From: Chiloscyllium plagiosum
Lineage: Eukaryota
Reading direction: 5' to 3'
NCBI RefSeq assembly: GCF_004010195.1
Contig: NC_057751.1
Location: 5,870,502-5,934,501 of the forward strand
DNA: 64,000 bases
The translations under genes were made by a program, and so were the position numbers. The notes below the pieces were generated by a model. The model was not told the origin of the DNA, did no database searches, and saw only the letters and a program-made list of their open reading frames with translations. Shown here in pieces: positions 1 to 64,000 of this stretch; within the stretch, counting starts at the first letter, position 1, and each line of letters opens with the position of its first letter.

Positions 1-1958
1 CATAGTGTCAATTCCATCTTTAAAAGTCTGCTATGCATACAGATAAGCATTACCATTCAGAGTTGCTGTGCAGAATTCCTGACATTCCAGGGAAAAGGTT
101 GATACAGAGATGAGACTTCATTTGCCCCAAAATCAGCAGTGAAGGCCACAATACCAGAAAACATTAGCCTGATCTGATGTTATCACCTGGGTTTAAGCAG
201 TCTCAGCTATCTGGAGAAATACTTAACAATGTAAGAAAAAGCTCAATGACCTTCTCCGCTCTGCCAATGTAAGTGCTGCCAACTTCTCTCCAATGTCACA
301 CACTCTATTACTGTGCCCACCAACCACTAGTGCTCACACTCTCACTGTTGCCTGCAATATCTTCTCCACTCGTTGTCACCCAACCCCGGGTACCAGTAAC
401 CTTACATGTCCTCTGTAATGTCTACTCACTTACTTGGGCCACCTCACCATGTGCACTTTCATTTCCCATAATACCTGCCTCTCTCTCATCACAGGAGGAA
501 AACTGCTCCCGGTAGAACAGAAAGGTAAGTGGTGAGCTTCCCACCCCTTTTGAAGAGAAAATCCTGCCTCTGACCATCTTGAGTGGCTGACTAACATGTC
601 TGAGCCCTTGGACTTCTCTCAAAGGCTGCTCTTGACTTGCTGTATTGGAACCCACTGACCAAAGGCTTGACTTGACTGAGGGCTGCTGACAATCATGACA
701 AGCTTCTTCCCTTTGTGCCTGTGCTGCATGGTAAGGCAAGACAGAGGTAATACGAGCTTGGTGTCTCTGACTGTAGGGTCAATATGCAAAAAGGCAAGGC
801 AATGTAAAGTAGGGATGTTATGAGCATCCAGACAGGATCAAGGTAAATAAGTGTTACAACAGTGAGTGAAGAGCCCAGAGATGCATGTTTATCCATGTGT
901 TTGGTGTGCTTCTCTCAGTGCTCAGTGTCCTCGCTGCAGCATTACAACGATAGTTGCTGTGAAATGCAGAAGTGGATCTGAAGGTATGCCAAGAGGTTTA
1001 TTTGATGACCAGCATACATTAGATGCCAGCATCTGTGGACATGTGGTGTGTGAAGCTTGTTCTGAGCTGTTGGTGCCAGGTGTCCAACATGGAGGCCCCT
1101 CTGAGCAAGCAGCAAACTCAACTTCCAGATACCCATATTGGTTCCAATGTCAGGATTTTTCCATGACCAGCTTGTTTGGTGAGTTCAGTAACACATGAAA
1201 TAATTCCACAGAGGTCGGTATCCCATCATGAAGACACTCTTTTCTTCACATGCCATTATACACTTCACTGATGTAGCTTCCTCAGAGCAAGCTGTCAGAG
1301 TGAACAGAACCTCTGACACTCCTGTTTCTTTTCTCTTCAGGTGTCTGCCACCCTTTTTAAAAATTTTTCTTGTTTTCCTCTTTTTTTCAGGGTGTCTGAT
1401 ACTCCAGTTTTCTTTTTTCCTCACCTTGCATGACCGCCTAACCACAGGAGTGCTTATTTTTCCCCAACACCCATGGTATGTATGTGCAGGTGTAGGACAC
1501 AGTGAAGAACTAACAAGTGTGCAAATCTTTATTTGTATTCCACCACCAGGAAAAAAGGAAGCACCAGAGTGGCCAGTGACACGCAGTGCCCTTCTCAACA
1601 AAGGGTGACACTTCTGTTTCTATTTGTCAGCCAGGGATCCCGGATTGGACCAGATTAATGGCCCCAATTGGGCACTTAGATTCTGTGAGGTCCACCTAGC
1701 TGACCTTGTTACAATTACTGCACACAGAAAGCTGAATATTAATGAGATGAGTTAGAATGTCAATAAGGTGTTTACCAAGCAGCCACCCCCCTTAATTGGC
1801 AACTCGCCATGAGAAACTTGCAATGCTCCTTGTCAAAAGCATAAAAAGATAGCACAAGATGCTTCTGACATCAGGATCGGACTTGGAGGACTTCTTGTCT
1901 GATTCTGCCACAAATCTTGCCGTAGCCCCTGTCACTCAAACCCCTACAAGATTCTGTG
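1..1958. mobile_element. Harbinger-derived DNA transposon remnant (starts before the window)
   Basis: Contains the Myb/SANT remnant. Segments 1125-1185 and 1730-1795 resemble 9785-9925. Ends in an aagattctg terminus-like motif. Confidence 0.45.
70..580 (+). pseudogene. Decayed Harbinger-type Myb/SANT DNA-binding gene with intron 269-494
   Basis: Manual translation gives ...AVSAIWRNT*QCKKKLNDLLRSA, then donor gtaagt at 269, acceptor ctctctcatcacag at 494, then ...TPFEEKILPLT. This resembles the Myb/SANT-like accessory protein of PIF/Harbinger elements. Multiple stops. Confidence 0.65.
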
Positions 1959-2309
1959 TATTGAGTCTGTTGTATTTTAAACCAGTGATTCAAGCCACAC
2001 TGTTCACTGCTTCTGAGACACGGAGATACCAGTTTGGAATATCTTAGGCCATGGGTGACTGTCCCTGAAGCTGTTTGCTCCTTGTCTGTAAACAAGGTTG
2101 TCCAACAATTTATGTACTGCCACACTCCTTTGTTAATCTCCTTACATTAGGTTTTCAACTTGTCCAAGACCTCCCTGCACTTGCTCATTCCAGGTGCCTT
2201 CTCTCTCAGACATCAGGATGATGTGATAAGTTAGATCACCCTGATTTAAATCAATCTCACTATATTATGGAATGGGCTTGCAGTTCAGAAAAATGAGAGT
2301 CAAGAACTC

Positions 2310-2760
2310 GTGGTCCTCATCTCTGGCTAAGTGGTCACCCATTTAGAACTGAGATGATGAGAAATATCTTTACTCAAAGGAATGTGAATAAGTGGAATTC
2401 TCTACCCAGAGGGATGTGGATACAGAGTCAGTGAGTATATTGAACACTGAGATGCAACAGGAGTAGACTTGCCAAATTTAAGGGCATTTAAATGGTCATT
2501 GGATAGGCATATGGATGAGAATGGAATAATGTAAAGATGGCTTCAGATTGATTTCACAGGTCAGCACCACATCAAGGGCCGAAGGACCTGTACTGCACTG
2601 TAATGTTTCACGTTCTATGTATCAATAGACTTGGAATACAAAGGGAGTCAAGGAATATGAGGATAAGGAAGGATGCTGGAGTTGTTGTGGAAGTCATTAA
2701 ATAGCACAGCAAACCTAGTAGGTTTATGGGCCAATCATGCTTCACATCATTATGTTCATA
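2310..2760 (+). mobile_element. CR1 LINE 3' fragments (two nested)
   Basis: Typical CR1 ORF2 C-terminal sequence (tttagaactgagatg...tggaattctctaccc) and 3' tail (gggccgaaggacctgtactgcactgtaatg). Confidence 0.7.
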
Positions 2761-3354
2761 TTTATTTTTATCCAGATGTTAACTTAAAATGTAAGAATGA
2801 TATCAAAATGAGGATGAAATGTATTAACTTTAAAACTGAGGGCTCAACTTAGTGTGAACAATCTTGTGTTCACTTATTCCTCAACCTCTAACGCTGTACC
2901 AACTAAACACTGCACTAGTTCTTCATGTTCAATAAGAGAGGAGGTCAACTCAAAAACAATGAAGCATAACATTTTCACACTAGATATAAAACGTGTGGCG
3001 AACCCTCAAATATATGGTGAAATTCACTTGGTTTATAATTACAGTTGAATACAAGTTTGACTCAGTGACCTAAGCCGACAGTTAGAAAGCAGTGTTGAGT
3101 ATGGATAGCAATAGCCTGGGTTGTTTTTCTTCCCAAATGTGTGCTTTCCATTTATTCTGTGATTAATGTTCTCACTTATGGTATAAACACAAACCATCCT
3201 GTGAAAGATCTCTGGTGTTAGTCACCTTGCCTGAAATAGTCCGAGTTTTGAAATGTGATCGTTGCTTATACCAGTTTAAGAAATCCATTTCTTATTTCTG
3301 CCAATCTGGGCCTGGTGCCAGACACGTCCTTGTCGACTGTAATAAATAAAAAAA

Positions 3355-3532
3355 AATACTGTGGATGCTGGAAATCTGAAAGAGAAAGAAAAAGTATTGG
3401 AGAAACTCAGCAGCTTTAGCAGGAGACTTCAACACTGTTCTGAAGATCAGTCACACCAATCTCAAAACATTAACTGTTTCTCTCTCTGTGGATGCTACCA
3501 GACCTGCTGAATTTCTCCATCATTTTCTGTGT
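3355..3532. mobile_element. Degenerate PLE terminal-repeat inverted pair (family D)
   Basis: ggagaaactcagcag / ctgctgaatttctcc inverted arms with a decayed CTGAAGA core at about 3440; homologous to 55461-55633. Confidence 0.55.
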
Positions 3533-6194
3533 CTTGTTTACATTCTTGGGTCAACTGTATTCAGATTCAGATGAATCCTGCACAGGTACTTGGCTGAATT
3601 GTTCTTTTAGAGTTTGAGTGGATTGCATTCAGACACAGATTATTTGTGAACTGGGATTTTAGTGAATGATGTTTAGGTGCAGGTGAATAACAGTGGTGTT
3701 TGGACAGATTATACTCAGGGATTCGATTAATTATCTTCAAATGAAATATAGATCAAAAGTTACAGCTTGTTAGTGTTCGCAAATTCAGATGGATTATAGA
3801 CTGGAAGTTAATGGATCAGCTGCAGGTATTCACAGGGGAAAATATGGGTAATGTGCCTGGCTGTGTTGAAGCAGGTCCCATAAAGGTAATACACAAGTCA
3901 ACACTACATCTCATGAAGATGATTTTCTGTACTTGATTCTTGGGCCAAGAGTGACTATATGTGAGTTAACAGCTGGCTACCTCAACATCTCAGATGTACT
4001 CTAGATGTACTTAATAAATGCACCATCGAGCGTCTTGCTAAGCAAGAAGGCCATAAAACTTTGATCCCTGGACAGCTAACTGATTTCAACTAGGACAGCA
4101 TCTGGATGGCTGAAATTTGGTTGTACCAGTGCTCTTGGGAAGGGTGGAGCAACAGGAGAAATGAACCCAGGTTCTCACTCTTGCATAATGTGGACTTTAA
4201 TGCCAAGATTATTGAGTTGAGCGCCAGCCTTCATTATGTTGAATAACATGTCTACCTGGTTGAAAAGTAGTCATGTGGGCGAGGGAATTGGAGGTTGATA
4301 ACACCCTGGGACAAGATTCAGTAAGGAACTTTAAACACTGGAAAAAAAGTTCAGCGAGCACAGCAATAAAAGTCATATAAGTGGCAAGGGGAAAAGAGAG
4401 ATGAAATCATTGACAGATGCAAAGGATGCACAATTCTGAACACTGGAATAATCTTGACAAACAACCCAGAGACATGGAGAAAAATAGACTGCAACATTTT
4501 TGCTATAGCCAGTGTGACTCGTCAAACTATCCGATCTGAATAAGTCATCACGCTGAAGGAGTGAAGGAGCTGCACTGTGTTCCGTCCTGAATTAATGAAG
4601 GATAATTAGGTTTTGCAGTTCTTATTAAATCCAAGGAGAAGGGAGATTCCATTGAGCTGGACTGTGTGTGACTTTCCAGTGCTTTCAGGCTGCATCCAGC
4701 TGCTTTAATAACTTTGCCTTAATCCTCAGTAAACAAATGTTTGAGGGAGGTCCACTTGTTAACGTCTCTGGGTAGTATTGCTCACTGCAAATGGCACCTG
4801 CGTTATATGGTTTTTGTTTAACACGGTTAGTGAGGGACATTGCTATTTACTTTGGCAGACAGCACACAGCTGCTCTTATATTCTGGGGAAAGGATCCAAA
4901 AACTACTGAAGAATTCACTCTTGCAGGGCTGAATGGGCCAAAAAAAGTACGCACATTTCTTTCTCCACCGCAACCCCCTCCCCAATCCTAGGGAGTGGGT
5001 TTCAGAAAACTGATATTCAGTCCAAATCACATTAGCAACTAATTTGCTCCAGCTTCTTGATTTCAGATTGTATTGTGATCGTCCTAAAGCTGGGAGAGGA
5101 CATCGAGCCTGAATTAAATTATGACATTCAGTTGGTTCCCAACAGCTGCTGAAATTTAAATTGGAACAGAATTAGTCAAGCGAAAGGCAACGTGTTTTTT
5201 GAGTGTGAACAGCATCTGCTGTTTGAGTTCGTCTTCCACAGAGGAACTAGGGTTATTTTGAACATCGATTCTCTTCAAATCAGGAGGTGTGAAGTTTTAC
5301 ACAACAGTCTCAGTTCTTCACAGAGTTTGTGAGATTATTTTAATATTGCCTACCCTGGAGCGAGGAGATCATATTCTGTGGCAACTGCGTCTCAAAAATT
5401 CTCTCAGTTGATTTGTTTTTGAATTGTTGACTTCCCTTATTCCTGCAGCCATACTGCAGCTCATACTTTGGTTAAATAATGTTGTCATGAGGAAACGGGG
5501 AAATGAAGATATTGTTTTTTCCTGGGATCCCTGGGAATATGCCACTTCCTGAATGAGGTTCCCCCGCACATAAATACATCTGAGAAATACGATTGTGATG
5601 GATGTGGGAATTTAATCTTGCACTTGGAAACTGTAAGCCGCATTCCATGTTATTGTTATCTATGAGTTCAACTCCATGTCAAATCAATTTTTCTTAAATT
5701 TAATGCTTTTTGAAATCTTATTATCGAATCCCATTACTTGCTGGTGGGACGAAATGCATAGTAGTATAGTAATTGTGTCTGATTTAACCTGGCCAGTCCA
5801 TTAAAAAACAATCACCGTGTTTACTAGTGCAAATGAACTGATAAGTCAAAGTCTTTTCTGTGTGAGGTGAGACAGTTTTTTTTCCTGACTCCTAATGCCT
5901 GTATAGATCTTCTGCTTATATAATGCAATAGAAATACAGATTTTTGTGTGGAACTTATTTTTAGCGAACCCAATGGATTGGATTTGTACAAACACCTCAA
6001 TATGTTCGGTACCATGACAGGCAATCGTCATTTAACGTTGTGGTTGGGTTCCTGAACTTTGCCACTTTAAGTGAAATGATTTTAAGTGAAGCATAGATTC
6101 CAAAGGACATGTGTAAAAGCTGGAAGGAGGTTGCGCACAAGCATCTTTTTTCAGGACAAAAAAGTAATTGAAGCACTATCCAAAACATGGATGC

Positions 6195-7052
6195 ATTGTA
6201 AACTCTGAGTAGAACACCTTAAACTTTCAAAAAAATGTTGGCAGAGTGGGCAAATATGTGCAGATGAAGATTAAAGTGGAGAAATGTGAGATGATTCATT
6301 TTGGTCGGATGAATATTCAGAGGCAGTAAAGAAAGGGCACAATTCTAAAGCACGTGCAGGAGACGAGAGACATCCGCGTACACAAGCACAAATTATGAAA
6401 GGTGGCCGGACAAGTGGAAAGAACATTTGATAAATCATAGTGTATTCTCAGTTTTATCAATAGAATATGAGAGTACAAGAGCAAGAGGCTTCTTTCACTC
6501 ACGAGCTTGACCTCAGGAGGATTACTTTGTTCAATTTTGGATGCCACACTTTGGAAAGATATGAACACGTTGAACAGAATGCAGAAGAATGGTTCCAGGT
6601 ATGAGAAACTTCAGTTCTGAGAAAAGGTTGGAGAATTTGGGTCTTTTCTTGTTGGAGAGAAGACCAAAAGGAGATTCATAGAGGTTTTCAAAATCATGAG
6701 GGACTGGACAAGATAGACAGAGAGAAACTGTTACTGCTTGTGAAGGAATGGGAATGAGAGGACACAGATTTAAAGTGATTTGCATAAGAAATAAGTGCGA
6801 TGTGTGAAAGAAAGTTTTACACACAATGAGTAGTTTAAATCCGCAATATACTGCCGGGAGATAGATGAAGGTATTTTCAATCAAGGCATTCAAGTGGGCA
6901 TGAGATAATTACTTGAATAGAAAAAATATGCAGGATTTTGGGAAAAAGGCAAGAGATTGGCCCTAAAACAAAATGCTTTTTTAGAGAGTCAGTGTGGATC
7001 CAATGGACTTAAGGGTTTCTTTCTGCCCCCGACAATTCTGAGGTTCTGTGAT
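6195..7052 (+). mobile_element. CR1 LINE ORF2 3' part, decayed
   Basis: EWA-MQM--VEKCEMIHFG, VQFW-PH and RGHRFK-like CR1 motifs with many stops and frameshifts. Confidence 0.8.
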
Positions 7053-7339
7053 TGAACCATCTAAGTTGAAATACTTGACCTTGCAAACTTACTCTCTTTT
7101 AAAACATACACACTTCAAAGTCAAATCAATTAAAAATATGAAGGGAAAATCTAAATTACTAATTCCACTGAATTTGTTAAATATAAGGCACTCTTCTCCA
7201 GTACTGTGAAGGACAAACTGAATGCTCTTCTTTTCCTGAGGTATTGTCCAACAGTTTTACTTCAGTATGCTGAACATAAACACAGTTTACGGTCTACGTT
7301 ATGTCACAACCCAATAACAACAGTGATATTTAGACTTAA

Positions 7340-7600
7340 TTCATGGTTTTAACTTAGTAAAATACCAAGTGGATAAAATGCCCAGATGAACTAAAACTTT
7401 GTCCAAAGCAGATTTTTAAGGAGAGAGAGGTAGAAAGTTGAAGAGGTTTAGGAACGCAATTTCAAAGGGTTGAACTGAGACAGTTATAGGAAAGGCCACT
7501 GCAATAGAACAGTTAAAATAGGGGATATAAATAAGATTGGGGGAGTAAAGATTTCAGAGGGTTACATAGCTGAGGTTGTCATAGAAACAGTGAGAGAGAA
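7340..7600 (-). mobile_element. L2 LINE 3' remnant
   Basis: ttttaaggagagagaggtagaaagttgaagaggtttagg matches the reverse L2-like 3' end also seen at 19270-19478. Confidence 0.45.
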
Positions 7601-8707
7601 GGCCACAGGTGAATTATGCTTTGTGGAAGGCTGTTTGAAATTGGGGTGACAGGAGGTAAGTAACGTACAACAGTATTCATTGCCTCTGACCTGTCCTTGC
7701 AACTATGCTACTTGAATTGCTGATCTAATTCTGTTTCTGGTTAATGGTCACCTCCATAAGTTGGTCGTGCATGATTTTCCAATGGCAATACTACGTGGGA
7801 AAGGGCAGCTTCATAATAAGGTACAGTTCTGTCTATAATGACAATTGTGACAGTATCTAGTATTTTGTATTTGTTAATACGTTTCAAAGATCATAAGTGT
7901 CTCTTGAACCCCCTGCCAAAGGTGACTCTTTTGTTTTCTCACTTCCGTGTTGAGGTGGCTTTACAATTTTTCCCAGTTTATCTTGTCTCAGTCCAAATTA
8001 CAATGCTTCCAACCAGCTGAAACATTTAAAATCATATCTCCAAAAATAAATGGGTGTAGTATTTTGACAGTAATTCTGAGTCATCATGTCTCAACAGCGG
8101 AGGAAGGACCATTCTTCATTCCGCTGCAACTTTCACATTAATCCTGCTGTCAGTGTCAATCCAAATGCACACCATTCCTAACCACTGGACATGACATCTC
8201 TGTCTACTGTCTTGCAAGTAGGTTGTCTGCCATCTTGGTTGAGGAACACCTGGCTCTGGGAGAAGACACCCCATTGACCTTTGGGGCAAAACTACAAAGG
8301 TCTTAGAGGAAGCACTGGCGAGGCTGCCTCCCATACTTTCCACCAGCTCGGATAGTGATATCTCATGGGAACATCAGGTTTAAAATATTTTGGAGCATAT
8401 GCTGGTGAGCACTTCACTGCAACAGCTCCACAGCTGGCCGAGGAAGAGGCACCCCAGGAGTGACAGATAATTGCGTGGCAGGGAATGGCCCTTATTGGCC
8501 AGAAGTTGCAGGGATGCAGCTCTCCATACCATCATCTGGCTACCTCAGGGTCTGCTGGAGAGGAGCATACCCCTGCTCTCCATTGCCCCAGCCATGCATC
8601 CTCATGACTGAAGACCTAGTATTAGGGGGATGGACAACTTGGTGCACACTGCAGGTGCCCCTTCTGAGACAGGACTGTGTGAAGGGGCACCCAGCTGGAG
8701 GAGGAAC

Positions 8708-8734
8708 CACACACACACACACACACACACACAC
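8708..8734. repeat. (CA)13 microsatellite
   Basis: Directly visible. Confidence 0.95.
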
Positions 8735-9226
8735 TCCTCAGATGTCTTCTCTGAGCACACTTCAGAGTGGCCAGGCCTTCCAACTTCGCCCTGCCTCTCT
8801 CCTCTTACCTTTGACAGTTCAAGCCAAGGAGGCTTCAAGTTCCTGAGCACATCTGGGCCATCCAGACATAAACACTCCTGGGATCACCCAACCAAGCCAC
8901 CAATGTGCTCTGCTGCCAAGCAGGTTCTCTCCAACCTAGCCATAAGACACAGTGGGAGGGAAAGAAGAACAAACCCAATTTAGGACACTTAAATGGTATG
9001 GGTGATATCAGATTGTATATGAAATCTCAGGTTTTTACAAATATCACTGATTGTTAACATTAAACATTGACACTGCATCTCTTTGTTCAAGTGCTTGCAT
9101 AGCTCTGAATGTAACTGTGCCAACATGATGCCTAATTTCATGTCCACACAGGATGTACTGGGAATCAATGTCTGTGTTGACAACCTGCTGCATCATGTGA
9201 AAGCAAGATGAACAAGATGTATACAG

Positions 9227-9356
9227 GGAGAAAGTGAGGACTGCAGGTACTGGAGAGTTGGAGTCAAAACATATGGGACTGAAAAGCACAGCAGGTCAGG
9301 CAGCATCCAAGCAGCAGGAGAGTGGACGTTTAGGGCATAAGCCCATCATCAGGAAT
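9227..9356 (-). mobile_element. Short PLE terminal-repeat insert (family A) with mutated hammerhead
   Basis: Homologous to 16385-16514. TSD atacaggg at 9221-9228 and 9355-9362. Core CTGATGA...tAAAcgtc (G12 lost). Confidence 0.8.
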
Positions 9357-10323
9357 ACAGGGTTGGTTAATCATAAAGGTTGTGTGTAAACCATTGCTAC
9401 TTGGCCTGAAACATTTCTGTTCTATCCCTGACTTGTGTCCAATATTGCTGGTGTGAATAAGGTGGTCAGCAATGTCAGGGAGACTTGGCAGGGATTCGGA
9501 ACCCTGCAAATATGAATCCAGTATAGTGCGTAGGCATGTGCAGAATGCTGTTTCTCTTTAAAGGGCTTCACATTGGTGGATCTTGCAATTCATGTTTCTG
9601 CTTCCTAAGAGTCTTATAATTGAACCAGAGAGGTGCTGTGATGGCTGTCAGGGTTGGCAAATATCAGAAATCATGTTCTTGGATGATGGATGAATGTAGC
9701 TGTTGTCCATTGATTGTGTCCTGAGACACTGTTCGATGCTGAGAAACATGGAGTCTCCTTGCAGCCAGTGGCAAGTTGAAGTTGTCAGGTACCTGCTCTG
9801 GCTTCCGTGCTGGGAATTCTCAACATCTAGCTTGTTTGGTGTGCTTGGTATGACAGCAAGCTTAATATCAATGAGGCAAGCCATGGTGTGAATAAGTTGT
9901 TCAAGAAGTTATAATCCCCCTTACTTTGACAACATGCTGCTGCACAGCGAGAAACTTGCTTCACCTCTTGGCAAATGTATAGAAGATGCAGATGCAGCTT
10001 GCTTGACATCTCGGAGGATTCTGCCATAGCTCAGGCCCCTACAGATTCCCCCCGATGCATTTGTTTGCAAGGATGTTTTCTGCTTGAGCTTGGTTAATTC
10101 TAGTGGATGGTTGTTACTGATGTGAGTTATTTCTTTAAGTATTGCAAGGTCTCATTGAATAGATTGAGGGATGTTATTTGCGAGGATGAGCAGCCATTGA
10201 ATGCAAGTTATTCCTTATCATTGAGTAAAGTTATGTGTTAAGAAGTTTGTTGTGAGGACTTCATAACAGATACCAGTATACAGAGAACAGAGAACTCAGA
10301 GTGTCTGTAGAAGTGTAAAGGAC

Positions 10324-10774
10324 TTGGCCTCCTCCATTACCACAATGAATCAGACTGCAGATTTGAGGAACAATAGCTCATCTTCCACCTGAGCAGCCTT
10401 CAGCCCAGAGGACTCAACATTGAGTTCTCCAATTTCAGATAACCTCCACTCCCATCACCTGGCTCCCTATCCAGCTCCTCCCTGCTCCCTCTCATTCCTG
10501 TCATTGACCCTTCCTTCTAGCCATCAACCAGATTCATCCCTCCCATCGACCAAGCAGGTCATACTCTCTACCTGCCTTCACTTATCCTCACCACCACCCT
10601 GCCCCCCCCACCCCCTTTATTTGCAGCACCCCTTACACCATTCCCAGTCGTGAAGAAGGGTTACACTGAAACATCGACTTCCCCATCTCCTGGTGTTGCC
10701 TGGCTTGCTGTGTTCTTCCAGCCTCTTGCCTATCTACCTTGAATTGCAGCATCTGCAGTTTTTTTGTCTCTAAC
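10324..10774 (+). mobile_element. Penelope-like element 3' fragment (family E): GIY-YIG C-terminus plus terminal repeat
   Basis: LGLLH...EEQ*LIFHLSSLQPRGLNIEFSNFR*; TSD gaagtgta(a/g)aggac at 10310-10323 and 10775-10788; decayed hammerhead at about 10650. Confidence 0.8.
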
Positions 10775-10914
10775 GAAGTGTAGAGGACAGCAGTTTTTGC
10801 AACCAATTTATGGATGATGTTCTTTTAATGTTGATGTTAAATAATGTGTTTAGTAATGTTAAGTTAGGGAGCAGTATCACTGTAGGTGGGAAGTTTCGAT
10901 GGGTGTTAGGCTAT

Positions 10915-11240
10915 GCTGTAGGAACACAGGGACAGGAGCAGACCATTCTTCCCATCAAGCCTGCCTTGCTATTCTATTCAATTGAGGCTGATCAAACACT
11001 TCAATGCCATTTACTCACCCCTTCCCCATAACAAAGTACATCACTATGCCCTCGAGTTCTGGACTCCCCCACCCCTGGGAAAAGACCTTGTCGATTTACC
11101 CTATCCATGCCCCTCGTGATTTTATAAACCTCTATAAGGTCACCCCTCAGCCTCCAACATTCTAGGGAAAACAGTCTATTCAGCCTCTCCCTATAGCTCA
11201 AACCCTCAAGCCTGGCAACAACCTTGTGAATCTTTTCCGC
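10915..11240 (-). mobile_element. CR1 LINE fragments
   Basis: ORF 11001-11201 SYRERLNRL..LRGDLIEVYKITRGMDRV..SRTRGH is the CR1 ORF2 C-terminus. Confidence 0.85.
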
Positions 11241-11244
11241 AATT

Positions 11245-11378
11245 TGGTCTTTTACTATAAATTCTGTGTCCTATGATCCTGCCCTACTAGTAACCGAGGA
11301 AGGAGCTGTGCTCCGAAAGCTCGTACTTTCAAATAAATCTGTTGGACTATAACCTGGTGTTGTGTGATTTTTCAATGT
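11245..11378 (+). mobile_element. PLE terminal repeat (family B)
   Basis: ccgaggaaggagctgtgctccGAAAgctc...ctgttggactataacctggtgttgtgtgattttt, homologous to the end of the 56353-59271 element. Confidence 0.8.
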
Positions 11379-11837
11379 AAAAAAAATCCTTGTCAGTGAA
11401 CGTTCTAGGCTGACTGAAGTACATTTTAGAGGACACGCGTTGAATTGGACTATCATGGAAGATTCTCGCATGACTGGAAGTCGACTGGCCACTTCTTCAA
11501 AGAAAGAACTGCTCTAAAACCTTAGAGATTGCACACAACAATGAAATAGGCCTCTTGTCCCCTGGGTTACCTACTGTCTCGACTGGATTGGGCAACTCTC
11601 CAACCATCACCTTACACGAGAATTGAGCGCACTCCATCACAATCGAGAAGGTTACAAGAAGCCATTGTTATGTCGAGAGTCCAAAATGGTGCAGGAGGTA
11701 TAAAGGGATACCTGAGTTGTGGAAACAGTGACCATCCTTGAAGGAAGCCAAAAATCTATGCTTTCAAGTTAATCGCAACACACTTTAAAGTTTTCTGCAG
11801 TCTCATCACACAGTGACGAGTGAAAGGATTGCAAATA

Positions 11838-11851
11838 CTGCCCTCTGCTGC
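11838..11851 (-). promoter_or_regulatory. CTCF-like motif
   Basis: Minus strand GCAGCAGAGGGCAG, one mismatch to the CCASYAGRKGGCRS core, in repeat-free sequence. Confidence 0.3.
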
Positions 11852-13329
11852 AGTCAGAGTAGAAGTTCACCTTATAATTCCCATGTGTCCTCCAGAGAAA
11901 TCAGAAATCATTGCCACATTCTCACTTCCAGTTCATTTAACAATAACGAAAGGGCAATCAGCGTCAACAATGACCATCGCAACATTTTAAACATAACATT
12001 TGAACAAGCATTTTCGAAGGCAATTGTGCCACAGAGTTTTGAGGAATAGTCCCCATCATCCCAAAATTGTCGCAGCTCACGATATTGATTTGCGATACTG
12101 AGTGTGGATGCTGTTGGTAATCCAGTGCCTGTTTCCAGGGAGTACCCTACAGACAGCCTCCACTGGGGTGCGTCTCATGCCAACCCCTTCGGCTCTCACC
12201 AGGAAGTATACAAAATGAGGATTGACTGTAATGTGTGAGTGAAGCTCCAGCTTTCACCTTCTATTCGCATGGAATGCATACTGTAATCCAAGATGAGACG
12301 CAACAAGCAGAGGAAATTAAAGGTACGTTCAAAATATTGAATTGCCACTTACCTTGAAGGACATTTCTAAAGGTTGCACACACAATTTTCCCTAATTACC
12401 AAAGAACTTACTGAAAAGCAATAATTGAGGAGCTGACATTTGGAAAAACGGCACAGTGAAACGTCCTGCTGTCTTGTCAATTTCTGAAGTGCTTGTGATG
12501 AGGTTCATGACCAGTTTGCACCCAGTTATTAGCTGAAAATAGATTCAGTTTAAAAGGAGCAGAATGCTGTGCAGAAAGTATTCAAATTCCAGTGAGTTTT
12601 CTCTCAGTTTCATAAGGTCACAACTGGGGTATTATTTCTGGTATTTTGTTTGCAGGTGATAAATGCTATGATTTATTGGCCTTCTGAATATCTTAAACAG
12701 AAAACCAAGTATACGTCACTAAGGGCTGTTAAGGATTTGCAAGAAATGTGGTAGTGAAGATCAAGATGAATGATTAATGTCATTTTCCACCCTGTAGTGT
12801 TCTTCCTGTTTCTCCTGAGGCTATGAATAAAATGTTAAGTCTGGTGATAAGAGAAAGACAACATTGTGGATTTTTGAATGGCCATGAGAACAGTTGTGAG
12901 GGGTTGTTGTAAATTCTTTGACAGAAGTGCGTTCATTTGTAAACTTCCTCAAGGTAGGTGTGTATGTTAACATATGATTAGTGAAATGTTTTTGTGAAAA
13001 TATTCAAGTATCTGCAGTGTCTTGAGTCGGGTTCTAGACAGCAGCCTGAGTTGGGATGAATAGAAATGGATTTAAGCCAGAATTGCATCTTGTTCATGAA
13101 AACAAATGTTTCCTAATTTTCACACAAATTAGGAGACATTTGTATGTAATTCATCTTGTTACAAGCAAATCTTTTTTCTTCTTTCATTCATCCTACCAAG
13201 CCCTGAAAGTGAGTGTAGAAATTCCTGGATATACAATTTTCATCAGTCATAACATGGAGAAATAAAATGTTGATCACCGTTTATAACTACAAAGTACTTT
13301 TAACCATGGAAATAAAAATCATTTGGTGC

Positions 13330-13630
13330 TTCTGAGAGACAAAGTTGGACAAAGGAAGATGTCAAGCCAAACTTGGAGATATTGGAAAGGGTGACCAGAA
13401 CATAGGTCAAGGAAATGGCTCTGAACAGGTCTGGCAGGAGGACAAGGACTTGAAGATGCAGAGAGCTTTGAGAGAAATCCCTCAAAGTGTGAGGGCCTTG
13501 ACAGCTGAACAAATGGCTTTAGTTGGAAGTGGGAAGGCAGTCAGGATGTAAAAGAGAACAGGTATTAGAGTAATTTTGAATTCTGGAGAATGGGAATTCT
13601 AAAGATGGAAGCAGTTTCAGAGGCTCCAAA
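13330..13630 (-). mobile_element. L2 LINE 3' remnant
   Basis: ggagatattggaaagggtgaccagaacataggtcaagg pattern of the reverse L2-like 3' end. Confidence 0.45.
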
Positions 13631-14004
13631 GGGATACAAACAAAATGATGAGGGTTGTCTCACACTCTGTACTTTGCAATATTAGGTTATGAAATGGACA
13701 CTTCAGCAGAAACAAAATAGAAAAATCTCAATTTAAAATTCTGAGCTCATGTCATGTGATGCCATTGGTATTGGGATGGGAACTAAGAGAGACCCCAATA
13801 AGGTGGGGTTGCAGATTGAACACAATTTTCACAGCACCTCAACAAATGGACAGCTCATGTTTGAGAGGCAGAACTGAAGGAACCAGTGGTATGACAGGAT
13901 GAGGGCAAGGGAAGGTAGACTGAACTGCATTGTTTTCTCCACCAGGCAGGCTGCCTTTGAGAGTTTGGCTTCTGTTCAAAAGAAGTGACCAGACAGAGCT
14001 CTTT

Positions 14005-14720
14005 TTGTATCTGTTTATGGCATGTGGGGATTGCTGGCCAAACTAAAATTTATTACCCATCCCTAAATGCCCTTGTGAAGCTGTTGATCTGCTTTCATGA
14101 GCAATTGGCAACCCATGGTGGGGGAGCAACTCCCAGAATGCAGTTTGGAAGGAACTCTATGACTTTGATCTAAAGACAGTGAAAGAACATCAGTGAGTTT
14201 CATGGAGTGTGGCTTTGAGGGGAACTTGGACGCAATGGAGGTCCTGTGTATTTGCTGCCCTGGTTGTGCTGGGCTGTTGAGATTGCAGGTTTGGAAGGCA
14301 CTGTGCAAGGAGCTTTGGTGATTCACTGCAGTACATCATGTGTTTCAGTGCAAATGATACACACTTCTGCCACTGTGAATCAATGGTGGAGGGAGTGAGT
14401 GCTTAAAATGGTGGCGAGGAAGCCATCAAGTGGACGTCTTGGCCCTAGATGGTATCAAGCTATTTGAATGTGTTGAGCTGCACTTATCCAGGCAAGTGGA
14501 GATTATTCTATCACATTCCTGACCTGTGAATTGTACATGGTGGACAGGGTTTGAAAAGTCAGGAAATGGGCTATTCACTGTAGACCTCCCAGAATCAAAA
14601 CTGTTCTTGTAGCCACAGTATTTAGATGTCTGGTCCAGTTCAATTTCAAGTCAATCGTAACCTTTATTGATCCGGGGCAATTAAATGTTGACATGCCATT
14701 GAATGCCAAGATTTAGAAGT
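14005..14720 (-). mobile_element. LINE 3' region (CR1/L2-group) sharing its tail with the SINE at 43753
   Basis: gctggcc...atttattacccatccctaaatgccctt tail, reverse complement of 63600-63660; decayed RT C-terminus. Confidence 0.6.
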
Positions 14721-14913
14721 TGACTTCTTGTCTGAAGATTCTTTTGTCAAGGAGCAGCACATAGATAACAAAGGGGAGGGATCCAAAGATAGATTACAAA
14801 AGGTGGGGAGAAGGAACAGAAAACAGTAACAGTCAATTATGTGATTGCTGTTAAAAATGTGATATTACAATCAAATTAGGATAATTCCACTAAATCAGAC
14901 AATGTGAAAGAGA

Positions 14914-15528
14914 AGGAGAAAGTGAGGACTGCAGATGCTGGAGATCAGAGTCGAGATGTGGTGCTGGAAAAGCATGGCAGGTCAGGCAGCATCTGAGGAG
15001 CAGGCGATTCGACGTTTCAGGCATAAGCACTTCATCAGGACTGAGGCTTATGGGTCAGGGCTGAGAGATAAATGGGAGAGGGGGTGGGGTTGGGGGGAGG
15101 TAGCTGGGAAAACGATAGGTGAATTAAGGTGAGGGAGAAGGTGATAGGTCAGAGGGGGCAGTGATAGACAGGTGCGGAGAGCGGCGCCGAATTGGAGGCT
15201 TGGGACTGGGATAATGTGGGGGGAGGGTAAATGAGGAAGCCGTTGAAATCCACATTTATCCCGTGTAGTTGCAGGGTCCCAAGGTGGAATATGAGGCGTT
15301 CCTCCACCAGGCGTCGGGTGACAACAGTTTGGTGGTGGAGGAGGCCCAGGACCTGTATGTCCTTGACGGAGTGGGAAGGGGAATTGAAGTGTTCAGCCAT
15401 GGGGCGGTGGGGTGGTCGGTGTGAGTGTCCTGGAGATGTTCTCTGAAACGATCCACAAGAAGGCATCCTGTCTCCCCGATGTAGAGAAGACCACACTGGG
15501 TGTAACGGATTCAGTACATGACATTGGT
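14914..15528 (-). mobile_element. Penelope-like element 3' fragment (family A): GIY-YIG domain plus terminal repeat
   Basis: GLLYIGETG..DRFREHL and PMAEHFNSPSHS..VLGLLH..RRLVEERLIFHLGTLQ (frameshifted); hammerhead at 15011-15038; imperfect TSD agacaatg..agaga. Confidence 0.85.
15011..15038 (-). ncRNA. Minimal hammerhead ribozyme motif (family A)
   Basis: CTGATGA-a-gtgc-ttat-gcct-GAAA-c-GTC; core intact, stem II weakened. Confidence 0.5.
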
Positions 15529-15529
15529 A

Positions 15530-15930
15530 GACAATGGAAGAGACAGACTGGAGGAGGATGGCGGTATCACCATATGGAAGTGCTGCAGTGAAGATGACTA
15601 GGTCTTAAACCATGGTCACAGTTATAAAGATGTCCTTTATGTGTTATCTGCCTTTTTCACTGCTACTGCAGGGGCAAAAGCCTGATTGGAGATTCATGCT
15701 TTTTTTGTGGAGAGGGTGTGAGTGATTAGAGCGGATTTGATTGGGAGTAAGACTATTTAATGAGTGAAAACCACCAAATTTATTAGCCAGCAGAGGGTTC
15801 AGGAAGGAAAGTTGCATGGTTATCAGTTTAGTGGAATGAGAGTCAGGTGAACACAAAATGGGTCTCATGAAAAAGATGAGCCTGGAGTTCCAAAATGATA
15901 TGTCTAGTTTGAGTGCGTCATGACCATAAG
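15530..15930 (-). mobile_element. L2 LINE RT fragment
   Basis: ORF ends SMNLQSGFCPCSSSEK, similar to the L2 motif LQSGFRPxHSTET. Confidence 0.55.
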
Positions 15931-16284
15931 CTCTGATCAACTATGGATATATCAAACTTTTGCCCTGGAAATTACCATGAACATGTAACAGGGAGAAAAA
16001 GCAGCAGTCTGAATGAGATGCATGTTTTCTATCTTTCTGTTTCAAGAATACACAAGAACAGGAGTTAAAAGCCAGTTCAAGTGTGGTCTGTGTTTGACTG
16101 TGGAAGAAGGTACACTCATGAACTGAGGTATCCATGTGTACTGATCTGGGTTCCTGCATTAGTGTACAATGGAAATCACAATTGAAGAAACATTCACTAG
16201 CCACCCCTATATTGCAGATAAAGGACTGTTTTTTTTCCCTACCAGCCAACTGCTATCAAAAGGTAATAGGACAAAATAACTTTA

Positions 16285-16514
16285 AGTTGAAAAATGTGGT
16301 GCCTGAAAAACACAGCAGGCCAGGCAGCATCCGAGGAGCAGGAGAATCGATGTTCTGGGCATAAGCCCTTCTTCAGGAATGAGAATTCCTGAAGAAGGGC
16401 TTATGCCCGAAACGTCGATTCTCCTGCTCCTCGGATGCTGCCTGGCCTGCTGTGTTTTTCCAGCACCACATTTTTCAACTCTGGTCTCCAGCATCTGCAG
16501 TCCTCACTTTCTCC
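16285..16514. mobile_element. Hairpin PLE insert (family A): 96-bp inverted arms, 4-nt loop, 14-bp TSD
   Basis: Arms 16285-16380 and 16385-16480, loop gaga; caaaataactttaa at 16272-16285 and 16514-16527. Confidence 0.92.
16385..16420 (+). ncRNA. Minimal hammerhead ribozyme motif, intact core (family A)
   Basis: attc-CTGAAGA(16389)-a-gggc-ttat-gccc-GAAA(16409)-c-GTC-gatt. Confidence 0.7.
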
Positions 16515-17894
16515 AAAATAACTTTAACTCAACTGCAAAACCAAGAATCCTGAAATTATCTCCTTGACTCTCAGTTTGAATAATTCAGAGATTGAATGCT
16601 GTATGTGTTAACTTTTGTGAATTTTTGGATTCATTTTCATTTCTAACGTGTGTTACATTATTATTTCTTCTCATGTTTAATAACGAATAAACTTACTCTT
16701 TGTTGAATCAAGAAAGCCTGGCTGAATCGGCTCCTTTTAAAATGTAAATTTGTTTGATATGAGAGAAAGATATCCACAAGTGAGGAAATCCTTTGTTGCA
16801 ACAAACCAAGGGCACAGGATGCATAAAAAAAGAAGAGTTAGTTCATCTCTCTTCACCTGGAAGCTTGTAAGTTTTGGGGTGTCCCATTTGAAACTATAAT
16901 AACTTGGGGGTCCTCACCCAGATTCTTGTCAGAGCAAATGATAAACTCAAATTATGGAACTGAAGCTTTCCTCCTTATCATCTCTGCAGTCAAATTGTCT
17001 GGAAAGTCAAAGCATTATTGACCAAACTGTCTTGGAAACAAAAATCAGGCGAAGTTTTTACAGTCCACATGGTGATGTTTGCCAATTCTAGAGGAAAGCT
17101 CAATCCACCCTAACACTTTCTCATCAACTGTTTGAGCACACTGCGTGATGAAACATATTTCCAGTTCTTTCCTTCCATTTCAGCAGAAAGAACTTCTCAT
17201 TCTCATCGCACCCAACACCATCACCTCTGCCACTCTCTCCCTGGAGTTCTCAACTTGCCCATTTTCACATCTTAAGTCACCTCCCTCCATTCTCCCCAAT
17301 GTCCAAGATTTGTTTTTTAACCTTTCTTCAAAGGGAAATAACATTTGTTGTTTGCAAGTTACTACTTTGAGAATTTAACAAGAAATTCTTATTTTGTACA
17401 ATATAATTGCACTGTGGAGAAAGTTCACCGAAATGGGGGACTAATTGTAATAGAATGACAACATAAGAACATTGGACGAAAGGTCTTCTATGCTGAATGC
17501 TTCTATATTTGAGTACATAATTTTGTAACTCAGAAATGTAGCCCGCCCTTTCTGGATCTTTTGCATATTTTCACAATCTCCTACCTCCTTAAAAAATAGA
17601 TTCTTCCAAATCCATCTTCATAACTGCATGGGTCCTGGAAACTGGAAACAGTTGTCCTGGCTCTCATAATTAGTGTTGTTGACAACGCTGTGGTAGCAAG
17701 ATTTTCATCTTTGAGACACTGCAGGAATTTAAATTTTAATCCCAGAAAAGATTGACATTTATGGTTTCCACAGTTAACAGTAGAATACAGGAGTTATACA
17801 ACTAATACAAGAGTTTCCATTTTTTTTCTTATATGGATAAAACTAGTTTGTTTTGACAAATGGCACACTGGAGGAGTCATAGTGCTGGATACGT

Positions 17895-18362
17895 GTCATT
17901 GAAAGGGTTCAGAAAAAATTTACCAGGATGTTGCCAGGGTTGGAGGATTTGAACTATAGGGAGAGGTTGAATAGGCTGGGGCTGTCGGAGGCAAAGGGGT
18001 GACCTTATGGATGTTTATAATATCATGAGGGGCCTGGATAGGATAACTGGAGAAAGTCTCTTCCCTGGGGTGGGGGAGTCCAGAACCAGAGGGCATAGGT
18101 TTAGGGTGAGAGGGGAAAGAAATAAAACAGACCTAAGGGGCAACTTTTTCATGTAGAGTATGGAATGAGTTGCCAGAGGAAGTGGTGGAGGCTAATACGA
18201 TTGTGACATTTAAAATGTATCTGGATGGGTATATGAACAGGAAGGGTTTAGAGGGATAGGGACTGGGTTCTGGCAGGTGGGACTAGATTGGGTTGGGATA
18301 TCTGGTTGGCATGACAAGTTGGACCGAAGGATCTGTTTCCATGCTGTACATCTCTATGACTC
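17895..18362 (+). mobile_element. CR1 LINE 3' end (HER1-like)
   Basis: RVQKKFTRMLPGLEDLNYRERLNRLG...SRTRGHRFRVRGE; tail gaccgaaggatctgtttccatgctgtacatctctatgactcta. Confidence 0.9.
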
Positions 18363-18842
18363 TATTTGAGGGGATAGATGAATGTCGTTGCTGTCTATTT
18401 CCATAGTCTAAAAGTCTTCTCATTAAATTAGCTAGGAGCCAGAAATGTGTAACATTTGACTTGAATAACTTGAAAGACTTTAAAAAATTATATTCCTCAT
18501 ATATCATTATGAAATAACCAGATACATATTGAGTACCTAATCTTTATGTTTAGCATGCTGCAGATGAATTTATTGCATTTTCTCTTGACCTGATGGTTTC
18601 TGGTACATTGATAGCTAACTGCCTTTTGAAGTGTTGCTGAAAATGTGCAACATATATTCATACACAGGTCCCTAGCCTCTGCAAGTAGAAAAAGCATGAT
18701 TGAGACATTATGCCTTTTTTGAATTAAACAAAAGCAGAGAGGATATCAATTTCCTCATACATTTGCCACAGCAATGTCTCAGCCAATCAGTATCAACTTG
18801 CCAATTGATCAGCAGTCTTTTTTTCCATTGTATAATTTCTTG

Positions 18843-19044
18843 AGCTAGCAAGTTTTGAGAAGATTTGTAGCCACATTTCAATCATGACATAACCAATCCA
18901 AAGAAACCTAAACACACACAAAAAAAGAAAGTGCGTCACTAACACCAGTGCTTCACCAGAGACTGACTGATGATGTTACCATCATGGTGATGAAACATCT
19001 GAAAATGAACCTTCCAGCTCAGCGAACAAATTTACATCCAGAAC
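18843..19044 (+). mobile_element. PLE terminal repeat (family C) with short inverted 5' piece
   Basis: Homologous to 32380-32526; inverted agttttgagaagatttgtagc at the 5' end; ttcttg duplicated at 18837-18842 and 19045-19050. Confidence 0.7.
18967..18999 (+). ncRNA. Minimal hammerhead ribozyme motif (family C)
   Basis: CTGATGA-t-gttacca-tca-tggtgat-GAAA-c-ATC; 7-bp stem II including G.U pairs; stem III CpG decayed. Confidence 0.55.
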
Positions 19045-19269
19045 TTCTTGCTGTCTTTGAAATTTTGAATTCTTGAATCTCTCCTGATAAGTGCAATATA
19101 GAAAGGTTTGACAATGTGTCTATTTTTTCAGTGATACTTGAGTTCGGTATGACCAAGTAGCTTTTTTGGAGTGTGAAAATGAATTGGAGATTGATGATAA
19201 ATTCTTGTCGTTAACCATTTATGGCTTCTAATCAGTTCAAAAAATTAATTTGGAGCTCAGTTCATGGCT

Positions 19270-19478
19270 ACAGCAACAAATTGCATTTATACGATGTCAC
19301 AATGCTGTAAAACATCAAAATTATTTTCAGGGGGACATAATCTGACATCAATTAACACTTTGCCAAAGAAGGGGACATCAGGACATGTGATCAAGAGCTT
19401 GATTAAAGAATCAGATTTTAAACAGCATATTTAAGACATTGTCAGAATTCAAGGTATGGAGGGGTTGAGGGAGGGAAT
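19270..19478 (-). mobile_element. L2 LINE 3' end
   Basis: caacaaattgcatttata...ggacatgtgatcaagagcttgattaaaga...gggagggaatt, reverse L2-like tail. Confidence 0.55.
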
Positions 19479-19606
19479 TTCATCAGGTGGAAGGAGCAGA
19501 GCTCCGAAAGCTAGTGCTTCTAAATCAACCCGTTGGACTGTAACCTGGTATTGTGTGATTTTTAACTTTGTACACCCCAGTCCAACACCAGCATCTCCAA
19601 ATCATG
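19479..19606 (+). mobile_element. PLE terminal repeat (family B) with tiny inverted 5' piece
   Basis: ttcatcaggtg (reverse complement of cacctgatgaa) fused to gaaggagcagagctccGAAAgcta...ccaaatcatg. Confidence 0.8.
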
Positions 19607-21459
19607 GAATAAAGAAAGCGTGGTGTGCTGAATATGTTGGGCAAATACACAATCAAACATATAGTTTTAAAAACCTAAGTCGCTTTACAATTGCCATACG
19701 AATGAACTTTACTATCACAATGAAGTGTTTCAGTTTACAAAACCAGTTGATTCAGGGAAATGGATATTTCCTTGGAGATAAAGTAGCAACAATGATTTTA
19801 CCATATCCATTCTTATTATTCAGTTTTAGATTGGTATTGCTGAATGCAGCTTAAAATCAGGAAGCACATTTTTGTGCTCAGCTAAAGGCATATTTGTAAA
19901 TATTCACCCAAAAGGCTGTGAATGTTGGGGCATCTGAAATATTCAAGATTGATTGATTTTTGTTCAGTAAGGATATGAAGAATTATAGCATGAGTACATG
20001 AGTTTAAAGTATAGATCACCCATCATATAATCAAGCCAGAAAAGATTGGCGTGGCTCTGCTATCAATCTATAAACCATTCCTGCTAAAATAAACATTTTT
20101 CACATTCATTTTGCAATTTTGTTATGAGTGACTGTATCCATAAAAGTTTCAAAAATTGATTAAGGGATACTGTGAATTAGCAACTCTATTTAGATTTAAC
20201 AAAAAGATCATGACACTTTAACAGGAAATTAACAGTGAATGTATTTCCTAAATTAGTTAAATTCAGTGCAGCCGTGGAAAATCCATTTTTCAAAATTAAG
20301 GCAGTCATCTGAAGTAAAAGAGCTAATTCCTACATAAAAACATCAGGTAAATATCAAGCATTTAGATGTTCATTTTACCAGTCTTACATTATACGCAGCT
20401 ATGTCTCATAAATTGATAGCTTTGGAGTACAATTTCCATCATGCAGAATCTGTGTCAAAGAGGCTGTCAAAAACAGAATTGCTTTTCTTTCTAAGTGATT
20501 ATCACAAAGATTTTTTTGTTAGTCAACAGGAACCTGCCACTTCTCCCTCTGCTCACCCAAAACCTCAAAAACTGTTCCTGGTCTACTCCCTGTGTCATGC
20601 TCCCTCTGTCACATCATTATTGTACCTAAATGCAAAAGTAAACCTGCTTTGACTTGACTTGCAATGAAAGCGTATTGAGAAATATTAGCAGACCCTACTT
20701 TCGGTACTGCGGATTATTCTGTTAAGGAACACAACTCAGACGTACAGGCCACAGAGTTCCTTGCATTCCTCTGATATTGTCCCTAGGTTCTGTCATTTTT
20801 GTTGATTCCCTTTCATTAAAAAGTTAACTTTGGCCTCCTCTCAAATTAATTAGTAGCATCAGTCCCTGGAGAGAGATTGAGCTAAGTTGTCAGGAATGTA
20901 GCTTGCTCAAACCGAAATGCCAAAGTGTTGAATTCTTTTTGTTTTGCAGGCAGATGTTGAAACTACTCACGGCAGAATATAAATCCTGTTTCAAGGTTCC
21001 CCTTTCCCATTTTCAAGTGCTACCTACAAACTTAAAAATGACCTCCTTAACTGAGCAAATCTGCATTTTGTGTCTTACTTTCTATTGTGAGATAAAGTGT
21101 TGGTCCTGTTCTAAATCAGCAAATTCCCTTAACTGACTTCCATAATCCCACAGGATATCCACTAATGCTTTTATCCTTATTTTTAGTTTCTTTCGGTAGC
21201 ATGCTCGCAGACACTAGTTTTCCCTTTTGGATGTAAACCAGAGAATGGAATCACAAGCCATGCACTCCACCGCTTGTCCTTCTTCCATATTAGCGAATAC
21301 AGTCAGGTGTAGGGCATAAGGGCAACCACTGGGCAGGAGAAACATGATGTTTCAATGAGACCTATACTTCCACTCGCAAACCCTATTTCAAATCATGAGA
21401 TTGTCCAGTTAATGTACTTTATATCCTGTTCCACCTCTGGGGTCAGTTTTTTTTTTGAC

Positions 21460-21788
21460 TAGATTACATACAGTATGGAAACAGGCCTTTCAGCCCAACA
21501 AGTCCATACCAGCCCACTGAAGAGGAACCCACCCAGGCCCCATTCCCCCTATCCTGAATTTACCCCTTGACTAATGCACCTAACACTATGGGCAATTTAG
21601 CATGGCCAATTCACCTGATCTGCACATCTTTGGACTGTGCAAGAAAACTGGAGCGCCTGGAGGAAACCCACGCAGACACAGGGAGAATGTGCAAACTCCA
21701 CACAGACAGTCGCCCAAGGCTGGAATTAAACCAGTGTCCCTGGCGCTGTGAGGCAGCAGTGCTAACCACTGAGCCACCGCACTGCCCC
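21460..21788 (-). mobile_element. HE1-type tRNA-derived V-SINE
   Basis: Reverse complement of 45109-45426 (A/B boxes, V domain gtggagtttgcac.ttctccc.gtgtctgcgtgggtttcctc). Confidence 0.92.
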
Positions 21789-23699
21789 ATTGCAGTTTGC
21801 ATTCCCACTAAATATCTTCCATTGTTGCTCATTTGTCACACAAGGTATTCTAAAGTCCTGCACTCTGGAGCAAATTCAGCAGAAGAGGAATTTTCAGAAA
21901 CTAATTTCAGAGTTCTGCCTTCATGGGATATGGTTTATAATTTCATTGGTTACCTGCCAATTTAAAATGTTCAGGACACTACTTTAGAATGGCTGCATGA
22001 AAATGATTCTCTCCTGCTCAGGGACATCATACTCAAACACCTGACTCTTTCTATCAGTGGTGCATTTGCAGAATCCCTCTGTTGAATATGGACATTCATT
22101 TTGGGATAGAAGGGTGCCAATCAAAGCCTTGAATCTGTTCCACCATTCATGGAAACCACAGCAAAGGTGTTTCATCTGCCTGACTGGCTGCAAATCATTT
22201 TATTGGCTTATAAAAGTCTCAGACTTTAAATGATGAATTGAAGGAACATTTAGTGCTTGCGTCGACTGATGTAACAGCATCTGGGGATTGAGAAACAGTG
22301 TTATCTTTTTAGGCCAGTGCCTTCACAACAAGAAAATGCTGCAGATGAAACAGGTTTAAACAGATTCAGAAGTTGGGAAAAAGGGAAGAAAGAACTGAAG
22401 GGAAGGTCTGTGATGATGTTGGAAGGCAAGGGTGTGATTAAACATCTATTTCTTTAAATAAAAGCAAGTTTCTCCTTTCATTTGCCCTTTGCATGAACAA
22501 GTGTTCCTCTTTTCTCTCTCTTAACCCTGTTGATTCCTTTCAAATTTTGTAAACGCTCAATCAAACCTCTCTCAATTGTCCATACTCCAGGCAATGCAAG
22601 CTGTATTCTTCCTTGTAATCTAATCCTTATAGTCCTGGCAATACTCTAGTGAACATGAGTTGCACCCCTTTCAAGGCCAAGGGATCTTTCTAAGATGCAG
22701 CAACAGAACTTTACAAGTAACTCCATGTGATCTCACCAGGATTTTAAATGGATGGAGCAAAACCTGCGAGTGCTATACTTGTAAAGACTAATGTAACGTT
22801 ATTACTGTGTCAATGGAAATGAAGGGGTGAGGAAATCTGATTCACCCTACTTAATGTTCACTCAGAAGGCTTGATCGAATAGCAACTTCTCAGACATACA
22901 TTTACACAATCCTTTCGTACTGTCAATTCTAGAGGATGTTTTTTAGTGTGTCGACAATGAAGGAGAATATCATAATTCTCATAATTCTAGAGCCAGTTTG
23001 ACCCCACCCCCCACAATATAGAAACATCTGAAACCAAGGTCTATGGAGTACGTGGCATTCTGGAAATGCTTGTCAATGTGTTGAAATTTGCATTCTAAAC
23101 ATCTTGCACTTTTCTGTGAAAATTGAAAACCAATCGCCAAAAGTTTTCTCACAAAGTTTAGTACTTTATCCATGGATCATGGAGCTGCAATCATCCATTG
23201 TTTTAGCAAAATAATACTGAAGGCCATATCAAGTATGTACCTTTGCAAGAGTGTTGCAAGAGTTAAATGTAACAAACCTAACTGCACAGCTCCTAGGAAA
23301 ATTAAGACATGGAGGCCAGTATGGGCAGTTGTTTGAGTTTCTGATGAGGATTTGTCAATAACTGACTAATGCAACAATCAACATTCTGACTGAGCCTCCT
23401 TCTCTAAGCAGATTAGATGAAACTACAACTTGAAAGTTGATAGAAAAGGCAGATCACTTCTGTGGGCAGGTCGGGCTATTGGTTTACTACTTCACACTTA
23501 ATAACTTTCCAATTCCAAGTGTAATTCTTCTGAGATTGGAAAGGCAGCTCGTGTCAAAGTGCACCTCTTTGTCTTCTTGAGTGTCTGTTAGTCTTTCAAT
23601 GACAATATTATAGAAGAGTCGAAATAAAGAAGGCTGGCACAAGTTAAAAACATACTAATAAAGCATATAAATAGAAAGACAAATGGAATACAAGTCATC

Positions 23700-24260
23700 A
23701 CCTTCAGGCTTTTACAAGTGAAGAAGTCTTGCTGCAATTTTATGGGACTTTTATAAGATCATGCCTGGAGTACTGTGGACAATCATGGTCTCTTTACCAA
23801 ATACAAGATATGCTTGTTTAAGAGTGCAACAAAGGTTCATTGGATTTATTCCTGCACAGAGAAGGTTTTCCTGTCAGGACAGATTGAGTGGAGTGGGACT
23901 GTATTCTCTGGAGTTCTCAGAAATATGAAAGATAATAATCTTTAAATGCACCAAATTCAACAGAAGGTGGACAGGATTGATTCTGACAGAGTGTTTTCCC
24001 AAGCTGGAGATTCTAAAACTGTGGGGCAAACTCGAAGGATAAGGGATCAGCCATTTTGGATTGAAATGAAGACAAATTTCTTCACTGAAGAAGTTGTTAT
24101 TCTTTGGAATTCTCTATTCCAAAAGGACTGTGGATGTTTACTCACTGAATATATTCAGGACTGAGATCAATAGATTTTTGAACACAAGGAAATTGAGAAA
24201 TGTTGATCAGACGAAAGCTAGAATTGATGTAACTGTTCACCCATGATTTTATTCATTGGG
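23700..24260 (+). mobile_element. CR1 LINE ORF2 3' part, old
   Basis: LEYCGQSWS, VQQRF and EMKTNFFTEEVVILWNSL CR1 motifs. Confidence 0.75.
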
Positions 24261-24274
24261 AAAGAGGCATGTTG

Positions 24275-24372
24275 GGTTGAAAAGTGTGGTGCTGGAAAAG
24301 CATAGTAGATTAGGCAGCATCCAAGGAGCAGGAGAATCGACGGTTTGTGCATAAGCCCTTCATCAGGAATGT
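24275..24372 (-). mobile_element. Short PLE terminal-repeat insert (family A), hammerhead decayed
   Basis: Homologous to 16285-16380. Confidence 0.8.
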
Positions 24373-25009
24373 GAGGCTTCTCAGGGCAAATTGGCTGACA
24401 TTTGTATCAATTATATTTTTAAACAGTAAAGTGGTCTTCAAAGGAGGGGAAGCTGTGAAATTTGTTCACCAAATATTTTAGCATAGTGTGGAAAATTGAG
24501 GAATGTCCTTTTATGAATCATTATTCAATCAGCACAAACTCTTTGAGATTCCACAGACACCAACAAATTCATCATAGACTGAATTTTAATTCAAGGGTTC
24601 AAATGAGTTCAATGAGGAAACATGCACCATCTAAGCATTCAGTTACTGTGCTACATTTACAAGGGGATTTTCTCAGGAGCCTGGTCTTGATCCTGTTTTG
24701 GAGGAGAATGGCTGTGTATCTTTCCAGAGAATGCTTTCTAACATTGCTTTGCCTTGGCACTTAGATGAGCTACAGTGCTGAGTTTCAGGAAGTCAATAGA
24801 TGGATTTTTGGTCAATTCATGATGTTACACAAAGCTTCTTCAAGATTTTTTGAGGGCAAAAGCATTCTTGTTTCATATAAAAGAAATGAAAATTTAGCTT
24901 GACACTTGTTCACATGCCTCTCAGAGTTTCACGCCTCTAGTTTGTACAAACTAGACCCTGCTGGCTGCACAGGCACTGGTGTTGCGTTGATTCTGAAAGC
25001 AGGTAACAT

Positions 25010-26873
25010 AGGGTGAAATCTTACTTTTCTTTGGCCACATATGAGTTGTATCAGGTTATTTTGAGAGAGTCTCACCACAAGGCCCCATTAATTACCTACC
25101 CCTCCTGTGGCATTGCCCTGGTTTTTGATTCTATTCTCATCTTACCATGGACATTTTCAGAATAATTCGCCAATCAGTGGATATCTGCTGATACATCCCT
25201 TATCCCCACACCATCCTTGAAAGTTTGCTGTGCACTTGGATAAGCATTGGCAATCAAGCCCCTTGAAAAATCATGGCACTGCCCATGGCACAAGGCTGAC
25301 AATTTCACGCACATCAAGCCCTATCTCATTGCCTGCTCCAATTGTGCCTAAGCAATGGAAAAGCACATCGAGATGAGGTAGTACCTTCTTTTCAGACTGT
25401 ACTGAAGGGCAGCGACAGACCACACAAGGCAGTGGAACTCCATCCTCAGTAACCTCATACTCTGCTTCAGAATGGTTCCATTTGAAGCATGGGTAGCCTC
25501 AATCAGTATCAGTTGGGGTTGTACAATGGTGCACTGAGCCATAGTTGCAGTGTGTATCTGTTGTCTCCCAGTTTCCATCCTGGAATCTCAAATGCACTAG
25601 AAACACTAAAGTTCTCCAGGATCGAGGAATTGCTTCCAGGGTAACAGGTTCACACCTCCAGGAAGTGGTCAAGGTGATCACAGATGATCTGAACATTAAT
25701 GGAACCCTTTCAGGTTGATGAATTTTGCATCAGTATTATAATGTCCTCTCAGTGCCATGTATGTACAGTCTGTGGCAACCTGCACCTGGCGGAGCCCAGT
25801 TACGATCCTGGGCTGCAATACTGATCTTTGTCAATGGAAAAAAAATTAATTGGTGTGATATTGCACAAATGGCACAAAAGGTCTCTGTCCTGATGCATTT
25901 ATGAGTGCATGGTTGAGATAGCCCACATGGGTCACTTGTCACTTCCGGGAAGGAGCCAGTTACATAGAAGTTCAACATAGCAGTTAACTTCACAGCCAGC
26001 AGAGAGGATGTCCTCCCAGTTGGAAACAGTTTTGTCAAAGTATCTCTGGACATACAGAACCCGCACTGTCACTGAATCTCACTTTTCCCTAGGAAATGGA
26101 GGTGGTGCAGAAACACCCTGGACTGATGCAGACCTTTCCACGTTTTGTGGTGCTCTGCCACTGCTCCTGGGCAATGTCTCCTAGCAACCATGAATGAAAG
26201 GCACCTGGCCCTTGACATGAAGTGCGCATCTTGACAGTTTTCAGGCCATTTGGCATAAACCTCTAAGAAGTACAACTGTTGACCAGTGACTTGTAACTTA
26301 ATAGAATCGAAATTATTTTTTTGAAGGATTGAAGGATTCCCCACAGGTCCACAATGGATTCTTAGAATCATAGCTGTCACCTTGATGGCCATCAGGAGTT
26401 GAATAGGAGCCATGACAATGTGGTGAGGCTGGTGTGTATCCAATGCCAACTTCCATGCATGAAGAATGTAGGCAGTTTCTGCCCATGGAATTTGCCTTGT
26501 GATGTTGAGGAATTCTGGCCATGATGGACACCTAGATGTGTAAGCATCAAGCTGGAGCCACTAGGTACCCACTCAGACCTACATGTCAGGAGTTGTGGCC
26601 CTTCTCATTTCTCTCCACTACCTGATGAAATTGTGAACTTCATGCAACTTAAGTGAGATTAGACACAAATGAGATGTTAATGCATGCAAGAAGCCTACTT
26701 GCCACTCTTTTGCAAATTTCTTATTTTGCTCTTAAAACCATGGCTAGAAATTGGGAGAAAATGGAACTTAATTTTTCCTCACTGTCAAGCACCTCAATGA
26801 TTCAATCTTGCCATGATTTACCAAACTGACTCACCATTACCCACGTCACACAGAGACCGGGAAGACTCTGTCC
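25010..26873 (-). mobile_element. Harbinger DNA transposon fossil
   Basis: Contains the transposase pseudogene; terminus-like gggtgaaatctt / aagactctgtcc imperfect inverted ends. Confidence 0.6.
25350..26450 (-). pseudogene. Harbinger (HARBI1-like) DDE transposase, disrupted
   Basis: AVKLTAMLNFYVTGSF..DPCGLSQ..HKCIR; NVQIICDH..YPGS..GWKLGDNRY; HAS..ILKQSMRLLRMEFHCL..ALQYS, spread over frameshifts and stops. Confidence 0.85.
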
Positions 26874-26959
26874 AGAGTTTTAGCGCACAACTGTAGTCGG
26901 AATTGTGTTCCCAAGTATCTGCAAATGTATTGTGGAATTTGGTGCATACTTTCTTTGTT

Positions 26960-27345
26960 TATTTATGGAAGCTGGACCAACATTTATTCCATATCATCAG
27001 TTGGACTTTAGAAGGTACAGGTGTATCTTCTCATTAAAGATAACCGAATGGCTTGCTGTCTATTTCAAGGAACTGTGAAGGGTTCACCATGTTTTTCTGG
27101 ATCTAGAGTCACAAAGAGAGCAGATTGGGTAAGGACTGCAGACTTCCTCCCCAAAATGATACTGAGGAACCAGGTGGGTGTTTACTGACAATTCTGCAGT
27201 TTCATTGATAGCATTGTTGACAAAAGCCTTTTTTCTCCCAGCTTTATTTAATGAACTAAATTTCAGCCACTCAGCTGATTTATTGAGATTCTGAAGTTGT
27301 GTCTAAATCATTAGTCAGGCCTCTGGTTTATTCATTCTTAATGCA
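26960..27345 (-). mobile_element. Old tRNA-derived SINE (same family as 43753-44112)
   Basis: ggatctagagtcaca...gggtaaggactgcagacttcctccc...gaaccaggtggg similarity. Confidence 0.55.
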
Positions 27346-27446
27346 CTATTGTTTCGTCACTTGTCAGTTTTACTGAAGGAGATGGCAATTGAAAAATAAA
27401 CAGCCTGAGAGTGAAATTTTTGTTTTGCTTGCAAAGTATAAGTGAA

Positions 27447-27800
27447 CATGATGTGGAGGAGCCAGTATCGGATGGCGTGGACAAAGTTAAAAATCACACA
27501 ACACTAGTTTATAGTCCAACAGGTTTACTTGGAAGCACTGGCGTTCGGAGTGCTGCTCCTTCATCAGGTAGCTGTGGAACAGGACCATAAGACACAATTA
27601 TGAGCAAAAGATTATAGTGTCATGCAACTGAAATGATATATTGAACAAAAGTAGATTGCGGTTAAGTCTTTCATCTCAGAAAAGGTTGCAGGTTTTGGTT
27701 CATTAATATATAAATCCAAGGACTTCTTTTAAGTCACATTCTCGAGATAACATAAGGTTTGATAAAAAAAGGTGACGTCTCAGCTCAGACAATGCATTAA
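27447..27800 (-). mobile_element. Long PLE terminal repeat (family B)
   Basis: Reverse-complement homology to 58360-58560 plus 59149-59271; mutated hammerhead at 27538-27567. Confidence 0.85.
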
Positions 27801-28794
27801 AGTAAAGGTGAAGTAATGGCACAAAACTGCCGTGGAGGTAATTGGATTATGTCAGAACGGACGGACAAACATGGGAATTGTGAGATATGGAAGAACATCA
27901 AAACTTTTAGCTGTTGTGTCCACACATTTAGATGCGTTAAATTTCTTGATCGATATTCTTCAACAAAAATGAAAACAGAAAAGAAGTGAAGATGAGCAAA
28001 GGAACAGCTTCTTCCAAACATTCTGAGTGAAACTCAATACGCAAGGAGTCTTGCCTTTGATGGAAGTGATTGAAGCAGCCACCCCAGTGACAGTGCTCCA
28101 GATTTCCTAAGCTTCTCAGGCTTTGCTGACTCAGTCACAACCAACATTTGAAGGACTGAGGCTGCCAAGGTGACCTCCGTCTGCTCTGAGATTAACTAGG
28201 ATGAGAAACAAGGGTCATAAAGGCCCTTTTCTATTCCCTCCACTGTGTGAATGCTAAACACATCAGATTGCCTGTGATCACATAAAAGAAGCTTTGGCTG
28301 TTTTTCAAAGCAAAGGCCAACAAAGATATTTTCTTGTCCTTTGAATTGGCAAGCAGTCAAACATGGATCATGATGCTTAGTGCACAAGATTAGCTTAGAT
28401 TGGAGAAGTATGTGCTGAAACGCACAGAGTGAGAATTTGCACATATTGAAAACAAATTTTGCTTAAAAGCAAAATCTGTTTGAAGGCACAAACTATTTTA
28501 GTGATTTGTTTGAGATGCAAGCTTAATTTTTGAAGATACTCTGCTGGAGAGTCTTGTGTCTCATCTACAAGTTTGAAAAATAGTGACTGATTAAGATCTA
28601 AAATGCACTGTCTGAGAATGGGGTGGCTGCAGATTCAGGCATGACCTTCAAAAGAGAAAAGATTTGCAAGGCTGTGGGAGAAGGAAGGGGAATGGGACTA
28701 GCTGAGTTGCTGTTGCTGTGTGATCTGGCACAGGCTTCTTTCCATGCAGTAAAAATTCTGTTGTCCTAACCTTGTGCCAACTTCACGTCTTGTA

Positions 28795-28882
28795 ACAAGA
28801 ACAGAATTTGCTGGAAAAGCTAGGCAGTATCTGCAGAGAGAAATCAGAGTGAACATTTTGGGTCCAGTGACCCTTCCTCAGA
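28795..28882 (-). mobile_element. Short PLE terminal-repeat insert (family D)
   Basis: Minus strand CTGAGGAagggtcactggacccaAAAtgttc; homologous to 55572-55633. Confidence 0.7.
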
Positions 28883-28939
28883 TCTTGTTTCTGATTTCTG
28901 TTTTTAACCACTTCTTGTATGCCTTTATATCAAGAGAAG

Positions 28940-29112
28940 TCATGATTTGGAGATGCCAGTGTTGGACTGGGGTGTACAAAGTTAAAAATCACACCACGCT
29001 GCTCCGTCATCAGGTGACTGACAACCACCTGATGAAGGAGCAGCGTTCCGAAAGCTAGTGCTTCCAATGAAACCTGTTGGACTATAACCTGATGTTGTGT
29101 GATTTTTAACTT
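28940..29112. mobile_element. Hairpin PLE insert (family B) inside a CR1
   Basis: Inverted arms centred near 29021; TSD tatcaa(g/t)agaag at 28928-28939 and 29113-29124. Confidence 0.85.
29026..29060 (+). ncRNA. Minimal hammerhead ribozyme motif, intact core (family B)
   Basis: cac-CTGATGA-a-ggagc-agc-gttcc-GAAA-g-CTA-gtg; stem I cac/gtg. Confidence 0.7.
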
Positions 29113-29798
29113 TATCAATAGAAGAGTATAGAAGTTGGGAGGTCATGTTGCAGCTGTACAGGACATTGGTTTGGCCACTTTTGGAAAACTGTGTGCAATT
29201 CTGGTCTCCTTGCTATAGGAAGGATGTTGTGAACCTCGAAAAGATTAACAAGGATTGTGCGGGGTTTGGATAGTTTGAGCTACAGGGAGAGGCTGCATAA
29301 GCTGGGGTCATTTTTGCTGGAGCACTGGAGGCTGAGGGGTGACCTTATAGAGAGTTATAAAATCATGAGGAGCAATGGATAGGGTAAATAGACAAGGTCT
29401 TTTCCTGAGGGTAGAAGAGTCCAAAGCTAGAGGACATAGGTTTAAGATGAGAGGGGAAAAATTTAAAAGGGACCTAAGAGGCAACGTTTTCACGCAGAAG
29501 GTGATACATATATGGAATGAGCTGCCAGAGGAATTGTTGGAGGCTGGTACAATTGCAACATTCAAACATTAAAAATCACACAATACCAAATTATAGTCCA
29601 ACGCGTTTATTTGAAAGTACTGTTGGACTATAATTCTCCATCTCAAGGCATCTGGATGGGCATATGAATAAGAAGGGTTAAGAGGGATATGGGCCAAATG
29701 CTGGCAAATGGGACTGCACTAATTCAAGATATCTGGTCGGCATGGATGAGTTTGACGGAAGGGTCTGTTTCTGTGCTGTACAACTTTATGACTCTATG
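29113..29798 (+). mobile_element. CR1 LINE 3' end, with a small family-B inverted fragment at about 29570-29635
   Basis: ORF 29375-29572 MDRVNRQGLF..ARGHRFKMRGEKFKRDLRGNVFTQKV..WNELPEE. Confidence 0.9.
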
Positions 29799-29869
29799 AC
29801 CGTAGGAGGGCTGACCGCGAAAGATAGCTATTGATATCTCATTGCAGAGCAAGATGAGCAACATCATAT

Positions 29870-30295
29870 ATCGAAAAGGGTGGTGCTGGAAAGGCACAAC
29901 AGGTCAGGCAGCATCCGAGGAGCAGGAGAATCGACGTTTCAGGGATAAGCCCTTTATCAGGAATGTGGGATGGTGGAAGGGGGCTGGGAGATGAATAGGA
30001 GGATGGGGGGTTGGGGGGGGGGGGGAGGAAGATGGATGGGTAGGACAGTTTAAGAGGATGATGCTGAGTTGGAGGGTTGGATCTGGGATGAGGTTGGGGG
30101 CGGTGCAGTGGGGAGGTGAGATTTGGAAGCTGGTGAGGTCGACCTTGATGCCATGTGGCTGGAGGGCCCCAAGGTGGAAGATGAGGCGATCTTCTTCCAT
30201 ACGTTGGGTGTCTTCTATTTGCCATGGAGGAGACCCAGGACTTGTATATCCTTGGTGGAGTGGGAAGGGTAGTTGAAGTGGTTGGCCACAATGCA
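29870..30295 (-). mobile_element. Penelope-like 3' fragment (family A)
   Basis: QRMEEDRLIFHLGALQPHGIKVDLTSF endonuclease C-terminus; hammerhead at 29933-29960 with G8 mutated (CTGATAA). Confidence 0.85.
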
Positions 30296-30899
30296 ATTGC
30301 AGCCTGGTGATTTGAAAAAGAAGTTGCACCACTCCTTTTGTGAAATAATAATTGAATCCTGTTCATTTCATGGCTCATTTGCATCAAAACATAGAAACAA
30401 GCTCCATGAGTGAGAATGTCATTTTGCATTTGAAACTTTCTGAAGTCATTCTGAGATTCCTTAAGTCATGTGCTAGCAAACAAGCTTATTCTGTTGATTC
30501 TGATCAGACTGATCAAGTAGTCTTTTCGGGTCAAATTTGTTCAGTAGTATCAACCTAGCATGCAACTGTAGTTCCTTTTGAAGGAGTACGTTGAAACTGG
30601 AGGCTGACAGGAAAATTTTGTTTCTTGTAATAAAGTAATGGTTGTGAAAGGGTTTAATGATGAAGTTGCATTATATCTATCTAACCTGATCAGATCACAC
30701 ACACTTTGGGCACAGAAACAGTTAGTCTTGCATGAGGTCACTATGAAGGCAGGTTCCTAACATTGTGCTTATACCTAAATAACTACTGTTAATTGTACAG
30801 GTTTCTATTATCCAATAATCTATAACTTGTTATGTGAGACAAGCATTATTCTTGTTGAAACTCTGCAGTGGTCTCTCTTTTACCACTGATAATTAGACA

Positions 30900-31270
30900 G
30901 GCCCTGCAGCTCAAGATAGAGGTATTGAAAATCATGAAATGCTTACTTTTGGTGAATAAAGAGAACTGTTTCCTGTGGATGAACGGTTGGTAACAAGAAG
31001 GCATTGATTTATAGCAACTGATAAGAGAACCTGAAGCAATGTGAAGACTTTCTTTCAATGCAACAAATGGTAAGGAATTGGAAATTACCATTTGATAGGG
31101 TGAGGACTTGTGACTCAGAAGGAGCCTTGAAAAGAGAATTGGACAAATACTCAAAGGGAAAATGTTACACAGAACTGGGAAAAGAGCAGGGTAAGTGAGA
31201 CTAACTGGATTCTACCTCAGAAGAGCCATTACAGAGTCATTAGGCTGAATGACATCCTACCATGCTGTAT
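30900..31270 (+). mobile_element. Old CR1 3' fragment
   Basis: gataGAggtattgaaaatcatgaaa...gagaactgtttcc...gtaacaagaagg CR1 pattern. Confidence 0.6.
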
Positions 31271-31393
31271 TTTTTATTTTCCTGTCTGTCGCTTGATTTG
31301 TGGATGACATCTATTCAGGATTGTGAGTTTTTGGCCATGGGTCTTCATGCTACTCATCAGGTTGATTCTCGATTGACTGATCTTTGGGAATAT

Positions 31394-31695
31394 AAAATAG
31401 ACAGGCAGGAGGCTGGAAGAACACAGTAAGCTAGGCAGCATCAGGAGGTGGAGAAGTCGACGTTTCAGGTGCAACCCTTCTTCAGGACTTGGGGTGGGTG
31501 TGGGGGGAGCTGCAGATAAAGGGGAAGGTGGGGGCAGGTGGTGAAGTGGGAAAAGGTGAAGACAGGTAGAGGGTATGACCTGGTTGGTCAATGGGAGGAG
31601 TGAATCCGATTGGTGGCAGGGAGCAGTTGAAGGGATGGGGAGGGACTGGGAAGGGAGTCAGGGTTTTGGATTCCAGCATTTGCAGTTTTTTTGTC
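31394..31695. mobile_element. 5'-inverted PLE terminal-repeat insert (family E) with 13-bp TSD
   Basis: tctttgggaatat at 31381-31393 and 31696-31708; minus segment 31394-31662 plus a plus-strand 3' tip; homologous to 10440-10774. Confidence 0.88.
31454..31490 (-). ncRNA. Minimal hammerhead ribozyme motif, intact core (family E)
   Basis: aagtc-CTGAAGA-a-gggt-tgc-acct-GAAA-c-GTC-gactt; 5-bp stem I aagtc/gactt. Confidence 0.72.
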
Positions 31696-31965
31696 TCTTT
31701 GGGAATATGAGGCAGAGAAAGCCGTAGCTTTGCTGTGAAGACTGAACTGCAGAAGCAAAATGGGTTTCGTTGTTGCGGTCTGACACATCGCCAAAATCTG
31801 ACCCCCAACCCATCAATATCCCATGTGAGTAATGACTGTGCCCGAAGGTCTCATTTTATATGAAGTCATATGCATTATCCTACAGGGTCCAAGTGCTGTG
31901 GATAATTGGCAACGGGGTCAGGGCTGTAAACCTGGGAATGCCTTGTCAAGACTCTTGTGTGCTGC

Positions 31966-32526
31966 AAACCAACAGCCACTCTCAGACAACAACTCACCAG
32001 AACGAAGGACCCGATACCCAGCATGAGCAAAACCAGTGTAGTGTACAAAATCCCATGCAAGGACTGTAGAAAACACTCCATAGGACAAACAGGAAGACAG
32101 CTAACGAACACCAACTAGCCACGAAACGACACGACCAGCTATCCTTAGTAGCCACACACGCAGATGACAAGCAACATGAATTGGACTGGGACAACACTAC
32201 TATTATAGGACAAGCCAAACAGAGAACAGCCAGGGAATTCCTAGAGGCATGGCATTCATCCACAGATTCAATCAATAAGCACATTGATCTGGACCCAATA
32301 TACCGACCACTGCAACGGACAGCTGGAACTGACAACCGGAAGCGGCAGATTCAAACCACTACAAATGCTGGAGGAAAGATCACAGAAGCGCTTCACAGGA
32401 GGCTCCCAAGCACTAAGGATGTCACCGAGCCAGGGGACGAAACGTCTGCAACACCAATTCCCAGCTCGGTGAACAGAACCACAACAACGAGCACCCGAGC
32501 TACAAATCTTCTCACAAACTTTGAAC
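31966..32526 (+). mobile_element. Penelope-like element 3' part (family C): GIY-YIG endonuclease plus terminal repeat
   Basis: KPTATLRQQLTRTKDP..SVVYKIPCKDCRKHSIGQTGRQL..DWDNTTIIGQAKQRTAREFLEAWHS; hammerhead at 32410-32449 with CTAAGGA (G5A). Confidence 0.9.
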
Positions 32527-32589
32527 ATTGACATTAAGTCAAGGGCAGGAATACCAAGCCATAGACATGTCATCCAGCTACTCAGGGTG

Positions 32590-33190
32590 GTCAGAACCAG
32601 AATTGTCTTAACATAAGTGGGGAGAAGCCAAATGTCAGGCAGTCCACCACTTTTCTTGATCTTTCTCCTTTATTTTGAACTGTTTTCCATTGCAGTGTGA
32701 GAGAGGCAGGTATTAAAGGAAATGAAAGTAGGTGCCACAGCCGTTACTTTTGCTGCAGGTGAGAAGGTGTCTTGACCAAGTGGGTAGCTTGCGCAGAGAG
32801 TATGCAGTGTGAGTGGTGTCAGGGATTGGAGTGGGTGAACAACAAGGGAATGAAGGTGTTGCAGGTAATAATGAGACTGGTAGATTATGAGCCTTGGTGG
32901 GAGGTGGATACAATCACACCGAGAGAGTGAGTGTGAGGTGTTAGGGGGAAAATGTTGGCAACTAAGCTGGCAGAGTTGACAAGGAGTTTGACCTCCTTGC
33001 TCTGCTGCTATGTGTTCACCCAGATGGTTGAGACTGCACAAACTCAGGTGGCAATCTCAGCGCAGGCTTAGCATGGTCTGATGTTGTGGCCTCCCTTGTG
33101 GGGGATCAGGAAGTTTCACCTCTGCACCACCCTCTCAGGCAGGACCCCTAGATCCCTGCCTACAAAGTAGTTGTCAATTTGCATCTGCCC
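32590..33190 (-). pseudogene. Decayed Harbinger-type Myb/SANT gene (paralog of 70-580)
   Basis: Minus strand FVGRDLGVLPERVVQR..AEIAT*VCAVSTIWVNT*QQSKEVKLLVNSA, an intron-like CA-rich spacer, then GGLPDIWLLPTYVKTILVLT. Confidence 0.6.
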
Positions 33191-34050
33191 ACTATGTCTG
33201 AGACAAATGTCAGCAACTGTGTAGGGCGACCTCAGACTGACAGTACTTGTCTGGGTGCACAATGGGCTTTTAAAGATGGCACAGGCACAGGGTTTCTAGC
33301 CTTTCAGCAGATGTCCAGGAGTGACTAGTTGTTCCAGAAGTGGTGTGTGGTAAGATGGGGTGAGAATTTGGTCCTGAGAGATACTCTTGGTGTGCGTGAG
33401 ACAGTTAATGTGGTGCATTTGCTCAGATTGTTGAGAAAACTCACTCAGCTTCTTGATGAGAATCCTTCCAGAATCTTAATGCAGTTCAGTCTTCACCAGA
33501 AAAGAATAACATTCAGCCTGGCAAATACTGAGACAATTTGTGCACAGTGTATCTCACAAACAGCACTGAGACAACTGACCATATTATGTAGAAGGCTGCT
33601 GAGATGCAAACAGATTGCCAACTTGGCCAAACAGAAAGGAATGCTGGGTACATTGGCCAAGTAAAACAATGAAATCACAAAATCCAGACACTAGGCACAA
33701 ACAGCAACTGGGTGCTAAAGGCATTAGGAGACTGTAATGTAATGTATCCTGTCAACCGTCATTTTGATAGACACATCTCATCAACGAAACAAAGAAGGGA
33801 TGCGTATTAGGAACCAAGAAACAGACACTTGAGCCTAAAGCAATGCAACAAACATTAGCAGGATATTTCACCATTAATAAAGCCATTAAAAGCTTCAGTA
33901 GTAATTAAACAGGATTTCCTGAAGCTATAGAAAGATGCAGAAGCTTGGAGAAAAGATACAGCAAAAGGACTTGCCTGTAGATCAGGCAGAAGACCTTCCG
34001 GGGAGACCAGTGTGGAAAAGACAGAGACCAACTGAACATCTGGGGGAAAA

Positions 34051-34076
34051 GAGAGAGAGAGAGAGAGAGAGAGAGA
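34051..34076. repeat. (GA)13 microsatellite
   Basis: Directly visible. Confidence 0.95.
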
Positions 34077-35574
34077 AGCTTCATGGTGCCACAAATAGAG
34101 ACAGAAGGGGAGAGAGAGCAACTGCGTAAATCAACAAGCAATTCAGGCAGTATTGTAAGCTTAAGAAGACAAATGGGATTGGCACTAGTATTGTTTAATA
34201 TTAAAGGTTATTGTAATCTCCATCCTAATCAGGTTGAGAGTGTTTTCATTGATTCCAGCTTATGTTCGTAGTGATTTTGGAGTTGTGGGATGCCTGGGCA
34301 AATTCATTCATAATATTCTGGTTGGAGTTCTCAAGCTTGTTTAAGGAGGGATTAGACAGCCGAGTCTGTGGGAATGCTCTGATGCCTATGTTCCAGCCTA
34401 TTCTTTCCCCAAGTAATCTTATGGAATAAGATTGCCTTTCAAAATAAAGACAGAAGCTTTTTTTAGCTTTTGAGTATCTTGTAGAAAAAAATCTGCTCTA
34501 ATTACCCTGTACAATGATTGCAAAATCTCAATGTGTTCAACAATTTTGGTTATCTATGGGTATATATATGTCTCAAGGAACTTTGCAGAATAGAAACCCA
34601 AGCCGGAAGTCAGTCTCATACAATCAAAAATTGGGAGTAAACAGAGAGAAAACACATTTTGTATGTAACTTCATCGTTAATTTTATGATACCCAGCTTGA
34701 CTTTTACTTCAGTGAACTTGTCTTCCTCAAATTAGTTTCAGACATTTATTACACAGACACACATGCACGTATGTATCATGTACCCTTATAGATTGTTGCA
34801 TGGTATGTGTTAAAAGGGACTACAAATTATTTACAGCACAGATACAGCCCATTCAATTCAGTGGGTCCTTTCTGGGGTTTCCATTCTGTTTCCATTCCTC
34901 TTCATCGTACATCATCAACATATTCTCTGTTCCTTCATTCCTCAAGTACAGACCCAGCTTTGTCTTAAATTCACCTGTGCCATTTTCGCTTGATCATTCC
35001 AATGATTCTGTGTGCCAAGAAATTTCTTCTAAATCTCTGATTGAATTCATTGTTGACTCTCATTTATGACTCCTTGTTCTGGTCTCAATTCCAACTGCAT
35101 CTTCCCAAGATTTGCCCTCCCAGAAACTTAAGTAGCTCAATCTGGTCACCCCACAGGAGTTTCTTGGCTCATCCAAGCATTTTGTCCTATTATGGAATAC
35201 ATTTACTGTTCGAACCATGATTGAATAAGCCATTCTTGAAATAAAAGTTTTCAAAATGTTCGAGTTCCCAACAGAATCTGGATGAGAACATTTGTTTCAC
35301 TGTTCAATCATCATGCATACTGTGTCACTTCAATTGTGCCATTTCTCGTGTAGATGTATTCACAAATGAAATACCAAACCTCTCTTTCAGATGTTGATTA
35401 ATCTGTTGGCTTTGATATTGTTTTTATTTCAGATTTCCAGTTTGTATCTCTTCAGTTAGTTATAACTCATTACCTGGTGATGACTTGGTTTTAGCAGACT
35501 CTCTTTCACCTCTGCTCAAAGTATGTTGGCAGAGAACTCACAATCCCAGGGGCTCACTTTGGGTGCTGAAATTT

Positions 35575-35914
35575 GGGTGGCATGAATGGCTCAGTGGTCA
35601 GTACTGCTGCCTCACAACATCGGGGGCCTGGCTTCAATTCCAGCCTCAGCAACTTTCTGTATGCAGTTTTTGCATTCTCTCTGTGTCTGCGTAGGTGCTC
35701 TGATTTCCTCTCACAGTCCAAAGATGTGCAGGTTTGGTGGATTGGCAGTGCTAAATTGCTTATCGTGTCCAGGGATGGGCAGGCTAGGTTAGTCATGGGA
35801 AATGGAGGGTTAAAGTGATAGGCTAGGGGAATGGGTGTGCTTGGGTTGCTCTTAAGAAGGTCAGTGTAGACTTGATAGACCCAATGACCTGTTTCCACAC
35901 TGCAGTGATTCTAT
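35575..35914 (+). mobile_element. HE1-type V-SINE, older copy
   Basis: Homologous to 45109-45426. Confidence 0.88.
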
Positions 35915-36634
35915 GTAAATCAGTTTGGAGTTATTGTTTCAGACAGCATTATAACTTTAAGACAAGCACTGTGCATTTTGGTTCACTCTAGTTCAGGCTT
36001 CACTTTAAGGGTCAAGGACAATGTAATGGAATCATGTTACATATGCACAAAAGAGTTCCTACCCTTGAACTGCCGATAACCCCTTAACAACCATATGCAC
36101 TCTGTTAAAAGTGTTTCAGCTGGCTCAAGGGACTGCTACTTCTTTTAGTTGACCTGCATTGCTGGGGGGTAGATTAATGTGTGGGTTATTATTTCTGGGT
36201 GCGTATTCTTTGAATAAAGGGACTCACGCTGAGCACCAAATTATTGAAAGGTGGCTTTGTGCTACAATTACAATGCTGCCAATACCACCATGTGAGATGG
36301 ACAGTCAACCTGGTGAGACACCTTCACTTGGGTAAAAAATAAATGGGCATATTGGAACGAAGGTCTGTCAGAATATGGTTTGTTAACTTTCTGAGCAATA
36401 GCTGTAAATATTAAATTTGATAGATCCTCAGATGTATATCTTAGAGATTTCCAATTTGAAAGTTGATGAACAAAAGTGATTTATCAGATCATTACGAAAG
36501 ATTAGGCTGATTTTAAAAATTCAACTCAGCTTCTTGAAGCCCATTGAGAAAGACAAATGATAGCACACATTTATGACTGAGTCATCTCGATGAAGTTTAC
36601 AGGGAGGTGGCATGTGTTTCCTTCAATGTAAAGA

Positions 36635-37000
36635 ATTATGGATAGATTTAATTGAGGTGCTCCAGACGATTAAAGGATTTTTAAAGGTAGGTGTGGAAAA
36701 CTACTTCCCTCAGAACTCTTAAACAAGGAAAAACTACCTTTAAGTTAAAGCTAGACTGTTCAGGGGTGAGGTAAACAGCACTATGCATAAAAGGTGCAAA
36801 TTCTGGAACCTGCTTTTCCTGAGACGCGGGAAGGCTGGAGACTCCCTAAAATTTCAAAACTGGAGATTGAGAGTTCCATTTACGCAAAAGTATTGGCGTT
36901 CTGGTGTGCAAATGGATTTGAAATACACACTAGCCTTAATCAATTGAAATGGGGGTACAGATTTAAGGGGGCTGAATAGCCTCCATCAGTTCTGATGTTA
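36635..37000 (+). mobile_element. Old CR1 3' fragment
   Basis: gatttaattgaggtg..gattaaaggattt..aatttcaaaactggagattga CR1 pattern. Confidence 0.55.
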
Positions 37001-38540
37001 AAATTTAAAATTCAAAACACAGCTAAAACAATAACTAGTGTATCATAAGTACAGTCTGTCTTGTTTTGTCTCTTCTTGGTGTTCTATCAAAATAATAAAA
37101 GTACACCTATGCAGCTGAATAATACAGTTTTTGGGCTAAATTCAAATTACATTCAGTGTTTTTGGAGGGAATCTTGCTATGAGATTTAGTGAGTTTTCTT
37201 GCAACATAAAGCCTTTTGCTTTTGAGAAGGGATACTTCACTGCAATTAAATAAGTTGCTTCTGAAATGATAACATGCTTTAATGCCAATTCATTAAATGG
37301 CTTTAAAAAACAACAGATTCATTTTTTTGCTGCATTATACTGATTAATTTTGTTTCAAATTTCTTTTTCTTTTGCGCGTCAGATAGAGAAATTTCAGATC
37401 AGTGCGTTCATTAATTCAGTACTAAAGTCATACAATGTGATGTCAACTCATTAAACTTTGCAGGTCACATTTTTGCCAAGAAAGTAGTTTTCCTAAAAGT
37501 GATTGTTGAAAGACATTGCTAACTGCTGCTTGCTCACATATTGAATACTCTCCGAGGTCATGGCGTAATCTAATTTGGTTTGAATGAAATACTTTCCACA
37601 TTGCTGCACATGGGAAAAGCTGCTCCACCTATTTGCATTTCAGAAGCAAATTGTTTTGCTAGCCCAGTCAATTATGGGTCATGGCACTATTTTTCACATT
37701 CTCATCTCACTTTGGTTTAAGCAAATGTTATGATAGGGCTGGTTCTTCTGGAGTTCATACTTTGCTGTTATAAGGAACATCCTTGTGCAGGAATTTGAGA
37801 TGTGTTGGCCTTGCACTTTTGCTTCCTGTTTGTCACACATCACAAAATGTATTTCCAGTTAAGGAAAATGCCTCAAAAGCTCTTATGGAAACAGAACAAA
37901 AGTGAAAATTTGTATCAAATTGAACTGAGAGCAATTGAGGTGATAAATCCTTGCTCTTTCAGATACAGACTCTTGTGCATTTCCAACATTTCTGATTTGT
38001 ATTTTCGATGTTCTGTGATTACAATTTTAAAAAAATTCCTATAAAGCACAGTGGCATATGAATTCTCTGAGTATTGAGTATTATAAAATCATTCTGTGAA
38101 AACTCCTTTGTCATCAGTATCTCCAGTGAAATGGTAAATGTGTTTTTTGTGACATTTGCCATGTGTCCATGTGCATTGCAAGCAGAGTAATTTGTCTCCA
38201 ATTACTGAATTGAGTTAGGTATGTGGACTGAAGTGTGATAGATTGGCAAGAGACTTAATGAACTGGAATGAAGTCAAGGGGCAATGATTATCATTGGAAG
38301 ATCAACTCTTGAAATTGGCTCATTTTCCAAAGTGGTTTTTGTTTTTCTGGGATATTCAAGAGCAAGAGCATAAATTTGAAGTTGAGCTTGCCAATTTTAA
38401 AACATTAACATAAAATAATTTGGATCCAGTGAAATATTTAATTTCTTTAAAATTAATATAAATCCCTTGAATGCATGGTGTTCATATAAAGTTCTGTGAT
38501 GTTGTTTACTCCACAGTATTCAAAGAGAAACTAAAGCATT

Positions 38541-38812
38541 TCATCGAATCCCGACAGTGTGGAAGTAGGCTATTTGACCCATCAAGTCCACGCTGACCCT
38601 CCAAAGAGCATCCCACCCAGACCCTCCTAATCCACATAACTCACATTTGCTGTGGTTAATCAATCTGGCTTGCTCATCTTTGGACTGTGTGAGAAGACCC
38701 ACACAGACACGGGCAGAGTGTGCAAACTCCACACAGTCACCCGAGGAGTGGAATTGAACCTGGTCCTTGGCACTGTAAGGTGGCATTGCTGACCACTGAG
38801 CCACCATGCCAA
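38541..38812 (-). mobile_element. HE1-type V-SINE
   Basis: Reverse-complement homology to 45109-45426. Confidence 0.88.
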
Positions 38813-40912
38813 CTACTCTGGTCAACATGTTGATGCATCTGTTAAAACAAGAAGGTTTTAGATGAAGGTGATGAGCATTCTTAAAAATTTGCATTTCCAC
38901 AATCTGATTTTAAGATCCAAAAGAGAATTTATCTTGGATTTTAAAATGTTGATCTTAAGCTGGAAGCCTGCTTTCCCTCATTCATGTCTCGTACCTGGAG
39001 TATGCAGTCTTGTTCTTGACTGGTGATGCCACAAATGGTATGTTAAATTTCAAGCCAATTAATGCAAAGCAGATCTCTCTGATCAGAGATAATAAAAAGG
39101 TACCAAAGGCTCCACATAACTGGATGCATTACAGCCATTAAAACACGAAAATAACAACACTTTATGCTCCATGGCAACATTTCTAAATCCATTGGTTTTG
39201 CAAGATAGTTATGTTACATTATGTTCATTCGCTGGAATTCTATTTCTGCTGTCATGCAGGAAACAGACAAGTGTTTCTTGCCTGTGATAAGTTTATGATT
39301 ACCCTAGAAGCCCTGATGACAGTGAGAATCAACTGTGCAGTTTGGAATGGGATCGCTGATCAAATTAGACAGGGCTGGTGGAAGCCTCCAATGGGGACAA
39401 GAATGAAGTGTGTGATATCTTGCGACGATACAACAGTCCATGACTTACCAGATAGTTTGAATTTGCTTCCACACCATGCTATTGAAGATTTGAACCCATA
39501 ACTTGAAGCTCTGCAAGTACGATCATCGTTATGCTACCAAGCCCAATGAACAGAGCATGTTGTAGACTATAAAACAGTGTCAGTTACAAATCTCTACATC
39601 AATTCAGTGATATCAGATTTATTTCCACTTTACATCAATGTTGTTGCACTTGATGAGCACTTCACATGAAAATTAGATGATATAGGTGCACATATTTTTG
39701 TTTGCAGTGAATGTACATGGCCCAGAGTCTGGGGTAGGAAGATGATTGTGTTGTCAGTGCACTGTTCAATTCGATTATGTTCAGAGAAGTTAGTGCTGCA
39801 CAAGAATGTAACCCAAAGTACCGTACTTCTCTTTGAAGAATTAACTGACCATGACTGTGCCTTGGCTGTTAATTATTAAACGCTTGACTGCTTTCCTGTT
39901 TGGATTTCCAATGATTCTCTTCATACAGCTTTTTTGGAAAATGAAACGTGAGTCAAGGAAAATAAATAGACATGATAAAAATAACACAGCATATATTTTT
40001 TGATGAAATTCTTTTAGTGTGCATTCTTGATGAAGACCAAATCTCTGAGTGACTCAGGACTATATTGTACTGCTTTCCATTGGCCCCTGGGAATTTGATG
40101 TTGTCCTAACCTCTCTGCCAATTTCCTCTCTTGCAGCACTGTGTTGTTTGTCTATTTTATCATGTCTACTTATTTCATTGTGCTGGAATACTCAAAAACG
40201 CACAAGTTACTGGCTACTGGCATTTATTACTCAAATGCAAACATAAAGTACAATGCCGTGAAACCTCTTGAAATGCTACATACTGTAAATGTACTATTCT
40301 ATGAGATCTCATATGAAATGGCGAACAGAAGAATGTTTCTGAGCAGATACACAGCATTATAATAAAGACAGGGGAAGTCGAGGTCACTGAGAAATACAAC
40401 ATGTCTATCTGTGACTTTTGTTTTCCTTATTCCAAAGAAGATGTAACCCAGAGTACTGTACAAATGTGTAGTGGATCAAAACTGAAATGAAAATTTGATG
40501 AAGGTATTTACTTTATTTTGTGACATCTTCTTGTGGTATACCACAACTTGCTGGTCTCTGCTAACGGTTGGCCAATGGCTATCTGGGTCAATGTGTTTTT
40601 TATGATTAAAGTGGTGGAAAGTGTATCAGGTGGCAGATGTGCCCATGGACCTATCTTAGCTCAAATCACGATGCTGCATGAAGCCAGTTCCCATTGCAAT
40701 TGGCCCTTTACAGCAAAAATATCAGGAACATTATCTGCAAAGTTTTTGACAGAAAAGCAGTTTTTGGTAAGAGTGTTGTCAATTTCACTGGGGCCAGTGA
40801 GACTCCTTAAAGAGAGAGTCATAGAGACGTACAGCACAGAAACAGACCCTTTGATCCAACTCGTCCATGCCGACCAGATATCCTAAACTAATCTGGTCCC
40901 ATTTGCTTGGCA

Positions 40913-41040
40913 AAAGTGAGGACTGCAGATGCTGGAAATCAGAATCTAGATTTGAGTGGTGCTGGAAAAGCACAGCAGGTCAGGCAGCATCTGAGGAGCA
41001 GGAAAATCGATGTTTCAGGCAAAAGCCCTTAATCAGGAAT
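40913..41040 (-). mobile_element. Short PLE terminal-repeat insert (family A)
   Basis: Homologous to 9227-9356; gtcc(c)atttgc duplicated on both sides; core CTGATTA (G8 mutated). Confidence 0.82.
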
Positions 41041-41322
41041 GAAGGTCCATTTGCCAGCAGTTGGCCCATCTCCCTCTAAGCCCTTCCAATTCATTTACCC
41101 ATCCAGGTGCCTTTTAAATGTTGGAACTGTACCAGCCTCCACCACTTCCTCTGGCAGCTTGCTGCACTTACGCTCCACCCTCTGCGTGAAAAGGTTGCCC
41201 CTTAGGTTCCTTTTATATTTTTCCCTTCTCACCCCAAACTTATGCCCTCTAGTTCTGGTTTGCCTCACCCCAAGGAAAAAGGCCTTGTCGACTTACCCTA
41301 TCGGTGTCCCTCATGATTTTAT

Positions 41323-41373
41323 TAACCCTGAGCGAGTTTTGAGAAGATTTGTAGCTCAGGTTGAGGTTCTGGT
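41323..41373 (-). mobile_element. 51-bp PLE 3' tip insert (family C) with 9-bp TSD
   Basis: tgattttat at 41314-41322 and 41374-41382; reverse complement agaacctcaacctgagctacaaatcttctcaaaact matches the end of 31966-32526. Confidence 0.8.
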
Positions 41374-42734
41374 TGATTTTATCAACCTTTATAAGTTCAC
41401 CCCTCAGTCAGGGATAACAGCCCCAGCCTATTCAGCCTCTCCCTGAAGCTCAAGTCCTCCAACCCTGGCAACATCCCTGTTATTCTTTTTTGAATCCTTT
41501 TAAGTTTCACAACATCCTTCCTATTGGAGGAAGACCAGAATTCATTCTCTGTCACGCACTCTGGAGGAGAAGAACCAATGCATCCAGCAATGGGCTGGAA
41601 GTCCCACGCTAAAAGATTCGGACATGCTCCATTGAAATCTGCTGAAATTATTTTAAGCATAAAAGCACCTTTAAAAATCATTGTGGACTAAATATGTCTA
41701 GATCTCAAAAAAAACTTATTTTTCTGAGAATTTACTAAGTTAAGTAAACTTTCTGTTTTCACGATATGACCAGATTGCTTTTTTTAAAACCAATTGTCAT
41801 TCAGTGTGGAGCTCCCAACCAGTTTCTGGCCACCAACCATGTGCACTGCAGCAAACCTCTTTTTTAGCATCTGTTTTTATTTCATGCAACATTCATAAAA
41901 GCTATTTGTCCAGTTCCATGGACGACATGTGGCAGGGAAATGAGGTAACTGGCACAATGGAAAGGCCCTCCCAATAATTAAATGTTGGTCTGTATGTAAT
42001 AAATTGAAAGCCTTTCGTGTTGAAAAGCATCAAAGTCTTCCAAGGTCAAGTCAATTTTGTCTTTCAAAAAAGTTTATCAAAAGAGGGAAATGATTTTATC
42101 AAACTTGGAACTACGTTAAGGCTATCTCTGAGGCTAATCTCAGGGGAGGAGGAAAGGGATTTACTCGCAAATCTTCTTAAGAGGGTTTCACTGTATTTCT
42201 GGCCAAAACCAGCTTTAAAATGAGCCCTAATTCTCATTTGGTAAGCTATTTAAAAGCTGTTTTCTTCAGTGTTCTCTCATACAGATGCTCTGGCCCAGAC
42301 TGGAGTTGAAACCTATCATTCTGGAATCAATTACACTGAACAGGGTCAGATGGGTATTGCTTACCCTTGGGCTATGAGTTCAATTCATAATGGATTAATT
42401 TTCAATATTAAATTATATGATCAAAAGATAAAAGAGACTTAAATAATGAGCCAGCTTCCATTTTCATATCTTTTTTTTCCAACAAGGTCAGTTTACTTTG
42501 GTTAATAATAGTTAAATTGAGCGATTTGGCTGTGCTGGCGATTGAAGCCAAATGTAAGACCATATAAGATGAGAGGTGAAATTAAGTGCTATAGTCCCGT
42601 CACTGAAACCGTTTTTTTTCTGTCTGTTGCTATTGTGATTCATTTCCTGTCCAAAAGAAAAACCCAACAAGATGGTGGAAAGAAAGACTGACTGTCACAT
42701 CGACTGCACCCCGTTACATCTCTGAGAAATCTCA

Positions 42735-42970
42735 CAAATATTGAGGACTGTGACTGTTATGTAGACAAACACAGCAACTATTGTGTTCACAGCAAGATCC
42801 CACAAAATAGCCAGAAGGTGTTGGTAACTCTGGGTTAATTTTTGACAATAATCGGCCAGAATAGTAGGAGAAGTCTAACGGGATCTTTAATGTCAAGTTG
42901 AACCATGCATGCTCCATCTGATTTTCATCCCCTAACACAGTGCAGTATTTCCTCGGTCATTGCTTTGCAG
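42735..42970 (-). mobile_element. Deu-domain SINE remnant (SacSINE1/AmnSINE1-like)
   Basis: acagcaagatcccacaaa...gggatctttaatgtc...acagtgcagtatttcctcggt, recognised by eye as a reverse Deu domain. Confidence 0.5.
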
Positions 42971-43752
42971 CCATTGTTGCCAATTATGCACACAACCCAC
43001 AACCTATTTTGCAGAGGTAAAAGCCTATCATCTGAACTCATCTGTAACAAAAGCCACGTGGAGAAATTGTGTTTGATACGGGAAATCTTCAAATTGTTTG
43101 CATTTTTCACAAAATAACTTCCTTTGTCAATTATTGCCAAAAATACATAAGAATGTACATGATAATATGACTTCATTGTATTTGGTCAGATTTTTCTTCT
43201 CTATGCATGACTAGAGTCAAAGGCTGGAATCTTGTACTGCTCCCAATAGTGGGAAATAAGGTGGGCAAGCTGGCTTAATTGTACAGGAGACCAAAAATCA
43301 GATGTTGGAGGGAAACAACAGTCCAGTATCAAGTTCTCACAAGTTTGATGACAGGCTCTTTTGAATACATGCATGTGTCACTCATGCTCATGAAAAGGCA
43401 ATCTCACCTGAGTTTAGTGCAGCTTTTCAATTCAATAACCTGTGGGGTGTAGTCCAGCGCTTGTAGATGGTGGACAAGCTTTGGGGAGTCAGGGGTGAGT
43501 GATATGTTGTGGTATGGAGAGAAGTGCACCATCACTTTCAGGGACTGGAGAATCTGATAGGCTGAGCCTTGGATTTGAACATAGGAAGTGAGGCAAATAA
43601 CACAAGTGGTCATGGACAAAATAGGCATTTGGATGCTCATGTATTTAAGCATGTGGGCAGGGATGGCACGTAGAAGACCATGATTGTAGGTTCCAGGGTA
43701 ACATGGGGAGGTTCAAGAAAGTGGGAGGAATGGTTAGTTGAATGACTCAGGC

Positions 43753-44112
43753 TTTTTAAAAAATTCATTCACAGGATGAACGCATCGCTGACTAGGCCAG
43801 CATATATTGCCAATTCCTAATTGCGTACGGGGCAGTTAAGAGTCAACGACATTGCTGAGGATCTGAAGTTGCATGTAGACCAGACCAGGTAAGTATAGCA
43901 GATTTCCTTCCCTCAAAGACATTAGTGAACTAGATGTGTTTTTTTTCCCAACAATCGACAATGATTCATGGTCATCATTAGTCTCTTAATTCCAGACTTT
44001 TATTGAATTTGAATTCCACCATCTGCTGTGATGGAATTTGAACATGAGTCTCCAGAACATCACCGAGGTCTCTAGATTAATAGTCCAATGATATTACCAG
44101 TGTGCTGTCATT
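43753..44112 (-). mobile_element. tRNA-derived SINE with LINE-derived 3' tail
   Basis: Minus-strand B-box-like gttcaaattcc; tail aatatatgctggcctagtcagcgatgc..gtgaatgaat shared with 63600-63660. Confidence 0.75.
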
Positions 44113-45108
44113 TCTACTTAAGAGTGATGGGCAGAGCATGTGGGTAATAGTGGAAAGGCAGAAGTGGAGGAACGGGTCTGAAATGCAGTATTCATGATTT
44201 GTTCAAGATTTTCTTGCAAACACTGTTGCTCTGAAACAGATCTTTCGAAGTGGGAGGAGGGTTGATTGGGTGAGGGTTCATAGTGTGCAAATTGGTTGAG
44301 TAAAGGGGCTCATGAGGAATTACATACATGGATGAGAACCATAGACAAATCAGCTCGATATTCATCCTCCTCAAATAGCACCATTTCCCAAATGACCCAT
44401 GCATCTCATTCACCCAAGATTCCTGCAGGGTCAGGAGATGGAGTAGAGGTTACAAGGAAGCATGGCTTCTGCAGATCAGGGAGGGAGGATGATGGTAACC
44501 TTCTAATCAATCATTGGAGACAGAAGTTGCATTTTACAGCAAAGGTCAATGTCAGAAGAGAGTGATGCAGGAAATGCTATGATAGAGTCACAGAGTCATG
44601 CAACATTGAAACAGACCCTTTGGTCCAATTCACCTGCACCAACCAGACATCCCAATCTGACCTAGTCCTATTTGCCAGCATTTGGCCCATACCCCCCAAA
44701 ACCCTTCCTGATCAGACATCCATCTGGATGCCTTTTAAATGTTGTAATTGTACCAGCCTCCACCACTTCCTTTGGCAGCTCATTCCATTCATGCTCCACC
44801 CTCTCTGTGAAAAAGTTGCTCTTAAGGTCCTTTTTAAATCTTTTCCCTCTCACCTTAAACCTCTGCTCTCAAGTTTTGGATTGCCTCACCCTCAGAAAAA
44901 GACTTTGGTTGTTCACCTTATCCATGCCCCCTCCTGATTTTATAAACCTCTGTAAGGTCATGTGTCAGTCTCTGACACTCCAGGGAAGAAAGCCCCAGCG
45001 TATTCAGCCTCTCACTAGAGCTCAAACTCTCCAGTACCGGCAACATCCTTGTAAATCTTTCCTGCTCCCCCTCAAGTTTAACAACATCTTTCCAACAGAA
45101 GGACAATA

Positions 45109-45426
45109 GTGGGCGGCACGGTAGCACAGTGGTTAGCACTGCTGCCTCACAGCGCCTGAGACCCGGGTTCAATTCCCGCCTCAGGCAACTGACTGTGTGG
45201 AGTTTGCACGTTCTCCCCGTGTCTGCGTGGGTTTCCTCTGGGTGCTCCGGTTTCCTCCCACAGTCCAAAGATGTGCAGGTCAGGTGAATTGGCCATGCTA
45301 AATTGCCCATAGTGTTAGGTAAGGAGTAAATGTAGGGGTATGGGTGGGTTGCGCTTCGGCGGGTTGGTGTGGACTTGTTGGGCCGAAGGGCCTGTTTCCA
45401 CTGTAATGTAATCTAATCTAATCTAA
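45109..45426 (+). mobile_element. HE1-type V-SINE, young full-length copy
   Basis: A box tagcacagtgg, B box ggttcaattcc, V domain, CpGs retained, (atcta)n tail. Confidence 0.95.
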
Positions 45427-45520
45427 TACTGATGAAGGGCTCATGCCCGAAATGTCATCTAACCTGCTCCTCAGATGCTGCCTGACCAGCTGTGCTTTTC
45501 CAGCACCCCACTTTTCAACT
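45427..45520 (+). mobile_element. Short PLE terminal-repeat insert (family A)
   Basis: Homologous to 16389-16480. Confidence 0.82.
45429..45456 (+). ncRNA. Minimal hammerhead ribozyme motif (family A)
   Basis: CTGATGA-a-gggc-tcat-gccc-GAAA-t-GTC; core intact, stem I poor. Confidence 0.55.
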
Positions 45521-45869
45521 TAGAATTCTATAAGTGGCCTAACTAATGTCCTGTACAGCTGCAACATGACTTCCCAACTCCTATACTCAATGTTCTGACA
45601 AATGATGGCAATGTTCTGACTGTCTTGGATTATGCTGAGGAATTACAAAATGAGTGTAACCAGGGTGAAGCTGGATGGTCACTGATAGCTGGTGAGGTTA
45701 TTGGTCAAAGGTCATGAAAGGGTGGTGGAGTGGGACTCAAGGGTGATGGATGGAGGATCCACAGCATTTGGATAGCTTTATAAGTCAACAGAGCTTTGAA
45801 TTTCTATGTCCGTGGGTCTTTTCAGGGCTCCAGTGGGGTATTTGTAGCGTCTTGCTGTTCATTTTAACA

Positions 45870-46265
45870 AATGTATCAAAAAGCTCATTAATGTCCTCTT
45901 CAGAAAAGCCAACAAATTTGTGAGACTTCCTTAAGATCCAGCCAATTGGAGCTGTGGGATTTGATAATATTGATAGATTTTTGCAGATACAAGGGGCAAT
46001 TAATTGTACCACTGAAAGGCCTCCAGGAGGGAGCCAGAAACCTTCATAAACTTTAAGGGATTTCATTCTATCAATGTGTAACTGGTCTACAATCACAAGA
46101 ACAGAATAGGAAGGGTTTAGAGGAATATGGACCTAGTGCTGGCAAATGCAGGATATCTGGTCAGCATGGACGAGTTGGACTGAAGGGTTTGCTATACATC
46201 TAAATGGCTCTATAACTCTAAATCCTTCAGGGAGATCTCATGATTCTTACATGCTAAATCTCAGA
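45870..46265 (+). pseudogene. Harbinger (HARBI1-like) transposase fragment, split by a CR1 tail at about 46105-46220
   Basis: CIKKLINVLFRKANKFV; AVGFDNIDRFLQIQGAINCT; FINFKGFHSINV*LVYNH; GRSHDSYML. Confidence 0.8.
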
Positions 46266-47142
46266 TCTCAAACAACTGTTTGCTCCCAATCGGCAGGTGA
46301 AGACAAGAGATGTAATGTACCCATGTGTCAGCAAAAGCAATTAAAGAGCAGAGTCATATGATACCTTTCTGTGTCTTTTTGCTGGCCTTCACATCTGCCA
46401 GCCTGTGTAAAGTGCTGATTAAATTCAGCCTTTTACATCAGTTCACAGATAAGTTAAATCTATAAGAGTAAGGTTGGGAAAGATGTGTGGTGCTTACCGT
46501 TCTATGCTACTGAATGGCATCTTAAGAAGATGAGGGAAGAAACTTTGAGGGGAAAAATGAGTGAAATGTGCAAATGCAACATCTTTTTGTTTCTGTCAAC
46601 ATTGTAAACAACAAAGGAGCCTTCTGAAAAATGAAACTGATCCCTGGATCATGTATTCTCAGATTCAGTGAGGTGGATTAGACTTTGTGGCCTTGTTCAT
46701 AGAGTACTGCTTCTTTCAAGTCTCGTTGCATTGTCACTGGTGTCAGGAAGAAAAAGGCTGTAGTTTTCTAAAAAGCCTTGCCCTGTCATGAAGGCACAAT
46801 CCTTTGATTTTTTTTTGATGAAGTTGAGAGCTGCGAGTGGCAAAGTGGGGAGTAGTTCAAGAGGTATAACAGCTGACACATACGCTGCTTAAAACTCTGT
46901 TGCTCTAGCATTTTAGTCAGTGTACAAAGATCTTAACCATACAATGTGAGACAGTTGCTCATGGCTGGAAAGTGCATTCTAATTGGCAAGGATAATTGTG
47001 TTGTAAATGATTACCCAAACTTTTAGGGGTCTAAGTTTTCTTGCCCTTGCTTGGGGTCTCAATCTAAGCAATTTTTCCTGAATTTCTGACAAAACTCTTT
47101 CATCATGATGGTGGCGCTGAGCGAAGGGGGCTCCCAGGGAGA

Positions 47143-47473
47143 ATCATAGAATTCCTACAGTGTGGAAACAGGCCATTTGGCCCAATAAGTCATACCGACC
47201 CTCTGAAGAGTAACCTGCTGAGACCCATTCCTCTACTATCTACATTTCCCCAAACGAATGCACCTAGATGACACATTCCTGAACAATTTAGCATGGCCAA
47301 TTCACCCAACCTGTACATCTTTGGACTGTGGGAGAAAACCAGAGCACCCGGAGGAAACCCATGCAGATACGGGGAGAATGTGCAAACTTCACACAGACAG
47401 TCGCCTGAGGCTAGAATCAAACCCGGGTCCCTGACACTGTGAGGCAGCAGTGCAAACTGCTGAGCCACCATGT
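47143..47473 (-). mobile_element. HE1-type V-SINE
   Basis: Reverse-complement homology to 45109-45426. Confidence 0.92.
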
Positions 47474-50400
47474 TATCTTCAGACAGTTGAGGGATTGACA
47501 TGAAGAGGAGTGTGGGATCAGTCCATGGATATTTGAGGGAATGGTTTGGACAGAGTGGGTGAAGTAGTCAGGTGGTGTGTGGAAATGGTCTAGTGACAGA
47601 ATTGAAGTCCTGGTCAGGGAGGCATGAAGGACCAGGCTAGGCAAAGAGTATGGGAGCAAGTATGGGAAGATGCAGGAGAGGGATATCGGAGTTGTTCATG
47701 GATGTTTGAGGGACTGGGCTGAAGAAAAATTGAAACATTGTCTTGTTAAGAGCACTTGGAAATATTTTGAGGTGTTGTGATAGACTTACCTTTTCTGTGG
47801 TGTTCTCTTTCTCTCATGGAGTTGTGTGGAACCACTCTGTGGCCTCTTCATGGTGCTTCCTTTGTTTCAAGAGCTCCACCTGTTGAGGAGGGGGTGGGTT
47901 CGGTGACTATAGCAAGAACAACCTATCTCTCTGGAGAACGGGTGCTGCAGTATATTGGAGAAACTCCTTTCCCTCATATTCTTTCGAAGTTCAAGCTGGT
48001 GAAGGAAATTTAGGTCTGATATTGGGAAATGCGACTCAATAGAGCGATTAACACATAGAATGAACTTCTAGGCAGTGTATTTCAGGGAAAAACATTTTAC
48101 TCTTTCAACAAACAGTAGGATGGTGTGACATGGGCTTTTTTTTAAGGCTGGATGTCTGTCCTATGCCACCTATGTTGATCCCCTGATTTGTTCTTTTGCC
48201 AAATATATCTAAGGATTAAAGATGAAAAATAAATGTCTCTGGAGAATAGATATATTACGTTTGGTGTAGTTTTTGGAATTTATTGAATGTAGAATCTGTT
48301 TTTCCCACTTCCTTTTGTGTCAATTGTCCAGTCAAAGTAATTTATAAATCAAAGGTCTTTGATTAGTCCAGAGATGAGAAGGGCAGGGGAGTGTATGTTT
48401 AAAGCTCCTGTAAACTGATTTAACTTTAAACCATTGACTCTTTATCCTTCATGGCTACAGTCTGGGACACATGCATAAATAAATCCTCTCAACTAATCCA
48501 ACCCATTCATGCAACTTCATGTGAGGTATTTTTCAAAGCCAAAGGAATTTGAGTTTTGCACACTCTGCTCATCAGGTAATTTTGGAATAATGTCAATATT
48601 GTGGCTGCTCTGGGAAGATCAAACCCTGTCTTAAAAGCAAAGCAGTGACTCCATTGACTGAGATAAGCTTCAGTTACCTGAAAGGCCCCCGATGTTTTAT
48701 TTATCTGACGCATAGCATCGATGCAATCATCGTGGAATGATAGTGAGTGAATCTTTTACCTTCTGGTCAGGATGACTGAAGAGCCACCTACAGCATACAT
48801 CATTCTGTCACCCAGAAATACATTCAATGGTGTATTTATAAATGATTAATGATATCACATTCTTTGATTTGTGACAAGTGAGCGCCTTGATGATATGTCT
48901 TGTGAATCCCAGTGGCCAAATATGTGAGATAGCCAGTCGAAAGCTCCCTGTCTGTTGTTTGAACTGAGCTCTGAATCTATTTATTTCAAATTGGTTTGTA
49001 ATTAAAGTGGAGGACAAAATATGCTCCTTATGAACAAGTTAAGAGCTTGATTGCTAATGTTCACATCGCTCTATATGAGAAGGCTCTGTTGCTCAACACA
49101 CTTGAGATTTCACCAACAATTTGGGTTTTAATAATTAACTGTCGTTTCACATTGTATTCACATGCACGTGGATGAAACATGTTACTTACAGAGATACAAC
49201 TACTTGGAAAGAAATTTCTGCCCTCCTTCGCTAAAGTTATTTCAACACAAATTTTGTTCCCTTGAAATCCAAGAATAGTCATCTTATTCACATCATGGAG
49301 TGTTGCTGAAAGCCACAATTCTTTGATTCAGTTTGGACAGTGACACAGCTACTTTATAGGCATTTGTTTAAGACAAATGGCTGTGCCATAGGGTATTGCT
49401 CCTGGATTATTTGGAGTCAGGATGCATATTTGAGTTGAAACTTCTCGCCTGCTCAAGTACTTCTCAACTAATCAACTAATTCGAGGGGAATATCTCAAAG
49501 AGGTAATCTGAGTGAGTGACACAGTTTGTAAGCTCCTGAAATCAGTCAGGAAGAATTACAACCACTTGTAAATTGTAGGCTGAAAATTAGAGGGATCTGT
49601 CATGGACTAAGACTTCATTTTAATGTCGAGAGACAAAGATTGCTTTGTGGCTGTGATATGGGGAGTGTAACTATATTGCAAGAAATGCTGAACTTCAGTG
49701 TATGTTTATCAGATAGGTTTTGCTGCATTCCATTCTATTATCTGTAGGTTGTGTATGCCACTTCAGAACCCTCGACCTAATATTTGCTCTGTTTCAACAA
49801 CTGAACTGATAAAATTGTGCTCAAGTTGCGCAGTTTGTACTGAGGAAGTACAGAGAGTCATAGAGCCAGACCTGTCACTATCTGACATCTAATTATCAAT
49901 TCAGATTCTTTTCTTTGAGCACAATAGTCCAGCACCACCTAGAAACTGATCTGCTTGGCGAAACACAGAGGTACATTGTGAAGTCAAGTGGCCATTGTTG
50001 AAGAGGCTTCTGTTGGTTATTAACTGTACTGAAGATAGGAGAGTTAAAGAATAATTGAAGATTCAGCAAAGATTTTTCAAGGTTGTGAATGTAACCAGCA
50101 AGAGTTGACTTCTCCCTTGCTGTCAAGAGGCATTTTTCTCTTGCCCATTCAATTTCAGGGGAGTGATCCTCTAGCACAGCTCTATGTCAGAGCAGTAGGT
50201 TTGGCTGTAAGTTGTCTGCTTGCATCTAATTTATTTGAAGGTGACTGAATCATTGACTTACTTGCAATGCTAAGCTTGTTAACACAGTGGGGTGGCTCCA
50301 AGAGGGGGAGATCGGTAACTGGTCGGTCTGCTGCATCTCAGAGTCTGAGCAACAAGATGTTCTGAGCAAGTGTGAACTGGCTGGACAGTGGTGTTAAGTA

Positions 50401-51507
50401 ATTGTTCCCCATCTCTGCTAATCACCCCCTCCTTTCCTGAAGACAACTTCTATAAATTTAGAACTTTTACAAATGAAGCATTTTGATGGACTACAAATTG
50501 GAGAAATCCTGCCAAGCGGGAAGACTGAGATTTGAGGCATTTGGCAAATGACTGGAGGAGATTGTTCTTTCAGACAGTTATTCTGATTGCAATACATTTT
50601 TTAAAAGTTGGGGGTGGGGTGGGGGGGGGGGGGGTGGTGATGGAAGCAATATGAGTCATAACTTACAAAAGAACGTGGAATAAATACTTCAAGTCAGGGA
50701 AAATCAATGAGGAGTGGAACAAACTGGATAATATTATTTTTCAGCGTCGTTACATGGACGATGTGCCAGATGGGTACCTCCTATCATCCATTGTCAGTGA
50801 TTCTACAATTTAGAAATGGATAAATGTTTGATCTATCAGCAGACTCATCTGCATTAAAGATAGAGGAGGTTATTTTGATGATAAGGTGCAAGCAAGCACT
50901 AAAATGGTACTGTGTTAATAAGACATACCTGTTTAAAAGTGCCAAAGTAGCCAGGAAACATCTTGTCTGTGTCTTTGAATAGATCTTCCTGAACTTCTTG
51001 TTGCCAGTTTTTAATCAGGGGAATAGAGGCTCACTGTGCATGAGCTAATGTTAGAAATAAGACCTGGCGATGGGCTGATAAGAAGTCCTTGTCTCAAACC
51101 TGTCTTCAGCGACAATCTGGTTTCAGATAATGCCTTTTGTGCAATGATCTGTTGCCAATGTTAGTTCAGTTTTCAACACATTTGAATGGTATTATTTGTA
51201 TGTATTAAACATCAGCAGCTTGTTGCACCCAAGTCAAACAGACCAAGTTTTCCAGTGACTAAAATAAACAAAATCTGGCTTCCAGGATTTTCATGGCCTG
51301 CAACTTTTGAGATCATATTCTATCCTTCTATTGACAAGGTAAAACTATGGCCTTACAACTGGTTCTTTGGGAGTCCTGAGTCATCCAACCTGAACAAATC
51401 TTCTCGTCTTATGAGGCCGCCATTCACAGATTGGTTATATTGTTATCACTGTTATCACTGCGATGACCTGAAGCCTTTGGTGGTTGGAGTGCAGTGTTTA
51501 TAACAGT

Positions 51508-51733
51508 CATGATTTGGAGGTGCTGGTGTTGGACTGGGGTGTACAAAATTAAAAATCACACAACACTAGGTTATAGTCCAACAGGTTTATTTGGAAGCAC
51601 TGGCTTTTGGAGCGCTGCTCCTTCATCAGGTGATTGTGGAGTACAACCACCTGATGAAGGAGCAGCGCTCCGAAAGCTAGTGCTTCCAAATAAACCTGTT
51701 GGACTATAACCTAGTGCTGTGTGATCTTTAACT
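51508..51733. mobile_element. Hairpin PLE insert (family B)
   Basis: About 90-bp inverted arms (about 51547-51637 and 51643-51733), loop ggagt; imperfect TSD tgtttataacag / tgtttttacag. Confidence 0.92.
51648..51682 (+). ncRNA. Minimal hammerhead ribozyme motif, fully intact (family B)
   Basis: cac-CTGATGA(51651)-a-ggagc-agc-gctcc-GAAA(51672)-g-CTA-gtg. Confidence 0.75.
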
Positions 51734-53620
51734 GTTTTTACAGGAGTCTCTTCAAAATACTTTTTGTTTCATTGAGAATTCTGCTTCACGTTACCTGACA
51801 GGGCAAGAGGCATCAGTGTGATGCACATCGCCATCAACTGGACATATGAACACATTACACCTGAGAAACCAGAAAAAGGTTGCACAGATTTTGTCTTTCG
51901 TTTCACAAACTAAAATTCCAGTCATAAAGATAACCATTTTTCTTGTGGATTTAGAAGTGCTCTCACTGTTACACTGAAATAACTTTGAAGTCTGTGTGCA
52001 CAGTACAGTGAAAAGGTAAAGGAGCTGCACCAGAGTACTTGTTAAATGGAGTTTCTTTTTCATAGTGCCAGTCTCTTGAAACTGTGTTTAGCAGGAATTC
52101 ATTGATGAGATTCTGCTGATTAAAAAAAGTTCAAAAAACAGTTGTGTGCACATAGTACAGGGAGGATATGAAATACTCTACTTCAAAAAAATCAAAAATG
52201 CAGAATTTGTTGGGATATATTTGTTGGGAAGAGGGAAATTTGAACTGAACAGATTGATGGTTGATCTTTGAAATCTCTGGTGTCCTCCAATTCTTGCTTC
52301 CTGTTTTGCTGATTTCAATGACTACACCAGTGTCAACCATGCCTTTTGCTGCCAAGTGGCGTGCCGATTGATCAGAAATCAAAATAATTTGGGCATTTGA
52401 ATTTTCAGATTCAAGTATGTTTTTATAAAAGAGGTCTGTTGCAACGAAAAAAATGACTATGGATATAAATTCACTGACTGTACAGCAGAGTCCTGTGTGC
52501 ATCCATGAAATATCACACTTCTACAGTGTTAGAGAAAGCTCCAACATAAAGATCAAAAAGGAAGAGATCATGAGAGATTAACCTCCCTCCCCCAAACCCC
52601 CTCACAGCAGGAAGTCATCTCCTGCAGACAAGTTTGCATTTTACCTCTCAGGGATATACATAACATGGGGTTATAAACCAAATGCTGCCCTTTGTGTGTG
52701 TTAGTGGCCTGGCATATTAGTGTATGGACTTGGGTTCTATGCAGGTGAAAGCATGAGAACAGACATGAAACATTCCTGCATTGCAGGTTAAAAGAAAGAG
52801 AAAAGGCACTCTCTCCTTTTCAGTGCTGCCAGTCCAGTCAGCTGCAGTCAATAGGAATAAGAACAAAAGAATTTCAGACAAGCCATAAAGACAGGAATGT
52901 TAAAACTGACTGCCCATTGCCAATGTTACCGGTAATGTCCTATGTAATGGCACAATGTTCTACTGTTTACTGTTGCTACTCAGAAACTGATCTACACATC
53001 CTTTTAAAAACTCTTGTTGAACTTGTTTTATTCCTAAATGTGTTGCATTATTATTGCTGTGGAAGAATCACTCAATTGTCTTTAAAAATTACCAGGGGAT
53101 GCAGAAAATTCCTCACGAAGTTAAACTTTAATTTGCAAAGTAAAACTGTGACAATCAGCCAATGGCTTCCCAATTGTCCACCAGTCCTTTGTCTCATTGC
53201 AGTTTATACAGTGTTGTTCCTGCACCTTTTGGATAATATTAGCATAACCAATCATATTGGCTTGCTTTGTCTTTCTCAACAAATCAACGTCCGCCACACT
53301 GGTTCCCTACATTACACTTAACCTATCACAGTTCACTACCATTATCTGTTACTGGAGCCCTGTAATGTGATCCTGGGCATGCATTACAACACTAAGTTAA
53401 CTACATAACCGCCAGAGTCACTTCCAAATGATTTCTTCCCACACTCTTTTGTTAATTGTAGAAAGCCTGGTCAAATTGGCTACTTTTAGAAGATAAATTC
53501 ACCTGATGTGGGAGTGAGGTGTCCAGAAAGAAAAGGATCCATTTTTAAATTACCAGACTTATGACCAACCGGGTGTGTGGGTGAATAAAGAAGCAGAGCC
53601 AGTTCAATCCAACTAACCTG

Positions 53621-54193
53621 TGTTGTGCACCAGGCCAGACCACCTGAAAATATTTTAAGAACGTAGACTAGACCCTAACTTTTTCTTATTTTAAAGGCAG
53701 ATGTGAAGTGAATATTCCAGGTGTGATGCAATGGGACAGACCATTCATCTTTAAGCAAAACAGAATTTATTTAAACACTGCAGTTGAAGCACAAACAAAA
53801 GAAAGCAGAATTTGGAATAACTCAACTATTGGAAAACTTAACCAACCTGATACAGCAAATTAACAAATTAACTGTTCCAATACAGTAACACCCCATGAAC
53901 ACACCCCTTGGCAAAAATAGGTAAATTCAAACACAGATTCTTACAGGCAGAAGGGAACAACTTCCAGAGAGAGATTTCAGAGAATGACAGAGGAATTTAC
54001 TGTTACTTTTCTGGAATCACACATTTTGTGACGACAACAGCTAAAACAAACTATAAGAAAAAACCTGAACTGGGAGAACTGGCCACTCCCCTTCCATTGT
54101 TAAACTAGACTCTTTGGCACCCCTGCCTTTACCATCTCTCTTCAAAAAAACTTAGAACAAAATAGCCCATTTTAAAGTAACTGTATCGTCACA
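53621..54193 (-). mobile_element. Solo LTR with 4-bp TSD
   Basis: TG...CA ends; cctg at 53617-53620 and 54194-54197; minus-strand aataaa; homologous to 58564-59148. Confidence 0.88.
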
Positions 54194-54209
54194 CCTGTAA
54201 GCTTAACAA

Positions 54210-54490
54210 TTTGCCGTATCTTGCCTGGAACCATCAGAAGTTGGGGAACTTTCGGCAAGGATATGGTTGTACCACAAGGCCCTAGCCTTTGGAATTCTCC
54301 ATGACACTAATGAAAACATCTTTGCTCCTGACCCTCTAAAATGCTCCTTAAAACTGACCTCTTCGAAGGACTTCAGGTCATCCATCTTTATATCTCCTCA
54401 GGTGGCTGATTATCAAAGTTTGTTTGATAATTGTGTTGTGATGTGCCTTGAGCAACATTTTGCTTTGTTAAAGATTCTATATAATTGAAA
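54210..54490 (+). mobile_element. L2 LINE 3' remnant
   Basis: ggccctagcctttggaattctc...tgctccttaaaactgacctcttcga...gtgatgtgccttgag. Confidence 0.5.
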
Positions 54491-55169
54491 GCATCTGTCA
54501 AAACAGGGGTATAACACAGCAATCCAAAAGCCTCGGCTGGCAGAAAGGCCTGCATCTATTTCTACATCAGATGAAGGTTTTCCATATAAATGGCATCATT
54601 CTGCATTAACTGGGATGAATGTCCATATTTTCTGGTGTGCGTGATCTGTGGCTACACATGGCAAAATGCCAGGTTAATTGTCATGGGTTATAATTTCCGA
54701 GTCTCCACAATGAACATCCTCAAGTCAGATAAAGCTTGTACTGATTCTAAATCTGAATTGCTTGATCAATACAAGAGTGAGACTAAACATTGTGTGATTT
54801 ATTGTTGCCTGAATCTTGAAATTTGATTGATTTTCTGTTGCAATTGCTTCCTCCTGTCTGTTTCTCTCAACTAGAACAGAGCAGCATTTCCATGATTGCA
54901 TTCTCACTGTGAATCCGGGGCAGGTATAATTAGCTTAAAGAAGATGAAAGTTCTCTGGGGAGAATTTTCCGTTCCAAGTATTCTGTTGATTTCTCTCTGT
55001 ACTGTACCTACCACTGGTATCATGAACTTATCGGCATTCTGCTGCTGCTGAGGGTTTACTGATCACCTGCTGGGCCTGTCGGTTATGAGCATCCTGCTGG
55101 TGTTTGGCAGTCTGACTTGCTCCCTGCTTAACAAATAACTTGACTTGTATCTGACAAGTTCCTTCAACT

Positions 55170-55405
55170 CAATTTCTTGTCTATCTGCAGGGTGTTCGTT
55201 CCACCATTGGTGACCACGCTTTCGCCGATCAAAGCCTACAATTCCCTTCCTTCATCACTTTACCTCTGTATTTCTATTTTTGGTACGCCTTAAAAACTAT
55301 GTCTTTGACAAATCTTTTATCTTAGCCCCATCTCCTTCTTTGGTTTGGTGTTATTTTTGCTCAATAGCATTACTGTAAATGCTTTGGAACATTTTATATC
55401 ATAAA
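55170..55405 (+). mobile_element. L2 LINE 3' remnant
   Basis: gttccaccattggtgaccacgctttc...ccttaaaaactatgtctttgac...ctgtaaatgctttggaacatttt. Confidence 0.5.
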
Positions 55406-55460
55406 GAAGCCTGATTAAGTTTCTCATGGAAATAATCACCAAATAAATCAAAACTGATAG

Positions 55461-55633
55461 TACTGTGGATGCTGTAAATCAGAAACAAAAACAGAAACTG
55501 CTGGAAAAGCCCAGCAGATCTGGCAGCGTCCTTGGAGAGAAATTGGAGTTAATAATTCGGGTCAAGAGTTTCTGAGGAAGGGTCACTACACCCGAAACGG
55601 TAACTCTGTTTCTCTCCACAGATACTGCCAGAC
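55461..55633. mobile_element. Inverted-pair PLE insert (family D) with hammerhead-like core at 55572-55601
   Basis: tctggcagcgtccttggagagaaa / tttctctccacagatactgccaga inverted; CTGAGGA-a-gggt-cactac-accc-GAAA-cgg (cleavage triplet mutated). Confidence 0.75.
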
Positions 55634-55944
55634 CGAAGGGAAGCTGGCATGTTGATTTTCTCTGGATGCTTTTAAAAGCAGGACTGTGAGTAGGTGGGGT
55701 TGGATTTTGATTTCAGTCTGTCCACTTATCATATGGGAAACATACGATCAACGCAGTCTTTGCAGGTGAGCATGTATAACCGATCCAACTGATTGTATGT
55801 GCAGGAAGTCTTGAAATGGGCATCCAGCCCAAAATGAGCAATAGGCCCTAAAAGCCTGCAGATGGGGCCGTCTGTTCACTGCAGTATAAAATTAAGGAAA
55901 GCATGATTCCTGTAATGCTGTTCCTTAATAACTTTAACGGAGAT

Positions 55945-56188
55945 GTGCAAGACAAATTTGTTATGCAGAGTATAGTAGGTGCCTGCAATGTGCTGCCTGG
56001 GGTGGTGGTAGAAACAGATATAATCACAAAGTTTGAAAGGCATTTGGACAGACACATGGACCTGCAAGAAATAGAGGGATATGGACCATGTGCAAGTAGA
56101 TGGGATTAGTTGCGAATGGCATCATAGTCGTCATAGACATGAAGCTCGAAAGGCCTGTTCTTGTGCTGTAATGTTCTGGATTCTATGT
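55945..56188 (+). mobile_element. CR1 3' end
   Basis: VGACNVLPGVVVETD..KFERHLDRHM..IEGYGP plus tail aggcctgttcttgtgctgtaatgttct. Confidence 0.8.
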
Positions 56189-56625
56189 TTAAAACTACAG
56201 AATGCTGCTGAGGAAATTGAATTATTGGGATTTCTTCTGTGAGCCACCCTACCCTTGATCCAACACCTAGAAGAGACCTACTTGCCCACTTGCTCTTGCT
56301 CACAAAAGTCTGATGGTCTCCAGCCTTTCCAAGTCTGCCACCTCCAGATTATAATGTGGAGGTTCCAGTGTTGGACTGAGGTGGACAATATCATAAGTCA
56401 CACAACACTGGGTTATAGTCCAACAGGTTTATTTGAAACTGTAAGTTTTCAGACCCCTGCTCCTTCCTCAAACAGCTAGTGAGAGAAAATGCATTGGACA
56501 CAGAAAAATTTACAAGTAAAAGATTAATGGGTCATACAACTTATGCGAATGTATTGAACAAACCTAGGTGGCTATTATGTCTTTAATCAGTTAGAATGGA
56601 GGTGCAGGTTTCAATTGATTAATAT

Positions 56626-57915
56626 GATGGCATTGCTGCAATGGACTCAGTGCTCAATACCAACAACTCCGGGCACCATCCTGCAACTCACCAGCTTCAT
56701 TCTCGACCACATAGTCTTTACCTTCGACAGCCAGTTCTGTAACCAGACACATGGAACAGCCATGGGGACCAAATTTGCACTCCAATATGCCAACACTTTC
56801 ATGCACAGGTTTGAACAAGACTTCTTTGCTGTGCAGGACCTCTGACCCATGCTTTACACCAGATACGTTGATGACACTTTCTTCCTCTGGACCCATGGCG
56901 AGAAGTCACTGAAACAACTACATGGTGATATCAACACGTTCATCATCAGACTACCATGGACTACTCTTTAGAATCAGTCTCATTCTTGGACACTTGCATT
57001 TCCATCAAGGTGGACACCTCGGTACCTCACTTCACCGCAAGCTCCTGGATAACCTCACGATGCTGTACTTCTCGAACTTCCACCCTAAACATAATAAAAT
57101 AGCCATCCCTGACGGACAAGCCCTATGCACGCACAGGATCTGTTTGGATGAGAAAGAATGCAACAAATACCTGAAGGTGTTGAGAGATGCCATCATAAGG
57201 ATGGGATATGATGCTTAACTCATTGATCGCCAGTTCCAACTGCCACAGTGAAAAACATAATGACCTCCTCAGGAGACAGACATGGGATCCAACTGAAAGG
57301 ATACCCTTCGTCATCCAGAATTTCCCAGGAGCAGAGGGACAACGCCATATTCTTTGCAGCCTGCACACATTATCAATGATGATGAGCATCTCGCCAAGAT
57401 CTTCCCTATGCCTCCACTTCTTGCTTTCAAACAACTCCCAAACCTTAAACAGACTGTTGTTTGCAGCAAACTACCCAGCCTTCAGGACAACATGGACAAC
57501 ACCATACAACCCTGTCATGGCAACCACTGCAAGACATGTCAAAGCATAGACATGGATACTATAGTTACACTTGGGGACACCACTCACCACGTACAGGGTA
57601 GGTACTCATGTGACTCAACCAACATTGTCTATCTCATACACTGCAGGCAAGGGTATCCCAAGGCATGGTACATTGGCGAGACCAAGCAGCGCTACTACAA
57701 TGGATGAATGAACACCATGCAGGGATGCTCCCCCCCAGTGAAGGAACACTTTAGTGGTCAAGGACATTCAGCCTCGGATCTTCGGGTGAATGTCCTCCAA
57801 GGTGGACTTCTGCTTATGCAACAACGCAGAATTGCTGAACAGAGGCTGATAGCTTTGTTTGGTACCCATGGAGACGGCCTCAACCCGGATCTTGGGTTCA
57901 TGTTACTCTACAGGT
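56626..57915 (+). pseudogene. PLE reverse transcriptase C-terminal half plus GIY-YIG endonuclease, disrupted
   Basis: QTHGTAMGTKFA.QYAN.FM; YTRYVDDTFFLW; linker PCHGNHCKTC; NIVYLIHCRQG..WYIGETKQ; EHFSGQGHS..RRIAEQRLIALFGTH. Confidence 0.92.
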
Positions 57916-58149
57916 GACCCCACTACTTTATACACTTTCATACACACACTCAAACACATGGACACATATGTACGCTCTGTCTCACCAACACACACACACT
58001 CACACAGACCCTGTCTCATTTACATAGACTGGCACTTGCATTCTCGCACAGGCATATACTCCCTCATACTCACGCACATTCTCTCTCAAGCAAGCACACT
58101 CAGACACATACTCACACGCATGCTGTCACACACATATACTCCCTCACAG

Positions 58150-58150
<1 letters not shown>

Positions 58151-58190
<40 letters not shown>
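58151..58190. repeat. (CT)9(CA)11 compound microsatellite in the PLE 3' region
   Basis: Directly visible. Confidence 0.95.
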
Positions 58191-58563
58191 TAAATCTATG
58201 GTGTAAATTTGCATCTGCAGATACATTCTATCTTGTTCAAAAAGCAGACGATCTGTAGACAGTCAGCCAATGTGGCATTTTATAAATTCTACTTTGGAAA
58301 TAAAACCAGTCTGACTCCAAGCTGAGATGCAAACAGACTTGAAACATGGCCTCACACCTAAAATGCATTGTCTGACCTGAGGTGTCACCTTTATTCTGAT
58401 AAAACCTGAAGTTATCTTGGGGACAGTGACTTAAAAGAAATTCTGTGATTTACATATTAATCAAAACCTGCACCTCCATTCTAACTGGTTCAAGACTGAA
58501 TAGCTGTCTAGGTTTGTTCATTACATTCGTATAAGTTGTATGACCCTTTGATCTTTTACTTGT

Positions 58564-59148
58564 TGTGATGATACTGCTCCTTGAACAAGGTTATGCTGTC
58601 CTTGGTTTTTTTGTCAGAGATGTCGAAAAGCAGCGATACTGAAAAGCCTGGGTTTAACTACTTGAAAATGCTTTCAAGTTTTTAAAACACACACTTGTGC
58701 AATGAAAGGGGAGTGGCCAGTTCTTCCAGCTCAGCTTGATTCTGGTTTGGGTTGGTTTGGTTTTAGCAAGCAGTTAGTTGTGAAGGTGCTGAGCCCAAAG
58801 AAGCAGGTCCATGCTGATCCTCCCTCTCTCTCTGACATCCCTCCTGCCAGACCCTGTGTTTGATTTTATCTTTTTTGCCAATTAGTGTTTTTTGGGGATT
58901 GTTGCAAGTATTCAGAACAGCATCATTAAATTAGGATAATTTGATGGGTTTTCGGATAGATTAAGTTATTCTATATTCTGTTCTCTTTTGGTTTTGTGTT
59001 GCATTGGGTAACCTTGCAAATAAATTCAGTTTTGTTTAAAACTAAGTGGTTGGACCAGTTGCATCACTTCTGGAATATTCACTTTATACCTGCTTAAAAC
59101 AATTAGCAAAGTTTGTTGAAATGTTTTGAGGGGGTCTGGTCCATTACA
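58564..59148 (+). mobile_element. Solo LTR nested in the PLE terminal repeat
   Basis: tgtgatg...ccattaca; aataaa near the 3' end; PLE sequence resumes at 59149. Confidence 0.85.
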
Positions 59149-60094
59149 TTAAAAATTCTGTGTCTGATGTATTTTCTCACATGCTGCCTGACGGAGGAGT
59201 AGGGGTTCCAAGTGCTTGTGGTTTCAATTAAACCTGTTGGACTATAACTGGTGTTGCGTGATTTTTGACCTCCAGATTAAGATGAACAGGTTTACATTCA
59301 CAATGATCAGAATTCAGTTTAGTGTTTAATTTGATGACTTCCATTTGTTCTGAAACATTCACATCAGAGTCACACATGAAATTGGTTGGTGCCCCAGTCC
59401 CAGCACCTCTCTGGCCTGAAGCAGACACTCTGGTGCACTGTTTTCTTTATCCCGGTGTTTTCTTTTGTGTGGGGGAGGTGGTGGGTGACAGAATATTCAC
59501 AATGCTTTCCTCCCTGGCTTGTCCAAACTAGAAATCCTTGAATAAAATTATAACATGCCATTTCAAACTTCAATGAAGTTGTTGGAAAATTGTCATGAGC
59601 ACAATGGGGGATTTGCTTCTCAAGCCATAAAGCAGGACTTGTTGGCCATAGAAGATGCATTTATAATGCTGCAAAAGAGTTTGATTTTCAGCCTGTCAAT
59701 CCTCCAGTATGGCTGATGGTAGGCACTCTGAGTGAAAGACTGTCCTAGTCAGCCCTGCTGACTCTTTTTCTTCTCATTTGTTTTTCTGAATTTGGGCAAC
59801 ATGGATGAGGTAGCATTTCTGAACAATCTCATCATGACTCCCTTCGTATTTGGTTTTTCACACATGTTCATGGTCATTTATCTTTCTGGACCCATTGAAT
59901 TCAGTGAAACAATTTGGAATTTGAGTTTATGACCTCTGTGTTACTCGTCCAGTGCTGGAATCCTGACTTTGACTGCTGTCTTTTGTATCCTTTTTCCAGA
60001 TGGCCTAATGGATGAATTAATTTAAAAAGGGATTTGTGTATACTGCATGTTGATGCCACAAAGCATACTGTAATTGAATGGTAGAATGCAGCAG

Positions 60095-60701
60095 TGTGAC
60101 GATGCTGCTCCTTTAACAAAGTTAGGTTGTCCTTGTTTTTTTCAGAGGATTGGTAAATTCCGAAGTGTCTGATTTGTAGGGTTTTAGGGCCAAATTGACT
60201 ATAACCAACAGATACTTCCTCAGACAAAAGGCTTTCAAGTTTAAAAAAACACTTGTACAATGAAATGGGAGTGGCCTGTTCTCTCAGCTCAACTTTTCTC
60301 TGGTTTGGTTTGGTTTGGTTTTTAGCAATCTGACTGTTCAGAGCTACTGGTCAGTTTTTTGAGGCTGCTGACTCTCTCTCTCTCTGACATTTCTCTCCTT
60401 GAAGAACCTGTGTTTGATTTTTATTTGCCAAGGGGGTGTTTATGGGGATGTTGCAAGTATTTGGAACAGAATCATTAAGTTGTGATAAAGTCAGTTGGGT
60501 TTTTAAATAGTTATGTTATTTTAAATTTGGTTTTCTTATGTTCATGTATAAATAAATTTTGTTTTGTTTTAAACTGAGTGGTTGGGCCAGCTGCATCACT
60601 CCTGGAATATCCACTACAAACCTGCTTAAAACAACTGGAAAAGTTGGGGTCTGGGCAACCTTCTAAAAATGTTTTGTGAGGGCCTGGCCTGGTCCATATC
60701 A
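60095..60701 (+). mobile_element. Solo LTR, same family as 58564-59148
   Basis: tgtgacgatgctgctcc...ggtccatatca; colinear similarity along its whole length. Confidence 0.85.
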
Positions 60702-61094
60702 ATAGTGCCTCCCTTAGCTTGCAATGTAAATGGTCTACCTCAACCATGTCATGGTCAGGCAATGCTGCACAATCAGGCAAGTAAAGATCTGTTGGTCCAT
60801 CAGCCCACACCCAGATGGATGGAACACCATATGTGAGTACTTAGTCTTGGTTGATTTCTGCTGAAGCCATGCTGATAATTGCAAAAGTTCTGACTGTACC
60901 TTGATCGGAACCAGTAAAACCTTTGCAAGCCAGGGAGTGGTCTCAGACTTTACTCATTTCATAGCTCAGTAGCATGCAGAGCAGAGCAGTCGATCACTCA
61001 GCCTTCCTACCTCACCAAAATGAATATTCTTACTGGTATTATTTCAGAGAAATGAGATCAGAAGGTGTTGGAAAGCTCAGCAAATCTGACAGCA

Positions 61095-63090
61095 TCTGGA
61101 GAATAGCCAATGTTGTCCCATTGGTTACGAAAGGTAGCAGGGATAATCCTGTAAGTTACAGGCCTGTGAGTCTCACGTAGGTAGTAGGGAAATTATTGGG
61201 AAAGATTCTCCTGCACAAGATCAAAATGCATTGTTATGGACAAGGCCAGACCACTCAAAATATTCTTAAGCAGGCAGCCCAGACCATAACTTTGCAATTT
61301 GTTTCAGTAAGTGTACCATGAAAATTACCCAGATGAAGTTAGTGAGGTTGACTATAGGTTTCAAACAGACCCTACAGAACTCAGTTTATCCAAACTAGAC
61401 TTAAGTATGCTGTTCTGAATATACAAAACAGTCCCAATAAGCAAACCCCCTTAAAAACACAGTACAAAAAAGGGTCAGATGCTAACAGGTTGAAGTTACA
61501 AGGGCAGAAGAGAAAGTTTCTACGCAGCTCTCTGTTGAATTCCCAACCTGGTCTGGACTGAACTAAACTGCGTAGCTGGAGAGCTGACCACTCCCATTTC
61601 ATTCTCCAGGTCAGTTCTAAAACATGACCACTTTGGCCTGAAGTCTCATCTGTTTACATATAAACCAAAGGCCTTTCAAAATCCTTTTCATCTCTGTACC
61701 AAGCCAGTCTGACCAGAGTCCGACCTGGTTTATGACCCCTCTGAAAAAATCAAAGGCAGAATATCCTTGAGCCAAGGAATAGAGAAAAAAAGGACTAGCT
61801 TTGTGACAGCATTAAAAAGCAAATGGACATATTAGTGACAGACAGCATAGTTTTGTGTGGAGGAGGTCATGCCTTACTAAATTGATCGAATCTTTTGAGG
61901 AGATGACGAAGATGATTGATAAGGGAAAAATGTTTGACGTTGTCTGCATGGACTTCAGTAAAGCCTTTGACAAGGTCCCTCATGCCAGACTGGTGCAAAA
62001 GGTGAAGTCATGTGGTATTGGGATACAGAACTGGCTTAGTCACCTGAGACAAGAGTAGTGGTGAAAGGATGTTTTTCAGAATGGAGGGTAGTGAATAGTG
62101 ATGTTCCACAGGGATCAGTGCTGGCACTCCTGCTGTTCGTGATCTACATAAATGATTTGGAGGAAAATGTAGCTGATTTAATTAGTAAATTTGTGGACTA
62201 TATAAAAATTGGTGGTGTTGTGGGTAGTGTGGAAGATTGTCAGAGGATACAGCAAGATATAGATCATTTAGCGGCATGAGCAGAAAAATGGCAGATGGAG
62301 TTTAATCTGAACAAATGTGAGGTGTTGCATTTTGGAAGGTCAAGCACAGGTGGAAGTTGCACAGTGAGTGGCATAACCTTTAGGAGTACTGATATGCAGT
62401 GGGATCTGAGTGTGCAGGTCCACAGATCACTGAAGAAGGTAGCGCAGGTAAGTAAAGTAGTAAAAAAGGCTTATAGCATGCTTGCCCTAATTGGAAAGGG
62501 CATTGAGTATAAGGATAGATAGGTTATGCTGTAGCTTTATGGAACTTTAGTCAGGCCACACTTGGAATATTGCATACAGTCCTGGTCACCACATTACCAG
62601 TAGGATGTGGATACTTTAGAGAGGGTACAGAAAATATTTACCAGGATGTTGCCTGATATGGGGATTTTAGCTAATGAAGAGAGGTTAGACAGACAGGGTT
62701 TGTTTTCACTGGAATGCAGGAGATTGAGGGGGATCTCATAGACGTTTACAAGATTGTGAATGGTATGGATCGAGTGGAACGTATGAAACTTTTTCCCAGG
62801 GTAAAGAGGTCAATTACTCGGGGAAACAAGTTCAAGGTGCGAGGGGGAAGTTTAAAAGAGCTGTGCTCGACAAGTTTTTCACACAAAGGGTGGTGAATGC
62901 CTGGAACACGCTGCTAGAGGAGGTGGTGGAAGCAATAGCGACATTCAAGAAGCACCTGGACGAATACATGAATAGGAAGGGAATAGAAGGATCCTGTCAG
63001 TAAAGACAGTTTTAGTATGGAAAGGCAAAATATGTTGACACAGGTTTGGAGGGCCAAAAGGCCTCTTGCTGTGCTGTAATTTTCTTTGTT
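61095..63090 (+). mobile_element. CR1 LINE ORF2 (RT domain to 3' end), disrupted
   Basis: WRIANVVPL..YRPVSLT; SCLTKLIE; DVVCMDFSKAFDKVPH; VPQGSVL..FVIYINDL; MEFNLNKCEVLHFG. Confidence 0.95.
61232..61808 (-). mobile_element. Solo LTR with 4-bp TSD inside CR1 ORF2
   Basis: tgttatggac...tgtgaca; gcat at 61228-61231 and 61809-61812; terminal similarity to 53621-54193. Confidence 0.9.
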
Positions 63091-63504
63091 CTTGTTCTTA
63101 TCTGTGGAGACAGAGTTAAAGCCTGAACTCCAAGCTGACTCATCTTTGGACTTGAAGGGGCCTAGAAAACGATGGGTTTTATGCTGTGCAGAAAATAGGG
63201 CAGGGTTGGAGCAAGTGGAACAAAATCACAAACTCCCTGGAGCAAAAGGCAAAAAGGGATCTTCCTTCTTCCAGCCCAACAGTGCCTTGTTTGCATAGTT
63301 TGCTGTTAGTAGAACTGACCTATTTTCTGCTGTAAACGTCTACCTGCCATGATTATCTCCTCCATCTATATCTCTTCTACCATTAGCAGTCCCTTTACCT
63401 TCAGTTTTGGAGAAACATTATCATCTGTGCCTCTTGCTACAGCGTGAAACCCTTTACTTTTCAATCCCCTGAAGAGTAGTCATATTTAACTTGAACTGTT
63501 TCCT

Positions 63505-63662
63505 AGAATTCTGAAATTCCCTCCCTAAAGGCATTGTGGGTTAACCCACAGCAGGTGGACTACAGTTCAAGAAGGCAGCTTACCACCTTTTCAGCGGCAT
63601 CTAAAAACTGGCAATAAATGCTGGCCAGCCAGCGACATCCACATTCTACAAAATGAATAAAA
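63505..63662 (+). mobile_element. LINE 3' end (same family as 14005-14720)
   Basis: ttccctccctaaaggcattgtggg...ttcaagaaggcagct...ggcaataaatgctggccagccagcgac...aatgaataaaa. Confidence 0.75.
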
Positions 63663-64000
63663 TACTTTTTGCTCCTTCGATAGATGCTGCCAGACCTTCC
63701 TGCAGCACTTTCTAATTACATTTTTGGAATTGCAACATCCACAGTCCTTGGCTTTGAAATGTGTAAGATGCCGGTTTTCAAGATTACTCAATGGTTTGGT
63801 TTCTTGTCAAATTTCCCAGGGAAGTATCAAACAGCATGGGTTAAGGGTATGCTCACTGTTGTGTGAAGCAAATCATGTGAACCATTTTTAAGATTGTATG
63901 TTCTTTGCCTAGTCAGAATATTTTTACAGCCAGGCCAAAGTATAATTGTAAAAGGTGACTTCTGTCACATCTCACTTACTGGGCACATTATCTCTCAGGA

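Follow-up and report, generated by a model that had tools for sequence, protein, structure and literature searches.

Minimal type I hammerhead ribozymes are known from the terminal repeats of Penelope-like elements (PLEs), where they lack loop III, carry one nucleotide that lies between 9 and 10.1, pair G10.1 with C11.1 and have a palindromic 15.2-16.2 (PMC4209133). With this loopless palindromic stem III, a double hammerhead of low activity can form from two copies within the same tandem transcript (PMC4209133). In the one PLE reconstituted in vitro, cleavage depends on the element's own protein and insertion is mainly from uncleaved RNA (PMC11167929). We analysed a 64-kb stretch of the genome of the shark Chiloscyllium plagiosum, referred to below as the window, and its motifs share the published sequence and pairing features listed above. 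The first-pass annotation of this DNA had identified them as minimal type I hammerheads of PLE terminal repeats, and this identity holds. In our reading, to which we give a probability of about 90%, they are such hammerheads in the terminal repeats of three PLE lineages, mostly left as short, mutated copies that are likely inert.

Family profiles used with nhmmer, together with manual parsing, gave 22 full-length and 2 partial hammerhead footprints in the 64-kb window, close to the about 20 motifs claimed earlier. The full-length footprints belonged to families A (8), E (2), B (7), C (2) and D (3), and both partial ones, in which only part of the core is present, to family B (19485, plus strand; 29013, minus strand). 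With broken copies counted, the density was about one per 2.7-2.9 kb. The common layout was CTGAnGA, one nucleotide, stem II, GAAA, ACGT or AGCT, and NUH; it was found where the annotation had placed it, including 51640-51690 (+), 31450-31495 (-) and 16381-16425 (+). The exact pattern CTGANGAN{9,22}GAAASST matched 5 times, compared with a mean of 0.27 and a maximum of 3 in 100 shuffles. The Rfam 15 covariance-model scan of the window returned no hammerhead family among 18 matches at E up to 10. A strict descriptor, core plus stem II, matched 7 times versus 0 in 60 shuffles. With one core mismatch allowed, there were 11 matches versus a shuffle mean of 0.05. The weak microRNA matches of the Rfam scan were two long inverted repeats. 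A candidate motif at 22333 was dropped as unrecognisable, and the extra matches of the loosest descriptor at 1285, 11396, 27373 and 45903 were rejected after inspection. The sites and coding remnants of families A, E and D were as follows.

16389..16416, plus strand: family A hammerhead, core intact from C3 to C17; right arm of the inverted pair 16285-16480
16349..16376, minus strand: family A motif with G12A and A13G, forming the left arm of the inverted pair 16285-16480
15011..15038, minus strand: family A motif with intact core and mismatched stem II, lying downstream of an endonuclease remnant
15242..15547, minus strand: family A GIY-YIG endonuclease remnant (tblastn), likely Neptune-type
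29933..29960, minus strand: family A motif with G8A, lying downstream of an endonuclease remnant
30062..30289, minus strand: family A endonuclease C-terminal remnant
41009..41036, minus strand: family A motif, G8U
24339..24366, minus strand: family A motif, G12A and A15.1C
9325..9352, minus strand: family A motif, G12U
45429..45456, plus strand: family A motif, core intact, stem I lost; the copy starts at C3
31459..31485, minus strand: family E motif, core and stems intact; the sole well-formed site without an inverted pair over the core
10650..10675, plus strand: family E motif, C3G
10323..10436, plus strand: C-terminal endonuclease remnant lying upstream of family E; 47% to that of family A (E 5e-6)
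55572..55601, plus strand: family D motif with U16.1G, facing a partial inverted copy (about 55461-55562)
28852..28881, minus strand: family D motif, G12A
3440..3471, plus strand: family D-like motif, G12A, stem II degraded

Those of families B and C were the following.

51651..51679, plus strand: family B motif with intact core and stems, forming the right arm of the inverted pair 51532-51748; AATAAA at 51689-51694
51601..51629, minus strand: family B motif, G12A and U16.1C; left arm of the inverted pair 51532-51748
29029..29057, plus strand: family B motif with an intact core, facing a partial inverted copy
28996..29016, minus strand: partial family B copy that retains the 5' half of the core and has an internal deletion
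29067..29087, plus strand: position of the family B poly(A) hexamer, which is mutated here, and of the A-tail sites 29084 and 29087 from family reads
27539..27567, minus strand: family B motif, A15.1C and U16.1C
11294..11322, plus strand: family B motif, U4C
19485..19513, plus strand: partial family B copy, an inverted snippet replacing the 5' core
56443..56471, minus strand: family B motif, C3U; inverted 5' terminal repeat of a 5'-truncated element
56626..57920, plus strand: family B broken ORF with RT (YVDD), CX4CxxC linker and GIY-YIG, Neptune-type features
59188..59217, plus strand: family B motif with four changes in the core, in the 3' terminal repeat of the element at 56443-56471 and 56626-57920, behind an unrelated insertion
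31954..32426, plus strand: family C GIY-YIG endonuclease remnant with Penelope/Poseidon-type features, running into the motif
32413..32446, plus strand: family C motif, G5A here; A9, the inserted U and G10.1 form an ATG at 32419
18967..18999, plus strand: family C-like motif with an intact core but broken stems I and III

The whole core, that is 11 conserved bases and NUH, was kept in only 7 of the 22 sites and mutated in the other 15, and core and stems were both kept in 4. The family majority sequences of A and B have an intact core. The extra nucleotide between A9 and G10.1, a feature of the earlier claim, was present at 22/22 sites. The G10.1-C11.1 pair was G-C at 14 sites, G.U at 7 and broken at 1, and the loopless palindromic 15.2-16.2 pair was C-G or G-C at 14 of 22, U.G at 2 and broken at 6, with a compensatory G-C in family B. 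Compensatory changes between families were also found in stem I, where 1.1-2.1 is C-G, A-T or T-A and 1.2-2.2 is T-A, A-T or C-G, and in stem II, where 10.3-11.3 is G-C, A-T or C-G. Over 7 stem positions and 22 sites, 124 of 154 cells paired compared with 81 after partner shuffling, and none of 5000 shuffles reached 124, a statistic that ignores the kinship among copies. The pair counts were anchored on C3 and G12, as the cross-family MAFFT alignment sets B one column off. The claimed stem covariation between families was thus borne out. Moreover, all the stems that had been quoted are present in the sequence, but D and E have one stem II in common (GGGT/ACCC versus ACCT, where G-C becomes G.U through a change on one side only), and the fifth stem I pair of E is private to the copy at 31485, with position 31490 differing in 89% of the contig depth. 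Stem I of family A consists of 2 bp, a mismatch and 1 bp, the third pair being the mismatched one.

The same layout was found in 121 metagenome loci. There the palindromic stem III was present in 119 of 123 motifs, stem I positions 1-3 paired above shuffles though they were absent from the search pattern, and 22 of the 121 loci had a PLE protein match. None of the 121 loci had DNA similarity to the window at E 1e-5, so these loci support the class and not the families described here.

Judged by sequence, families A, B, C, D and E form three lineages, A/E/D, B and C, rather than the five families originally claimed, because A, E and D are homologous outside the motif. RT or EN remnants adjoin motifs of families A, B, C and E, which confirms, including by tblastn, the reported joining of these four to RT or GIY-YIG remnants. 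For family D the window contains no coding remnant, and only the similarity of its tail to A links this family to PLEs. The relatives of the remnants are shark proteins with 59-96% identity. A Pfam search with 9 window translations gave no meaningful family, and the PLE identity of the remnants is based on homologue searches and tblastn. A CX2-5CxxC linker between RT and the C-terminal GIY-YIG was found in the family B ORF of the window and in P0013 and P0010; for families A and E, the full motif was absent from P0032 and present in its 42% relative in L007. By these features families B, A and E are likely Neptune-type PLEs, indirectly so for A and E. P0002 and P0009, of family C, have a C-terminal GIY-YIG without the zinc-finger motif in the linker, and the features of family C point to a Penelope/Poseidon-type element; these clade names are based on linker motif and similarity, not on a tree. 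Furthermore, the core of family C overlaps the final codons of the upstream ORF, and EDVT or EDVS ends 5 of 8 shark relatives. There was no intact ORF or full tandem PLE within the 64-kb window.

In 14 copies of A and B, the non-CpG divergence from the family majority was 9/140 for the cores compared with 30/510 for the tails (P=0.84, with low power), while the divergence at CpG sites was 17/66 versus 45/766 (P=1e-6). The motif contains CpG mutation hotspots at C11.1-G12 and C15.2-G16.2. The depth of run X15 restores the motif at positions where window copies are broken: 32415, which is G5 of family C, read G instead of A in 98%, and the majority letter restored the motif at 29046 in 96%, 29944 in 97% and 28851 in 95%, these being 4 positions among the 40 of 356 differences listed. 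Inverted pairs contain 3 of the 4 well-formed sites, and the predicted pairing probability of stem II in context was 0; the hairpins of these pairs are predicted to bury the motif at the 3 sites. In nearest-neighbour models the double-hammerhead fold was 10-18 kcal/mol above the best dimer fold at all 4 well-formed sites, so folding itself gives activity no support. In addition, two intact cores of one family on the same strand were at least 22.6 kb apart, although the motif reportedly requires a dimer. The very large pool of latent self-cleaving motifs proposed in the annotation is therefore overstated, since cores decay at the rate of the flanks, 15 of 22 are mutated and 3 of the 4 well-formed sites are predicted to be bound in hairpins. 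The motifs of the window are likely inert at these sites and are remnants of a known kind of element. Selection on the motif would likely act in the active parent element, not in inserted copies.

Many short copies were 90-130 nt long and started at the 5' edge of the motif. In family A, 6 of 8 copies started 0-13 nt upstream of C3, whereas only one of the 10 B copies and none of the 8 A copies started near the cut site. We infer that the RT of the element begins at an internal site of the RNA, about 80-120 nt beyond the core, and frequently halts at the 5' edge of the motif, which would produce stubs of 90-130 nt spanning the cut site. The number and the common start of the short copies would also suit a separate non-autonomous family, retrozyme- or SINE-like, that spreads via its own circular RNA, and retrozymes derived from PLE ends are reported for one chondrichthyan genome (bioRxiv 10.64898/2026.07.22.740005). 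However, no head-to-tail array of motif units occurred among the 24 sites, only solo or inverted copies, and the short copies are colinear with the ORF-joined long copies of the same family, and end at the same two 3' positions (about +82 and +121 in B). Such a separate family is highly improbable, and the short copies fit better as truncated PLE ends.

The remaining evidence concerns RNA. The poly(A) signal of family B lies 9 nt past the cut site, and A-tails 27-30 nt past the cut site were found in 1,223 RNA reads from genome-wide copies. In run X19, the loose ends with A-runs comprised 552 reads at 29084 and 671 reads at 29087, which is 12-15 nt after the place of the family AATAAA and before a GU-rich stretch. 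Among the 9 B copies of the window, 5 have AATAAA and 2 more a variant, and none has an A-run longer than 3 at the tail sites. First mates in the A-tail bin were 923 minus and 228 plus, which fits sense RNA in what appears to be a 3'-end library. The A-tailed reads, this strand bias and the absence of genomic A-runs are what would be expected if the intact copies were a functional pool in host RNA, with B ends serving as host 3' ends whose tail could be cut off, given a partner motif or the protein of the element, as by the mammalian Clec2 hammerhead. Yet there was no pile-up of RNA read ends on the whole stretch or at the cut sites, although a tailed product of 27-30 nt is probably lost, and the depth was alike on either side of the cut site (1733 at 29046, 1830 at 29069), which shows that some tailed RNAs keep the motif uncut. 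Of 2306 RNA reads, 498 carried a 2-nt insertion, compared with 0.06% of X15 depth, which indicates that a few loci dominate the signal, and only 76 of 8904 reads were at least 99% alike to the window, so the window copies are not the expressed ones. Together with the neutral decay of the window copies, this makes a functional host-RNA pool very unlikely. It is similarly improbable, as a further idea, that the B repeats act as portable 3'-end cassettes, in which the cut site precedes AATAAA by 9 nt and a poly(A) site in use in shark cells by 27-30 nt, and that host transcripts ending in them would lose their tails only with a second motif or a Penelope protein. If true, many genes would have an mRNA switch that senses transposons. 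We did not find a cut site followed by a used poly(A) site described for PLEs in the literature searched.

Compared with the PLE hammerheads of PMC4209133, the window likewise has several covarying families in one genome, with copies that are mostly solo ones from truncated PLEs and some that are closely paired on opposite strands; stem II is short here, 4-5 bp, in A, B, D and E. The coelacanth and Xenopus genomes had about 4,000-9,000 descriptor hits each in that study, and the density in the window is far above this but includes broken copies. No shark terms were present in the supplement text searched. In Poseidon PAc of Anolis carolinensis an ATG also lies at the start of stem II, as at 32419 in family C, and RT starts internally 111-118 nt into the ORF, just as the family C copy ends about 100 nt beyond its ATG (PMC11167929). 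Described Neptune and Penelope/Poseidon insertions (PMC8557442 and PMC3846280) agree with the window in 5' truncation, an adjacent inverted 5' copy, an optional tail of 30-40 bp and a CX2-5CxxC linker that Neptune-type ORFs have and Poseidon-type ORFs lack, and differ in that the window is without an intact ORF or full tandem element. The non-LTR retrozymes of bioRxiv 10.64898/2026.07.22.740005 likewise have a type I hammerhead from PLE ends and are reported for one chondrichthyan, but are defined as tandem repeats with a motif per unit, an arrangement found at 0 of 24 window sites. The motif, its location at PLE ends, the inserted nucleotide, the palindrome and the inverted pairs are already published, and the class adds little to them. 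What this shark genome offers is very many copies from three PLE lineages as material for the question of the role of PLE hammerheads, and the cut site of family B with its used poly(A) site provides a concrete and cheap assay system.

The window has a GC content of 41% and is rich in repeats. The motif consists of CTGAnGA, one extra nucleotide, stem II, GAAA, a loopless palindromic stem III and NUH. An exact sequence pattern gave five matches compared with 0.27 expected, and a descriptor of the core and stem II gave seven matches compared with none in 60 dinucleotide shuffles. With one core mismatch allowed, the same descriptor gave 11 matches compared with 0.05. Family alignments and nhmmer delimited 22 full-length footprints between 3440 and 59217 (eight of family A, two of E, seven of B, two of C and three of D), besides two partial copies of family B. 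When the footprints were anchored on C3 and G12, stems were paired in 124 of 154 cells, compared with 81 after shuffling of the partners, and two-sided changes between families were found at 1.1-2.1, 1.2-2.2, 10.2-10.4 and 15.2-16.2. The first-pass annotation had reported about 20 hammerhead motifs with covarying stems; descriptors, shuffles and family profiles confirmed the motifs, and the footprint count and the pairing data bore out their number and covariation. An Rfam scan of the window returned no hammerhead up to E=10, which we attribute by inference to the absent stem III loop.

The division into five families was not upheld. Families A and E were 74-82% alike across about 80 nt, the tail of D was common to A, and stem II was identical in D and E. 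These results indicate three lineages, A/E/D, B and C, and independent covariation counts only across these three.

The coding remnants in the window showed 59-96% identity to proteins of Chiloscyllium, Hemiscyllium, Rhincodon and Scyliorhinus, which makes a shark the likely source of the DNA. The remnants next to the motifs were as follows:

130-220 nt upstream of the family A motifs at 15038 (minus strand) and 29960 and the family E motif at 10650: endonuclease remnants (tblastn with shark relatives)
31954-32426: GIY-YIG frame of family C, its end overlapped by the motif (tblastn with shark relatives)
56626-57920: broken reverse transcriptase (RT)-linker-endonuclease frame of family B; its 5' end bears a terminal repeat in inverted orientation, and a direct copy follows at 59188

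Thus the proposed joins of A, B, C and E to GIY-YIG or RT remnants held, while family D had no coding remnant within the window. By the CX4CxxC linker criterion of PMC8557442, family B would be Neptune-type and family C, where the linker is absent, Poseidon-type. At 32413-32430 the family C core lies over the last ORF codons, and A9, the inserted U and G10.1 together create an ATG that lies in the following frame (32419). Five of eight shark relatives terminate in EDVT or EDVS, which corresponds to the codons beneath the core. The nucleotide inserted after A9 was U in both C copies and A in 18 of the 20 others. Two shark gene models, named as isoform X3 of NT5DC1 and isoform X3 of MAP3K7, terminate in the endonuclease sequence of family C, suggesting that ends of Penelope-like elements (PLEs) were annotated as alternative last exons. 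The 3' end of the family B element is interrupted by a member of an unrelated repeat family (about 58665-59113), which recurs at about 60226-60645 and 53686-53974, the copies being 69-73% alike across 300-450 nt.

All 11 core bases and NUH were kept in seven of the 22 footprints (16389, 45429, 51651, 29029 and 18967 on the plus strand; 15038 and 31485 on the minus strand), and stems I and II were also kept in 16389, 31485, 51651 and 29029. All of these four except 31485 lie in inverted pairs, where the predicted pairing probability of stem II fell to 0 with 60 nt of context; the stems of 31485 were likewise lost in the widest context examined. The stretch 51532-51748 was predicted to form a hairpin of -160 kcal/mol. 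This stretch and 16285-16480 are near-perfect inverted repeats with about 100 bp per arm, which gave weak Rfam microRNA matches and, if transcribed, would form long double-stranded RNA. The nearest intact cores of the same family and strand were 22.6 kb apart. The earlier interpretation is partly supported: the motifs belong to a known PLE class, but they are mostly broken or buried, and the proposal of a very large pool of latent self-cleaving motifs is weak.

In a small sample of 14 copies from families A and B, changes outside CpG sites were equally frequent in cores (9/140) and tails (30/510; P=0.84), while CpG-site changes were four times commoner in cores (17/66) than in tails (45/766). 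The motif contains a CpG at C11.1-G12 and, in family A, another at C15.2-G16.2, which suggests that methylation-driven decay likely disables inserted motifs quickly. Among the differences listed in the contig comparison (40 of 356), the family majority carried the working letter at all four broken motif positions, which makes it likely that the parent elements were under selection; given the small sample, single copies may have been as well.

Six of eight A copies started within 13 nt of C3, as did the B copies 51651, 51629 and 29029, and a start near the cut site was found only in B 29648. The one copy that might derive from a cleaved template is a core-less family B tail (29564-29633), which starts a few bases from the cut site, next to a short inverted snippet. 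For copies that span the cut site, we infer that the template RNA was uncut or re-ligated. This agrees with PMC11167929, which reports unprocessed RNA as the main substrate and an internal start of RT. The 5' edge of the copies may mark either a transcription start or an RT stop. B copies ended at about +82 or +121, the difference being an optional tail of 30-40 nt. Fragments that hold only 23-28 nt of the family C tail (41335-41361 and 18850-18871) share their end point with the 32413 copy.

An RNA read run (X19) was compared with 28700-32700; a second run (X20) contributed no reads. Only 76 of the 8904 X19 reads reached at least 99% identity, indicating that the reads come from copies other than those in the window. 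In family B, 552 reads had loose ends with A-runs at 29084 and 671 reads at 29087, positions that lie 27 and 30 nt, respectively, beyond the CUA cut site. AATAAA occurred 9 nt after the cut site in five of nine window B copies, and at the tail site no A-run in any of the nine exceeded 3. The tail sites, within 29057-29087, follow the family's AATAAA and precede a GU-rich stretch. Among the loose ends listed for the contig runs (six per run), there was no such A-run. Our interpretation is that family B carries a poly(A) site that is in use. A 2-nt variant was present in 498 of 2306 RNA reads compared with 0.06% of the depth in the contig run X15, which suggests that a few loci supply much of the family B RNA signal. 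In our literature searches, no PLE hammerhead followed by a poly(A) site was described; PMC6765202 summarises the Clec2 case, in which the hammerhead follows the stop codon and precedes the poly(A) signal. It is very improbable that family B is a ribozyme-gated poly(A) cassette of this kind. Read depth was alike on either side of the cut site and read ends did not pile up in X19, indicating that uncut tailed RNA exists; a short cut product would probably escape detection.

A literature search for Penelope hammerhead ribozymes in shark gave one paper, in which "shark" is the name of the motif, and the text available from one of two supplement files of PMC4209133 held no shark terms. A 2026 preprint (bioRxiv 10.64898/2026.07.22.740005) included a single chondrichthyan, in which it reports retrozymes related to PLEs. 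In metagenome contigs (7 of 64 parts scanned), the general pattern gave 121 loci with 123 motifs; stem III was palindromic in 119 of the 123 motifs and 22 of the 121 loci had a PLE protein match, indicating that the A/E/D layout is widespread. In one contig, oppositely oriented motifs (loci L006 and L007) flank a long PLE ORF (595 aa in L007), and two other loci (L050 and L057) contain motifs in close inverted pairs that resemble the window pairs. The ATG at the family C core is placed as in the Anolis Poseidon element (PMC11167929), and the family B arrangement of inverted 5' and direct repeats matches that described in PMC8557442 and PMC3846280. Every structural feature in the first-pass annotation was already described in PMC4209133, which reported motifs in fishes, coelacanth, Xenopus and reptiles, with no monomer activity found and low dimer activity. 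Those motifs are mostly solo and also occur as opposite-strand pairs, as in the window. The window motifs are new, probably uncatalogued representatives, from shark, of a class that was already known together with its structural features (PMC4209133).
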